A stretch of DNA of 64,000 nt. It comes from Lophium mytilinum. Lineage: Eukaryota. The notes under the pieces are model-generated. The model saw only the letters and a list, made by a program, of their open reading frames with translations. It ran no database searches and was not told the DNA's origin. How positions within the stretch are numbered: position 1 is the stretch's first letter; every line of letters starts with the position of its first letter. A program made the position numbers and the translations under genes. The DNA is taken from assembly GCA_010093605.1 (NCBI GenBank), contig MU004181.1:248001-312000 (forward strand). Reading direction: 5' to 3'. Positions 1 to 64,000 of the stretch are shown piece after piece.

Positions 1-132
1 CCATCGCCAGAATCGCTACCTCTCCACCTCCACCTCCACGCCCGACGATCTCTCCGCACACCTGCACGACACCCACGCCTCCAACTCCGTAATCTAGGTT
101 TCCGATCGCGCTCTTCACGATGAGCGTTCTTT

Positions 133-560
133 CAACCTGCCGCCAACACCTATGTTGATACTTCCCTCAGACTCGCATCAAACTCCCATTTTCCTAGGCC
201 GTACGATGGACGGTATGAGCGTTATCAGTCCAGGTCAAGATCTAGGTCCCCCTACAGACATCCGACATGCCCCCATGGCGAGAAGCGACCCCGCGACTCC
301 CACTCTTACCGCGACGAACACGAGTAGACAACCGCCGCTTTAGAGACTGTCGTCGCCAGTCGTTCGAATCGGACAGACACTTCGACTACGAGGGACGGGA
401 GCGTGGTGGGGAGCTGGCCTAGGCACGGGTTTCGACTAAGCTGGCGGATGAGGAGCGCAAGACGCAAAGATGGGTCGATGATATGGCCACACGGAAACCT
501 AACAACGTTGAGGACGAGAAAGCTGAAAAAGTTGAGGCTTCGACCAAAATGGCGACGATG
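133..560 (+). pseudogene. RS-rich fragment resembling the N-terminal region of fungal Prp4 splicing kinase (no kinase domain)
   Basis: Frame from 133 reads QPAANTYVDTSLRLASNSHFPRPYDGRYERYQSRSRSRSPYRHPTCPHGEKRPRDSHSYRDEHE*, then frameshifts to DNRRFRD...; the SRSRSPYR..GEKR.RD..D.RRF pattern matches my recollection of Pezizomycotina Prp4 N-termini. A paralogous copy lies at about 54060-54600 (-). Confidence 0.45.
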
Positions 561-3304
561 CCTCCAATGTTTCATCTCATGAGGTTCTTGAAGCGGCACC
601 TGCGCGAATTGGCCAGTCCAAATTCAACCCCGAAGAGAAACGATCAGCTCACACGACATATTTGACGGTGGCTTTATGAAGACTCTAGGGTATGAATTCA
701 GCCCTGTCATCTCCTCAGAAAGTGCCGCTAACACAATCTTCTCAGTACTCCCATCTCTACCGTGGCGTGCATCCCTTCTACTTCCTGGAAGAGAAGACCG
801 ACTTCAATACCGTGCCATGGCAAGAGGACGTCGACCGCCGCGTCTATCAGTTCCTCCAGTCATCCTGACCGAGGGTGCTGTCAAGGGTGGTTTTGCCCAG
901 ACGCTCGTCAAAGGGAGTCTGACTGCTCCTCTCCTGTTCTTGCGAAGGAGGGTCGAAAAGGCAAAGCTCTGTAGGCACCGAGTCTGTCTCTTACACGGCC
1001 CTTCTTCTCACGGTTCCTGTGCAGACCGACATTCCGTGGAGAGACTCCGTGCTCACGACACCGCTTTCAGAACGCATTCGAACCCCACGCGAACCTGTCT
1101 TGCAAACCGAAGTGAAGTCTACCCACGAGCAGATCACTGGGTCACTGCATCTTCCACGGGAGATGCACGACCTGCTGCGGATCAATCTCACCCGTCACCC
1201 GTCATGAAGCTTCCAACGCCCGGCGCTTGTAGAGTCCGAAAGCAAACGCGTCGATGTATGTCAAGGTCTCAGCCATAGTCTCTATGAATATGCAGAGGGT
1301 GCTGTTGAGTAGACAATCGCGGCTAAGACAACTACCAGCGGAGCTAAGAGGGCGGTCGTCCTACTTGCTTGGCCTGAACCCACCCTCGTTCAACAAGATG
1401 CCTACAAAGCTAAATGCCAACACCAAACCTCCATCCAACCCTCACGTTACGAAATCTCATTTGGGAAGCTTTCCCGTTCTATCTAGACCAACTTCTACGA
1501 CCGCCGAACATCCTGAGCCGCTACCAAGTCGACTCGCTCGGATCAGGTGCTGAAGCGAAACTCAAGTTCATTCCCGAGGGGACATCTTAAAGCGGCGATG
1601 GGTTACAAGCAACGGACCTCGTAGAGCCAGCTTCACGACACGATAATTAGTGCGTATCCTGTGCGTCCGGCAGACCACTCAGCTACGGCAATCAATCAAC
1701 ACCAGTGCCTTCGACAGTCGGTGGAAAGGCAAGAAAGAATGAGATGAGTAGAACAGATAGAGTCAATCCTCAAGTCACGGTCGAGGTAGAGCACCAGCGG
1801 AACCCCGGTGACGTTTGCTGAAATCGCAGCGGAGTAGGCGCGCAAAACATAGACCCAGTTCTCGCTCCCGCCTGGCAGGCGAGTCGCACCGGAGACAGCT
1901 TTGGCGTACATGTTTCTCGGCTCTAGGGTCATGTCCGCATTCCCATCGCAAGCTCCAGACGACGCCGGGCTGAGGAGCTACAGTCCTAGGCCACAAGTCT
2001 GGGCACACTCGGCTCCAACTTGCCCACTCAACACTACTGTTGGGGGTGGTCTGGCTGCTGAGCAGGCAATCAGTCAAGAGGCAGTCTACTCTGTACTTTT
2101 TGAAGCTTGACATCGCTCTTGAGCCCTCGAAACACTGTGGGGGAACCCCAAGCAATGGCATGCCAGTGAGCCCAAACTTGTGGCCTGTCACTGTAGGTGT
2201 CTCTCTTGCGCCCCTCGGAGCAAGCGCGAATCCAGGTCCAGCTCTACAACTCCTGGCATCTGCCGGCTCCAGAAGAGTAACCTTCGTTATGGCTACGGCA
2301 GGTCGGCACAACGGACCGGGAGACCTCACCCTGGATCTGTCCCACTCTTCAGCTTAACCTCGATCCTGTCCAGCAAGTGAAGGCTGAGTGAAGGGCGAAT
2401 GAGAAGCGGATGCAAGAGGCCGGCATATATAACAGACGTTGGATAAGAGAATGCGGTAGAAGTTCGGTCAGCGCTGCTAAGCCTGTGGTCTCCCACGATA
2501 TCACCTTTGCATCCAGTTGGCTCAGGCTTGTGCAGCGAAGGCGTGGCTGCCATTGTTAGAAGAATTGGAACACTGGAAAGCAACCGCGGAGCGCGAATCC
2601 TGGAAGTGGCGCTAGGCGGGGATTCTACGATTCGGCGCTTCACCGGCATAGATGTATATCTGAGGGATGTTGCTGAGCAGCTGGCCCCTTCGAATAAGGA
2701 GAGGGGCGGTGCAGCGGTATCTAGGGACCTGTCTATTGAGGATGGAGAGTTGTGAGAAAGATGATGCCGTTTCGACGATGGCTAGAGGATTAGAAAGGGC
2801 TGAAAATTTGAACATTCGCAAGCTTTGGGCAGGTAGATTTTGGGTTCGACGTGACCTGGAGTGGCAGTACGAAACACCACGATATTGTTAATTAGATGCA
2901 TAGTAATGTCTGTAAGATTCGCAAAGGTTTGTAGCTTTCTAAGTTCGGTTGTCTATTATGTTAACTAGCTCGTGCATATGCTGGCTACCAGGAACCTGAC
3001 CCCAACTGGGAAGGGCTTTAATCGCATGATCGACGGTACAGCAGATGTAATGAAAGGTTCTCTTCTCCGGCACAATGTTCACAGGAGATTGTTAGGTATT
3101 TTGGTTTGAGCTGGTATTTCGCAGAGCTCTATGGAGGACGGAAAAAGCAAATACTACCGCCGGCCTAGCTTCCCTAATCCTTCGCCTGTTGTTTATCTAT
3201 GATGTCCAGGATCTCGTCCACCCAACGTATTCCAATCTTCTGGAGCGAGTTAGCTTGAGTACTAGGACTGATTGTTGGCTGGCCTTACGTTGTCTCCACG
3301 CACG

Positions 3305-3528
3305 CAGACCCCAGCTGCCGGGTGTGTCGGCTATCTCCACATCTTCATCGTCCTTCTTGGTCTTCGTGCGGCTACGATCGCGACTCCGGCGCGGTCTCTG
3401 TCACGGTCATGATCGCAATAAGTGCTGTGTCGATTATTGCCGGAGCTGACTCGACGCCGGTCAAGGGTTTCGCCATTCTTCATCTCTGCAAGCGCAGCCA
3501 CGAAGCGAGGACGAGCAAGTCTTTCACC
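3305..3528 (-). pseudogene. Second fragment of the RBM39/Pad-1 N-terminal RD/RS region
   Basis: Minus strand reads MKNGETLDRRRVSSGNNRHSTYCDHDRDRDR then (frameshift) RRSRDRSRTKTKKDDEDVEIAD; it parallels KNGNGEHNRDRDR in ORF 4040..4594. Preceded by an intron-like GTAAGC..CTAAC..TACAG (3576 to 3528). Confidence 0.45.
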
Positions 3529-3644
3529 TGTAGGACGTTAGGTGAGACTCTAGAGACAGGTGGTTGTTGGGCTTACAGTAACCTCGCTTTCGGGTCTCGG
3601 ATCTCCCAGCTTACGACCTTCGTCCGCGTCATTCATTGTTGGGG

Positions 3645-3950
3645 TCGGGAACTTAACGCGGAGCTTGGAGGCCGATGCGGAGCCCATGACCATCGTGATC
3701 TTAGCCTTGTAGAATCCGTGGTCTCCGTGGATCCAGCGTGCCAGGACCATGGTGTTGACCTTGAACTTGTGGGTGGTTTGCACCTCGAGTTGGGGCTTCC
3801 GGTGTTTGCACCTTTGCCAAGAACCAGGTGAGAAGCGTAACTTGGCAGGTCCTCTTTCCTCATCGTCCGCTTCACCGCGGGGGCGGACTTTAGAGTTCGA
3901 GGCTTGGGGGTCTTGGTGGAGGATGTGATGTCGGAGTATCTACGGGCAGT
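3645..3950 (-). pseudogene. spf30: SPF30/SMNDC1 fragment (linker plus Tudor domain), frameshifted
   Basis: HKFKVNTMVLARWIHGDHGFYKAKITMVMGSASASKLRVKF matches the fungal SPF30 Tudor pattern (V.D.VLA.W..GD..FY.A.I.S..GS). Upstream, in another frame, APAVKRTMRKEDLPSY resembles SPF30 PPVKEKWSKENHPAY. Confidence 0.75.
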
Positions 3951-4039
3951 TGGGATGACTCGGTCTGATGATGTAGATGCTGAGCTGAAGTTCGATGGCG
4001 TGACGATGGTGGAAGAGACGTGGGAGCATTTCGCTGGCA

Positions 4040-4222
4040 TTAGAGATGGGCTCTGCGGTAATCATGTGCTTGTTGAAGTGACGACCATTGAGTCCGTTGA
4101 GGGCCTTTGTACTCCTCTGAGTCTGGGAATCGAATTTTGTACATGGCATCAGAGACAGGCGCTACGGTAATCATGTGCTTGTTGAAGTATCGACTATTGA
4201 GGGCGTTGAGGCTCTTTGTGCC
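4040..4222. repeat. Tandem duplication (period 109 bp) of the UHM-terminal segment
   Basis: CGGTAATCATGTGCTTGTTGAAGT occurs at 4056 and 4165; the copies encode KALNGLNGRHFNKHMITAEPISNA and KSLNALNSRYFNKHMITVAPVSDA. Confidence 0.9.
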
Positions 4223-4594
4223 AGCAGCAAGGTCGACGAACTTGATGTAGACGTCTCCTGGGCTTGACACAGGATCCATCCGGACGCGGAATTGGGCGAT
4301 GGGGACGTTTCCTCTGTGGTTCCAAGACGGGTGACGCTGCCGTTGCGCTTGGGACGATCCGCCATGGCGTCGCGGACGAGTCGATCTTGCTGGAATATGG
4401 CCTGAAGCGGCTATATCATGCGGAAAGTTTCCACGAGAGTGACAACAGCGACCAGGAGCACGGTCCCTGTCACGGTTATGTTCGCCATTTCCATTCTTCT
4501 CAGCGCTCCAGAGCGACGCGCGGCCCTTAGCTGCAGCAGCCTCGGCGGCCTCCTCGAGGAGAGCCTCGATGTCCTGAAGCCCTGGAGTTGCCAT
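4040..4594 (-). pseudogene. pad-1: Internally deleted RBM39/Pad-1 copy: N-terminus fused to the C-terminal half of the UHM (RRM3); open 184-aa frame
   Basis: MATPGLQDIEALLEEAA..NRDRDR at the start and DPVSSPGDVYIKFVDLAAGTKSLNALNSRYFNKHMITVAPVSDAMY at the end match the Pad-1/Rsd1/RBM39 termini; RRM1 and RRM2 are absent. ATG context is CAACATGG. Confidence 0.75.
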
Positions 4595-5005
4595 GTTGGA
4601 GAAGATTTGTCTGGTGATGGGGAATAGTCAGTGCCGCGAGGGCTGGGAAGAAAAAATTCGGCCTGGTGATGAGGATGGTGGTGGGGAGGAGGAGTGGAGG
4701 ATTTTCAAGGCGTGAGGAGGTTTTTGTTGTGGGCCGCTAGCGCCTCACTCGCTTGCACGTCCAGTCTCGGCCCGTGTGCAGCTCACTTCGGCCCGAGTTA
4801 TTAGGAGTATCGTAGGTCTGTACTTCAGAGATGTCCAAGTCCACGGCAACCAACAGTAACCGACAGCAACAGGCATTATTTCAAGCACATTTCCCTCCTT
4901 CGAATTACCCAGCTGACAGCCCGCCTACAAGCTTGACAGACACCGTTCATCTGAGTAGCCGTTTGAGCAAAACAGCTCTTCACTGCCCAGACTAGAGGGG
5001 TTGAG

Positions 5006-5600
5006 ATGGCGGAAGAGGTGGCCCTGGGCAAGAAACCTTTGCAGTGCTGGCCGAAACAGTCACGATGAGCTGGAGGATGAGGAGGAGGTTGAAGGACCTG
5101 CGAATCAGAAGTACGCTGTAAGTCGATCTCTAGATATCACACCCTCGTGCGATAAAATAGACGCTGATTATAGTAGGCTACTGATCTTCAGAAGTACTAC
5201 AAGAAGTCTGCCGAAACCCTTGCTGCAAAGGCTGACTCTGGTTGGGTAAGTTAGCGTCGTCTACTCGATAACTTTCCGCACATCTGACGCGCTTCATAGG
5301 ACCTGTCTCCAAGCTGCCATCCATCTCATTCCATCCCAGAGACGTCGAACACCATTCCTTGGGCACGAGAGCAGCACCGGAGTATCGACAATGGCGCCCG
5401 GGTTCGTCAACGTTGTGACATCCAAGATGCTTGAGAATCAGCGCAAAGACTTCCGGGCTGTGAACGACTCCGTCAAGGAATGTAAGCCAACAGAATCCTG
5501 CATCCGGAACCCCCAGATGATCCGGGCGTCGACGGCCGTCATCGTTCACTGCAGACATCGCCTTCGAAAACCACCCAACCAGACCCATTTACCTTGCTGC
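5006..5600 (+). pseudogene. Multi-exon gene remnant, product unknown
   Basis: Intron-like segments 5118-5176 (GTAAGT..GCTGAT..TAG) and 5246-5299 (GTAAGT..CTGAC..TAG) flank a clean 69-nt exon (ATDLQKYYKKSAETLAAKADSGW); flanking frames are interrupted. Confidence 0.35.
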
Positions 5601-8600
5601 AGTTCCTGAGCAAGAACATCAAGTCGCTTCTCGATCAAATTGTCTCTGGCGGTTCGTTTCTATATGCAAGGGACTAGATTGTGGTTGTCATCAGCGGCAA
5701 ATGCACCGAAAACAGTTGCATCGGGACTTCACTTCGACATGGGGCGACCTCAATCGCCGACTTCGAGCCAACCCCCCCCCCAACCTGCGCCATGTGAGGA
5801 ACGAGTCCCCGAACAGTTCCTGGCTTCAGTGCCCTCGCACGTACTGATCCAGCTATGGATACGCCTGAGCCAAGATCTCCTACGTGGGCAAAAGTCCTCG
5901 CGAGTATTGTGTCATGTCTACCGACTTCTTTCACGACGTCGCGGGCCACGTCAAAAGAATCAATACAATCTCCGTCGAATAAGCCTCAAAAGCAAACGCA
6001 AGCCAGGACATAAAGAGTCCCGAAGGCGGCGAAGACTTCTTCCCGCGGAGCACGTCATGCTATCAATGGGCTTCTTGTAGCCGGAGGAACTGGTCTTGGG
6101 AGACATCGAAAAGGATGCCCGCTCCAACATCAGGACACCCTCTGGAAGCCACACTGTGATTCCGGCTGTATGTGCGGTAGAGGGCGCTTTGGACAACGGT
6201 GGTCGGACAAGTTGCTGGGACTGAGACCTTCTCAGTTGGGTGGATGAGCCCAGTCCAGGAAGCCTATGAATATCACTCGTTCTTTACACCATTAAATCAC
6301 ATCAAAAGATGAAGTCAGATTTCCACTGTAATGCGCGTCTCTTGCGGCTCATTAGTCATGATATAGTTCTTGACTTTGCCTTAGGGATGTACAGAACCTC
6401 GCAGGACACCACCATTGCAGTTCGCATCTGCCCATCTACCACTCCTTTGACGTGGGTGCGCGTCGAGCGATCATCGAAGCATAGAGACTCAACAAAACCC
6501 TCCGAGGTACCCCCACACCGACGGGGCCAATCAATGCCATGCCCTGGGTCGGATGTCGAAGAACAAAGACTCAACAAAATAGTGTTGAGGGTTTTAATGC
6601 TGCAGCATGACGCAAGATAGGGTGGGTGAGTACTCCTTGGGGAAGGGGCAGGGCGGGGTACACCACCCCCGTGCCCCAGCGTTGGGGGCTCGGCGTGTTT
6701 TGTTGAGTCTTTATGCTTCGCGACGCGCTGTGGGCAGTTGTGTCAGGCTGTAACGTTGCTTGACTGCTAGAGATCTCGGTGGAAGGAGATTTGGATACGA
6801 GTCTGCGGACTAGAGAGACGGAGTTCGTCGCAGTCGGGTGTCTTTTCGTTACAGCGCGCGAGACCCTCCTATGGAAAAAACAAGCTTCACAACCTCCCAC
6901 TCGTCTTGTAGCTCTGGCTTCTGCGTGTTATGAGACCGCTCCACAGTTGACGGGAATCTCGAGGTGCACCGACGGCTCCGCAAGCACACATATCCTAACA
7001 CATGGGACTAGGTCCGGAGCGACAAGAAGCTTGAATAGCTACGTCAAGAGGTCGAAGCGTTCCCGCTTTGAGGTGGAGCGCTAGAATTCTTCAATACTCA
7101 TTAACTGCTTTCCTTTTTTCAGTAGGCAGAATGTGCCACCGCAAGCCGACGGGAAAGTCGAATGGTTCTCCTCGGGGAGATTCTTGAAAGATCTTCGTGA
7201 TGCTTTAGCATGAAGAGCAATATAGGGAAAACAAGATCGAATGCCTGGAAACTGGAAGCGAAGTCGTAGCGCAAGATCAGACCTTGGCTGGAAGCACCCA
7301 GACACAACATTAGTTCCATCGACATCGAACTCGAATTACGGAGCGCAAACCTTAGTCCTCCTTATGATGACATCCCCCCGGGCAAACCCTCGCTTGCATA
7401 GCCCAGACGGGTGCACGACCTTCCACAATGGTCTTAGCCAGGCGTACAGTCCCTCCATCAAGCACATGCGGCGAAAGGTGTAGGAAGCCGTGTAGAGAAG
7501 ATGCGATAATGAGGATCAGAAGAGGCGCCCGTCATAGATGAATGGAAGGCGTCCGTTGATGGTGGGCGATAGAAAGCATCCGTCAATCGTCCGCGATGAA
7601 AGTAGCGTGCAATGTCTGAGAGCTTCGCGCAGGGGAAAAGTGCTACGTGAGAAAAGCAACCAGTATCAATCATAGCTGATAAGCGGCGATGGTGACTGAC
7701 ATCTAGTAGGGATGACTCGTAGTCTATATCGCGATTGCTAAGTACATCTAAGAATGCGTCGAAGCAGGCATCTCGGAAAGCATGTTGAGATAGTAAACTA
7801 AAGAAAAGTGTTGTCAAATCGCGTTGAGGGTGAATGGCCTAAGGCTCGAGCGGCCGCATTGAATGAAGCCAGATTCACAATCCGTTGTCCATTTCCATGC
7901 TCAGGCTAATTCACCGCCTAGAATCCGTTGAATATCCCACAGGAATATCCCACAAGAACTCAAATGCCACCAGCGGCGCTCCCCTGCTCCTTCACCTCGG
8001 CACAAAGCTAAGCTTGGCATCGACAGCGTGAATGACTTCCCCGCGTCGTTCGCAGCGGCGCGGTCATTTCATCCTCAGATCATCTAGCTCCCCCTTTTCA
8101 CATCTCATTGCATCTGGTGCTGCGCGAGAGCCGATGAGCGCCCCCGCCCCAAATGCCTGAGACACTGTGAGCTGAAAAAGGATATGGATGATGCTCGCAA
8201 TGGCTCTGCGGGGAGCTGCAACCACGCCAACTCAGGGTGAACAGGATGTGCTGCAAGCAAGGCCAAGAGAAGCGCACAGGCGGATACCATCTTCAGATCA
8301 AAAAGCTGACCACCGCGAGAGTTGACGCTACGACTGCAAATGCTTAGATCGCTCAAACCTCATGCGACGCCGAAAAGCTCCGACAAAAACGGTGACCGCT
8401 CTTTGGAGCGCCTTCTTTCTTGGCCCCCAGTCACCCGGTGTGCAGATACTGTCCCCATAAAATCAGAACGCAAAGATCCCGTACGGAGGCTGATTTCCAC
8501 GCCCCCGATTCGGGGTGCAGTCCTCGTCCAGTTTGACTGATCGGCTGCTTCCTAGCAGACGCACTCTTGACGGCGGTATTCAGCAAGCAGGATCGGTGTT

Positions 8601-9328
8601 GGGGAGTGTCATTATTAGCGGAGAAGCCGGGGCCTCGATGGAAGAATGACTCTGTAATTTTGTGCGGATCGCGAATCAATATTGAACATGCCGTTTGGCT
8701 GGCCGCAGACGTGCTAGCTGGGGTATTCCTGACAGTACTGCGGAGAGAGCAGAAGTCGAGTATAAGTATAAAGATCTATGTTGGACAGATTTAGAGACAG
8801 TGAGTGCAAGGGGAAAGTAAAGACACTCGAAATTGGACGGCCCTTCGATCACCCTGGTATAAGCGACCCGGAGTACCCCTTACGGTGGCGTGGACATAGC
8901 AGACGTGTACAACTTCATGTGCGTCTTTAAGATTGCTGTCGCCCAGATGTCAACGCCGGGACGCATGTACTTGCATAGAACGAGCTAAATCTTTCCTTTA
9001 ATCAGTTTCTACCATCCCTAGTGAGGTGCCTCAGACGACGCTATTTATGTGGCAGTGAGTCAGGGAATGATTCTCAAATAGCCTTTCACGTTCAGTGACA
9101 CTTTCCCAAACGTCTCGAACTCACGGGATGCATCCCCTGGCATGCAAAGAAGTGCCCATGAGTATCAGGCGCCTCGCGCCTAGATCCCAATGCACGACCA
9201 GCACTTTCTCGCCCAATCTGGGCCCTAGTCTTTCCACCGCTGGCCGCTATAATAGAATCTCTATCAGCAAAACGTCGAAGGCATAGTTATAGGTCCTACC
9301 TGGAGCATCCGAAAGCCCTGGTCGCTAA

Positions 9329-10285
9329 TCACCACTGCCGCCTCCCCTCCCAGGTCGCCGAAATCTTCGTCGTCAGTCTCCGCTGTGGGTTGAAGTCTTC
9401 CACGGACCCGGGAGCGGCAGTAGATACGCTCACAACCGTTCCTTCGTCGCCGTTGTTTTCCACCTCCGCGCTCAGCACACTCGCATCGGCTTTTTCATCG
9501 TCGCTGTACTCCACCCCCTGGACCAGGTCCAAACCCTCGTCCGCTTCACTGCCCTCTATGACCTCGCCGGCATTGATGTCCGTATGCGAGCTTTCCCGTC
9601 TCGCCTCCCTGCCGTCGTCGACCTGTTCGTCCGTTTCGGGTTCCTCGCTACTATCCCTGGCGGCAGCGTAACGTGACCACATAATTAGTAGTGAGAGCGA
9701 AGGTAGACTGGGATCTCTTGGGCTGATGTCTCGACCTGTGGGTGTCTCCTCCTGGTACGAAGCGGCATGTCCCGCGACGCTAGCTGTAATGAAGGTTGAG
9801 GGGTCTGGGAGACTACTAGTCTCCGCATCTGCTCGGCATCTGCTTGCAGTTTCTGTGTTTTCGCATCTAGTGTGGAAATACGATTCTGAGTGTCCTGCAC
9901 CTGGCGTAGTAGGAAGTCGTTCTGCTCGTCCCTCGTCGCAATCTCTACCCTGCGGCGTGTGAGGTCTATGGGGGGTGAGACCGGGAAGCGGGGAGGAACC
10001 GGCGGCCGACGGTAAGAAGCCTGTGGGCAAATAGGAAGGCGGAGAGGAAATGCGGTACGTAGAGAGGAGACGATTTGTCGCGCTGGTATAGAGGACGAGA
10101 TGTGCCGTTTGGTAATCAGCCGTATCGGAGCCTGTAGAGTTGAGTATCATAACCAAAGTGGAATCGTAGTCTCCGGGGCTCCTGTAGTTCAATTTCTCTA
10201 TCCCAAACCAAAGTACATATACGCCCGATCTCCATGCACGCAGACCAGATCTCCCCAGACACTCATTCATCCTCGTCGTCTCCAA
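9329..10285 (-). CDS. Hypothetical protein or remnant with an acidic low-complexity C-terminal half
   Basis: 318-codon open frame; the part from MWSRYAAARDSSEEPETDEQ is strongly D/E-rich. Start and exon structure are unresolved. Confidence 0.3.
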   Translation of the reverse strand: METTRMNECLGRSGLRAWRSGVYVLWFGIEKLNYRSPGDYDSTLVMILNSTGSDTADYQTAHLVLYTSATNRLLSTYRISSPPSYLPTGFLPSAAGSSPLPGLTPHRPHTPQGRDCDEGRAERLPTTPGAGHSESYFHTRCENTETASRCRADAETSSLPDPSTFITASVAGHAASYQEETPTGRDISPRDPSLPSLSLLIMWSRYAAARDSSEEPETDEQVDDGREARRESSHTDINAGEVIEGSEADEGLDLVQGVEYSDDEKADASVLSAEVENNGDEGTVVSVSTAAPGSVEDFNPQRRLTTKISATWEGRRQW

Positions 10286-10300
10286 CCCCCCTCATTGATA

Positions 10301-11075
10301 CTACACATCCTCCCGCAAACCCCAAAACTCTTCAAATTGCTCCATAAGCCGCGTGTTGTACTCGTCGTGCTCCATGATAACGTCCACCATTCGAAGCTCT
10401 GTGCAATGCGCAAAGTTGTGCAGCTGCGCCTCGCATACATGAGGACGCTGGGTGTTGTCAAGCTCCAGAACAACCACGTGCTTAAGCAGGTGTTCGTAGT
10501 CCCAGGGTATGAGCCACGCATACATTGCGGCGCCGTAGATTCCGCCGAAGAGGAGCCATGCGTGATGGCCGGCCATGTGGTCGCCGAGAATGTCGGCCGA
10601 GCCGGTGTGTGGGAAACATGCGGTAAAACGTTCGAATGATAGACGCTGGAGCAATCATCAGTGATAGGAAGAGGTGAAAATGGTGGACTTGAAGCCTACG
10701 TCTGGGAGGAAAGAGCCGCGGATTACGCACATGCCATGGCGGTTGTAGATGCATCGGCGATGCTGTGGCTCTTGTTAGCACACTCGATTCTCTGGCGGCT
10801 AGGGCTGGTGGTACAGCGGGGGGTCATACGATATGGGGCATTGGTGCTTCTGGAAGATCTCTTGGAGCGGCGAAACTGTGACCGGATTCGGCAAAAAGGG
10901 TACGCGGGTGACGTTAGGAGCAGGACGGACCAACCGCAGGATTTAGGAGAGAACCTTAGGTACACAGTATATGAAGGTTGCGCAGGTGGAGGCTGTTCGT
11001 GCGGCTGCTAGGAAAAAGCTTGGATGTCGTGGGGAGCTTCGGAGTGACGACGGCGGAGAGGTTTCGGCGGTCATC
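10301..11075 (-). pseudogene. Disrupted hypothetical gene
   Basis: Protein-like ORF 10301..10654 (..WDYEHLLKHVVVLELDN..FAHCTELRMVDVIME..) with interrupted upstream frames. Confidence 0.35.
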
Positions 11076-11394
11076 GAGCTTGGTGTCGAGCGTGGCGCAT
11101 GTTCCACCGACTCGAGATAGCCACTACAACGCGATCACAACAATAAATTATAGAAGTCGAAGCAGTGGGCGTTTATTCTATTCGTGCCTCAAGCTGAGTT
11201 GCTCGGGGTTATCTGGAATGCATTGCTACGCCTTCGAACGCGATGTCACGCCCACCTCCTCCCCACCTCCGCCCCCGCTCGCTACACCACCGCACGTTCC
11301 TCTACGCCGACTTCATGATTTCCAGACCTCCGCAACTTCAAAAACAAATAGCAAAAGAGCACAACGTCGATAGATAGAGCCACCATGATGAATC

Positions 11395-11526
11395 AAAAAG
11401 AAAAAAAAATGTTTTCCTTATTAGGACTCTACGCGGATACCCGCCTACTTCGGGACTCGAACCCGGCATGTTACTATGATGGACGTTAGCACTGTTTCAA
11501 TACCACCCTCACCACGGTGGTGAGGG
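11395..11526 (-). ncRNA. tRNA-like / Pol III-type unit, probably a degenerate tRNA
   Basis: Perfect B-box GGTTCGAGTCC (11453-11463, minus) within a CGGG/CCCG T-stem, an A-box-like TGGTGAGGGTGG upstream, and an oligo-T run downstream (11395-11409). The acceptor stem does not pair. Confidence 0.35.
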
Positions 11527-11944
11527 CGAAAGACGATCCAACTTACAGGAAATATATAGTTAGGGTGCTAGGAAACTAGTTAGTGTGTGGTCTGAGCTCC
11601 TGGGATGGGGGCGTGGGGGAGCTGTCTCACTGGGCGATCTGTCGGTCTTTCTTCACGAAACCCCTCCATCTCATCGAAGCTGTGCCTTAAGCCGAGTCCG
11701 CAAATCCGCTCTTTGAGGCTTTCGTAAGTCGGCAATTCCTTTTCGTCCCCTTGACCCTATCTCGACTCTCCATCAGAAACGGGTCACATCAGAGTGATGG
11801 GGTCAGTGCAGTTTTGTCGGGTACATCTAGGATGTTCCCGTTAAATCTACTTTGTACTACACCCTCAACCAACTAATCCTTCATATCCTACCCGTCAATC
11901 TACATGAGAACTGTATATTGGTACATTACATCTCCAAAGTCAAG

Positions 11945-13123
11945 ATGGAAGCACCGCCCTCTTCCTCTTTGCTCGAAACCTCCTGCCTGTGGTTGCCGTC
12001 ATCTACAGCAAGTGGATCGTGGATGTCGAGAGAGAGCTGAAAATGGCTGTGAATAGAATCTACAACCGGTTGGTCCGATTCTTGGATCCTCCAAGGGTGA
12101 GTCATAGTCTAGCTACTTATTGAACCCTGTGCTGACTGCTCATCTAGCCTGCCATGTTCGAAGACCTTCCCGCCGAGATTGTCCTCAAAGCCTTGGAGCT
12201 CCTCTTCTTGCTCAAAATGGCCACCTACGTCGGCCCGGGAGAAAACGCGAACGATATCTCCTTGGACCTCGAGTCTCCACGACCGTTGATACTCCGCCAG
12301 CTCGTCAAAGCCCTCCCTTACCTTCAGATAGATTCTACTACCCGCTCGCTCTTGCTGGACAGCGTCGTAGCTCTGAGTCGCTGGACAACCCACAGCCTCC
12401 CAAATTTCCTCTAATACACGACCAACCTCTTTAATCTCAGCCTCCGTCATCTGCGCCACGTCACGCTCGCCGTACCCGCCAACGTCGACCTGAGCGCCGC
12501 CAAAAAAAAGTCTTGCCGCGCTGCAAGAGGCGCTAGATCTACAACCGTTTGTCATTCACGGCACGGTGTGCGCGGACACCCAAGACACTCCCACTGTGCC
12601 CATAACCCCGAGAAGCAAAGTCCTCGACATCTTCGCTTCCGCCCAGTACGACAAGGACAGGTGGACTGGAGAGCCCCTCCTCCAGCTGCAGTCCGACGCT
12701 CATAGATGCACTTTGAGATCCGAGGCCAAGAAGAGGCGAGGAAACTTGGATGATGCGACGAGGAGGAGGCTGCGCCGTCGAGCCAAGCAGGTTGACATCG
12801 ACTTCGCCGGGAAGCGGAGGGCGCAGATTCAGTGGAGGGCGGCGCGGTTGGGTGGGTTCGGGGCAGTGGATGCGACTGTTGGGCTGCCGCCGGCGCTCCG
12901 AGTGGGGACGCAGATGCCCAAAGAGAGAGGTGCGAATTGCATTTCCTGGAGCGCTTTCGGGGGTGTCAGTCCTGTTTGGGCGGACATCACGGTGAATAGA
13001 TTCCGCACTTGTGAATTGAACCCATTTGACAACGAGCTGAATATACTCATAATGAATGAAGTTACTACTGAGTGGTGCAAAGTATACTTGATGAAACTCG
13101 TGAAACGTAAATGTCAGAAATGA
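11945..13123 (+). pseudogene. F-box/2EXR-like gene, disrupted
   Basis: Phase-0 intron 12097-12147 (GTGAGT..GCTGAC..TAG) followed by PAMFEDLPAEIVLKALE; premature TAA at 12412-12414; a frameshift in the A-run near 12502-12509 links it to ORF 12566..13123. Confidence 0.7.
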
Positions 13124-13607
13124 GGTTGTGATCGCTCTGGAAGGCGCACAACGTTGAAGTGTTTCAGGGCGGCCCAGTCACGTGATTGCTACCAAAGAAC
13201 GGCCGATCCGCAGGCCGTGATTCTCAACAGCGTTGGAACCACATCCCTATGCGCGCCTCCTTCTAGCCATTCTTCTTTGATATACGCTCGGCCCTTTAAT
13301 TTCGTGCGATGCCCCATAGTCGCTGTCGCGCGGCTGCCAACGGCAGAGGTTTCCCAAACAACCATCCGCATTCGCAAAGGCATGTGACGGCGGGGACGGT
13401 TTCTGGGAGATGGTCGCTGCTCTGCGTCATGAGTGGCGAGGCAAGCGAAAGTGGGGCGCCATTTGACAGGGGTTATGACTCTCAATTTGATATCGCGAAC
13501 TTTGACGCCAGATTCAAATTCGACAGCCGATTCAACACCTCGACACGCATACCAAACTCAGCCACTCCGCACCCAGATTGTATCACCACTCTTCAAAGCC
13601 AAGAATT

Positions 13608-14499
13608 ATGGCTCAACCTGCGACCCTCCAGCAAAACCGCACGCTCATGGCCGCCGCGATGCTGCCTCGCATGGTACGTAAGATCTTCCGACGTGAAGCG
13701 GACCTGCAACTAACATGGCCGTCAGGTGCAGCTTCCCGGACGCCAGCTTCCCTACCGACAGCTCGCTGTCATAGCATTCGTCATCAGCAAGATGACTACC
13801 TTCACGAAAGAGATCTCCTTCGGCACCTGGCCTGGCTCGATAATGGGCTTCTCGCTCGGCTTTGGGTCCCGTATCCCAGGGAAGATCTGGGCCTCGTTAC
13901 CGCTACTCCACGTCTGCTCTTACATTCGCGGCGTCGTCCTTCCCAAAATCCTCTCCAACAACCGGTTCAAGGCCTGTGGCCTTGATGCCTACGGGTTCTT
14001 CTGCGGACAACTACCAACTCCATTGCTTCCATTTCTCCACCACGTCACCATTTCCGTCCAAAATAGCATCAACTATCTCCGGGACCGAGGCGGCTTGGGA
14101 GCATTGAAGCAGTACAATGGACTCAGGTCACTCACCTTCGTGCTGGAGCCCATACTTCCCGAGCCGATGGATACCACCTGTGGACGATATTCGAGAGAGA
14201 TACTAGACGCACTACGGACCATCTTCTTCGACAGGGAACTTGCTACGGCGGAACCTATCGTGGCCCTCTCCATTACTGGCAACGTAGCGACGTTTGCAAC
14301 CGGAACACTCCTCCTCGAGGCTGTGAGCACGGAGCCGGAGGATCGAGATCCTGAGACCACCGCCCGCCTGATTGCCCCCATTCGTCTCATCCTGCAATCA
14401 AGGGCACGCAATGAGTTGTTCAGAGCGGAGCGCAAGCAGGCGATCGCGGACCGACGCCAGTGGATGAGTGCCAATGGTGTCCCGTTTCCCTCTCTTTGA
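13608..14499 (+). CDS. Hypothetical protein, 279 aa, exons 13608-13673 and 13726-14499; weakly similar to the 11945 pseudogene
   Basis: ATG exon MAQPATLQQNRTLMAAAMLPRM, phase-0 intron GTACGT..ACTAAC..CAG, then the 257-aa ORF; FLHHVTISV parallels LRHVTLAV in the neighbour. Confidence 0.8.
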
Positions 14500-15022
14500 A
14501 CCTTTGGTCTTCCTTTTTCCCCGGCTTCGCCCGCGTCGACTAGTTCGGATTGGATCTAATTGACCACTCGAGCTTGCAGATTCCTACTCTTCCTGCTGAA
14601 ACTCGAGGTGTTTGTTGCCCTTGGTGGCCTGGCCAGGAGGTATCTGCGAGAACATCGGGTTGCAGAACCGGAGAATAGGCTCAATTAAACTGCTGTCTTT
14701 TCTCACGCTGGACAGGGATATAAATCATCATGCTTGTGTCAATGGTTCATGTGCTGTGCAACATTTGGCGGGTAAGTGTAAGCCTAGCATGCTAACAGGC
14801 GTATAATCTAGCGGAGTCTGGACACGTCTAGGGTTTTTATAACAACAGTCTCCACCATCCGTCGAAGCCATCAAACCCATCCCGTTTCGCTCGAATCTTC
14901 CTTCGCCTGCCAAACATTCCAACTGGATGACAACAAACACCTGTACGGTTAGATAATACCCGCCAAAGCTACTTATAAGTAGCCCCTTAGATCCCACCTA
15001 CCAAAGCTTCATCCAAGACACA

Positions 15023-15782
15023 ATGACTGCTTTAGTAAGTTTCTCGACCCTTTCACTAGCGGAAGAGATCTTGCTGTCAATGAATTCCATTTTCTAACCG
15101 GCATTGCAGGCTTCTCTCAACACCATGCGCTGCGTGGCACGACGTTCCTTCTGCTACGTAAGCATGGAGCCCATCCCAGCCGTATGTCCATATCTGCCCC
15201 CACTCGCGGCCAGCTGCATGGCTAACATAAACTGCCTAAACTAAGCAAGGAGACTTCATGGGGCTAAACGCCTTTTATCCAGACATCATCCTCCAAATGC
15301 GCCTCTTTCCCAATTTTCAGATCCTCTACTGCAGTGACGGCGGCTTGACCGGTCTCCTGAATAGAGTCTGGATGATACCACCTGCGTACTGGACCCAGAT
15401 CTTCGGTCTAGTGGTCGCGGAAGGATTGGGAGCACCACCGCATGTACATGATGCGCTTATGGATCACGTTCTATGGCTTCCCAATCTCAGCTTCATTGTG
15501 ATCACCGAGACGGCTACCAATCCGTTAATGTATCGCGCAATAGTTGCGGAAATTCAGGATTCCTTAGCGGCTCGACTGGATCGGTTTAGACAACACCCCC
15601 GGATTTTGTCAGGACAGGTCAAGATTCTATTCATCGCCAACGAGCTCCACATTGATCGATGGCGAGCTCTCGTTGACGCGCAGCGCGCAGCAGGCATGCA
15701 AATCGTGGGCGCTCCTTCGGCCGCTCTTGCTCAAGAGCAGAAGTGGCTCGAGCAGCGTTGGTGGAACATATTCCCGCACTAG
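15023..15782 (+). CDS. Hypothetical protein, about 198 aa, exons 15023-15034, 15110-15157 and 15246-15782
   Basis: Two phase-0 introns (GTAAGT..CTAAC..CAG; GTAAGC..GCTAAC..AAG) join ATG ACT GCT TTA in frame to ORF 15258..15782. Confidence 0.7.
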
Positions 15783-16283
15783 AAAGGCGCAGTGACACTA
15801 CTACTCCCAACATAGCGTGACTGCGTACATACTCCGGAGGCTTAGCATTTATCAAAAGGTCCGAAACCAGAGACTCTTTACTACCAATGTTTGCTTTTGC
15901 CATAGGAATGGCGTTCCGAGTGCTACATGTTACAAACAGCTTTTGTAGGAAAATATCTTCATGACCCTCATTCTTGACGTCGGCGTAGCAATACCATTAT
16001 AGTATAACGTGAAATGCTCAAATATCAGAACGTCAAACTCAAGCTAGATAATGCTCGACAAAGCGCATGCTCGCCAGGCTGTGCCTCCCCGTCAATTGCA
16101 TCTTCTCAGCACTACATCCCGGTCTATGGGTCATGTTGGCATTGTTGGGACGGCGATGTCTCCGATGCCTAATATTATAATAAACTATTCCCCCAGAACA
16201 CGAAAGCTCAAGCACCGCCTTCCCGCCTCCACCAACCCACAAACAATCTCCAAATACCCACAACCAAACCATCAACCATCAAA

Positions 16284-16574
16284 ATGACCACGCCGCGCCG
16301 CTCCGCCCCCTCCACCCCCTCCACCCCCTCCGAGAATGGCACCCTCGGTGGCGCCGAAGTGGTTCTGCACCCTGTGGCGGTTCTTGTGCCCGGAGAGACG
16401 GATGCCCGTCTGTACCTCGTCCCCGGCGCCGGTTCCGGCGATTTCGAAATGTATGTTCAAATGTGGAAGACTTCGCGTTTTACATGTATTCATGACGCTC
16501 GTAGTGCTGCTGTTCTTTTGCTCGCTGCTCGCGGAGCGGAGGCCGTCGTGGTTGTTGTTGTCGAATCTTCCTGA
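16284..16574 (+). CDS. Possible small protein (about 78 aa if intron 16451-16504 is removed)
   Basis: CAAAATGACC start context, GC-rich codons, and an in-frame 54-nt GTATGT..TAG intron candidate. Confidence 0.4.
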   Translation: MTTPRRSAPSTPSTPSENGTLGGAEVVLHPVAVLVPGETDARLYLVPGAGSGDFEMYVQMWKTSRFTCIHDARSAAVLLLAARGAEAVVVVVVESS

Positions 16575-17821
16575 ATTTGGGGACGATTAGGGGAGTGAGG
16601 GTGGCGTTCGGATTGCGGTGTCGTGGTGGGGAGATGGACTGGGCGTGGTAGATTTAGCTGTTCTTTTCCTAAGTGCTGCATAAAGGTTCAAATCAAAGCC
16701 TTTTACGTCTTCCATTGCTGTTCGTATGCCGGTGTTTGGGGTGCCTCAGTGACGGTTTTTGAATCTGGATGGATGTAGTGGCTGCAGTTGCGAATCTTAC
16801 GCTGCGTTTCAAGAACTCTGGGATGTGAGACGTTAACAGGAAGTGATATATATAGTGTTGATTTCAAGGCATTCGAAATCGTTCATTGCGCATATATGCC
16901 ACCGTGTGAGGTGCCTTGGTAGATTCTCTAGGTCCAGAGCAAACTGCCATAGACGTAGCCCCAAAATCTGTGCTTCGTCAAAAACGGCCTGAGATTCAAA
17001 GATTGGGAGAAGACATCTCCGTAGCTTCAGATCTGACCCCTCTAATCTTTCTATATCCGGATACGTCGCTGTTTGAGGTGCCCCGGTAGCCGGTCTTCTT
17101 TCTAGATGAAGTGCAATTGCCGACGCTGCAGAATCTGACCTGTGTTGAAGGGATCCCGGAATGCCAGGCTACGGAACAAAGAGAGTTCCTAGAGGTTCAG
17201 CTCGTTGCTTTGTATTGGCTATTGCATTTATATACTGCCGTATGAGGTTCCCTGTAAGTGTCAAGACGTTTTGATGGGAAGTGCCTTGCCAGAATGGCCA
17301 AATCTAAGCATTCTTAGAAGGTTTCTTGAACGACGACTTTGTGAGAGAGACAATGCCCTACCAAGTCAACTCGTTACCCCATTCACCTTCTAATGCACTC
17401 TTAAGTCACCGCTTGAGGCGCCCGCGTATACGTCAAGCTGGCTAGGTGAGGTTTACCGTGCGACAGACGAAAGGTCTGAAACGAGGATGGAGGATTCGAC
17501 GCTGTCGTAGTGCATCACATTCAATTCTAGTCGACATTCTGAGCATTCCGTGAACGTTGCACCTCTGTTGCGTTCCAGACGCGTCACTGTCGTTCGTTCG
17601 GCCCGATCACGTGTCAGTCGTGGCGTCTTCGCTTCTTATCACCCACCAGCAATTTCTCACTTTCGTCTCTCCTCCTTCATCTACAACCCCTTGCTTCTTC
17701 TCTTTTCCTTCATCTGCACTCCATCACTTCTTCATCACCTGTCGCTCTGCGTGTGGTGGGCATGCCAGACCGCGCATTCACTGAAGAAGCTTGCATATGC
17801 CCCTCACTCATCTTTCCTCTT

Positions 17822-18165
17822 GATGGTTCAGGCCGCAAAGTCGGGAAAGGTACGGCTGAAGTTCATCGCGCCATTCGAGTCCGCAAGATTTTACTAAGAA
17901 CGGTTATCAGTACTCCTCTCGCCGATCAAGCGCGTCTTCAAGTTTCTACAAACTGCTCAAACCACCTTCAAGCTTCCATAATCCCGCCAACACGACTCGA
18001 TTCGGATACAAATGCAACCCCGCGTCAGAGCAGAGGCCGTGATCAGGATGTAAAGCCTAAGAACGATGTTCACTGCCCCTCTAAGCATTCGATGGGTTGA
18101 TGGATGAGTCTACAAGCATTGTTATTGACGATGCGGTCGAGAGGATGCGAACAACGAGGACGGAG
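17822..18165 (+). pseudogene. SME1: Small nuclear ribonucleoprotein SmE pseudogene
   Basis: GSGRKVGK, intron 17850-17910, then VLLSPIKRVFKFLQ (SmE VLLPPINFIFKLLQ), RVRAEAVIR (IRIEGKIR) and DESTSIVIDDAVE (DEFMNLVIDDAVE), in the native order but with broken frames. Confidence 0.75.
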
Positions 18166-20485
18166 TATGGTTTTGGAAGTACTGTTTTCCATACTCGCTT
18201 TTACATCGCTGACCTTTCTACAAGCACCTTGTAATAGGCACTTGAAGCATCTGCGCGATCGATGGGCCGGGTCGCTGGGTCCGGCATTCGATAAGGTTAG
18301 CCTTCTCAGCTCTCAGCTTCTACTGTAGATACCGAAGCTCTCTTCCTTTCTCAACTGCTCCTCCTTCTCCCTACTACTTCCTTCCTCGTGCTCTCTTTTC
18401 TGCGGTGACCCCACTCCACGGCTCGTTACAATCGACAAGACCTCCTCGAGAGCTTGTGGAAGAGACGCCGGCCAAGATCAAAACTCCTCACATCCACGGT
18501 CCTCGTGGCTGTGCAGGATTGGGTTCAAACAGATTCGCGCCGCTTTTCTCATAGCGTAAGCCATATCACGCACTGGCTCCAGTCCGTCCAAAGGGGCAGC
18601 TGGGGTAATGGCTAGTGATCGTCTACTCTGGCGGACCGGGGGAAGTGCGCATCCGAAGTCCAGAGTAGTACGAGGTTTGTTTGGCTCATACATATAATGC
18701 AGACTTTTAGGGTCTCTTTGAATAATGATACTATGCTTTTACCTTTGTCCATTTTGACTCATGCCGTGCCTTCGACGTCCTGTGTGTCCTTTGCTTTGCG
18801 AGAGTTGCGCTTGACCCTCCCAGTTCATGCACACGCAGACCTACAAAGTTGAGAACATCCCTAACGCCCTACCCTGACAATCACTGGATACCTCCTCACG
18901 GATTGCAATCGCGAACGCGCACTCAAAGACCGTCCATCGGTCACGTCTCCTCGCCGAGCTCCGTGATACCGATCTCTACAGTCCGGAAGCGTTTTCATAT
19001 GCCTGTAGCAAGTCCGCTACCTCCAGATCCGCGATACGCTGGCCCGCCACATTTCCGGCACGAGCGCTAACTCTGACGTCGCCTCCTCATCGTTACCACG
19101 ACAGCCCACCCCATTCTCCCACCCCTCAGAGTCCAAGCCCTCGTCCCTACCGGCCCAAGGATGGCCTTTGGTAGCCGCCGCGCGGGACGCCGTTCACCCA
19201 GCCGGCGAGTCCGCCGTCATCCTTCCACCCCCGTCCCAACCGTCTTGGGAATGGCCTAACATAGGCCTTGCCCGCGACCGCGATCATCAAGCCGGTTAGT
19301 GCGCCCGTGTGTTCCGACTCTTCGTTCCCACCGTCCTAGGAACGTTCTAACATAAGGCACGCTCATGACGACGATCATCAAGCCAGCGAGTACACCCCCC
19401 ATCTTCCACCGCAACGCTGCCAGGGCTCTGCAGTACACCCGCGCTGTCTGGCTCTCACCGACTTCGGATGTGCCGTTGAAAGGGTGGGACGCCATGAGTA
19501 TCCGTCTCCTCGCCGTTAGCGTTCTCAGCCTCGGGGAGAATCAACAGCGGGTTGTTGCTTCAAACACGGACCTGGACGATGGGGCTCGCAATCACGTTTG
19601 CGAGGCGTAAGTATCATGCTTGCGAAGATGCAGTGGGTGCCGGGCTTCGCAGACTCTTCTGCACCGCCCTTTCGCATTCCCATAGACTAAAAAGCGTAAC
19701 AAGTGTGTGTGGAATGACAACCTGCCAGAGCATCAGGGAAACCTTGCCGTTAGGCCCCACACTCAGTTTCTCAATCATGGTAGCTGCAGAGCAGCCAGAA
19801 AGGCCCCGTAGCGGTGGCCGTTGTCTCCGGCGATGAGGCTGTGGCTGGGTGAAAGTAATGGAAGAGGGTGGCAAGACGGAGATGTCGGGTACTCCTACTA
19901 GGCCCTCAAGGCTGGCAAAGAACGACGTGGTTACATGATTAGATGGGGAAGCATGAAGAGGTTCTTTGGTTTACAGAATACAGAGCAACTCTGCTGGCTG
20001 GTAAGTTTGACTTCGCGCATAATTGCATCGTGCCACATTCATATGCCTTGTTCTCATGTCAAGGGCCACTTGTCCACATCTTGTAGCTACATAGTATCGC
20101 CAACAACCCGAAGGACACTGAAGCTGGTATTCAAGCTGAGATCTGTGAAGGCACGTTTGCGGGGGCCTCGGACACTTCACTGCTGCGCTTCTCATCACGC
20201 CAGCGCCACTTACAAGCCCACACCCCCAATCTTCACTATCAAGACACGCCCCACAGTGGCAGTGCACTAGGCAGCAGCCTGCTCCCTATCGCCGCTGGAG
20301 TGGCTGCGTTGACGCTAAGGCGCTAGTGTGAGCGGGGCTACAAAAAGACTTCGCTGGCCCTTCGCAACCAACCTTCCTACAACATCACGACACAACTGGG
20401 CTCGGTACCCCCGGGGTATCTACTGCCTTTTTGCAGTTGGTTATTGTTTGTTTTGTTTCTTGTGAGGCTCGGGAGAGCCCACAAG

Positions 20486-20750
20486 GTACGTACACCCATG
20501 ATTTGTTGGACGCAAACACTGACGAGCTTTCAGAGACTGCTGGTGGCGCCAGCGCCCTAGACGACACTGATGTCGTCGGCGTCAACTTCAGCAACTACTC
20601 ACGAGACTCGCTCACGCGGAAGCTTGCCCGGACCGATGACCCCCCAGCCGCCAAGGCCGAACGCAAGCCAGCACAAGTCAAGCTTCTCCCACCCAGGTCT
20701 GCGCGTCACAGTATTTTTTGAAGCGTGGAATGGGATCTGCTGGCGGTACG
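20486..20750 (+). pseudogene. pad-1: RBM39/Pad-1 linker exon fragment
   Basis: After intron 20486-20533: AGGASALDDTDVVGVNFSNYSRDSLTRKLARTDDP, the conserved RBM39 linker motif; TGA at 20719-20721. Confidence 0.88.
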
Positions 20751-20894
20751 TGTTCTTGTTCTTCACTCTTTCCAGTCCATCTTCCTCACCTCCGCCACAC
20801 ACTGCTGCTGGCTGTGCTATCGAAAACAGTCTGTAGCACGTCGCGACGGTGAGGCGGGATGGCTTCACTTCTTCAGCATGCTGACAGTCCACAG

Positions 20895-21270
20895 GCTTCC
20901 GGCACCGTCAGCGGGGTCCCCTTCCATCGTCTCTACGTGGGCAATGTTCACTTCAGCATCACGGAGGCCGACTTAACCACTGTGTTCGTGCCCTTCGGCG
21001 AGCTCGAGTTCGTCCAGCTGCAAAAGGAGGAGAATGGACGTAGCCGGGGCTACGGATTCGTGCAGTTTGTAGTCCTCTCCCTGTTCAGCTTGCTTTATTA
21101 ACTATCTAGATTCCACGACCCAATCTAGGCCAAAGAAGCACTGGAGAAGATGAACGGCTTCGAGCTTGCCGGCCGCCCAATTCGCGTTGGCCTTGGCAAC
21201 GACAAGTTTACCCCATGATGTTGCTGGCGGCAACTTCGAGCGCACCGGAGGAGGAGATCGGCCCGGACGG
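20895..21270 (+). pseudogene. pad-1: RBM39/Pad-1 RRM2 fragment with retained intron and nonsense codons
   Basis: VPFHRLYVGNVHFSITEADLTTVFVPFGELEFVQLQKEENGRSRGYGFVQ, intron 21065-21109, [34 protein letters not shown], then AGGNFERTGG. Confidence 0.92.
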
Positions 21271-21829
21271 AGGACGCGGGGAGAATGAGGGTTACATGAT
21301 GAGGGAGTAGGCAGATTGCGGGAGTGGTCCTGAAGCTGGCTGTATCGTGTTTTTAAAAACTTTAAACTTTCGACAACATCCTCGCCTAAATCTATGAAGT
21401 GACCATCGCATCCACATCGCTGTTCTCAATTATTGATGCCGTGATTCTCGCATCTTTTGCGGGCTTTCAATGTCTCGATGGAGTGCAGGTCCAACCTTGT
21501 GGAATACTTCGCGTGGCGCGTCAACAAACTTTCCCACCTTCTTGTCTTCGCGCCTCCCCACCCTTCCTCTCCACCATCCTTTCTCTCTACTAGCCTACTC
21601 TCAGCTTTTTCCTCACCATTCTTTGTCAGCCCTCTACCAGCTGGATCCGTTAGGCCAACTTTCCAGCTTCCCCATCTTCTGTTAACCCCCGGGTGCGGAA
21701 AATCCTTCAATCCATCCTGCTGCTGATTTGCGGCGGAAAACAGAAGGGGACGGTAATATCAACGAGGAGGTTGACTTCGAAAACGCGAGACTTGTACGTG
21801 TTGCCATCGACAACCCCGCGAGTGTTCTA

Positions 21830-22777
21830 TCCCGTCTCTATTCTCCTTACTGTCCGCTGACATGATCTTCAGGGCCCTTTCCAACCCAGCCAACCTCAAA
21901 CGAATTCGACGACCCTTCTATACCTCGTATGCCTATAAACTACAGAATTCCAATGGGCAGCTGGAGGGCTATATTCATCCCGTCGGATGGACCGGTAGGG
22001 TCGATAGCGAGGAGATGGCTGCCATAGTTGTCACGGAATGTACCGTGGGCGAATCACCCTGCATATCAAGGACGCATCGAGAACGTGGACGTTCAAATCA
22101 GGAAGATCCGAAGCCATCTTTTCTGGCCGTTTCATAACCTCGCGCACCCCGAAAAGGTTCGCGTCGACTGCGGTGTCTGGAACAAGAAGAAGTCGGCACA
22201 GCGACTCGGAAACGATTCTGTACCGAGGCCGTCCCCGTGTGCAACTGCTACGAGTCCCCGATATAGGACCTGGCCACGAATACTACCCATCTCTTGAATC
22301 TGGGCACCGACAACTGCCAGAACTGCCAGCGAGAAGCTGCTTTTGCGCGATCGTCAGCTTTCATAACAGTCTTGCTATCTAGATAGGTTTGCCCGCAACG
22401 ACTGCGCCTACTCCTGCCATGATCGCCGGCCACACTGCAAGCGCCACGACCGAGACAGAATTCTGGGCTAAGCTTGGGGATCCACCAAACCTAGAGATGA
22501 AGCAAGCCGTCAAAGTCGTGGTACTGGACGTGAGGTTCCAAAACGCCCTCCTCCAACGCGGTCTTTGGTAACCACCTTGGGGCAGAGGAAGACGGATAAG
22601 CTCCGATTCTTGTTGGGAAGCAAAGGACAAGCCGCCGATGGGGTGAGTACTTGGCAGGCCAAGAGGAAGGAACAGGTCAACCGCGACGATGCCATCGCTA
22701 ACGGCGGGATAGCCACGAGCGTGCCACTCTGCAATCCCGTCATCGCGATTGAGCTCATGGCCGTAGTGTTGGGGTAA
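21830..22777 (+). pseudogene. Heavily decayed gene, possibly F-box/2EXR-like
   Basis: PSLFSLLSADMIFRAL resembles FEDLPAEIVLKAL; successive protein-like ORFs in shifted frames (21862, 22028, 22389, 22565). Confidence 0.35.
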
Positions 22778-23063
22778 TGGCCGCGTCCTTCGCGCTCCCG
22801 GAAACACGGATGTCACCGACTTCGGTCTGGAGAAGTTCGGGTCATGAGGCTCGCGCCCTCGCCCTGTGCCGCTGGAGGAATGGACGTGAAGCAGCTAGAA
22901 ATTTGATCAACTATCCGCCGTTGGAACTACCTGCGACCGCCTCGACCTGCAACCTCCCTACAGCACCGGCTCCTACGAAGAATAAGAATGTCCTGGCATC
23001 AGAATAAGACTCCGTGAGCTCAAGCACTAGATCACCCCGAAGCTCGAAGAAGTGTAAGATCCC

Positions 23064-24137
23064 CTCGTCCGGCTACTTCGAAGAGTACTTACCGGATGTT
23101 TAGCTCAGATGCAGATTCTGAAGTCCTGGCCGACTGCATCCTCGCGCTTGTGCGCAACGAAGGCCATGATCACCATATCGAATACACTGTCATACTGACT
23201 TGCCGTCCTTCCTCCTTGACAGTAAGAGGCTCACTGAAGGCATTGGCCAAGGGAATATGGCTGACCTCGCCCTAGATACCGCTCGAATGTCTCGTCCTGC
23301 TCGAAGCCCACGTACTATGAGGGAAGGTCTAAGGAGCTCTACGAGGCTGGCTCAATAGCTACGGCCGGAGAGCTAGCCATGAACATGTCCACGACTTCCC
23401 AGTCTCTCCATGGTGCGTCCCAAACTGCGCGCTTTACAGATCAGACATCACCGTGAGCTACCACGTGGCTTTTCAAAATATGCTACCGAAGAGGTTAGAC
23501 CTCAAAGATCTCGAATTGAACGACCCATTCCGGCACGGCGGATCTGGTGCGAATGAGGATACTGAGCCGTCGACATCCTTTAGGCACCATTCTGGCCAAT
23601 AGATCCGTGTACGACGCCACACAATAGCAGTCGTAGGGGTAGTTTCATCCCTCAGAATCAGCACCTGCAGCTGGCAACTCAAAATCTCGAGCTTGACCGC
23701 GTCGGTCGTCCCTAGATCGATAGAATTGCAGCCCTAGAGGCCAAAGTTGGCTGCATGGATTCGGCTTACTGGGAAGAAGATTGGAAACGGAATATGCTGA
23801 GGTGACTTTAAGGATCCTATGCTGGCTTCCCCGTGGATTGAGTACTCCGGGTCGCGAGCACGTTCGCCGTATCGAACATGTCGAACATGCCCATGATGCC
23901 CACTGCTCCACCCGACTTTTCGCTTTTCGACCCCAACGATCCTATGGCGGTATTGATGATTATGCATGCGATGGGCTTTTCGGTCCAAGGCATGTAACAA
24001 ACGCCTCATCCTAGCTCTTCTCCGGCAGTGGTCCTCCCGGTTCCCCTATACAGATGCTACATGTACCCAAGAACGAGAGGTGCAGTGACTACGATACTAG
24101 GAGCTTCGGTGTCTACGATAGCGTCTGGCCATACTAG
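23064..24137 (+). pseudogene. RBM26/27-like (PWI + CCCH zinc finger) pseudogene, 5' part only
   Basis: PWI-like SDADSEVLADCILALVRNE..DLPSFL (23105-23221), MPMMPTAPPDFSLFDPNDPMAVLMIMHAMGF (23887-23979), and a decayed CCCH finger RCSDYDTRSFGVYDSVWPY* (24078-24137; cf. RCRDYDTKGFC..G..CPY.HG), in native order. Confidence 0.8.
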
Positions 24138-27100
24138 CTAAAGAGCCAGCCGCACCAAGATGGTGGAACAAAAGTGGTGGGGTGGTTTCAACCCTCCAGA
24201 TACTCTCGGAAATTCTGGTTTTTTGGTGGGACAAATGTTAGGAAAAGCGAGCATGCCCGCCATGTTGGGCTTTCGCAGGATGGCCTAATGGATTAGGTAG
24301 TAATTCCTTCTCCTCTACGAATCCCGCCGCGATCGTGGCCCAATCCCTGAATGACGCGCTCAAGAACGCAACTGGTCTGACGCGAATTGGTCTTCATCCA
24401 AGTGTTGCTCCAGCCCGTCCGCCACGCGTGCGAGATGACAATGGGAGAGGTTGACACTAGTGAAGTACAGGACATATCCATCCTCCCTGAAGCTGCTGAT
24501 GCCATGAAATAGGGTTGCTATTACGCGGGCTCCTATAGTGAATAGGGGACCAAATGAAGCCGGAGGCGACCAAGTCGGAGCGTTTCTGTGGGTGAAACGA
24601 ACCTTCAATGGAAGGTCCTCATTTCTAGGTACTGCCATGAATCGCGTTCTTAACTCCTGTTCTCCTTCCCTACTCGTTGTGCAAGTTGGTCGCGATGGGG
24701 TGATGTGAGGGCAGTACATTTGCTTCTTCGGGTCACTCACCATTTTCCCAACGTGGTAAGAGCTTTTTAGCATATGTGGAGTAGTCCTTGGAAGACGTTG
24801 ATACGGTTGCTCGTGCCTATCAGGCAAGCATGCTGAGCCATACTGCTCTCTCCATGAATGAGCTTAAAAACCTCGAAGGCCGTCGGCATTCACCACCATA
24901 CCCAGAAGCTCAAGTAGGAAGGTAGATGACTCCATACGTTGTCGAGGCCGTATTTTCAACCACTGGCAAGTGCGGAAGTTTGGTGAGCCTTAGGAGCTTG
25001 TTGGCTATGCCACGCCCCTCGACCAGCCAACCTCTCGTTCTAAGACATATAGCTAAAAGATGGCTTCCAAGCAACCAGAGTTGCTCTCCGTCCCCAGAAA
25101 GACTACTGGCACACTCGTACTGTCTTCTATTCTTAATCGCCACGTTCCCATTCTGCGTACTCTTATCAATAGCCTGAATTGGACGTCCGAAGTCCGCGGC
25201 AAAAGCCTGTAAAAGATGCAGCTTCGGCGGGAGAGATAGCCTGCATCCGTAAGCTAGGCCTTTAGTCTTAACCACCACCCCCCTCATCTACTGCTGCCTA
25301 GTACGCAATGAAGTTATTCCTATCGATGACACTTAGTCCGAGTCGGTACATGGTACACCTAGTTGTATGCTGGAAAGGATGGGATCAAAGGAGGCACCAT
25401 CTACCTATCTTGGTATTAGTAATTCGACTTGCTCCCGTTTCATAGCGATCAGCCTCACCAGCGTCTTCCGGCATTAGGAAGCTCAGGAGCCTTGCCGTCG
25501 GTAGAGTCCTATGTCCCGTATATGGTCACGTGGATATGGCACCACCCTGGCTCCACGTTCTCCCGCTGAATACCAAACTCGACAGTGCTACAGGTAGCAG
25601 CTGATGCCTTCGCCAGATGATAGTTCGCTCTCCATTGAGTTGACCTTTACATTGTATTTACAGTCTCAAATCTTATCGGGCGACCCTTGGCTGTTGCAAG
25701 AAGCGCCCAAAGCATTTGGCTTGGGGCTGTAGGGGAACCGTCTCATCATCTATGAACCCGCAGATTTAGTTCTCGAATGTACGACTCCCGTCGGCACGTC
25801 GTCTCGCATTCAACCATCGATCGGTTGATTACCCAGCCTACTTTAAGATTAGCTACTGTTCTGGATGCGTGTAATACGGACATGAAGTTGGAAACATGTC
25901 TGGAACCATCTGCAGAGCAGGAAAAGAGGCTGAAGCTGAGAGGAGGAAGATCAGCTCCGCCGATTCTTACATGATAGTGCTCAGCCCCTCCTGCGCACCC
26001 AGGATCGTCATGCGCAAGGTCGGTGCTCCTAGGTTGGAGACGTTCGGTGGGTGAAGCGTCGTAGTGTTCTCCTGTATGCCAAGCCCAGGGGGCGATGCCA
26101 ATTGGAACTCGTTTTCCATGTTGTCCGCGACATCCGCGACATCCGCGTTATTAAAGTTAGGAAGCGGTGCTAGCATGTCTCTCAGTAGTGGGTGACGTGG
26201 GGTACCGGAGGTGTCTTTAGCACTCTGAACACGGTTGGTGTGGGCATCGTTCGTGGGCTCATTCGTTATGTTGGAATCCTAGGACTCGAGATTCGGAGCC
26301 ACCATTTGCTTGATGGCCACGCCTTGAGCGCAGGAGTCTGTAGCTGGTACGGTCTGCGACAAGCTTGTTTCGCCTTTCATACGGTGTATCGTGAGCGCGT
26401 CCGTAAGCGCTTCCTGGCTCGGCATGACCCCCGATAGCTGGTTGAGGAGTAAGTTTGGGCCTTGGGGCGTTGGATTGGCAAGGAAGCGTTTATCGATATT
26501 CAGGGACCACGAACCTATGGGACATACGAGTCCTATTGAGGAGGCTATTTCCTTCTCCATCAATGGTTGGGCGCAGAAAGTTCGCTAGCGTCCGAGTAAC
26601 TATACTCACCACCCACGAATTCCACAGCTGCGGTCGGAGATGCACGGCATCCAAGCTACAGTATTGGATATGCAGGACCATATGAGCTCCCGTGATATAA
26701 TAGAAAATGAGAGAAGCAAGGCTCTGAGAGGCTTCTGGAGCCATCATCGAGAAAAGCGAGCATTGATCCATATGGACAGTGGGATGCTGGACATAGGACA
26801 CGGGGGTCAAAGGGTCGACTGTGGATGGATATACTAACAGCGTGGATGGATATACTGACAGCGTGAGAAGCCATGCTATCAACGTTGGTTGGGAGAAGAA
26901 ACTGATACTTTTCTTGTTGTTTCCACAATTTGGTGCAAGGAATATGTGGAGCTTGAACTCCTGAGCGAGGGCTTGATTCTGTCTTGCAACGCGCGGTAGC
27001 GTAGTTGCCGCATAGCACTAAATATTCAGACAAATAGAAGATAAAATGACATGCGACGGGGGCTTCACATTTTGAAACGCATGATTGAAACGAACTCCTT

Positions 27101-27250
27101 ACGTAAGCGTCCTGATGGGTGAATGGTGGAGACCGCGCGCTGCCGTAGAGCTGTGCGCTTGCCACGCCTCCTTCTTGGCCTAGCTCGCCATCCCCACCTA
27201 CCACGAACATCAACCACGACAACCGTACGAACCAGTCGTGCAAGCCCAGC

Positions 27251-28444
27251 ATGGGAGACCGCCGTACTGCCGCGCACGGCTCGGGTACTGCCGCTGCTGT
27301 CGGTGTGATGCTCAATTGTCGGCTGACGCTACCTCCCCCACAGGTTGGTCCCGCGCCTATTGTACTCTCAAGGTGCTCAATTACTAAACTGCGCCGCAGA
27401 ATTTCTCGGTGATTCTTGCAGCTCAACAGGCGCAATCCCAATCTCAGGCAGAGCTGGAGGGCTCTCAGCCTTCAGACCAGTTGCAGAAGGACTACTTCGG
27501 TCCGCCCCACCACCATCATGTCGGGTTTAGGTACTTTGGCCCGGAAGAAGAGAAGGTATGTTTTCTGCCCTTTATAGCGCGCCGCATCAAGACACTTACA
27601 CTCTGGATAGAGCGGTGTTGGTTTCTTCTCCCTGCCACGAGAATTACGTGATCAGATATACGAAGAGTCTGCGACAAACGGTGGCTTGGCAAAGGTGTTA
27701 TGGACGGATCCCAGAAAGCGCAAGGTCATCGTCGAGAACACTACGGATCCTGCTCTGACGGCTACTCTGAGCGCGCTGCAAGCGGTCCACCCGCAGGTCG
27801 CAGGGGAGGCCCCGGAGAGGGCTTGGACTTATACGACCCCACTCGTGGACGACTCCCGCCAATTCCTCGCCTTCAAGAAAAAATTAGACACAGAGACCGT
27901 CTTAGGAGAGCCCAAACTATCCAACCGCGTCAAGTCAGTGGCCTTTCGCCGCCTTGCTGGACCATACGCCAACAGAGCCATGGAGAAGTTGTTGGGAATG
28001 AAGAAGCTGAAAAAGGTGTTCATCGTCCCAAAGAAGGTACCACGCGCAATGAATGCTCGCCCGGATGCGTATCGTCGCACCCAAACCGCCATGATAAACC
28101 AGCTGTTCAGTTCGCCCGCCATTGTCCGATTCTGTCAGGACCTGTTGGAAAAGCAAAAGGCCCTGTCTTTTGACGCAAACCTGGACAAAGCGTTTGAGAA
28201 GCACGAGAAGACTCGGGCTAGGTGTAGGGCGTTACCGATGGGTGGACGTCTTGGGGATCAGGTCAGAATGCAACAAGCAGAAGAGCTCAATGAGCTTTTC
28301 GCTCAGGAGCGCAATCAAGCCATGCGAAGCCTTTACAGCGAGCAGATCGAAGCCGACACTGAAGAACTATCTTCGCTGAAAGCGAGAACCCGAGCGGTTC
28401 GTAAGAGACTAGCAAGTCGGAGAAAGCACCATGATGCCCTCTGA
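27251..28444 (+). CDS. F-box/2EXR-like family member A, about 360 aa, exons 27251-27343, 27400-27555 and 27611-28444
   Basis: Two phase-0 introns; the last exon starts SGVGFFSLPRELRDQIYEE and continues into ORF 27686..28444. The first exon is less certain. Confidence 0.85.
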
Positions 28445-30151
28445 TCCCCTTCCCTTTCATGTAAGTAGCTACGAAGAGCTTGAGGCGGTGTTCTGTGATG
28501 TAGGAGTAGTTGCCACAGAGGCCACTCCGCACATAAAAGGCGAGAAGAAGGCTTGACATTCAAATATAATCTCTTCCTTCACAAGAAGTAATCAATGCCA
28601 GTATGCTCAACTCGGTGGAGGCAGAGTATATAAATAACTATTTTCATCCAGGTCATCCTATTATGCACATCATCAACTGTCTTGTTCACCCTTATGCCAC
28701 ACATGCCGCCATTCCACCGCGCCCTTCTATATTTCCCAGCCCAAGAGCGAATTCATATCGTTCTACAATGAAGATGATCAAGAGTCACGATTACTGGTTC
28801 ATTTCTGCACGCAAGACCGGGCTTCTAGAACCTCAAACAAGAAGAGATGTTTACGAAATGCAAAACGCGCAAACCTGCGGTGCACGGTAACCCATCTTGT
28901 GGAGTCTATCTTAGCCCTTCACCAATGAGCTTGGGAGTCTCCTTGTAGAATGGGATTCTCAGCTGTCGACTCCGGATTGCAGATCCTGCGAATGAGACTC
29001 CGAAATGTACAAGCTGATGTTTCCACCTCTCTCGCATTCGCAAGCTCCGAAAAGCTCGAGATTGGGAGGCGTAAGCCGGCGGTGCAGGAACACTCATGCT
29101 GGGCGTGCTGTTCTTGACAAATATGGCTGAACGCGGAAGGTTCCTCGGCGTCTGACCGAATATGGTCACCAACTACCAATTTCATGGTTGGCGTTTCAAT
29201 CTCGACGGCATGAGTGTGTTGCGGCGCCTGGTCCTTGCACGTACTAGGCACATCAGCATCGACAAGCCGAGCAAGCCTTAAGAAAGATCACGAATAAACA
29301 CATTGTATAAATCTTTCTTGGGAATGTAGTATAGGAAACAAATGTTGGAAACCAATCAGGGGAGGCTAGTGACTGCCCGAATTGTCGTCCTATGTGGCAT
29401 CTTTCTGAACAGATGGTTGTTTGATCACTTGTAACTCTTGTGTCGCCCGCATTCTATGGCCGTGCTTTTACGTAAAGTTCCTTAATTGTTTCGAAGAATG
29501 CGAAACGGGTAAGGTGAACTTGGTGAATAAATTGAAGCCCTGAATCGCAGTGACTGGTTCGTAGAATAGGATATGTGATTGCAAGATCAGTGTCCGCATC
29601 CTTCGTTACCGCCGTCCGCATGATTCAGCCCACTGTAAATATTTAGTGGAAACCTATCAGTCTAAACAGCCTAGAATAGAGAGGTTTTACATAAGCTACA
29701 ATCGCCGACAAGACACATGACCTTGGAACAAACCGTACCTTGGCGCGAGAAATGCGAGTGGCTGGGATTTGAACCACAAGTCCTGGAATTTTCATTGTCA
29801 GCGTAGGGCTTCTCTAGTCTATCAGCACATCACTGTGGCCCCCTAGCGGCTACTCCATCTACATCACACTATCGACATTTCATCCATTCCGCTATCGGTC
29901 AGCAACTTATCCGAGCAGTTTGGCGCTCTACCAAGCCGAGCTCCGCCCCACGCAGCTCAACGTTGGTAACGCAGACGCTGAAAACGGGATCATAACAGCT
30001 CGTTAGACTAATATCGGTTCCAGAATTGCGGCAGCCTCCCACGAATAACGTCTCATTACCCCGGGCACGACAACCTCCCGTACTCCTACCACTACCTCCA
30101 ACCCTACGGCGACTACCTACAACCCTACAACGATCTACGCAGGCTCCCGTG

Positions 30152-30828
30152 ATGTCACCCTTAGGACGCCAATCTAATAACGGGGATGTGGAAGAAGCTG
30201 TGCTTAGACAAGAGCTCGTCGACCGGCTTGCTGTCTACGGGGATGCGCCAGCCCCACAGCAGGTAAGCGTGCGTCACCATAGAATAACCATTGCTTAGGC
30301 TTATGCATTGAATAGGAAGGCCTCGCCGTCCGTCTTAGAGGGCACAACCCCATTCAAGTTCTTCCGGCAATTGTCCCCGCTTGGATGAATAATAACCTAT
30401 ACTCCTACATGGAATGCCAGACGCACTATATCAAGGCTGTCATCGCCGCTGAAAACGTTCTCGATGTATTCTTGGACCTCATGGCGGAACATGCTGCAAT
30501 CGGGGGACGCCTAAGTATCTTCTTCGCCTCCAATTGGGAAAATGCCGCCCAGGACTTCGAAGTGATACGGTTTCAATATCAAGCAGTGCTACCCAGCGGC
30601 AGGCTGGATGCTGATACAGTCCGTCAAATCTGCCTCCTTCTCGAGAGATACTGGGACTCCTTGCTGCGTGCAAGCCTTATCAAGCACATCAATCGCAAAG
30701 TGGAGGCGAAGATGTCCCACTACCTTGACCTCCTTGCCCGCCACCCAGATCGCAAAGATGAAATAGAAAGTATTGTGCAAGAGATTATTGAGCTACAGGT
30801 CTTGAGGGTCGACCACGTCCAGAAGTAG
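30152..30828 (+). CDS. Hypothetical, probably helical protein, 207 aa, exons 30152-30262 and 30316-30828
   Basis: Phase-0 intron GTAAGC..AATAG joins MSPLGRQSNN..APQQ to EGLAVRLRG.. and ORF 30385..30828. Confidence 0.75.
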
Positions 30829-30949
30829 GTACGTCTCATACTGGCAGTGCATAATCTTGATGCGTCGTACTGACATGGTGCTAATAGGAACGATGGTGCT
30901 CTGGCAGCTACATAAGGACCATGGTTTCTTGCCGGCTCTACATTCATTG

Positions 30950-31594
30950 CCTTCCAAGTTCAGACCGGCTGCTCCTAGGACGTCTTTGGCTGGGCGGAGG
31001 GAGTTGTGAAGGACGTCAGGCCAGACCAACTCTTGTTAGGCATGTAGCAACTAATACAAAATTGACGAGTACATACCATATATGCGACTACAATGTCTTC
31101 TACTCTGCTCCATCGACCCCACTGTATGGAGTGCCTGGTGCAAGACGCGATTGTCCCCCAGAAGCCCCCATTTCCTAGAGCACGAAGTCCTTCTCCTTGC
31201 TATTACCCAGTGGAAGATCGTCAGGAAGCTGTTCAAATCGCTAAAGGTGGTAAGTCTTGCGAGGCATCTCAAGGAAGCACGGGAGAAAAACACGGCTCGC
31301 TGTATCTAGCTGTATCTTCAATCGAACTGGCGCAGCATCTTCAATGAGTTTGAGCGTGATCGACCGAAGTATAAACCACTCAGACCAGAAGGAAGGCTCG
31401 ACGAGAGGACTATAAGCTACCAAACTGGTAGACCAAAGACATTCTTTGAGTACATTCGGTATGGCGCGGTTAGAAAGCTGTACAAAAAGAATATGATAAA
31501 GGTGCAAGAGGTGATGATCAAGCTACAGGGTTAGTTGAACAATTCGCGTCGTAGATACCATGAACTACGAGAGAACGGCGGCGCCGATGTCTAA
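30950..31594 (+). pseudogene. Pseudogene of the A-E family
   Basis: AIVPQKPPFPRARSPSPCYY, QWKIVRKLFKSLKVVSLARHLKEAREK and SNWRSIFNEFERDRPKYKPLRPEGRLDERTISYQTGRPKTFFE align with member D (AIVPSKVPQNSNPEPDAFY..ADWDDAFEAHENNRPKCRKLAASGGRLTAEVRLRQTEELRVYFD); contains frameshifts and TAG stops. Confidence 0.8.
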
Positions 31595-32169
31595 TTGCTC
31601 GCCCTTGCTTTTTCCTACGATAGAGCGAGATGAGCGTTCCGATTCCGAAAGACCTGCCTAGTAGGCGAAGAAGATGTGACGGAAACCTTCCCTGTGTCAA
31701 TCATTTCTTTAGGATTCGGTAGGGTGAGTAGGATATTCCAAATAGGGTTTTGGCAGACCTCTTTAGAGGAGTAGTGTTGTGGATAGGCAGTATAATCCTC
31801 TTCTACTTTCATAAGCAATGATGTTGCTATCTGCGCCTGTGACTCGTAGCGTACTGCTGTGTCAACATTTAGCATATCCATGTACCAAGACCTATGGCCT
31901 ATTACTCTACACAGCTCCATCCGTTCATTTCTCGGGTGAATTATAGTAATAGTATGTCTATTAGCCTCCGCGTTTTATCTACTAGATAATTGCCTCGGTC
32001 ACGGGATGACCGAGCTCTTGGCCCAAGTGATTTCTAGCCACAGCGCCGTGCAAATCCGATCCCCGCCACCTCCATCTCCAAGTTCGGCGAACCTCGACTC
32101 TGTCAATACCAGTGAACAACAGCTTCAACCCAGGAAGCGCGGCCCCCGTTATTCCACTCCCTCATCACA

Positions 32170-33392
32170 ATGAACGTGCCAGCAGCGACTCAATCGACCC
32201 CGACAAATGTTGGAGCGCTACACTCCACCCCACTAGTTAGTCAAGGCAAAACGGGTCAACTATTACCTCTCAACTAAGATGCGTAGCAGAATCATGATGT
32301 AGCTTCTGCGACCTCTTCTGCCGCTCCATTAGTTCGCCTGCACCCTCCTCGATGCCCCATCTACCAGCCCCAAGCTCACACTCAGCAGGCTCCTACACTG
32401 CTCGCCGCCGCTCTGACTGCTGCTGTTAGAGGCAACCACACCAGAGTAGGCGATCCTTCCGACTAATTCAAAGGAAGCGTTCATACTGAAAATGTTCATA
32501 GAACGCCGCCCCATTCCCGTTCCTTGCGCTGCCCCGCGAGTTGGCTGATATGGCCTACGAATTTGTGTTCACGAACAATGGCCGAACCTGCGCGGTCTGG
32601 ACAACCGGCACAAACAAGCGGGAGGTGTGCCTCATCAATCTCAAGGATCGAGCTGTTACCCAGAGCTTTCATGCTCTGGCCTTGTCGAACATGAAGGTTT
32701 ACCTCGAAGCTTCCGAACGCTACTGGGCGAAAACCACTCCGGAGTTTGATAACGCTGAGCAATTCAACGCGCTCTGGGACCAGCTCAACGAAGAGCGTAC
32801 CGACGGCAAACCCAAAGCCTACCACCTCTTCAAGTCTATCGCGTTCAAAAATCTCAAGGGGCGCCACTCTATCAAGGCGTTCAAGCGCATCCTCCAGATG
32901 CCAAACCTCCGCCGCGTGGTGATCGTACCGCGTAAGGTATCCAAGAAGCTGAACGCAGCTCCAAATGCCTACTACAACTGGCAGCGCGCTGGATTCGACA
33001 GCTTTCTCTCTTCTCCGAAGACTCTGGACTTCTTAGTGAAGCTGAAGCAGAAGCGCATGGACGACGGCCGCCAGGCCCAGGTGATTGGCGGCCCTAACTG
33101 GTACAATCAAGCTTTTGACTACGAAGCGGGCCGACGGAAATGTCGGGCGCTGGGTCGGCCGGGAAGACTTCACTCGAACGCGATTCACCATGAAGTTGCG
33201 CAGTTGGAAGATTACTGTGACAATGAGCTTGCGAATAGGATCGATGCCCACGTAGCCAGTCTGATCCAGGCCAAGACGACCCGCATTCAAGAACTTGAAG
33301 CTGGTATTCGTACTCGGCGTGTAGAACTTCGGATCCGCAAACTTGAACATGAGCGCAATCGTCTCCGCGTCCTGAGGAACTCTAATGCCTAG
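32170..33392 (+). CDS. F-box/2EXR-like family member B, 371 aa, exons 32170-32235, 32287-32445 and 32502-33392
   Basis: Two phase-0 introns; the last exon starts NAAPFPFLALPRELADMAYEFVF and continues into ORF 32541..33392. Confidence 0.87.
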
Positions 33393-35417
33393 CGGAACGA
33401 ATGAATACGTCGGTCACGGTGGCAAGCTCCCTCTTCCAACACTTCGTCATTATCTTAATTAACGGCAAAGTTAGCACCATGAGTGTAGCCACCACGATGG
33501 GCGATTCGGAAGGGAAGGCAGGTTTGAAATCGGGCGAAAATGAGGTGAGATAGGAAGGGCGGTGGGGTGCCTCAGGGCTATACATGCTTGTCACTAGCAC
33601 AGCCCGTAATACATAGACTTGATATTCAAGCTATGATAAAGCAATTGGGTAATCATATCATTATTCTCCTCAACTAATCATGCGTATTTCAGCGAGACAC
33701 GCCATTCTCAGCGCTGTCCGTCAGCCAACGGAGCTGAGTAAGCCATACTTACAAACATTTCCACCTTCATATTCGTTGTATGGTTGCTACGATGCATCTC
33801 CTACTAACTCCATCTCAACCATAAAGCCTGAGTGAACCCCAAGGACACCACTCGCCGTCAGAACTCCCAAGGCTATTCCGACGTCTTTAGTTAATGGGTG
33901 CATCACTGCAACATCGACAAGACCATGCGCATTCATACCCTATCCTTCCCTCACAGAACAAAATAAGCCTTCTTTGACCGACATACAAAAGCTACGTTTC
34001 TTCAAACACGTTAGCAAAACGTTTGAAAGCTGACCAAAACCTGGATCATTCGACTTTCCTGTTTTGGTTGACGTATGAAACCTTGTAGGATCTGAAATCT
34101 TTTGATCTGGTTGCCTCCAGCGTCTTGCATCTATGCCATTTTCGAAGTGTCTAAGAGTAGCACAATAGCCTCATTACAAACTTGAAGGTATTTATTGCGG
34201 CATGGTCACGCCGTTCGAAGAGACCAGGCTCGTACATCCAGCCTAGCGCTTTGGGGTCCTCACTATATCTGTTCTTCTGCCCTATCAATCACGCGCACTA
34301 GTCTCCGCTGCGAGTGCAGATGCGCGACTGCCATGTCGGCCTTCTGCTAGAATTGCACGAAGCCGGCCAACTGAAACGATCCTCGCAACAAGCTGGCAAG
34401 CGACGCGCACGCGAGAGGGTATATACCTCTTGTCCCGAGACCCATGCGGGCCGCCCAGTGGAGACTGCAGGGGTATGGTCCGTGTCGCCCAGGAAGCCAC
34501 TGGCGCGGTTGGAATGAAGTTTGCATTGGAACTCCTCTTATCGATCCTACGATCGTGAACATGCTAGCATTGCTTGAAATCACGCCAGATAGTGGCGGGC
34601 GACCCACAAGCGTTGCGCTCGCAAGCTACCGAGAAGGGTTGTGTTTAAAAGATGGGAGGGGCATGCAGTAACTTGGGGCGCTGAGTCCGTTCGCGCACGG
34701 ATTGCTGACATGGAGACAACGGTGGGTGCACCTTGACTGAATTCGAGGAAGAAGTAGAAGCTCCGAACTCCTAATGTTTGAAGAGATTGCGAGCTTCCCG
34801 TCCATTTTTGCGTTTTTGATTGGGCTGGGAGTTCTTTCTGGATCGTAGACAGTCTATAAGGAAAAAACTATGGCAATTGAGGTATTTGCGGCGACGTAAA
34901 TAGCGGGTCTTTCTGGTTCCTTTGGCGAGGAAATAACTCTTCCGAGCACGTTCTGGATCATTCTTCCCCCTTCGCGCTTGTGGTGAAGATGATCTGGCTC
35001 CGTTTTGATATGTTGCCCAGGTAGTGACCGCGATATGGGTGTTCTAGTATAATCGTAGTTAGCATGTTTATGATACCATTGGTGTTAACAGGAAAACAAG
35101 TTGTACTAACAGGAAAACAAGTTGTAGTCTCGTGATGGGTGTCTTGAGCTCTGAAAGATCTGAAGCACATTCAGCAGCAATGAGACTCTGTAGAAAAAAA
35201 TTGGTTTGATTCGTAATCGCCAGCGAGCAAGGGTGGCTCGGAAAGCTCCCGACGCGAAGCGCTCGGTTAGCTAGCCTGGCTTTGGACTTTGGCGAGAGGT
35301 TTGCTCTAAGTACTCACAACGACACCGCCGTCTCCTGCGTGTACACCTTCAACAACAATATCTACGACAGCAGGTCTACAGATTGCTTCGCGTTCCACTG
35401 CAGCTGCTCAAGGCGCG

Positions 35418-36473
35418 ATGATCACTTTCGGCGCCGCGGGAAACACCGCTCGCTCACAGGTACGCCACTCCCGAATGATGAAACTCTCCTCTTTTAGCCT
35501 GGATTGCTAATCGAGCTACTAGCCCTTTCGCATGCAAGATTTGCCGGCGGAGATTCGACAGAAAGTCATCGCCCAGATGTGCTGGGGCAAGATTCTGGAG
35601 TTCTCTTGGAATGCCCCTCCTGCGCCAAACACCGCCCTCGGGCCCGCGCTCGTTGTCAGATGCCAGAGAGATCCGTTGCTCGTACCAACCCTCAAGGCTC
35701 TAATGCTTGTAAACAAGTTGATGGCCAACGAAGTGCCGCGTAATGCGTGGCCAAACATGATCCTGTTCTTCGAGGCTCCTCGACAGCTTACCGCCCTGGG
35801 CAGGGTTCTTCACTTTGCTGGTAGCTCCGACTTGAACGAGGACGAGCAGCCTATTCGCCCGCACACGTACATCCGGTCTGTCGCATTCAAAGAGCTTCCT
35901 GAAATTCCAGAACCTGGTGCGTACGATTGGTTCAGGGACATGCCCGGCATCAAGGGCATCACGGACATCATCGTCACCCCTCGCATGTGGATCCCCAAGC
36001 AGCATCGGAGAAAGCTGGAGGCGTTCCGCTTGACTCAAGCGGATCATATACAGGCTCTGCTCAACAACGTGTGGAATCTCCGGCTCCTCGTGGATATCGA
36101 GATTGCTGAGAAAAAGAGGGGGGACGTCGTTGGGAAAACTCGCTTCATTTTCGATCCCAACTTCGACGACATGTGGCTCAACTTCGAGCAGACCCGTCAT
36201 CTCCGCCCAAAGCTTGAAAGCAAGAGATACACTGTCGAAGAAGTCACCGCCCAAGCCGAGGCTCTTGCGTCCGATTTCGTCATCCGACGTGATCAAGGCC
36301 GTCTTTCCTACGCCAACAAGGTGATGCCTATAATCAAGAAGACCATCGAAGACAAGAAGCGGCATATGGAGGAGCTGCAGAAGTGGACCGATCGGCAGGA
36401 AGACAGGCTACAGATCATGGGCGTATTGTACACAGACCCCACAACCGGCGCCGCATCCAGCAGCAGTGGCTAA
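35418..36473 (+). CDS. F-box/2EXR-like family member C, 330 aa, exons 35418-35459 and 35523-36473
   Basis: Phase-0 intron GTACGC..GCTAAT..TAG, then PFRMQDLPAEIRQKVIAQM and the 313-aa ORF. Confidence 0.88.
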
Positions 36474-36856
36474 AGAGCAGGAGGTAGGAGGAAGGCTAGT
36501 GTAGTTCTTACGATCTGAATACTATCCAAACCTCTTGCTGAATAGGCCGTGTTGACCTTTCATGAAGCAGCCTTTGCCGCCTTCCAACTTCTTATGTCCT
36601 GATTCACTGCTCTCCAATCTTGCTAGAAAGCACAACATTACCCACCGTGAAAGCGTTAGGTTAACTAGTGCACAAAGTGAAACCACTACATTTCGAAGAG
36701 GTAAGGCCTATATTTTCTACTCTAGGTTTCCTCCACTAACCGATCCGAAAACTCCTGTATCGCCCACACCACCACCACACACTTTGATTCAGTCACACCA
36801 AGGCCTATCCGCAGCACACTTGTCCCCCAAAACACCCTCTATCCCCACGTCACAAA

Positions 36857-37871
36857 ATGGCGTCTGCAGCTGCCGCCCAGCCGGCTGAAAATGCGCAGTC
36901 TTCCAATCAAACTCAAGAGGTTTGTACCCCTTTCTAATGCCGACTCCCGCTTGCCCGTATGCTAACATTACAAACAGGCGCCGAAACCTTTGACGTTCCG
37001 TGGCCTCCCCGGAGAAATGCGCAACATGGTCTATATCAGCCTCGTGGAAGGAGCCGTGATCAAGTACTCCTATAATCTCCGTCGCGGTCCCTTCCGGTTG
37101 ATCAGCGAAATCCCCAAGAACCCAAAACTTCGAGCCACGCTCGCTACCCTTGCTGAAGTGGACGAGGACCTTGGAAACGAGGCTATGGGACTATTCACGG
37201 AGCTGTCACGCCCAGAGTTCGAGAACATTCATCAGATGTCGTTGATTTACGACGCCGAAGGACCCAGAACTGAGTTGGAAACGTACCAGTGGAAGGACAA
37301 TGTTCGGGTCGTCGGGTTCTCCAAGCTGGAGCCGGGCCGCCACGCTGGCTTCGGGAAGCTCGTGGATATGGTGAAGAATATGCCACTCCTCCGCGAGGTA
37401 GCCATCGTGCCTTCGAAGGTCCCACAGAACAGCAACCCGGAGCCAGACGCGTTCTACAACCAACAGCGCTGGTTTATCCGGCGCATTCTGGCCAAGAAGG
37501 ACAATGTGATGCTCTTCCGGGAAATGAAAAAGGCTCGGCATGAAGGGGAAGAGCGGGCGAGGGTGACCTTCCGCGCCGATTGGGACGACGCCTTCGAAGC
37601 GCACGAGAATAATCGTCCAAAATGCCGTAAACTTGCTGCTAGCGGAGGTAGACTGACTGCCGAAGTTCGTTTGAGGCAGACGGAGGAGCTTCGGGTCTAC
37701 TTCGACGAGCAACTTGATCAGGCTTTGGATGGACTCTTCAGGGAGAACGTTGAGCGGGACACGCGGCATGTGGTGAAACTCAATGCAGATCTGGCGAAGC
37801 TTCAGGCAGATATTGCTGTCGCCGAAAAGGAACGTATCGATGAAGAGACCCTTTGGGCCTCCAACGCCTAG
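36857..37871 (+). CDS. F-box/2EXR-like family member D, 318 aa, exons 36857-36919 and 36978-37871
   Basis: CAAAATGG start, phase-0 intron GTTTGT..GCTAAC..CAG, then APKPLTFRGLPGEMRNMVYISL. Confidence 0.9.
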
Positions 37872-38432
37872 CCAGAGACCAAGATCAACAAGTCGTGCTG
37901 CGCCACATGCTCACGAGAGCGGCTTCATCCCCGGTCCTGTGGGCGTGTGTCTTTTACTGTTTTCGCGATTGCGTGGGCTGATGCAACAATTGAGACATTC
38001 CGTAGATTTGTAGGAATTATCGAACGTCCCTGGAAGTCTTTCTATTACATGCTAGGGTTACTCCTTTTCAGTAATTGGTATTTGATCTCAACTAAGCGGC
38101 CAGTATGGGCAGGTAGACTGTGAACGAGGTTCTCTTTCAATGAATGGGAAAGATTATCGGAATGCTAGATAGATCGTAGTAGAGTTCTAGTCTTTCTTCC
38201 AAAATGCAACTGATTCGCGCCATTGGAACATGAAGATGGAAGCATGGATATCAAACTCCTAGATTTCCACTATTGCCCTCTCGATGCACTATGAGGAGGG
38301 CTCCAGACACTAAATCGGAAAGAGGGTATTATAGCTCAGGTCTGATTTGATTGACCCGTGCCATCCCAACGTTGCGGTTATTTTGGGCATTTGATTGGGA
38401 TCGAAGGAAACGATTCCGCGGCCTGGGGTGGC

Positions 38433-39665
38433 TCAACAGTCCCACCACATCAAAACACAGTGCGAATTGATCGATCGATAATACATAACAATGCTCGTGA
38501 CTCGTATTCCCATTTCATCATGCCCACAAATAAACCAGTAGGACGACAAGATGGCTAAATACCCAACAGTCTTGCTGATGCTTCTCAATATCGATGAACT
38601 CACTTCTATGATTTGGCGTCGCCGCTGGATGTAAGCCTCCGCCAACGGGGTCCGCTCCTCCAAGTTTGGGACCTCTTCAACCACAGCTATCGAATTGTTC
38701 CGCTGTTCTCACATTCGAGACTCTGCCATCGACTTACAGTCAGTGTCAGCTGAGGAGACAACTCGTTATCATGATGCCTACTACTGCCTTAAAACTGCCA
38801 GAAGCATGTAGTTCCCTGGTGTGGCGTTCCTACAGCAACGTATCACGGGTGCTCGGCTAAATGACGTCTTTCCAATATTCAACGCGCTTCGCCGTCCTAA
38901 CCGCGACCTTAGCTCTTCCTCGATCCTCTACACAAGCAACACCAGCCCACCAACACCGCCGCACCAGCTCTTCGAGCCGTGGACCTCGTAAGTAAAACAC
39001 TCTTTGATCCTCGTTCTCCGCGAGCACTATTTCGAAAAAATGATGAGCTTGGCTTGACTCAAGAGAGTCATTCTGGAACGCTGATGGGGTCGTTCTGACA
39101 CTTCCCAAAAGCTATACTGTTGGAAACCCGATCTGATCCTGGCACTGCATCTGCTTCCTCTTTTTCTCATCTTTTTCAAAGCCAGGACACTAACGTCTTT
39201 CTCAGCCGCCTTCGCCGTCGCTAACCATGCCGCCAACTTCGCATGGTTGTGTTCTTAGTCTCGACCTCGCCACACCATCCTCCACAAACGAACACACCGC
39301 ACCAGTCTTTCAAACCGTCAACCTTGTAGGTAAAGTCGCTTTCATCCTCGCTCCCCACAAAATACGCTTTTTTTTGGAAATGATGAGTTTCACGTTAATC
39401 CATTCCTGATACGCCGTTGGGACGAGTCGTTCTGACTCGCCCTAATAGCTATGTGGATCGAAACGGCAATCTGATCTACGCTACATACTGCTCCTTTTTG
39501 TGTCGTTTTCCTCCAAGCTTGGTGGCTAACATCTTTTGAAGCCGCCGTCGCTGTCACCAACAATACCGCCAACTTCGCATGTCTCGCTGCGACTACAGTA
39601 ATCACTATGCCGGTCAAGGCAACCTCTGTGGATCTGAAAGCGACGGACTCGACTTCAATCGGCAT
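38433..39665 (-). pseudogene. Decayed gene with an internal duplication
   Basis: Several short protein-like minus-strand ORFs; segments 39190-39245 and 39526-39581 match at 46/56 nt (HAKLAAWLATAKAAEKDVS vs HAKLAVLLVTATAASKDVS). Confidence 0.4.
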
Positions 39666-40239
39666 AATCAGTCCTGATCCCGTCCGCCGCGTAACTCCAT
39701 ATTCGATTCATGGTCGGGCCCGTAAATCTCTCATAACGTGGCAAGTGGGCTACGAATGGGCTCAACTATCAGACTGACTCGGGGATAGCACCGTCAAGCA
39801 CAATACCAAGTCCACGGCTTTCTCTTTCCCGGTCGGTAAACGAACGAGCGACCCTGCACCTCCCTCCTGACCTGCTCCCTCTCCGCCTCTATGTGGCTAA
39901 GCTACACATCTCTCCTTCACCCCAAACACGAGTTAGTATACATCAATTCATGGGCCGACGCTCTGGGCGTCTTTGGTAACCCATACTACGTCAACATCAT
40001 TGAGCTCAAGACGTACTCCTGCTCCGCCTGGCCACACTCGACACAGTCGTATCGAAGTGCTCAAACAATCCTCCTCATCGCCGAACAAGCACCCATCGCC
40101 CAGATATCTCCGTGTCATCTACCGTCGTAGGCGGTACACATATTGATGCATCGAAGTCGGGCAGTGTGATTCATATCTCGAGGCCCGGGTGGCTGTGTGC
40201 ACCACTAGCCAGGTCTCTTACGCTAAGGCAGTATGTTAT

Positions 40240-40640
40240 CATCCCACCCTCAGGTCCATGGCTTTCTACCAGAGTCAGCAGAGGCATCGAGCAGACACGC
40301 ACTGAAGTCTGCTCCTCGGCAGTACGGAAGCTATCATCTCCATGAGTCGGGCATGAAACGGCGAAAAGGTCAGTCCGGTCAGCTCTTTTTGTTTTCCGCT
40401 TTAATCCACATGATGACCCTTGCCAGTTATGCTGATTTTATGTTGAGAACTATCCTGTACAGAAATCTGAAAAAACGATCATATTGCTCTTGTTCTTTTG
40501 AATCCGCACGGACAAAGCTAACCTTCAACGACATACTCAGCAAGGTGGGACTTGCGCCGTGATCCCGGGAAAGGCTTGAGCAGACCCGTACCTCGATCTT
40601 CTCCCTGGAAATATGAAAATGTCCGTCTCTTCACGGTGGT
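40240..40640 (+). repeat. Degenerate duplicated exon-like unit, period about 289 bp
   Basis: GAGCAGAC cores at 40289 and 40578 (RGIEQTRTEV vs KGLEQTRTSI), each preceded by an acceptor-like CTCAG. Confidence 0.5.
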
Positions 40641-43600
40641 GGTCACTATCCTAAGGAAATGAATCCGAGCCGGCGGTAAGTCTCACACCCTCTCCCTAGT
40701 GCGACCAGTGTTTCAGATGATTAAGATCTGTCACCAACACTATCCTCGAGGGACTCGCTTATGCTTTGTGCCCGTTGAAGAACGACCTTTTCAATATTGA
40801 GCATACAAATCCTGATGAAACATCATCATTACGGGAATGTCCGATGTCGTAGCTGGCCCGGGGGTACAGGAGGAAGGAAACAGACAAGATATTACAAGAA
40901 CAACTCATCTCAAGCTGGGGTGCGCTGCTTTTGCGCGATGGCGGACAGGTCGGACTTCCCGCCTCCATTCCTTCTCTCGACGAGCTCCGCACTCTCACCG
41001 CCATTGCACCAGCCAAAAGTCGCGAGTTGGTGCTAAGGCAGGTAGTCGCGCTTCAGAGTGTATTCAATATCAGGACCTGGTATCCTAGAACAGGTATAAT
41101 TGACATTGCCGGGGTAAAAAGCAGGAAAGATCACTCGGGCTGAAACCGTTCACACAATCAGGGAAAGACTATACGATATCGTTTCGAGGCCAAGCTGACG
41201 CCACCAGTAGAAACCCAGGCCCGCTGATTCTAGACAGCCACTGAGCATCTGGTTGAGCGCTTTGACGTAAGTAAAGCTACGTCTAAAAAGGTCGGTCTCT
41301 CTTCTCTCTTTCTTCCGTTGCGCTGGCATCCAATGATGATACCTGGAAAACAAACCTTCAATGACATTCAGATTGACTGAATCTATCATGTTGACACTCA
41401 TACTTGGTTTAATCTGATGGCCCTTTTTCTTCCGCTTTGGCACATACTGTTGTCCCAATTACGCTGACCTCCCACCCCAATCCAGGGTCGTGATTTTGAA
41501 GCGCCAAGGTCTATACCTCGGCCACACCTTTCGAGGGACTTTTTCTGAACTGCAGGGCATTAATCTCCTTTTTTTGCGGCCAGCCCTCAGCAATACCGGC
41601 CATTGTGGGACTCGGCGACAAAGTAAGCTTCCACTTCCGTTTCATCACTCCTTTGACGTTTCCTATGATTATGGAAAACTACATATTTAAATCCGAGAGA
41701 TGCTGCTCTTGAATAATGCATGTCTCAGCGAGGACAGCGTTGGCTTCCATGCCAGTATGAGGAACTGCTCTATCACACTACCTGTACGAAACCGAGCATC
41801 TTGAACTCAGCTGACCATATCTTTCAGGAAAATGGGAGTGGCATCGTATGGCCATAGCGCAACTTCGTAGGTTGAAGTCTATGAGGTCATTTTCAGCATG
41901 TAGGACACTCTCCCAGTCTACCTAGGTAGTTTTGACCTGTTCTCTGTCACCAATCCCCCACTAGCCCCTTATCATCTGGCTTTTCGATGGTGTAGAAATA
42001 AAGGAACCCGTCTTGTCGGCTTCTTTGGCGGAATAGATGACGCAGAAGAGGGTTGATCTCTAGAACTACCTATCACGACGTTTGAAACGTGTAGCCAGTC
42101 GATGGAGGAACTGTCTGTGATGGCCGAAAGTACTTTAATCTCTCCAGTCTTAGCTAGCTAAACCCTATGTTTGCTACCAATCTATTTTTTTGTACCGCAG
42201 GAATAAAAAAGGGTAGTCGCCTTTCTTACGTCATCATTCTGGTGTGATACGAAGACGGAACCTCGAAATTCTCCACTTGAGAAGGTAGAGCGATCGTGTA
42301 GTAGAGTCGCTGTGCGCAACAGGCATTCTTGTGTATGATCTTGAGGGGAACCCAGAGAGAAGGTCGATAGGTAGAATTTACGTACAAAGAAGACTAAGAC
42401 TTTTCTCATGGCAGTGCTTTGCGTCGGATTTGGAGCCTTGTAAATCGAAACAAAACGTTTTCATGGCCCACCAACTTGCGTCTCGAAAAGCTCGCGTGCA
42501 AGTTCTCCTTTGCCAGCTGGCCGCGGGACGGTTATTGCATTGATAGACCTTTTTCGCTGCTGCGACAGCCGAGCCTTGTGTTCCTTCTCAACTGGGTCGT
42601 ATGCTCCATCCATCGCAACGGGGAACGGCTGCTACGTGCTGGTGCGGCGAGCGCCATGAAACATCCCTCCAGGTACGGGTCGTGCAAACCCCCTGTTCTC
42701 CGACCACCCGCAGCCACCTTTTGACCAACCTCAATCCCAAATCAGCTCCCTCTGACGACCGCGCTGCCAATAGTTCTCTGTGTGCTCCGCAACTCATAAT
42801 GCGCTCCAGTATATCCCCTCACGATATCCTCCCTTCGAACAAGACTAATGACGACCTAGAGCGTCCTTCAGCCACTCGCAGCGCGCACCCGCCCGAAGTA
42901 ACTATTCCTCCCTGCGTTCGGAACGGGAGTAGCACTCCCCGTTCGACGGCAAGGTCCGTGGCCTGTGTCCACACAAGAAACGTCCGCATAACTCGACTTT
43001 CATCGTCCTCTTAATCAAATCAACGTGAAGGCCACGCCGGACTCAGACATCGCCCTACTCCCTCCCGGAAAGCGAGAAGCCTGTACACCCCTGTCGTCTC
43101 CGGTTCCTACCGCGTTCTAGCTGCAGCACGAGTGCTATCATCCCCTTAAATGGATTAATCTTGCCATCGACCCAAGCGGCGACGAAGCCGGCCGACGCTG
43201 ACCACAGTTGGGGGATGCCGAAACACAGAAGAAAAGTACCAGAGATGGTCATCTACTGAGTGCAGATGTATGCGCGCTCCCATAGTTGCGGTCGGATATC
43301 TTTAGCACCGTCAAGCTGGGAGCGGTTGCTGCATTCTTCACCCTCTCTACAGTTGAGAAGCCACCGTTTTTGAGGGTATCAGCCACTCACAAAGTCGGAC
43401 GCCATATTCCCTGTTGAATACGCAAGCAACTACGAAGCATAAGCCTTTAAGTTGATGCAACTGTGGATACTGAAGGGAATGGCCAAGCCAACGGAGAAGC
43501 CCTATTGAACTGGCTGTCCTAGAAAGTTGGTGATGAGGGGAGTGCGGAGATGCATCTAGTCCATAACGCCGAGCTAATCACGTCTTCTTAGGCTCACGAT

Positions 43601-43898
43601 GAGAATCTAGAAGTTCCCCCTCCTCACGATACTAACTAAGACTAGGACCTGCTACGCTTACGAGGAAAGGCCAAGCGGGAGCGGTTCCAAACGACTGATC
43701 AAAAAGTGCTGGTCCGGAGGCTGGGTTGCTCCGAGAAATATTTCCAGATATGTGAAGATTCTCGCCGGTGGATTGAATGTCAATATCTCTGCTTTCTAGC
43801 GCATTCCTCGTTGTTTGAGACAGAACCGGAATGTTGAGATGAAGTTCCAAGGCGCGATCAATCTCTTGGGTAAGCAGGAGGGGACTCAAAAAGCAGGA

Positions 43899-44190
43899 TA
43901 CTTCCCGATGACGGCAGCTTCTGCTTTTGATTGAGCCGCTTTCATTTGCGGACATCATGACCTTCCAGCAACATATTCTTAGGGCTGGCGAGAATACAAC
44001 TTCCTGATGACAATAGACTCTACTTTGGGCTAAGTCACATTCATTCCTAGATATCATGATCTTTCCGCCGCAGATTCGACAAGTGAAAGGCCTAGACGAC
44101 TTCCCGATGACAATAGCATCTACACTAAGCTATGCAGCAGCGATCTGAGGATATTACGACCTTCCAGCAGCATATCTTAGGGGCCATGAA
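43899..44190. repeat. Degenerate tandem repeat, 3 units of 99-100 bp
   Basis: CTTCCYGATGAC at 43901, 44000 and 44100, each followed about 55 nt later by a GAYCTTYCMGC-like block. Confidence 0.8.
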
Positions 44191-45260
44191 CAAGGCTGGA
44201 GCCCCTTGATGAGAGCTGGGACCTGGACAGGTGCTGGAATTGGGATATGGCGTAGGGTACTACCGCTGGGCGCTCTACACAAAAATCTTCAGTCTCTTTT
44301 GGTGGGCGAGTTCCTTTTCAGAGGCGGCAAAAGTAAAAACCACGGATGGTTTGGGTTCCCCTGAAAAGAGCGTATGGTAAAAGAGGTTTATTAGAAAATC
44401 GCGGCTTTCAACGTAATCAAGAGCTGATTAACAATTGACAACAGCTAGCACGCGGAGGAAATTAGCAACAGGAACACAGTAAGGGTGGAGTTGGTAGAGA
44501 CGAGAAAACACGTCCGGCTCCAACATAGTAGTAAATTCATCGCGCCCAGTCATATGAACACCGCGTTATCCGTTATGCTTAGAGGACGCGTGAACGGCGA
44601 GGCTCGATGTTGAGGAGCAAGGGGACCTTCAGCATATAGCCTCCAGGCAGTGAGAGACGAGTCACATTTACATACAATGCAGGAAAAGAAAATTTAAATA
44701 CGTCGAACCCTTGAAGCGGCACGCAAGATCTAGCGGCTATCCGATTGGGTATGATTCTCTCTGGTGGCAACGAAGATACGCATCCTCCACCCTGCGACTG
44801 TTCCCGTACTTTCTGGAAGGATCAAACCTCAACCTCCACTTTTCTCTACGCCATTCACTTCCCGAAATGTTCGCACGAGGTGGGCCTCTAAGACGACAAG
44901 TTTGGAGAGCGGGAGGGCCCGTGAAGGGAAAGGTGGACTAGCCCGCGCGAGATTCAGCCCAGGTTACTGGGAGCTGGCTTTGACAGCTATGGTGGTCAGG
45001 ATATTCGCGGTATCCTCTTCATGCAACTGCTAGTGAACTCAAATACGACTTTTGCGGTCGACAAAGACGCCAGTGAGAAATGATAACTTCGAGCTGGAGG
45101 AACCAGCACTGGAAAAGGAATACAACCCATTGGCCTGGTATAGACCTTATTGGCGCCTTGGATATGGATGGAACAGATCTGGTTTAAAGACGGGGCTATC
45201 GGCACGTAGAGAATAGTGATATACTCTCTAAAAGAAATCGGTTATATCGGCTATAATAAA

Positions 45261-46081
45261 GGGGGCTAGTACTAGTACCCCCCCTAATTAGTGCGAGTAC
45301 ACCCCCTTTTTAGTGCGCGTACACCCCCCATCTCGTCCAGTCTTCTGATTGGCCCGGAGGGGTCCTCCAAGGCCTCCGATTCGCTCGCTTAACTCGCTCA
45401 CGAACTCCAAGTGCTCTCTCCAAGTGCGGCCTGGCCACAAACAATTACATCCTCATCCTTATCCTCTACCTCTATAATACGCTCACCATGAACCTTCCAG
45501 CCGCCGCCGTAAGCCTTAGCCTCAGCCTACTCCTCAGCCTCAGGGCAGCGCCTGCGCTGCTTCCTCTTAAGAAGCTCTAACGTTAGATGGCATTGCACGA
45601 TTAGCATATGGAGGCTTTAATGGATCAGGATAGCTAGGGGGGCGCAGGGGCGATGTAGGGGGGCCAGGTTTGATGCGGAGAGGCCGTAACAAGGTAAGGA
45701 TTTGACTGTTTTGGCATACTTATAGGCACGTAGGCACGTAGGTAGCAATACAACGGCCTATATTCACTATAGGAAACGGGAAGTATATATAGTAAAACGG
45801 GTATGCTGCACAGCTTTGCCATAACTACGGCCTTATGTACGGCCTTACGCACGGCCTATATATATAACCTTATCTACGGCCTTACGCGCAGCTGAGTATA
45901 GTCTGTTAAACGGTAAAAATGCACGATGAAATGGGAAGGCTGTACAGCCTTACCATGAAGCGCCGGAGGAGTGTTCCGAGCCCTCCGGGCCAATTAGAAG
46001 ACTGGACGAGATGGGGGGTGTACGCGCACTAAAAAGGGGGTGTATAGCTACTAATTAGGGGGGGTACCAGTACTAGCCCCC
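45261..46081. mobile_element. Non-autonomous DNA transposon (MITE-like), 821 bp
   Basis: 101-bp terminal inverted repeats (45261-45361 and 45981-46081) starting GGGGGCTAGTACT; 8-bp target-site duplication ATAATAAA (45253-45260 and 46082-46089); no transposase ORF; TpA-rich interior. Confidence 0.95.
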
Positions 46082-49000
46082 ATAATAAAAATAGATTGTG
46101 CATTGATTCCCATGGAGAAAGGCCGTCTTGTCGGTGAATTAAGCCCGGATTATTGTGGGCACACAATCTCCTGTTCTACAAGCCGGGATACCGCAGAGGT
46201 CTCTGCTACAAGAACGCTCTCGTGGACCTTCGGGATGTCAGTGAGCACTCGGTCGGAAGGCGGAGAACAAAAAACATGGAACTCCTCCCACGACGACGCT
46301 TATTGGCCATTGAGCATCGATGACGTGAATGCAGCCTCGAAGGTCGTTGCCTGGAAGCGCCACAAAGTGCTAGGACACTAGCGTCGACGAATTTTCTAGA
46401 GGGTATATCTTTCACGTCTGCGTCTCAGAGGAACAGCAGAGGGGAAGTTGCGACCTCATCGCTGCAACACGAACCGGAAGCCGGAGAAATGGTGGCTTGG
46501 GTGATCAAAAAGGAATGACAGTGGGATTCTATGGTGCTGGGGTCGAGCGCGTGGCTTTTGCAAAACTGTTCGACCTGAAAACCCATGATTGGGGAGTAGA
46601 GGGACACGAAGTTTTGATGCTGATAGCCAACGAGTACTCCTGATGCTGCAGAACTACGCGTAGGGCATGATGGGGCTATCCGCCATAGCCACACTCTGGT
46701 CTGTGGGCCACAGCGAGGTACAAGGTATCATCGCTTTTAAGTATCGGGCTTCATCATCACCAATGTCTAGCCTCTTCATGGAATCTGGACCTGAGCTATT
46801 CTGCCCACCGGCCATCAATCCTCTCAGTGCCAACCCCGCCCAATCATGAATACGTCCTTCATGATCTGTTGATAGCCACCCACCCAACAGCTCTGACATC
46901 CGAATCAATGGAGAGGAAGAGACCTTTTATATTGCGTTACAGGAGAAACTTCTATGACTAAGTGTTGGCACTAGCTAGGGGTTCCAGAATACGCCTGCGG
47001 AAAGCGCTTGTAGACACGGCACCGGCAGTCTCAAGTTCCGTTCCAAAGGGCTGGCGCCGTGGAGGAAAAGCCGTCACCTTACACAAGTCCCGTGTTCTAG
47101 ACACCCTTCACCATTCGGCGCCCTTTTCAGCACAGCACAGATGGAGCGAGGCACCGAGAGGTCCAATAGGGACTTCCGGCGGTGATATTGAGCTGGGGGT
47201 TTAAGGCTGTGGAGGTCGCTTCAGGGGCCTTTCTTGATGTCCAATTTGTAACGGAAGACAATCAAGTTCAGCTTCTCCTTCGCATATCATGCTCCAGCGT
47301 GTAAAGCGGGGCCGCAGTGTGAATTGCGATGAAGATCTCGCGCTTTTGATCGTGGCCAAGATACCGTTTGCCACCCCTCCAGTTGGCCGCCTGACCTGAG
47401 AGTCGGCATGAACATCACCTCCGCGCGTTGGTCGCACCGACTAAGCAGGCTTCTCGACCCTCCATCCATACACGCCGACGCAGACTCGGATTGCCGCCGT
47501 CACCTCGATTTCTCTCTGTCGGACATCATCGCACGCCCACATTGCAGCGACGCGCGCGTCCACGGAGCGCCCGCGGCGAGGGTGGGGCGTCGCGCGACCG
47601 GTCGCTCAGAGCGTCAGACTTGTCCACCATTTCCACGTTGGTGAGCATCCTCAGCAGTCACCCGTAATTCTGTACAGTTTTCAATTATATGAGGAAGGCC
47701 TAGATTCCTGGCCATAGACGACCTACCCGCCTCCCACCGGTACCAATCCTCCCAAAAACCATTCCTCTCACGGCCACGTACCACAGCAAGACAGAAGGTG
47801 CATCACATAGATCTTCGAAGACCTCGTGCTCTGAGCAGCAATACCGACGATCAGCACTCACGCGACATCGATAACCAGCTCTGCAATTTCGGCGAATTCG
47901 GCTCAAAAGCTTTCGACATCGACGACCAGAAACCGATGCATGCAGCCGTGGTGAGCAAATCCCAGTGGCTGCTGCGGCCCTCGTCCTACGAGCGGTCAAT
48001 CTTTGTTCCTAGAAGTGCGTCGCTGAAACGCTATGATGGGTGCTCCATATCTGTAGGCGTCGGAAAGCCGCGCATTCAGTACTAGGTCGCAAGTTCGGGC
48101 ATCCCGGCTATACCACTGCACCTGTTTCATTCTTGATTTATCGACACCGCTTTCGAAAGGAGCCCAGCTAACACATCCTCAGTCCTCCAAGATGTATCGA
48201 GCTTTTCATCGCATTTCACGTTTATGACCTCCATCTTCGGACCCAGAACAGCAGGAGAGTGTGGCCCAGCCGAGAACGCAGAAGTCACACCCCGAGACAT
48301 CTTTCCGCGCATATACAGAGGGTCAAGATGATCAAGCGATAGCAAACGAGCAGAAGATGAGGAAGCAACGGGTCTGATCGATGCCTTGCTATGGGGAGAA
48401 CGTGCTCCAAAGGCACTAGGGCTTGCAGCTCGAGTATTACAACCGCGCCCGTGCTGGCAGAGCCATCGTCTCTTGCAGCGAGCTCAGCACCCCACATACG
48501 CCATTGTAATTGTGCTCCATTCATTCAGCCTTATGTTCTCGACAAAGAAAAAGGAATGCGCGCAACATTTATCTCCATCGGACCCTTTTCCGAGTCCGCT
48601 GTCTTTTATTATAGCATGCCCAGCTTCAATAAGGAACGTCACGGTACTCCATACCAGGCGCAGACCGGAGAATGTGAATGTCCTTTCGATGACTAAACGG
48701 TTAGAGTGGGCCTACGATAAGCGGGTTCCAAGCTGATATCTCTTCGAAGCCAGGTCAACCACGAACACGAATTCTCACGATTCGACACGGAATAGTCCAT
48801 TCTACTGGGGCTGGTAAGCAACCGCCAAACTAGAAGGACGCTAACTAGTGGCTAGTAAAGTACATACGAATCGAGCTAAATCAAGCGACATGCTCACATG
48901 TACGGTGGAACCGTGAAAAAATGCTTCGTCGCCCACCATACGCATAACGGGTTTCAAGACCCGATACCCAACAGCAAGCACCAACCATTTCGTTTTTCTT

Positions 49001-50149
49001 CTCAAACTCTTATCGTTCTGATGCGAGTCAACACCGAAAGCTCTTGAGAGCTTCGAAAGGCCTTAAGCTTAGGTTCGGTTGAAATTCTTCCAAGCGGGCC
49101 ACCTTCAAGTGGAACGTTCCACCTTTCAGCTTGAGATCGCCTTACTAGAGCTAGGACGTACTAAAGTAGATGAAACAGTTTCTTGGACAGCATTGATATC
49201 TACTCGAAAGAAGCGGAGTGCGCTCTTATACGACTTCATATCTTAGGAATGCTCAAACCCCTACGATGACGGCGAGTTCGGTACCAGCGACCAGCAGCGG
49301 ACCGCAAACTCTAAAGCTCATTTACTCATATTGCTACCACTCTGTCACAATCATATGCTAATAATTTCTAGAGGATCTGAAGAAGCTCCGTCGCCCAGAG
49401 TGGAGAAGATGCCCAACGTTTACGACATGCAGGCAGAGCAGGCAATGGTACCTACCAACTGATTCTTTGTTGTAGACGCAGCACTGTACTCCCGCCCAGC
49501 ATCACTGGTCAGAACCATCAATCGATTGCCACGCTGGCGGTCTCTTTTACTTTCGGAAATGCGACCCGGAGGACTCTGGCTCTTTGATGCCTGGTGGCTG
49601 CAGCGCACGTGACGCCACCACCAACATGTGCGCAAACCCTGCCAACCGCCATGGCAGACACGACCCATGCTCGACATCATTCCCACACCACGACGACGCA
49701 TTTCCTAGCACTCTCTCGGTCATGTCGCCAAATTCTACGTCACATACATCGTTGTCGCGCACGTACCACCGTGAGCTCCAACCTAACACACCGCATGCCT
49801 CCTCCCAGCCAAGCATCTACAGCAAGCGCACCCTATCCGTACGAGTTGCGCACTGGCATGTAGGACGTTGTCATCGCTATTCTCTTCAAGAAGATGGTGG
49901 TCGTAATAGAGTAAGACAAGCCTCGCCAATCGCCACGCTGCCGTCCGAGCGATCCCTGGTCCGGCCCGCGCCGCGCGAAAGCTTATTTCGACCTCAGAAT
50001 GGCGACGACACGTCCCTAGCGACTGCGACGGCGGCGGCGACGAGCTTGGAAATCGCGGAGGTTTTGGAAAGACCTTTTGGGGCAATTTTGAGTCAAATCT
50101 GGGATTAAAGGAGGGAAACTGAAAATTTTCATTTCGGCAAGGAATCTGG

Positions 50150-51130
50150 GGTCCTTTTGGCCGGCTCGCTGGCTGCTGGCCGAGCCGCTCCTAACGCTGG
50201 TAACGGGCGTGCAAAATTGGAGATCCAGAGGTGCGATATCTATGTACACGTACTCATAGTATCCGAACTTGATCTAGAACAGGAAGTTTGCATTGGGGCA
50301 ATCGGAATGAGAGAGCATTTTGGCGGGCCGGATACATGCTAGCTAAGCTCCTCCTCGCGGTGGTAACGTGAATCCAGAGGGAAGCTAAAGAGATGAGATA
50401 TGCGTTTATGCGATTTGATGGCACCTAGTATTGAGCGAAGCCAGGAAGCCCTCACCAGGACAAGCCAAATGAGAGAGCCTTTTGGCGAGCCAGCTGCCTG
50501 CGGGCCGAGCTGTTCCTCACGGTGGCACCAACCATGCAAAATTGGAGCTCGGGTAGTAATATATCGCTATTCTGGAACCCAGAGTATGTAGCATTCAATG
50601 ACGATGGAGTCTGAACGTCCATGCTATGTGAATCGGACGACTTTTTGACCAGCCAGCTGGTTGCTAGCTACGCTACCCTTGACAGCGCCATCAAGCCCTC
50701 AGAATCCGAGCTAGAGCAACCATCTTTTAGCTCCCTCGAAATGATGTCAGCATTTCTTGGTAGTATCTAACAGCAGCGATCGAAACATCATGAATTGAAC
50801 AATCCATTGGCTGACTAGCGACTAGGTCGTCAAGCGGCTCCTCACGGTGGTGTCGATTCCGCAACAATTAACCCCAAGTTGCGAAATCTCCGCGCTCCTA
50901 GATTAACTACCTACAGTAATCAATGAGGTTTAGAACCCAACATAAACGTCGCGAATATCAGGCAACCTTTTGGCCGACCAGCTACATGCCGGTTGAGCTA
51001 TTCCTCACGGCAGTATTGAGCTTGCAGAGGCGGACCTGAAGCAGCAAGATAACAATGGTCAGATCTGTTCAGTCTGCAGGCTTTGAAGCAACGGGGTAAT
51101 CCAGATATTACAGCCAGGAAGCCAAACTAG
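50150..51130. repeat. Degenerate tandem array, 6 units of 162-163 bp
   Basis: CCTTTTGG-like anchors at 50153, 50316, 50478, 50641, 50803 and 50966, each followed by a GCYGAGCT..TCCTCACGGTGG-like block. Confidence 0.85.
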
Positions 51131-54059
51131 GCGTTGAGCATCGGAAATGCCCGCCGGGATGAGGAGGCCTACGGTGAATCGTCGAAACAGGTGAATGATG
51201 GGGTCTTCGGACCAGATTTGACCACTATGCATCTGATAAAAGCTTTCAAATTACAACATCGCAATGCATAATCGGAAAACCCGAAACCTGCCTCTTTACG
51301 CTGCTCCTAATAGTGCTCTCTGGCGTCCAAAGTAGAAATTGAGCATGAACATATCAGTGCGCTATCTGCCCAGATTCGTGGACTCGGTTGAAGTCGAAAC
51401 ACCCGCTAGCTCCCTTAGAGATGCTCCCAATTTGATGATGTGGCTGGAGAGCTAGCATATTTCAAAAACATTCACAGAACGAAGTCTGATCAAATTTATA
51501 GTCCGCGGTGACTCCCAGTACAGAAACCTCGTCCAGTTGCCACATGATAGCCGTGATGAAACTAGATGATGACTGCCTTTGGGAATACTTCACTTTCGTG
51601 CATTTGTTGCGTCCCGGGAGCTTCTTTCAAAATGATGCCTGCCGTCTTTGAAGCACGATGCCGATAACTCAATCGGAAGTTTTCCCTAAAACCACGACGT
51701 AAGATTGTCTCGTCAGTCTCTTAATGATAGATTTGTACAAGGAGCTGCTAATAACGTGGCGTATTATGATCGGAAGCTTCTACAAACAGCTGAATATTAT
51801 AGCAGATACTACTTTTGAAAGACGCCCCGAGATTTCTCAATCGACGTCTGTCTAAAACGGTCCATCTCCGGCGATTGCAGCCCTCTGCCTCCATGCGACC
51901 CTCCTCTTCCTCAGTGCGGAAGAGCTTCCGTGATTTGTAAAGAAAAGAGATTCCACACAGCAGCGTGCTAGTAGCGAATATGAAAATGACCGGTTTCATC
52001 AAGGAGGCTGAAACCTTAGAACAAGTGGTGCCAGGTTATCCGAGCCGTGACCTCGCTGCGGACCGCTCAAAACTTCTGAGGAGGTTAGCTTTAGAGCAGT
52101 TGAACGAAGACACAGACGTTTGTTTGAGTTAAAACCATACGCATGATACTTTTAGCCTCCGCTAGCGTCTCTGTACACGCTGATTATAGTCCACTAGTCC
52201 TACTTCATGCCGGTCTTTACAGGGCATCCACCAGTCGTCGGCCTCAGTAATGCAAGCCATGGACGCATCCCTCCTGAAACAGAGTCCCCTCTCGGTGGTA
52301 GGGTCTATCTTGAACCGAGGCGGATCGTGATAATCGTGTTGATTGCTTTCCGTGAAAAAGGGCCTAGCTATGAGGATCTTGTACCCGTATGGCACGCGAT
52401 CGCTGAGCCTGAGAAGAAGAAAGAGGGACACCAGGACGATACCAGGAGGCTGATAATAGCCGTGGGAGAGATCTCAAGTCGCGACAGTCCAAAGAGTAAA
52501 TGAGCGGCCACGGGAGACGCCCTGCACATCCCCGTTCAACGTCCGAGATGCGGGGCGAGGGGGAGGCCGAGACAGACAGGTAATGAAGAAGATCTTTTGA
52601 GGCCGGTTTTGTCTTGCTCTGCGCTTGCTAACGGGGCGGCGCACCATGCACCCCTCTCCCATTCCACGCTTCGTAGGCTCGGTCTCGGGTGCGCGGGAAG
52701 AATTCAAAGGTATCAGACTCCAAGCTCTCTTGCGAGCTCTCCTCACGTGGTCCTTCCAGTCTTTACCCCTTTGCCGAGCTCTAGACTTCTCTTAAGACGC
52801 ACCCCAACTCAGCATTCCCGTCATTCCCGTCAGAGAGCCCAGTACTTCCGAAAAACTGCTGATATTAGGTCATGTTTCTCATCTCACCGCGCCAGCAGGT
52901 ATACCCATATTGTCGAGCTCTTCTTGGACGCAATCACCGGGCACTTTCGATGTCCTTCGTGTGAGCTCAAAGGTCGCTAATCTCGGTTCGTGCTGCCATC
53001 GAACCGTATGCTTTCGGAGTGGAAGAGATCGTGCCAGACCATGAAGTGCCAGACAGTTATAGATCGGGTAGTCGTGCTGTCGGGCAGCGTCGGCCTCGGG
53101 CTATGGTATGAAACACCGGGACACTATTATAGGTCGATCCGTTAAGACCCGGCGAGGAGCGAAGGTGTGTCGTGATAGGTCCGGAATCCGGGGATCTCCT
53201 GGGATGCTCAGCGCAATAGTTAGTCGCACGCGCTCGCCCTCCCACGAGTTTGTAATAAGAGACTTCACGAACTTGAAAAAGACGTCATCTGAAACCATAT
53301 GCAGAAAAAGTGGGACCCGACTGAATCTGCGCTAGGTATGCAGTACGTCTTCATTCTAGTTCTGACCAATATTTCCGGGCTGCTCGGGGAAGCCTCCACA
53401 TGGACCTCACGGCCAGAGATACCACTCTTTGCTCATCACCTCCTCCTAGGATGCGTGAGTACCCTTCATTCCCTTCCCACCGTCATGTTCCAGAGGCAGC
53501 ACGAAATCCACTGCATCCAATTGTGATTGCCTATCAGGTCGCAGGGTCTGGGACGCTGATTGTGAGAGTGCGCCCTTTCGCGGAGCTTCGACGTTGTCAT
53601 ATCTTCAAGCAACCTCAAAAGTCTTCGCCGCTGTGTTCCCGCCGGTGGCGGTGGTGGGCGCATGGATGGTGTTGAAGTCATTCTCCTAACCGCGGAAGGG
53701 CGTGACGAAGCTCGGAAGGCGCGTAGGCATAGATCCTGGTGTCGCTTTTGACCAGAGGTTCGACGAAACTCAGCAACACCATTTTCATCACCACGTCGAG
53801 CAATGATGTGACAAATTAAGGTTTCGCCGTCCTATAGCTCAGGTCAGTATTCGAATCTTTCAACCGATAACCTCCCGGGGAACCGCTTGCTACCGCCTGC
53901 TTTGCAGCTATCGAAGCAGTTCTCAAAGCGGCATGCAGCGGCGGCTGTCTTGCCGTCAAAGTCACGGCATAAGCGCATACCGTTGGGCCTTGTGTCCTCT
54001 AGGATGAGATCCAGTCTCTCGAGAAATCTGGACCGGGATCGACATACTTGCATTCAATC

Positions 54060-54600
54060 CGCTGCCTTCTCGATGCTGGCCGCCAGGCGATCGGCTACGG
54101 CGTCCAGGAGGATTGTGGCCATTGCAGCAGCCTCCACGCATGTAAGTGGTATCTCCGAGGTCTCAATCGGCGTACGGGACCTGGCGATCGTCGTCATATC
54201 GACCCCTGAGGCGGCGGTCGTGTACGCGGTAGTAAGAGAGGGAGTGGCAGGGTCCCTTCGCTCCATGAGAAGACGAAGGATATTTGTAGGGAGATATAGA
54301 TGAGGAGTTGCGGTCGATCCTTGCGCTATGAGCCTAGAACGCGTTGTTGCTGAAAGCCCGGAGCTTTCTCGCAGTAGTCCAGAAGAACGAACTCTTGGTG
54401 GTCGAAATTGCCGTGGGAAACATAGTCGTATCGACAACTGGACTCATAACACTTTCCTTGTCCATTCAAGCGCCTAGGAGATTGAGAAATGGATGGGCGC
54501 GTGGATGAGGCGTCAACACAACTTTTGGCTGAAGATTGAGAGAGCTTTCGCCTTGGCTCCACAAGATCGGTCCATGATCCCTCTCGTGTTTGATGTCGGT
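54060..54600 (-). pseudogene. Second copy of the RS-rich (Prp4-N-like) fragment
   Basis: QSSAKSCVDASSTRPSISQSPR and SPYKYPSSSHGAKGPCHSLSY align with the 133-327 fragment (47/63 nt identical in the SPY..SY block); RRSRSPGG lies downstream. Confidence 0.6.
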
Positions 54601-55215
54601 GAGGCGATGGATGACGTGGTAGAGAGTATGAGTGTCTATGTTTGGACCAAAAGTAAGCCGATGTTGCTGGGTCGGTATTGAAATCGATGTCTGTAGAAAA
54701 GGAAACGCCTAAGGGGTGATTGAAAAAGCGATTGCTACTAGTCGATTAAGGCGGAGACATTCGAGGCCATGGCTAACGTGCGCGCGGCAGATAAGGTTGT
54801 TGGAGCGGCATTGACGTTTGCCTCAGATGCCAAATCCTGCGATATGAGGCATGGTCGGGATCGAGCCTGGATTCCAACTTGTCGTCATCTCAGTCCTGCC
54901 CTCGCCCTGAATCCGAACGCTGGCATTCTCGTTCCCGCTACCTACAGAGATCGAATTAGTATAGTTATGACGCAGCGGCATGACTTGAGTCCGGTTGTTA
55001 CAGAGTGAAGGGCTATTGGGCTGGTATGATAAGTGAAGCGAGATATGAAGGCGAAAACAGCTCCGAACGGTGTAGAGTTTATCCGACCACAATGGGTCAT
55101 CTAAATCCTAACCTCCACTCTCAATTTTCCACTCGTCAGCCAGCCATTGCACGCCATTTCCACAACCACGACCCTAACCACAATCACGACCACTTTCTAC
55201 ACAAGCACATACGCA

Positions 55216-55521
55216 ATGTCACTCTATCGTACCACCACGTACCGGGCCATCGTGGCCACCGACGACCCCGCCCTCCTCAAGACAGGAGCGCCCCCCTTGG
55301 TCGACCACGCGCACGCCCTCGGAAAGATGCACAAGTGGAACAACAAGAAGGCGCGCAAGATCGCCCTGAAGAACCTGAACGACCAGACGGAGGACATCCT
55401 CTGGCATCTGAAGAAGGTAAGAGCATCCACGCTCGCGCTCAAAATGTTCCAACTGCTGACGCATTTGTGCCATTAGCTGGTGCCTCAGTTCGAGGCCATC
55501 GCGGAGTACTGGGGGTGGTGA
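55216..55521 (+). CDS. Small hypothetical protein, 81 aa, exons 55216-55416 and 55477-55521
   Basis: GCAATGTC start, strong C/G-ending codon bias, phase-0 intron GTAAGA..GCTGAC..TAG; MSLYRTTTYRAIVATDDP..ILWHLKK|LVPQFEAIAEYWGW*. Confidence 0.8.
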
Positions 55522-57704
55522 TCGGGAGAGGGGAGGCACTTACATCACGACAGGGGAGACATTTACATCATGAGGGCTGGTGTTTTGGAGGTAAAGAAGA
55601 CGGTTTGGACCGCCCTCAGGCTTGTTCAGGTTGGGTAAATCCTGGAGCTGTAGATTAGAAATGTCACCGTTCTCTCCATCACACAACCTTCATTTTCGTA
55701 TAATGCGTGCTGTTTCATGACCTTCCATCCTGAATCGTCGACTAGCTCGGTGACACTTGATGCGCACTCGACACCGTCTGAAGTCCTCTAGCACATTCAC
55801 TCTGTTTGAGCGCGGATGTCACGAGCAGCATCTCTCAGACCTGATACGCGGTAAAGAAATTGTTTCTCTAGTGCCTTTATGCTGCCAGGGGCGCTTGAGA
55901 TTGGGAAAGACGATCGGTCAAGATGACAGAAACTAGAGGCAAGTATACAGCAGTCAGCCACCGGATACTGCTCTTGAGAATGCTCATACTGCCACCCCGA
56001 CTCCTTCCAGCTCTTCTCGCAAAAAGGCTCTGCCGCCAAAAAGTATCTGTTCGAGTTTTAGAAAACCTCCACCGACTCCAATGAAGACTGCCGGTGCCTG
56101 CCATGCAGTCCATGAAGAAGTGGTAACTTCCGCTCACCCGCCGTGCTTTCTTCTTGAATGAGTTTGTCATTCTTAGCAGAAATCGTGTCGCGCCCTTTGC
56201 CAAACTTTTCGAAAGCCCACCAGCACGACAGGTTTGTTTGATCTGAGCACATGGCCGATGCACATCGCCGAGGGAATGGAGGCGACACGTACCCGAAGGC
56301 TGAGGGCAATGTGTTGTGAAGGAGAAGGAGAGGTTGGGCTCGTGAAGGCGAGGAGTTCTGGCGGGTAGCGGAGGCATTTCCGTCACCCACCATAACACGG
56401 TGCAATGGGTGGCTGGACTGGCACATGCAAAATCTGATCAGTATCTCCAATTGAGTTATGTGTTTATGTGAAAGTCTGTATGACGTTTAGGAAACCTCCA
56501 CCGTCCTCAGCTTGCTTTGCAAGTTGCTGGGCAGAGCTCAACGTGGTATCTCTTATCGTCCATCTGTCGCGCTATTTGGTGGGCTTTCTCCAATTGCCGA
56601 AGCCCTGCTGCCCTGACCCGACTGGAGCACTCTTGGTGATAGGTAACTCCCCCTGCGCCCACTTGCCCGGTTTGCCGCATGCGGCCGCGCAACAGACTTG
56701 TTTGATCTTGCTTGCAGAGTCGATGCGTGGCCTCAAAACGCCATAGGAAGGACGTCGGGCGTCATCACTGAAGCTGATGGTGGAGGGAAGAGAGGGAGCC
56801 GAGAGAGCGCGTCCATAAACGAGAGTCAAAAGCTGCTAGTCGAAAGTAGTTAGCGTGTTTTTGGGGGTTGCCTTGCCCACAACAAAATCCGCCGTTGGCT
56901 TGCCCGACCAACTCTTCATCTTCTTCACCACCTCTTCCTTCACCAACTTCGACAACACTCGCTGGCTGCAGCCGCAGCCTGCTCAAGGGGCTGCCTCCAG
57001 TCAAGGCGACTCGTCGAGAGCTTTGGCTCCTCTCTGGGAACTGGGAACTACGAAAATATTACTCGAGACGGCATGTCCCACCCGTTCAGCCTGAAGTCAT
57101 GCGGCTTGCCTGTCAGCTTCAAGTCAAGCTACTCGTCAGTCGGATGTTTGGTCGGTAAGCATGCGTCACTCTCAGTGGTCAGTCAAGCACTAATACGTCA
57201 AGCAGGCAAGCTTAGAAAGATTAATAGGTGCATTGCACCTCGTAAGAAGCTTATTAGAAAACGTATGCGCGCCGCAAAGATCGTGCAGAACGAGGACGAA
57301 CTTGACGGCCTGTGGAGGAGAAGTCTCAACTCAGCAAGCAGAACATGGGAAACTACCGTAGGCTCAAGAGTCCGTAAGTCTCTTTCGTCAGCACCAAGCC
57401 TCGGCGTTTGCTATCAGAAGTCAAAGTCATCTACTCTGGTCGCACAGAGAAATGGCAAGACCACATCCTGTTCAACCATCCCGGTAAGATCGCCATTTCC
57501 GCATGCTCGACACATCAACCACACCCAATGATGATGGTGAACGTTATTGGTCTGGCTGGTCGCAACATGTGCTGCTCCAGGGTCGATGCTGCTATTCGTT
57601 AAGAATGCCCACTGGGCTCAGCTTGACACGAGGGTACTTGGCGTGATGACCCAAGCCCAAGAGGCGCTGGCCTTGGTGGATTGGGGCACATCGGCTCGGT
57701 TTTG

Positions 57705-57910
57705 AGACTGGCTGTGTACCGTCCAGCAGAGACACAGGGACAACATCCCAGACCATCTCATAACGTTGAAATCTGAGGGACAGCATACCCCATACTGTCG
57801 ATGAGCTTCATGCTAGAGCAAGAACCTACGCTGACATGTCTGAACTTCAGGGCCCTGCGACTCCCAAGCCTCGAACTCCAAAGCCGGCTCCCACGGTCAA
57901 GCACGCAAAA
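57705..57910 (+). pseudogene. Second SPF30-derived fragment (N-terminal helical/linker part)
   Basis: 57859-57902 matches the reverse complement of 3869-3912 at 37/44 nt; upstream LCTVQQRHRDNIPDHLITLKSE resembles SPF30 LETVQ..L..DPDN.EL..LK.E. Confidence 0.55.
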
Positions 57911-58189
57911 AGCAAGCAGCTTGTGCAAAGGTGCGTGACTTGGTATTCCATATCAGCGAGACTGGCGTCACTAATTCCCTCTCAGCAATTTCAGCACCCC
58001 GAAACCACCTCCCCTTTGCGCCCCATTGCTGGCAACACCGAATCGTCCGTACCAGGCCGTCAACATCGCGACGTTGTTGAGTAACCCAAACACAGAGCAG
58101 ACAAGCCGCAGCGCTATATCGAGCGGGTTTTGGAGGACAGGCTGTGGTGAAACACATTCCAATTCTCGCGCAAGAAGAGCCATACGGAG

Positions 58190-59215
58190 GGATGGGAGTG
58201 GGCTGGCTGGATACTCAGGTACGTCCCTTCACATTCATTCGCGCATATCATCTCCGCTTCTCATCCATTTCGTTCAATGGGCCACGCCGAAACCTCCTGT
58301 CTGTTACCATAGACTAGAGGATTCCAAGGCACTGGGGCCGACATCAACGGGGTACAGTGAACAAGTGCCTTTCTCAAGATCGGATCCGGTTTCGGCTGGT
58401 CCTAACGACGGAGAGGGAGCTGTCCACGCTTAGGTCCACGCTTTAGCGTCGAGACAGCACCATGAACGGCGTGCTTGCTGTGGTATTGCTGCTTCAAGGC
58501 ACCAATCCCGACAGATTTTCATAACTTTTTTCTTCGTGTCTTCTTCGCCTAGCAGATTCTTCGGCGCGCAATAGCTAACTTCTGCGCTGCAGTCTCGTTC
58601 TCCTTCCGGCTCACATTTGCTGGCTCGCTGGATATTCAGGTACGTTCGTCTACACTCATTCCTATATGCAATCTTCGCTTTTCTTCATTTCCTCTAATCG
58701 GCCCCGCGTAAAAGTCAAATCCCTCCTGTCTGATACCTAGGTATCAGTGGCTTGAGGGAGCCAGTGGGGCCAAGATCAAATACCCACGGGGCAAAGTGAA
58801 CATGTGCCTTGCTCAAGATTGGATCCGACTTCGGTTTGGTCCTAACAATGAAAAGAGAGCAGTCGCAACCCCGACATCTCCTCATATCTCTTTCTCTGGT
58901 GTTTTCGTTTAGTGTGATCGTCTGCGCTCGATCGTTAACGTCTGCGCTGCAGTCTAGTACTTCTTCCGGCTCAGATGGGGATCGTCTTCCACTTGAATCT
59001 TCAGGTACGTTTTCCACTATCTCTGTCACGCTGTCCCAATTGGTCGAACCTACCGATCTGCCTTCCACTCCATCGGCCCCATATCACCCCTCCTGTCTGG
59101 ATCTCGTGGCTTGAGGGGATTAAGCGGGGCCTAGATTAACGGGGAATCTTGAACATGTCTTTCTCAACTTCGGGAGCTTTTTCGATGTGATCCTATCGAC
59201 GGAGAGACTCGACCA
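58190..59215 (+). repeat. Degenerate tandem triplication (periods 421 and 365 bp) carrying a 5' splice-site motif
   Basis: TCAGGTACGT at 58215, 58636 and 59001; each unit also has CCTCCTGTCTG, GGGGCC, TGAACA.GT, CTCAA and TCCTA blocks in the same order. Confidence 0.85.
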
Positions 59216-60158
59216 TAGATGGCATGTTCCTTTTACACACCACGCCTGCGTGTTCCTCTCTTACACACCACGCTTGCCCCAACATACTTTTACACACATG
59301 CTTTCTTTTTCGTTATGCGTCGATATTGGCATATCAGCGGATGATGGCTAACGTCAGATGCTTAGGTTGCTGGTCGTTCAAGACCTCGTCGACCTGGCTG
59401 CGACATGCATATGCGACAGAACCTCTCGATGTCGCTGAATGATGGCTTGGTGGGGCCTAGGATGTGTTGGAGACGTAGAGCGAGGCTGCGGTATGGAATA
59501 AGACTGAAGAGAGATGACGGAGGCGTGGGGTAATGAACCTGCTGTACATAGCTGAATGTTGGACTCTTTCATTCTCTTTGTGCTCTCTTCACAAGTATTG
59601 GGTGTTTTCAGACTATGTTGGGAAAGGTGACAATGAAACGAAGCTCCATTTTTCTGCTCATTACTCCCGACAAGATTCAATGCAACATGGGATATGGATG
59701 AGGTTAAGGCAGCTCAGATCAGACTACCTCTCGAATGATGAGCTGTCTTCTCGTTGGGATGCTCCTGGCAGCGGCGTCGAGGGAGCATGATCAAAGCTCC
59801 GAAGGCAAGAAATCATTAGTGGAACAAAATCATGCTACCCCGTCTTCCATTGTATCCTGTGAAGTAAAAGCCTCGATATCGACTTGATCTACTACGGTTG
59901 GTTCTTTCGCGGGATGACGGTGCCCTACTTACGGTGACGGATCGTATACCTGAAAGAGAGTCTGGTGTCCGTGGCACTCGATAAATGGCACTTTGAAGGT
60001 CGTAAGGGTATCTACCCAAAGTGACGCTAGCTCGAGAGGGCCGCTGCTACTTTCACAACAGCGCAAGCTCTCGACTACTCCAGCTCTACGAACATCCATA
60101 CAACCAGGTATATGCGCCTATCACGGAAACTACTTCTTGTGCTAATTCTGCAAGCAAA

Positions 60159-61281
60159 ATGGCTACCCACGATACCCGTTACAACCAAGTACTAGGAGCC
60201 ATTGGTACCGCACCGACGTATCCACTTCTCCAACCGGTGCCCGCGGACTCGATCCTGCACAAGAACATCCAAAACTTCATCGATCTCACGTCGCCTCAAT
60301 ATCCGCCTCAGCCTGCGCATGGTGCCACATATATTGCCTCGCAGCCTGTCGCTCATGCCGAAGACGTGGTTCGTGTTCCAACGGCTACCGCGGCGACGAG
60401 TCCGCTGCTAATTCTTGGAATAGGCCACAGTCCCTCGGTCTCTACTCCAACTGCCAGCGAAATTCATGACGCAAGTATTTGAAGACGCCGTTGGTCTGGA
60501 GGGGCCACTGCAACGTAGAGCGCTGGGCTACTCCTATCTCGTAGCAGATCCTCCCGCCGACAACTTCCTGCCGACGAGATTCCGGGTCGAAGATGTGCTG
60601 AATCCGGATTCGATCACGGACTACCTGGCTCTAAGCTTGAGCTGCCAGACACTCTACGCTGAGGTCGGCAAAGCTTTTTGGAAGCGCAAATTCCCGGCGG
60701 GGGACTGGACGAGAGTCTCCGACACACTGCTGCCACTTGCCCGCTCCAAAACCGACTCCAACTTCCTGCATTTGATTCCCGCCATCGTGATCACAAGCGG
60801 CAGTAAGCAGAACGTCCGCGAGAGTTGCGACATCATCCTCGTCATGCAAGGGCTGAAGACCTTGACATTTGCCGGCCTCGGCGAAATCGATCCAACTGTT
60901 CCAGTGCCACCCACGTTCGTAGCGCGCAACACGACCTATATTGATCAGCTACTTTGTCAAGAGTCAATGTGGTTCTGGGACCTCTTAGAGCAGAAGGGTG
61001 TCAAAGTCAAGTTCGATGCTGACTACGAAGCGGCGTACGAGAAGCATGAGGCTGGGTGGCGTAGATTACACCTCCTTGGGAAGGTTCACACGCCTTGCCG
61101 GACCGCTACTCAGAGGGAGGCCGACTCCACCTCCCTAAGCCAGTATTTCGACACTGAGTTGGTTCGCCGCCGTCAAATCTTCACAGATGTCGTACATCGA
61201 GCTCAGGCGGCCAGAGAAGCTTCCCACGCGCAACAGGCGCAGAAGCCTCAACAACAACGACCTCGACGACACACCACGTAA
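60159..61281 (+). CDS. F-box/2EXR-like family member E (most divergent), 355 aa, exons 60159-60368 and 60424-61281
   Basis: CAAAATGG start; phase-0 intron GTTCGT..GCTAAT..TAG, then ATVPRSLLQLPAKFMTQVF; KVKFDADYEAAYEKHEAGWRR matches the family F.A.(W/L/Y)..A(F/Y)E.HE..R motif. Confidence 0.82.
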
Positions 61282-62329
61282 AAGACTATGTCCAGGTCCC
61301 AGGCCCACTGAACTTTTAAGAGAATATACGAAGTGTGCAGTCCGCTGGCAGCCCCTGACGAAAGCGCCTACAACAGCGCTCGGTGTTCCAACTTCACAGG
61401 ACTAGATCCTCCGTCCTGCGACTCCACCTCGATCCGGTCCTCACGAAAGCTACAACAATCACGTCGAGGTCTCAGATACTAGCGAAGCTTCTCGACTGTT
61501 AGGTATGCAAGATATGTTTGCCAAGAGGACAAGGAACAAAAGGGCTTCCCGAGAACAAAAGCGTTGAACACCACCTCCTTTCCCTTCCCCGGATTCCCTT
61601 CCTCTCCCCTGCCCCCTCTTTCCACTCCCATTCCCCTTCTCGGATTCTAGTCCTAATGTCACTACCTTTCCTCCCCTGCTTGCTGCCCCATCTGGGCGAT
61701 CTTTCATCACAGGAAAGGTATTATGATGTCCTTTGGTAACTTGTAGCCGACTGCGCTCTATGGGAGCCAATGGTGGACATATTCCCTTCTTCTCTTACAG
61801 TACTGTTTTAGCTACTCACGGTAGACCACGGCAACATGTAGAAACGATACAAGTTACTATGATTCTGGCGATATGTACAATGGTGATACAGAGACTAACT
61901 TTGAACAAATACCCTGATTCAATGCCGGAGATGCCCGTGGTATGCCGTAAACCCATCCTTATCGACCCCCGAGATAACGATTCCTACAGCACTACCACGC
62001 TCGACCTCGTGCACATGGAACCTGTCATTCTATTCCCAAGAAACCCCCGTCAACTAATGCTGGTCTGCTTTTCAAGCATAATCGTGCAACGGCGCTCATA
62101 CTCAAATCTGGCACCCGTAGTTGATTCCGCACCCAGGACATCGCCGCTCATACAACCAGTATCACCTCGAACATGCGCGACAGTCCGAGAACCTCCCTTT
62201 GCAAGTTCGTCGCCTCATCGCCGTTTCGTTCCTCGTTTCTCGTCCCTCGTCCCCTCAACACCTGGCTACCGCGCTCCACCTCTACACGTTCCCAGAATTG
62301 CACCACCACGGTCCTCGTTTGCCCGTCCA

Positions 62330-63015
62330 AACTTTACGTTCGAAGCCCATAGCATCGCCAATCTCGCATTCAGAAGGGTGCAAAACTACTGAATTAGGGC
62401 GTCCGCCCAAATACAACTGCCCCGATGAGGAGGAGCTCGAATGGAGACGGGTCCTCCGCTTCGCTTCGGATATCTCTATGTCTTTCTCCGGCGTTATTGC
62501 GGCTCGATACGACCCATCCAATCCTGAGAATATCCATCGGCAGTAGGCTTCAAGATTGAAAGGGCCGGCACTTCGTGGGGACACAATACCAACATTCCAT
62601 TTCTTGCGATAGAGCTCGTTCTCAAGCGCCGAGCCGGCATCGTGCTTGGCCACCCGCGAAAAGAGGACATTCTTCGCGCGCACTATAGCCTCATGGCTGT
62701 AGGTGGGATGAACACCATGCGCATCCTCGCTCGCTGGAAGCTTCACGACGACCGCGGAGAGCAGGCTGCCGATCGTTTGAGCCGACGTTTCAGCATGACC
62801 TCGTGACAAGTTTGTGGAATTCCGTTCACCTGCCGAAGGTGACCGGGATGGCGGCATTGGGCATTGTGAGGGGAGAGGCATTCTTCCGTCTGCGCCTCAA
62901 CTTGCGCAGCTTCGACGTCGCCGACAATCGGGTCGCTGACCGTGTGGGGAATCTGTTTCCACTCTTCCTTGAGTTCGTGACGGGTTCTGCTGAAATGGAA
63001 TGGAACACTAGATGA
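62330..63015 (+). pseudogene. Probable frameshifted hypothetical gene
   Basis: Three consecutive protein-like plus-strand frames: ELGRPPKYNCPDEEELEWRRVLRF..NPE / YPSAVGFKIERAG..MRILARW / LVTSLWNSVHLPK..MEWNTR*. The strand is not certain, because a 199-aa minus ORF overlaps. Confidence 0.4.
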
Positions 63016-64000
63016 GGTTTGGCTCTGTGTACCACGTCAGATGCTAGGTTGGAAACTCCTTCACGCTGACGGTTTTGAGGATGATGGGGAGGGCGAAACG
63101 GAGGGGAGTGAGGCACAGCATGGTGTGACGGTCACTGAAAACGAGGAAAGAGAAAAGAGACTTCACTCAAGGTTGAGTAGGAGTCATTGAGGGGGTAGTT
63201 TGATGCTGGAAATGTTGTCTTTCTTGCTTCCCTTTCCATCTTTCCTTCGTTTTCTCATGAAAATAGGAAGGTTTCCAGCAGAACTACTCTCCCTTTCATT
63301 CAGGGCCGCAGAATCCCTCGCAAGGAATGCACCCTTAAGATCAGCCTCGTGATGCGCGATGATTGCCAACTAGCTAACACCGTCAACATATTCCTGAGAA
63401 TGCGTAAAGATGGGATGTATACTTCACCGGGGACAGGTTCAGGAATGGAGATGCGTCATTCGCCACACCAATATAGAGGACCTTCGCAAAGACATGGTAT
63501 TTAAGTAAGCAGATGATCTCAGTACTCTCATGTCGATGTTGAAGATTTGGAAATTACCGTAAAGTTCATCACCTTTTACCAGATTTGAAAGCCGCCAATG
63601 ACCTTCCAACGTCGCAAAAGGGCGAACCATTCCGCCTCTGCGATGGGCTCGTATGAAGAAGATGCGAGAATCGTTCCTCTCTAAGAGCAAGGGCTTCCGC
63701 TTCAATGTCGTAGTGTAGCGATCGTCTGCAGTTGGCGACGGGGTTGGCGGCCAGGCTGCGCTGCCGGGGGTGTCCTCCCCGTCTAGCCTACGCCCCAGAC
63801 ATGCCGACCAAGCGCCTATATACAATGGATCAATGGATTCTCATCCTCATCAGAGGTGCCATCGAAGGCTTTGCTGCTGCGCAGCGTAATCCTCACCTGC
63901 CCAGTGCTCCCTCTGCCATACCGCCCGCCCACCGCGGGGGCTCGCCCCAACCCCGTGACCCTCCCCAAAACCCCGATGACGTCCCCAACTCCCCCAAACC

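Follow-up and report, generated by a model that had tools for sequence, protein, structure and literature searches.

Rearranged fragments assigned to RBM39, with a Tudor-domain piece, in spliced chimeric transcripts of Lophium mytilinum

Does a single fungal locus collect parts of pre-mRNA processing genes in preference to others? The question is raised by a 64,000-nt stretch of the Lophium mytilinum genome (GCA_010093605.1, MU004181.1:248001-312000; here called the window), in which an initial annotation had traced every recognisable host-gene fragment to a pre-mRNA processing factor and had proposed a place that repeatedly captures, shuffles and discards such parts.

RBM39 fragments in two clusters

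Searches by tblastn with 63 full-length RBM39 proteins, with detailed mapping against P0004 (572 aa, the closest named RBM39), located seven RBM39/rsd1 fragments, at 3.3-4.6 kb on the minus strand and at 20.3-21.3 kb on the plus strand, with E values against P0004 from 8e-47 to 2e-17 (Table 1). A local RBM39 HMM run against all ORFs of at least 15 aa in the window returned the same sites (E 3e-35 to 4e-6) and no further site at E <1, and the piece at 4112-4285 matched residues 46-102 of the RBM39 UHM in the PDB (E 1.1e-5). Judged by sequence similarity, we regard it as confirmed that these fragments are real and derived from RBM39, and the broken copies of RBM39/Pad-1 noted initially, then counted as four, number seven by tblastn.

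Table 1. Features located in the window (positions counted from its first letter)
Feature	Position	Strand	Evidence
RBM39 aa 1-46, young copy, ATG at 4594	4594-4457	-	44/46 identical to P0004, tblastn
RBM39 aa 515-572, C-terminal half of UHM/RRM3	4285-4112	-	45/58 identical to P0004
RBM39 aa 537-561, second tandem partial UHM copy	4110-4036	-	19/25 identical to P0004; HMM E 4e-6
RBM39 aa 38-78, older N-terminal copy, frameshifted	3414-3314	-	~70%; tblastn 16/23 + 7/9
RBM39 linker piece, aa 412-462	20539-20691	+	40/51 identical to P0004; Pfam RBM39linker 2.5e-10
RBM39 RRM2 piece, aa ~270-360	20895-21215	+	tblastn; Pfam RRM_1 2.8e-11
RBM39 aa 396-407	~21222-21258	+	11/12 identical to P0004
Tudor-domain piece, aa 82-166 of P0122	3828-3601	-	tblastn 53/86, E 7e-24
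Decayed inverted copy of 3836-3912 (segment beside Tudor piece)	57859-57935	+	77 nt, 70% complementary
Possible decayed ribosomal uS14-like remnant	29038-29187	+	Pfam Ribosomal_S14, weak
Spliced transcript T1	3183-4478	-	RNA X3 contig, 1198 nt, 0 mismatches
Spliced transcript T2	20386-21064	+	RNA X3 contig, 356 nt, 0 mismatches
Open chimeric ORF, 184 aa	4043-4594	-	Translation; identical to annotated public protein P0272

The pieces resemble the RBM39/S. pombe rsd1/CC1-like family in RRM2, the linker, the C-terminal half of the UHM and the extreme N-terminus, with 70-96% protein identity to P0004; unlike a family member, they lack the RS domain and RRM1, are scrambled in order and carry in-frame stops, which marks them as remnants. 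For the missing region (P0004 aa 79 to ~270) the window gave no significant match, the nearest signals being weak tblastn hits at 184-596 (E 0.03-1.7) and an HMM hit at 124-324 on the plus strand (E 8.8). An intact RBM39/rsd1 member was accordingly rejected: the RS-rich N-terminus and RRM1 are absent, the linker precedes RRM2, stops stand at 20719 and 21126, and the UHM, with residues 46-102 only, lies 16 kb away on the opposite strand.

Within 1.3 kb, the RBM39 material falls into two or more age classes (96% identity for aa 1-46 versus ~70% for aa 38-78), which agrees with the repeated acquisition proposed initially. A direct repeat (3389-3419 and 4458-4488, 84%) links the regions of the old and young N-terminal copies, and the tandem UHM copies share 84% DNA identity (4036-4110 with 4144-4219). 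In the other cluster, the linker piece has a new 3' splice site immediately upstream, with intron-like sequence before it and apparently also after it that is used in splicing, and the RRM2 piece keeps a 45-nt intron (21065-21109, GT..AG) followed by an in-frame TAG at 21126-21128.

A canonical copy and two chimeric transcripts

Besides the window itself, DNA run X1 contains a second RBM39 version in canonical order and at single-copy depth, which diverges from the window pieces by 3-5% in the DNA and RNA runs. Its joint goes from 21257 back 719 positions to 20539, with 13 bases between, at a depth of 138.2 in X1 (against ~155 for the window's own contigs) and of 1134.6 in the RNA run X3. The order in the window is linker, RRM2 and aa 396-407, whereas the canonical copy has RRM2, aa 396-407 and linker; the shuffling that had been claimed is thus borne out by comparison within one genome. 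In RNA, the other copy is represented by an abundant contig that departs from the aa 1-46 piece at 5 of 111 bases, and the RNA of that copy differs from the RRM2 piece at 7 of 261, with the same 45 nt spliced out; at the loose end at 4276 this RNA continues into canonical upstream coding sequence.

Over the pieces, X1 depth is flat at ~155 except where the second copy cross-maps, and the pieces are therefore not part of a multi-copy element. Since the 45-nt intron survives in the RRM2 piece, the template was DNA or unspliced rather than mature mRNA; a processed pseudogene was rejected on the same evidence, an intron present here that the other copy removes from its RNA. What this comparison adds to the initial annotation is that the RBM39 pieces are DNA-level copies with a kept intron, 3-5% from a copy in canonical order. 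A further joint, found in RNA only (X3, contig depth 1102.8), connects 4458, where the aa 1-46 piece ends, to the RRM2 start at 20895 and could point to a shortened RBM39 isoform as the source of the copies.

Inspection of RNA-seq, an early suggestion for this locus, showed that the pieces are transcribed and spliced: the permuted segments enter two chimeric RNAs with premature stops, T1 and T2, and one ORF of 184 aa is annotated, all of which is new here. T1 contains the UHM, Tudor and old N-terminal RBM39 pieces and has two introns of 49 nt each (3528-3576 and 3240-3288, GT..AG on the minus strand); its ORF stops at 4040-4042, upstream of both. T2 has exons to 20485, at 20534-20745 and from 20895, separated by introns at 20486-20533 and 20746-20894; splicing of the linker exon to the RRM2 exon preserves the frame, which is interrupted at 20719-20721 (TGA) and at the TAG in RRM2, and the known exons of T2 have no ATG. 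The GT..AG joints of both transcripts are present in RNA and missing from DNA run X1. Contig word depth, a poor measure of expression, is 103 for T2 versus ~1100-1600 for the canonical copy. Both RNAs have the same sense as the coding sequence of the parent, and their premature stops make it most probable that they are transcripts of decaying pseudogenes, although the frame kept at the new junction of T2 could be a hint of selection.

The 184-aa ORF consists of RBM39 aa 1-46, 56 unrelated residues, half a UHM and a tail, and its Atlas structure model is of low confidence (pLDDT 0.54). On the favoured reading, one of the two RNAs contains an open 184-codon frame by happenstance, and annotation takes this frame for a gene.

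The Tudor piece and other proposed parents

The Tudor piece in T1 matches the HMM of the P0122 family at E 2.7e-18 and Pfam Tudor_3 weakly (0.0037). The family profile finds the Tudor domain of PHF20 (1e-7) better than that of SPF30 (1.4e-5), Pfam assigns Tudor_3 to 41 of 60 family members and SMN_Tudor to 4 of 60, and among the family's Atlas neighbours (scores 0.83-0.92) SMN_Tudor is found in 11-57% of members. SPF30/SMNDC1 has an SMN-type Tudor within a protein of ~240-320 aa, with an N-terminal helical region and conserved C-terminal regions, and the C-terminal region of the P0122 family may resemble that of SPF30. The fungal family is probably SPF30. On the favoured reading the Tudor piece, which is interleaved with the RBM39 pieces, is the older. 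Two SPF30 pieces had been reported; this one stands, with its identity probable, and the other is probably the inverted copy at 57859-57935, which matches 3836-3912 in pairwise BLASTP (E 3e-5 and 6e-5) and matches neither P0122 nor the family profile (E 12).

All 1022 window ORFs of at least 40 aa were put through a Pfam census blind to function, which gave matches at E <=0.01 in nine, where about ten are expected by chance. The gathering score was reached by three ORFs only (RBM39linker, RRM_1 and DUF1502, the last uninterpreted), and the first two are the only clear matches. SmE, RBM26/27 and a Prp4-kinase N-terminus, which had been named as further parents without coordinates, were not confirmed at sites that are our own candidates. 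For SmE, whose LSM domain is marked by Sm1 and Sm2 motifs, no LSM match occurs among the 1022 ORFs, and a motif-level candidate at 17934-17951 found no Sm protein in the PDB at E <=10 and no Pfam match. RBM26/27 proteins have a PWI-like N-terminus, a CCCH zinc finger and an RRM; the candidate at 53847-54443 on the minus strand found nothing in the PDB, in Pfam with stops read through, or among 6280 candidate homologues. For Prp4 kinase, the census holds no kinase domain, and an RS-like stretch at 124-662 on the plus strand found nothing in Pfam or the PDB; the Prp4 N-terminus is of low complexity and without any model.

The claim that other housekeeping fragments are absent mostly holds in this census, the exception being the possible uS14-like remnant, whose Ribosomal_S14 match has E 0.0041 as it stands and improves to 0.00027 once one stop is read through (both below the gathering score) and whose best PDB match is uS14m (E 0.95). 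It may be a real non-splicing parent and would then break the splicing-only rule. Because only two of the five proposed parents are verified, and only RBM39 by a function-blind method, both the functional bias and the apparent restriction to splicing-factor genes are unproven. On the assumption of a shared assembly or of conserved linkage, a single donor segment is disfavoured, since the closest named parents lie on separate contigs (1.77 and 1.95 Mb).

Origin of the fragments

The origin that we favour, with moderate confidence, is that these are non-processed, DNA-level partial duplicates of RBM39/rsd1, rearranged and decaying, which are transcribed with a Tudor-gene piece as chimeric RNAs. 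The recognisable fragments would come from the genome's own RBM39/rsd1, copied in part at the DNA level into an orphan-gene-rich region, in patches and in more than one event, or with patches refreshed by gene conversion. Judged from the permuted head-to-tail order, the copying would have passed through tandem or rolling-circle DNA, through a DNA circle, or through a template switch in repair. The locus shares circularly permuted or head-to-tail segments and short templated patchwork with FoSTeS/MMBIR-type templated insertions and with circular-DNA or rolling-circle insertions. Transcription and splicing into two chimeric RNAs would have followed because splice sites were kept or gained and, in one piece, the RBM39 start codon was kept.

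Transcribed non-processed pseudogenes are likewise DNA-level copies with introns, truncated, with premature stops and spliced, with an intact parent elsewhere in the genome; this locus differs in that the pieces are ~35-320 nt, permuted and of at least two ages, and share a transcript with part of another, unlinked gene. That other gene also counts against the favoured origin, as two unlinked pre-mRNA-factor genes in one transcript are unlikely by random duplication: splicing factors make up, by a rough estimate, ~1-2% of genes, and the odds of a second such parent by chance would be about 1 in 50-100. Further counterpoints are the open, annotated 184-aa frame, the in-frame T2 junction and the RNA-only joint.

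One alternative is that the locus is specialised and takes in parts of pre-mRNA-processing genes again and again; its RNAs or peptides would then influence the spliceosome or the autoregulation of the parents, for instance as decoys, as dominant negatives or as a load on NMD. In its favour, a single spliced transcript brings RBM39 pieces of two ages together with a piece that is probably SPF30, no clear domain of another functional class is found among the 1022 ORFs, the 184-aa ORF begins with the RBM39 ATG, and the word depth of T2 is far below that of the canonical copy; we nevertheless consider this unlikely, given only two verified parents, the lack of support for SmE, RBM26/27 and Prp4 kinase, the possible uS14-like remnant, an ORF with only half a UHM and a low-confidence model, and a T2 with two stops and no ATG. 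Nothing was found for the small-RNA templates, decoys or selfish cargo proposed initially: both transcripts are sense, hence not obvious small-RNA templates, and have premature stops, and transposon proteins and terminal repeats do not flank the pieces. Slightly less probable again is an orphan-gene-rich locus that repeatedly takes up short exon-intron segments of spliceosome-associated genes (RBM39 two or more times, an SPF30-like Tudor gene and perhaps others) through circular or rolling-circle DNA and expresses spliced chimeric RNAs, which, if true, would feed back on the parents (autoregulation, NMD load) or be the raw material of a new gene, the annotated ORF that begins with the RBM39 ATG.

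A Helitron-, Pack-MULE- or CACTA-like DNA transposon that captured exon-intron pieces of unlinked genes and expresses chimeras is about as improbable as the specialised locus. PMC1947982, PMC4528327 and PMC4289320 describe gene-fragment capture with chimeric spliced transcripts in plants and by Pleurotus Helitrons, and the window shares with such capture the unlinked exon-intron pieces in the same orientation and the chimeric splicing. Rolling-circle copying is compatible with the permuted order, and MITEs are active in the genome (an element at 1981-2193 stands at ~60-fold depth, and a TIR pair lies at 6475-6720). However, neither cluster is flanked by TIRs of at least 16 nt, the 1022 ORFs hold no transposase, RepHel, reverse-transcriptase or other transposon domain (the sole hint, an HTH_32 match, is at chance level), and depth over the pieces is single-copy, so that on the TIR, Pfam and depth evidence transposon-captured fragments are disfavoured as a class. 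Helitrons and Pack-MULEs are marked by TIRs or by 5'-TC..CTRR-3' ends with a hairpin, by transposase or RepHel, and usually by more than one copy.

Retrocopying, by reverse transcription and template switching from RBM39 and Tudor-gene RNAs, perhaps with the shortened isoform as template, appears very unlikely. The RNA-only joint falls exactly on the borders of two window pieces, such an isoform would account for the missing aa 79 to ~270, and the older N-terminal copy is colinear over aa 46-47; but the RRM2 piece keeps its intron, the linker piece is bordered by intron-like sequence in splicing use, the Pfam census of the window has no reverse-transcriptase domain, and the two clusters are 16 kb from each other, one on each strand. 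Least credible of all is a chimeric contig assembled from reads of the real RBM39 gene. X1 contigs do break in the most parent-like stretches, with no identical piece listed for 4488-4574 or 20939-21184, gaps that prove nothing; X1 contigs without any difference from the window extend over 2632-4487 and 14979-20938 and so cover the inter-piece junctions, and RNA contigs from a separate study (P2) match the window without mismatch, with the linker spliced to RRM2.

A RIP-mutated repeat was also rejected. RIP leaves a high TpA/ApT, a low (CpA+TpG)/(ApC+GpT) and AT-rich sequence, and the indices here (0.74 and 1.19, with GC at 0.49-0.55) carry no such signature.

Displaced RBM39 segments and their canonical counterpart

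With the linker ORF as query, 408 RBM39/rsd1/CC1-like proteins of Pezizomycotina were retrieved. Searches by tblastn with 63 full-length members, with detail taken from P0004, the closest named RBM39 protein (572 aa), placed seven RBM39 pieces in the window (table below), and a local HMM of 63 RBM39 proteins, run against all ORFs of at least 15 aa, returned the same sites and nothing further at E < 1; the RBM39 fragments proposed in the initial annotation are therefore real. In PDB, the ORF at 4043-4594(-) matches the UHM, the RRM3-type domain at the RBM39 C-terminus, through its residues 103-159, which cover UHM residues 46-102 (E 1.1e-5) and so half a domain; neither tblastn nor the HMM found the RS region or RRM1 in the window. 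Several Dothideomycete RBM39 proteins bear the name ‘Phosphatidylinositol-3-phosphatase SAC1’ despite precomputed Pfam RRM_1 and RBM39linker matches, probably a propagated misannotation.

Principal features (window positions)
Feature	Position	Strand	Evidence
RBM39 aa 1-46	4594-4457	-	44/46 identical to P0004
RBM39 aa 515-572	4285-4112	-	45/58 identical to P0004
RBM39 aa 537-561	4110-4036	-	19/25 identical to P0004
RBM39 aa 38-78	3414-3314	-	~70% vs P0004, frameshifted
RBM39 aa 412-462 (linker)	20539-20691	+	40/51 identical to P0004
RBM39 RRM2, aa ~270-360	20895-21215	+	tblastn with P0004
RBM39 aa 396-407	21223-21258	+	tblastn with P0004
Tudor piece, P0122 aa 82-166	3828-3601	-	tblastn, 53/86 identical
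T1, 1198 nt	introns 3528-3576, 3240-3288	-	X3 contig
T2, 356 nt	introns 20486-20533, 20746-20894	+	X3 contig
RBM39linker	20332-20718	+	Pfam E 2.5e-10
RRM_1	20853-21098	+	Pfam E 2.8e-11
DUF1502 repeat	48130-48483	-	Pfam 24.1 bits, E 3.1e-5, above gathering score; Arg/Ala-rich ORF
2EXR-like ORF	27611-28441	+	tblastn
2EXR-like ORF	30316-30825	+	tblastn
2EXR-like ORF	32502-33389	+	tblastn
2EXR-like ORF	35523-36470	+	by eye
2EXR-like ORF	36966-37868	+	tblastn
2EXR-like ORF	60424-61278	+	by eye

Reads were compared over window positions 2001-22000; a bin within 2-22 kb that lacks X3 cover is no evidence of silence. The DNA run X1 contains the window at a share of 0.99 (contig depth ~155). A further version of the RBM39 segments occurs in X1 at depth 138; there, 13 bases separate aa 396-407 (window 21257) from the linker segment that comes next (window 20539), so the canonical order is present in the same genome. 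For run X3 the record reads just ‘RNA?’, and no run with a match is on record as RNA; we treat it as RNA-derived because it carries GT..AG joints that are missing from X1. Compared with the window, the X3 contigs that stem from the canonical copy show 5 changed bases among 111 (4473-4583) and 7 among 261 (20909-21214); as to RIP, four of these sites judged by eye showed no CpA bias. Splicing removes from the canonical RNA 45 nt still present in the window at 21065-21109. Given this divergence, the retained 45 nt and the canonical order elsewhere, the window pieces are young DNA-level copies, intron included, in permuted order. One joint, found in X3 only, connects 4458, where the aa 1-46 piece ends, with 20895, where the RRM2 exon begins (contig depth 1102.8); the two positions sit on opposite strands of the window, and the joint may come from a shortened isoform made by the canonical RBM39 gene.

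Chimeric transcripts and the Tudor piece

Two X3 contigs match the window with 0 mismatches and represent spliced chimeric transcripts, T1 and T2; their word depths of 6.1 and 103.2, against ~1100-1580 for the canonical copy, are a poor measure of expression. T1 combines the UHM pieces, a Tudor piece and the old N-terminal RBM39 piece, and its contig ends at 4478, in a stretch common to the canonical copy and short of the RBM39 start at 4594. From the ATG at 4594 the frame stays open for 184 codons, to a stop at 4040-4042 upstream of both T1 introns, a layout that would be typical of NMD substrates. A public collection lists precisely this 184-aa sequence as an annotated protein, on a 3.87-Mb contig; the Atlas model of it is of poor quality (pLDDT 0.54). 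In T2, a new 3’ splice site connects an unrelated upstream exon with the linker piece, and the junction from linker exon to RRM2 exon is in frame; that frame meets stops at 20719 (TGA) and 21126 (TAG), and the known exons contain no ATG.

For the ORF containing the Tudor piece, 3553-3939(-), one longer homologue was found, the 319-aa Tudor-domain protein P0122. An exhaustive search gave 203 relatives of P0122, and an HMM built from 114 of them matches only this ORF in the window (E 2.7e-18). The initial annotation had assigned two pieces to SPF30. One is thus confirmed as a Tudor piece, of a family that may be SPF30. The family profile places the PHF20 Tudor domain (1e-7) ahead of that of SPF30 (1.4e-5), Pfam names 41 of 60 members Tudor_3 and 4 of 60 SMN_Tudor, and among Atlas neighbours of similar length SMN_Tudor is found in 11-57% of members. 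The N- and C-termini of the family may resemble those of SPF30. The other piece, at 57859-57935, is a 77-nt inverted copy, at 70%, of 3836-3912, which adjoins the Tudor piece, and it matches neither P0122 nor the family profile. The stretch at ~3850-4052, upstream of the Tudor piece, was considered as a permuted post-Tudor part of the same gene and set aside as unproven (a non-significant alignment, Expect(2) = 1.0, and no profile match). X1 contains no copy of the Tudor piece at 90% or more, and depth there is flat at 154, so this piece is older.

Origin of the pieces and the splicing-factor bias

Beyond what the initial annotation saw, the pieces prove to be recent, scrambled, expressed and annotated. 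Over 31 nt, the young aa 1-46 piece matches the older aa 38-78 piece at 84%, and the two UHM copies match each other at 84% over 76 nt, so RBM39 material arrived, or was renewed, on more than one occasion. The contigs that carry P0004 and P0122 differ (1.77 and 1.95 Mb), which, provided that both belong to one assembly or that linkage is conserved, speaks against a single donor segment, the origin by which the initial annotation had said its proposal would fall. We favor, with somewhat better than even confidence, the reading of the recognisable fragments as decaying partial duplicates. Judging from the order of the pieces alone, the permuted head-to-tail arrangement could have arisen through a tandem, rolling-circle or circular intermediate, or through template-switch repair.

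Plain retrocopies are ruled out because an intron is retained. Capture by a transposon would fit the chimeric spliced RNAs, which captured gene fragments in transposons also produce; we have not adopted this explanation because flanking inverted repeats are lacking, the domain census returned no transposon proteins and depth is single-copy. A specialised locus that captures splicing-factor genes seems improbable to us. Such a locus had been suggested by the claim that every recognisable fragment derives from a pre-mRNA processing factor, of which two parents stand, RBM39 and the Tudor gene. For SmE, RBM26/27 and Prp4 kinase the initial annotation supplied no coordinates, and the candidate sites that we chose gave no support: the lone SmE candidate (17934-17951, picked by an Sm motif) has no Sm match in PDB or Pfam, the CCCH-like stretch at 53847-54443(-) matches nothing in PDB, Pfam or a large protein collection, and the RS-like stretch at 124-662(+), tried for Prp4 kinase, is without any match in Pfam or PDB and was not accepted as an RBM39 RS domain either (tblastn E 0.03-1.7, HMM E 8.8).

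A possible counter-example is a uS14-like remnant at 29038-29187(+), whose top PDB match is mitoribosomal uS14m (E 0.95) and whose Pfam score is below the curated cut-off; reading through one stop lifts the weak Ribosomal_S14 match at 28996-29127(+) from 17.3 bits (E 0.0041) to 21.0 bits (E 0.00027). We give about even odds that this uS14/S29-type stretch is a genuine, decayed piece of a housekeeping gene with no part in splicing. The companion claim, that metabolic and other housekeeping fragments are absent, mostly holds, with no metabolic-enzyme domain in the census.

The literature searches that we ran returned no account of fungal splicing-factor gene fragments lying in a cluster. If our reading is correct, the window offers a clean fungal example of scrambled partial gene duplicates still spliced into chimeric RNAs, with an internal clock, as old and young pieces of one parent adjoin, and with public annotation promoting such debris to ‘protein’. 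A true bias towards spliceosome genes would point to donor-specific copying (e.g. of genes that retain introns or are strongly transcribed) or to splicing-factor decoys under selection. For now, the window is chiefly a caution that an ORF with half a domain, in a region rich in orphans, can be a mosaic of pseudogene pieces.

Make-up of the window and neighbouring repeats

The 64 kb have a GC content of 0.49-0.55, zero N and no RIP signature (TpA/ApT 0.74, (CpA+TpG)/(ApC+GpT) 1.19). With 19 stop-to-stop ORFs of at least 200 aa against 0.6 in 20 shuffles, the window is not empty DNA, and known domains are almost absent from these ORFs. A Pfam census blind to function (E <= 0.01) covered all stop-to-stop ORFs of at least 40 aa in six frames, 1022 in all (498 of at least 60 aa and 524 of 40-59 aa), with short read-through translations checked besides. 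Matches of any kind occurred in nine ORFs, where ~10 are expected by chance. Only RBM39linker, RRM_1 and DUF1502, the last possibly compositional, passed the curated cut-off; the six weak matches were Tudor_3, HTH_32, zf-CCCH_PARP12, Ribosomal_S14, RTP1_C2 and SopA_C. LSM, kinase and PWI domains were likewise absent from these 1022 ORFs, and Rfam (E <= 0.1) and ARAGORN tRNA scans of the window gave 0 matches.

Compared with itself by blastn and tblastn, the window has low internal paralogy except for small repeats and a 2EXR-like family. Among the ORFs of at least 200 aa this family counts five or six of ~280-316 aa, 25-33% alike; the six ORFs tabulated here span 170-316 aa, with 22-33% identity in the tblastn alignments, and two of them are grouped by an N-terminal ‘LPxElRxxIY’-like motif. 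One has a weak 2EXR match (E 0.046) and none a clear Pfam domain; from sequence, they look like a lineage-specific tandem family.

Among the repeats, a 213-nt element at 1981-2193 is bounded by terminal inverted repeats of 23 nt (19/23, first bases CAGT), with TA at both flanks, reaches a word depth of ~9400 in X1 against ~155 for single-copy DNA (roughly 60 copies), and occurs in RNA contigs too; it resembles a Tc1/mariner-type MITE. The inverted-repeat pair 6475-6506/6689-6720 (32 nt, 91%, around 182 nt) is MITE-like, given its inverted repeats and raised DNA depth (~920 against 155). Depth is ~5-fold at 11500-11590, with several variant contigs. A 109-nt inverted repeat (45256-45364/45978-46086, 91% complementary, arms 613 nt apart) resembles a foldback element, and 19142-19397 holds three tandem units of ~90 nt each, 65-72% alike.

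Follow-up and report, generated by a model that had tools for sequence, protein, structure and literature searches.

The window, a 64,000-nt stretch of contig MU004181.1 from the wood-inhabiting fungus Lophium mytilinum, carries four full-length paralogues (A, C, D and E) and two partial copies (B and a further fragment) of one protein family, all on the forward strand and all between positions 27251 and 37871 (Table 1). A seventh, divergent full-length paralogue, copy F, lies outside this interval and groups loosely with a distant subfamily (KAF2502014, KAF2817871 and KAF2817872). The initial annotation had counted four intact co-oriented genes and one pseudogene: the four genes stand, whereas the single pseudogene gives way to the two partial copies.

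Table 1. Members of the paralogous family in the window, with stop-to-stop open reading frames (ORFs), exons and profile-search E-values.
Copy	Extent	Positions	Strand	Stop-to-stop ORF	Predicted exons	Profile E-value
A	full length	27251-28444	+	27611-28444 (277 aa)		3.2e-118 (A itself in profile)
B	partial, internally shortened, open frame	30152-30828	+		30152-30262, 30316-30828	9.8e-22
Fragment	partial	31055-31534	+			3.9e-7 and 0.06 (two collinear pieces)
C	full length	32170-33392	+	32502-33392 (296 aa)	32170-32235, 32290-32445, 32502-33392	
D	full length	35532-36473	+	35523-36473 (316 aa)	single exon	6.4e-22 (profile built without D)
E	full length	36857-37871	+	36966-37871 (301 aa)	36857-36919, 36978-37871	
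F	full length, divergent	60424-61281	+	60424-61281		1.9e-6

Copies A, C and E were linked by tblastn within the window at E 1e-15 to 1e-40; copy D, the most divergent of the four full-length array copies, gave no significant BLAST match anywhere in the window. A profile built from A, C, E and three Mytilinidion resinicola proteins, run against all six frames of the entire window, confirmed the paralogues at the listed positions and matched copy D, which had no part in the profile, over profile positions 7-280. The paralogues are 22-33% identical in protein, a saturated divergence, and no direct or inverted DNA repeats of at least 20 nt linking the copies were found, in line with the earlier impression that DNA similarity between them is not obvious. 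The four motifs quoted in the initial annotation are all present in the alignments of A and E, but they are approximate in C and degraded in D. Tandem Repeats Finder detected 10 short arrays in the window, none of which links copies; one of them, made of two 21-nt units at 35086-35126, falls in the C-D spacer. No Rfam families or tRNAs were found in the window.

Copy B combines an exon with a degraded LRQELVDRLAVY head motif, in which LPxE has become LRQE, a predicted GTAAGC...AG intron, and a second exon whose match to the family is confined to the C-terminal half (profile positions 142-295). The fragment covers profile positions 163-191 and 199-267, and its in-frame stop at 31307-31309 lies inside a possible 60-nt GTAAGT...TAG intron (31250-31309). 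In copy E, a first exon of 21 codons is followed by a predicted 58-nt GTTTGT...CAG intron with a CTAAC branch site.

Deposited gene models represent these copies imperfectly. Position 27251 is the ATG of the deposited model of copy A, KAF2502039 (P0008), with exons at 27251-27343, 27394-27555 and then from 27611; the entire conserved domain of A is contained in its main ORF. This model splices out the last 14 codons of A and adds an unrelated 78-aa predicted exon (28654-28887). KAF2502040 (P0007) is a fused model that merges B (its first 190 aa), the fragment (internal exons) and C (its C-terminal part). The ORF of copy D is absent from public protein collections by exact look-up and gave no self-match in protein searches; the same holds for copy E read from an internal ATG at 37017. 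Since the deposited annotations fuse or miss members, proteome-based counts of the 2EXR/DUF7730 superfamily, to which we assign the array below, are unreliable. All six copies A-F display a coding-type GC1>GC2<GC3 pattern in their sense frames, with a GC3 of 60-69% (69% in D). Opposite C, D and E, the antisense strand has ORFs of 178-235 aa; these were rejected as genes, since they gave no family matches and conservation follows the sense frame. In the one RNA run listed under the species name, sequence of the window was almost absent, and no contig mapped to 27000-38200.

Head, body and tail of the array proteins

The N-terminal ~115 residues appear to belong to the fungal 2EXR/DUF7730/F-box-like_2 group, an assignment supported by sequence comparison. 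The LPxE(I/L) start motif and the hydrophobic positions after it recur in A, C, D, E, F and the distant subfamily, and this LPxEIRxxIY-type beginning is shared with the fungal domains 2EXR (PF20150) and DUF7730 (PF24864). An hhalign comparison of the family with proteins carrying 2EXR, DUF7730 or F-box-like_2 gave a probability of 98.2% (E 5e-14, columns 2-115); these partners were retrieved with the array family's own profile, so only their Pfam labels are independent. No window protein reached a Pfam gathering score. The best 2EXR scores were 15.3 bits (E 0.046) for copy A and 18.2 bits (E 0.0057) for KAF2817887, the M. resinicola orthologue of C, against a gathering cut-off of 24.8 bits; C, D, E and B had no 2EXR match at E<=1, and A-E had none at E<=1 to the F-box families PF00646, PF12937 and PF13013. 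Together, the sub-threshold 2EXR score and the hhalign result bear out the earlier suggestion of an F-box/2EXR-like N-terminal motif.

Distant relatives that align only with the head carry the same labels: every one of the seven is matched by 2EXR, DUF7730 or F-box-like_2 at E<=1.1e-4; a Pfam gathering score is reached in five, and in the other two 2EXR lies just under 24.8 bits. F-box-like_2 (PF13013) overlaps the 2EXR region in five of the seven and exceeds its cut-off in one (P0015, 24.1 versus 21.6 bits). In the array's own proteins this family had no match at E<=1, whereas the distant paralogue KAF2502014 matched it at E 0.047. The 30 nearest ESM Atlas clusters (score 0.96) fall into sets of 16 (DUF7730), 11 (no common Pfam family), 2 and 1, and some of them bear the name "F-box domain-containing protein".

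The DUF7730 model, with its 235 positions, matches the ~230-residue globular part of the array proteins in length, and a DUF7730 cluster was the third ESM Atlas match for residues 116-245 alone (0.87), which we treat as a lead only. At the Pfam level no window protein matches DUF7730, and in the eight DUF7730 proteins collected, coverage of the model does not extend past position 140. HMMER similarity to these relatives stops near residue 115, and the motif NWDxAFxxHExxRxxCRxLxxxGRL, the best conserved of the family, and the long C-terminal helix were found in two Mytilinidiaceae genomes only.

For the body and tail, no sequence match was found in Pfam or the PDB. A PDB sequence profile search returned a best E of 0.032 with no relevant family, and F-box and LRR proteins were absent even at E<=10. 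The C-terminal region, unrecognised in the initial annotation, thus remains without a match to a well-characterised domain in Pfam, Foldseek and PDB profile searches. An AlphaFold2 model of copy E, based on 12 sequences only, reached a pLDDT of 85.9 and a pTM of 0.77 over its full length; the corresponding values for residues 1-240 were 83.1 and 0.77. The model suggests beta/alpha units weakly resembling those of F-box/LRR proteins, followed by a helix of ~70 residues; in the head, a beta-hairpin (31-48) separates the first helix from the two that follow.

Against the PDB, Foldseek returned no match at E<=1e-3 with the whole model or with residues 1-240 (best E 0.064). In a VIA structure search, LRR proteins made up 13 of the 50 best matches (Z 3.6-5.5), with alignments beginning at the F-box; every match falls below the VIA noise guide, by which Z <8 is possibly just a common arrangement. 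The best of them, 8hcu_A (Z 5.5, 133 aligned, rmsd 7.7), is presumably the KDM2B F-box/LRR chain, and we take the four F-box/LRR matches to be KDM2B, TIR1 (Z 4.2), Dia2 (3.8) and COI1 (3.6). These FBXL-type proteins (KDM2B being FBXL10) were the recurring theme of the search, and they share with the array an N-terminal LPxE helix that leads directly into beta/alpha repeats; read from the alignment, MPNLRxVxIVP also resembles an LRR strand motif. In contrast to them, the array proteins have no Pfam F-box or LRR match, carry a beta-hairpin where the canonical F-box has its second helix, and combine only three to four irregular repeats with the terminal helix.

The tail of E is modelled as one helix (residues 232-300, block pLDDT 91-97), and VIA with the whole model returned only coiled-coil matches, at residues 219-301. 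A basic helical tail had been proposed earlier; the E model favours the helix, but a uniformly basic charge does not hold, with tail pI values of 9.5 in A, 9.2 in C, 5.8 in D and 4.6 in E. Prediction of an E homodimer from two copies scored 0.01, which is no evidence either way. The C-terminal SNA of the tail was considered as a peroxisomal signal and rejected, as it lies outside the S/A/C-K/R/H-L/M rule.

Taxonomic range, synteny and history

A family profile search of 1.84 billion representatives returned 14 matches at E<=1e-3. Seven span most of the profile, and L. mytilinum and M. resinicola are their only sources; the remaining seven, the head-only relatives described above, cover profile positions 2-113. 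Judged by sequence similarity, the full-length subfamily appears only in Lophium and Mytilinidion among the representatives searched. Metagenome scans with patterns from an alignment of E with KAF2817885 and from one of C, KAF2817887 and A yielded 301 and 616 pattern matches, all of which failed tblastn, and thus no relative.

In M. resinicola, KAF2817885, KAF2817886 and KAF2817887 are consecutive and follow the same order as E, D, C (and A). The orthologue of E is KAF2817885 (54% identity) and that of C is KAF2817887 (51-52%); copy D occupies the position of KAF2817886. E/KAF2817885 and C/KAF2817887 are supported cross-species pairs, and it follows from them that the duplications are older than the split of the two genera and that at least two copies were kept one-to-one. 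Between E and its orthologue, identity is 77-87% at residues 196-255 and 17-23% in the distal helix. One Glu, E214 of the E ORF, is invariant.

The array is thus old, conserved and fast-diverging rather than a product of recent birth and death, and the birth-and-death family proposed in the initial annotation fits poorly with a gene order and at least two one-to-one pairs shared with M. resinicola. B and the fragment are the only copies that look like partial duplicates specific to one lineage.

Proposed function and alternative explanations

We read the array as a lineage-restricted variant of the known 2EXR/DUF7730 superfamily. Our preferred explanation, to which we assign a probability of about 40%, is that it represents a fast-diverging subfamily of this superfamily whose members are head-docking adaptors. 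The identity and architecture of the subfamily are highly probable, building on the family membership, architecture, taxonomic range, synteny and constrained core demonstrated above; an SCF-type mechanism is put forward tentatively, as less likely than not.

Old tandem duplications would have made the array, with gene order then kept in both genera. Each full-length protein of ~280-320 aa consists of three parts. The head, as modelled, comprises an LPxE(L/I)RxxIY helix, an inserted beta-hairpin and two helices. Behind it, a body of three to four degenerate leucine-rich-repeat-like beta/alpha units (IRSVAFxxL and MPNLRxVxIVP strands) would end in the conserved NWD...GRL motif, and the tail is modelled as a single helix of 65-80 residues. 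Such proteins would be non-enzymatic, intracellular adaptors. Their most likely mode of action would be that of a substrate receptor or scaffold: the head would dock to Skp1 or a cullin ligase, the repeat surface and the conserved motif would hold partners, and oligomerisation or partner binding would fall to the long helix.

A possible alternative, although we consider it rather unlikely, is that these are non-SCF scaffolds or nuclear regulators: the head would be F-box-like in sequence only and would not bind Skp1, and the basic globular domain and long helix would bind nucleic acid, chromatin or other proteins. The globular parts are indeed basic (pI 9.5-10.1), but pI alone is weak evidence, and no DNA- or RNA-binding family was matched in Pfam or PDB profile searches. 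The hairpin insertion in the head and the missing F-box Pfam match are in keeping with this alternative, as is the best structural match, presumably KDM2B, which acts in a non-degradative Polycomb scaffold complex. The annotation of the 2EXR/DUF7730 match P0022 includes a fused Zn2Cys6 transcription-factor domain, although this fusion could stem from faulty gene modelling, as in the two fused models of the array.

It is improbable that the array is a conflict or non-self-recognition family, whose fast-evolving paralogues would serve allorecognition, drive/antidote or antiviral defence while diversifying under positive selection. Orthologues of the two genera, which belong to one family (Mytilinidiaceae), are only 45-54% identical, which may point this way, as do the very narrow taxonomic range, the partial duplicates (B and the fragment) and a setting poor in recognisable domains. 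Yet gene order and at least three cross-species orthologue pairs are conserved, the core motif shows 77-87% conservation between E and its orthologue, and no HET, NACHT, toxin or nuclease domain was found with Pfam.

Less probable again is that the family arose recently within this lineage as an invention around an F-box-like head. The NWD...GRL motif together with the long helix would then make up a novel module for partner binding or effector function, conflict would drive paralogue diversification (allorecognition, drive/antidote, or control of mobile or viral elements), and the conserved C-terminal L-x-x-(S/F)-N-A would be a short functional signal. That the copies are disused remnants of an old expansion, decaying or without function, is very improbable: D, and E from ATG 37017, are missing as exact sequences from public protein collections, B and the fragment are partial and the motifs of D are degraded, but A, C, D, E and F keep five open frames of 277-316 codons in a genome of 52% GC, their codon-position GC pattern is of coding type, and a second genus retains orthologues with a strongly conserved core.

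The array overturns nothing known. Among the large gene expansions of filamentous ascomycetes that lack an explanation are the 2EXR/DUF7730 "F-box-like" proteins, and we found no tested function for any 2EXR or DUF7730 protein in the literature searched. With seven paralogues in one window and a syntenic counterpart in a second genus, the array is compact and well delimited, and in its proteins a sharply conserved core motif adjoins fast-evolving flanks. It therefore offers a convenient entry point to the question of whether 2EXR/DUF7730 proteins are real Skp1-dependent adaptors.

Among the other 164 ORFs of at least 90 aa in the window, two had Pfam matches at the thresholds used: a real RBM39 linker and a short DUF1502 repeat, the latter taken as a chance match.

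Members of the array and their setting

A family profile built from the full-length paralogues A, C and E and three Mytilinidion resinicola proteins was run against the six-frame translation of all 64 kb. The paralogue D was left out because it was without significance by tblastn inside the window, where A, C and E were interlinked at E-values of 1e-15 to 1e-40 and B, a partial copy, was linked to C at 1e-8. The profile recovered D at E 6.4e-22 (profile positions 7-280) and B at 9.8e-22 (only positions 142-295), together with a fragment in two collinear pieces, 31310-31531 (3.9e-7) and 31055-31306 (0.06), and a further ORF, F, at 60424-61278 (1.9e-6); the sole other match was weak and antisense (0.039). 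Four copies are therefore full length and two are partial, and a seventh, F, lies 22.5 kb downstream of the array. The initial annotation, which described four intact co-oriented genes and one pseudogene, is confirmed for the four genes and corrected for the rest: B and the fragment take the place of the single pseudogene, and F is added.

Identity to A in a MAFFT alignment was 33% for C, 29% for E, 25% for D and 22% for B, and the four motifs on which the family was originally recognized are present in A and E, approximate in C and degraded in D. The sense frames of copies A-F have a GC3 of 60-69% and a GC2 of 32-44%; GC3 is lower (54%) in the short exon of the fragment.

Features of the array, its neighbourhood and the structural model (window positions in nt; residues for the model of E)
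Feature	Position	Strand	Details
RBM39 linker	20332-20718	+	Pfam E 2.5e-10
A deposited model	start 27251	+	three exons
A main ORF	27611-28444	+	stop-to-stop, 277 aa
B first exon	30152-30262	+	37 codons; LRQELVDRLAVY within it resembles a degraded head motif
B shorter frame	30316-30828	+	open frame, 170 aa
C exons	32170-32235, 32290-32445, 32502-33392	+	DNA reading and deposited models
C main ORF	32502-33392	+	stop-to-stop, 296 aa
D ORF	35523-36473	+	stop-to-stop, 316 aa
D single exon	from ATG at 35532	+	DNA reading and deposited models
E first exon	36857-36919	+	21 codons, then 58-nt intron with CTAAC branch site
E main ORF	36966-37871	+	stop-to-stop, 301 aa
Model elements	helix 16-27; beta-hairpin 31-48; helices 55-80		AlphaFold2
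Four beta/alpha units	strands 82-85, 115-118, 144-147, 199-202		AlphaFold2
Single long helix	232 to 300		AlphaFold2

Outside the array, the 164 stop-to-stop ORFs of at least 90 aa (window 1-64000) gave one credible Pfam match, the RBM39 linker; a DUF1502 repeat match at 48130-48483 (-) appears fortuitous. Recognizable domains are strikingly rare in the window, and the array lies within an orphan-rich stretch. Two spacers carry short tandem duplications of 21 nt, upstream of A (26821-26865) and between C and D (35075-35126), for which no function is suggested.

Domain identity and predicted fold

A full HMMER search of 1.84 billion representative proteins with the profile returned 14 proteins at E<=1e-3, five of them at E<=1e-10. 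In seven, the best stretch covered most of the profile, and all of these belong to L. mytilinum or M. resinicola; the other seven matched solely over positions 2-113. Each of the seven N-terminal-only proteins has a match to 2EXR, DUF7730 or F-box-like_2 (E<=1.1e-4), and in five of them the score reaches a Pfam gathering cut-off. The family aligned with them by hhalign at 98.2% over columns 2-115, with no match beyond these columns; as this partner set was fetched with the family's own profile, only the Pfam labels are independent. Pfam itself gave a sub-threshold 2EXR match in A (E 0.046, 15.3 bits vs 24.8) and none in D or E. The proposed resemblance of the N-terminal motif to F-box/2EXR-type domains is supported.

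In the ESM Atlas (score 0.96), E had as neighbours fungal clusters of DUF7730/2EXR proteins close to it in length, some of which bear the name 'F-box domain-containing protein'; of the 30 matches, 16 fell into a DUF7730 set, 11 into one with no family in common, and the rest into sets of 2 and 1. Residues 116-245 alone placed a DUF7730 cluster third (0.87), which we treat as a lead only. AlphaFold2 gave a confident model of E from a 12-sequence alignment (pLDDT 85.9, pTM 0.77), and residues 1-240 alone yielded the same fold (pLDDT 83.1). Foldseek found nothing at E<=1e-3, and a PDB sequence profile search found no relevant match. An exhaustive VIA search with the globular part placed a KDM2B F-box/LRR chain on top (Z 5.5, 133 aligned, rmsd 7.7), and LRR proteins, including TIR1, Dia2 and COI1, filled 13 of 50 rows, with alignments starting from their F-boxes; all Z values are below the noise guide of 8, and some chain identities are provisional. 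The F-box/LRR likeness of the model is a recurring theme rather than proof.

The C-terminal domain first noted as unnamed is probably what remains, in divergent and repeat-like form, of a globular domain of 2EXR/DUF7730 type, followed by a conserved motif specific to the family and by a long helix. The tail, also described as basic, is helical, and A and C are the copies in which it is basic. In the literature searched, the DPCfam paper (PMC9621593) alone treats 2EXR as a protein family, and it goes no further than suggesting a possible functional importance of the two ExR motifs. No paper with DUF7730 or PF24864 was found in that literature.

Relatives, age and possible role

With E as query, a word-indexed search yielded a single relative among 2869 candidates, M. 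resinicola KAF2817885 (54% identity). Cenococcum, Glonium and Lepidopterella, assigned to the same order by PMC12910237, were absent among the 11 matches looked up by name, and two metagenome scans found no relatives. This range is based on annotated or predicted proteins and may be underestimated, because members were missed in annotation here.

KAF2817885, KAF2817886 and KAF2817887 are consecutive genes in M. resinicola. The first is the orthologue of E (54%) and the third that of C (51-52%), and a likeness to the head of A (48% over 31 aa) is seen in the C-terminal extension of the KAF2817887 model; KAF2817886 therefore occupies the position of D. In an IQ-TREE tree of 12 rows, five of them trimmed of non-homologous extensions beforehand, support was 100/100 for E/KAF2817885, 85/76 for C/KAF2817887 and 99/98 for KAF2502014/KAF2817872, while A, B, D, KAF2817886 and F formed long unresolved branches. 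The KAF2502014/KAF2817872 pair belongs to a distant subfamily outside the window with the same domain order, comprising KAF2502014 (L. mytilinum), KAF2817871 and KAF2817872 (M. resinicola), with long acidic/basic low-complexity N-terminal extensions (250-290 aa). In L. mytilinum this subfamily sits on the contig of A, ~25 gene numbers upstream of that copy; in M. resinicola ~14 gene numbers separate it from the trio. The family island therefore extends beyond the window.

The cross-species pairs and shared gene order place the duplications before the split of the two genera, with gene order retained, and speak against the recent birth-and-death proposed initially. No DNA repeat of at least 20 nt linking the copies was found, in keeping with the original impression that their DNA similarity is not obvious, which marks the duplications as old; B and the fragment alone resemble partial duplications of later date. 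Orthologues are 45-54% identical between the genera, in absolute terms a high divergence.

The proteins are most likely adaptors without enzymatic activity. For these, a role of SCF type would be plausible, though less likely than not. A role in genetic conflict, also suggested at first, is possible but distinctly less probable, being disfavoured by the conserved synteny and orthology. We regard the array as a variant, confined to one lineage, of a known though uncharacterized superfamily.

Constraint and gene models

Between E and KAF2817885, identity reaches 77-87% at residues 196-255, a stretch that takes in the NWDxAFxxHExxRxxCRxLxxxGRL motif and the beginning of the long helix. It is 40-60% in most other globular windows and 67% in the one leading into this core, and falls to 17-23% in the distal part of the helix. 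C (33375-33389), E (37854-37868), KAF2817885 and KAF2817887 share the last residues L-x-x-(S/F)-N-A, kept in the E orthologues though the preceding helix is so poorly conserved. The shared end could serve as a short signal; it falls outside the peroxisomal PTS1 rule.

Exact look-ups, which name Lophium mytilinum as the source, identified KAF2502039 as A and KAF2502040 as B, the fragment and C, which the deposited annotation merges (30152-33392) into one 810-aa protein; an unrelated 78-aa exon is appended to A. The in-frame stop of the fragment (31307-31309) lies inside a possible 60-nt GTAAGT...TAG intron, so the fragment is not callable as dead with certainty. Neither D as an ATG-to-stop ORF (35532-36473) nor E from its internal ATG, an ORF distinct from the spliced product, was found by exact look-up in a 15-billion-protein collection, and neither gave a self-hit in the protein searches (90% and 50% clusters); both appear to be unannotated or modelled differently in public protein sets. 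The M. resinicola model KAF2817887 (P0009) extends into the head of the copy that follows, and it is short of ~18 residues in the IVPxKV...AY motif, for which a mis-called intron is the probable cause.
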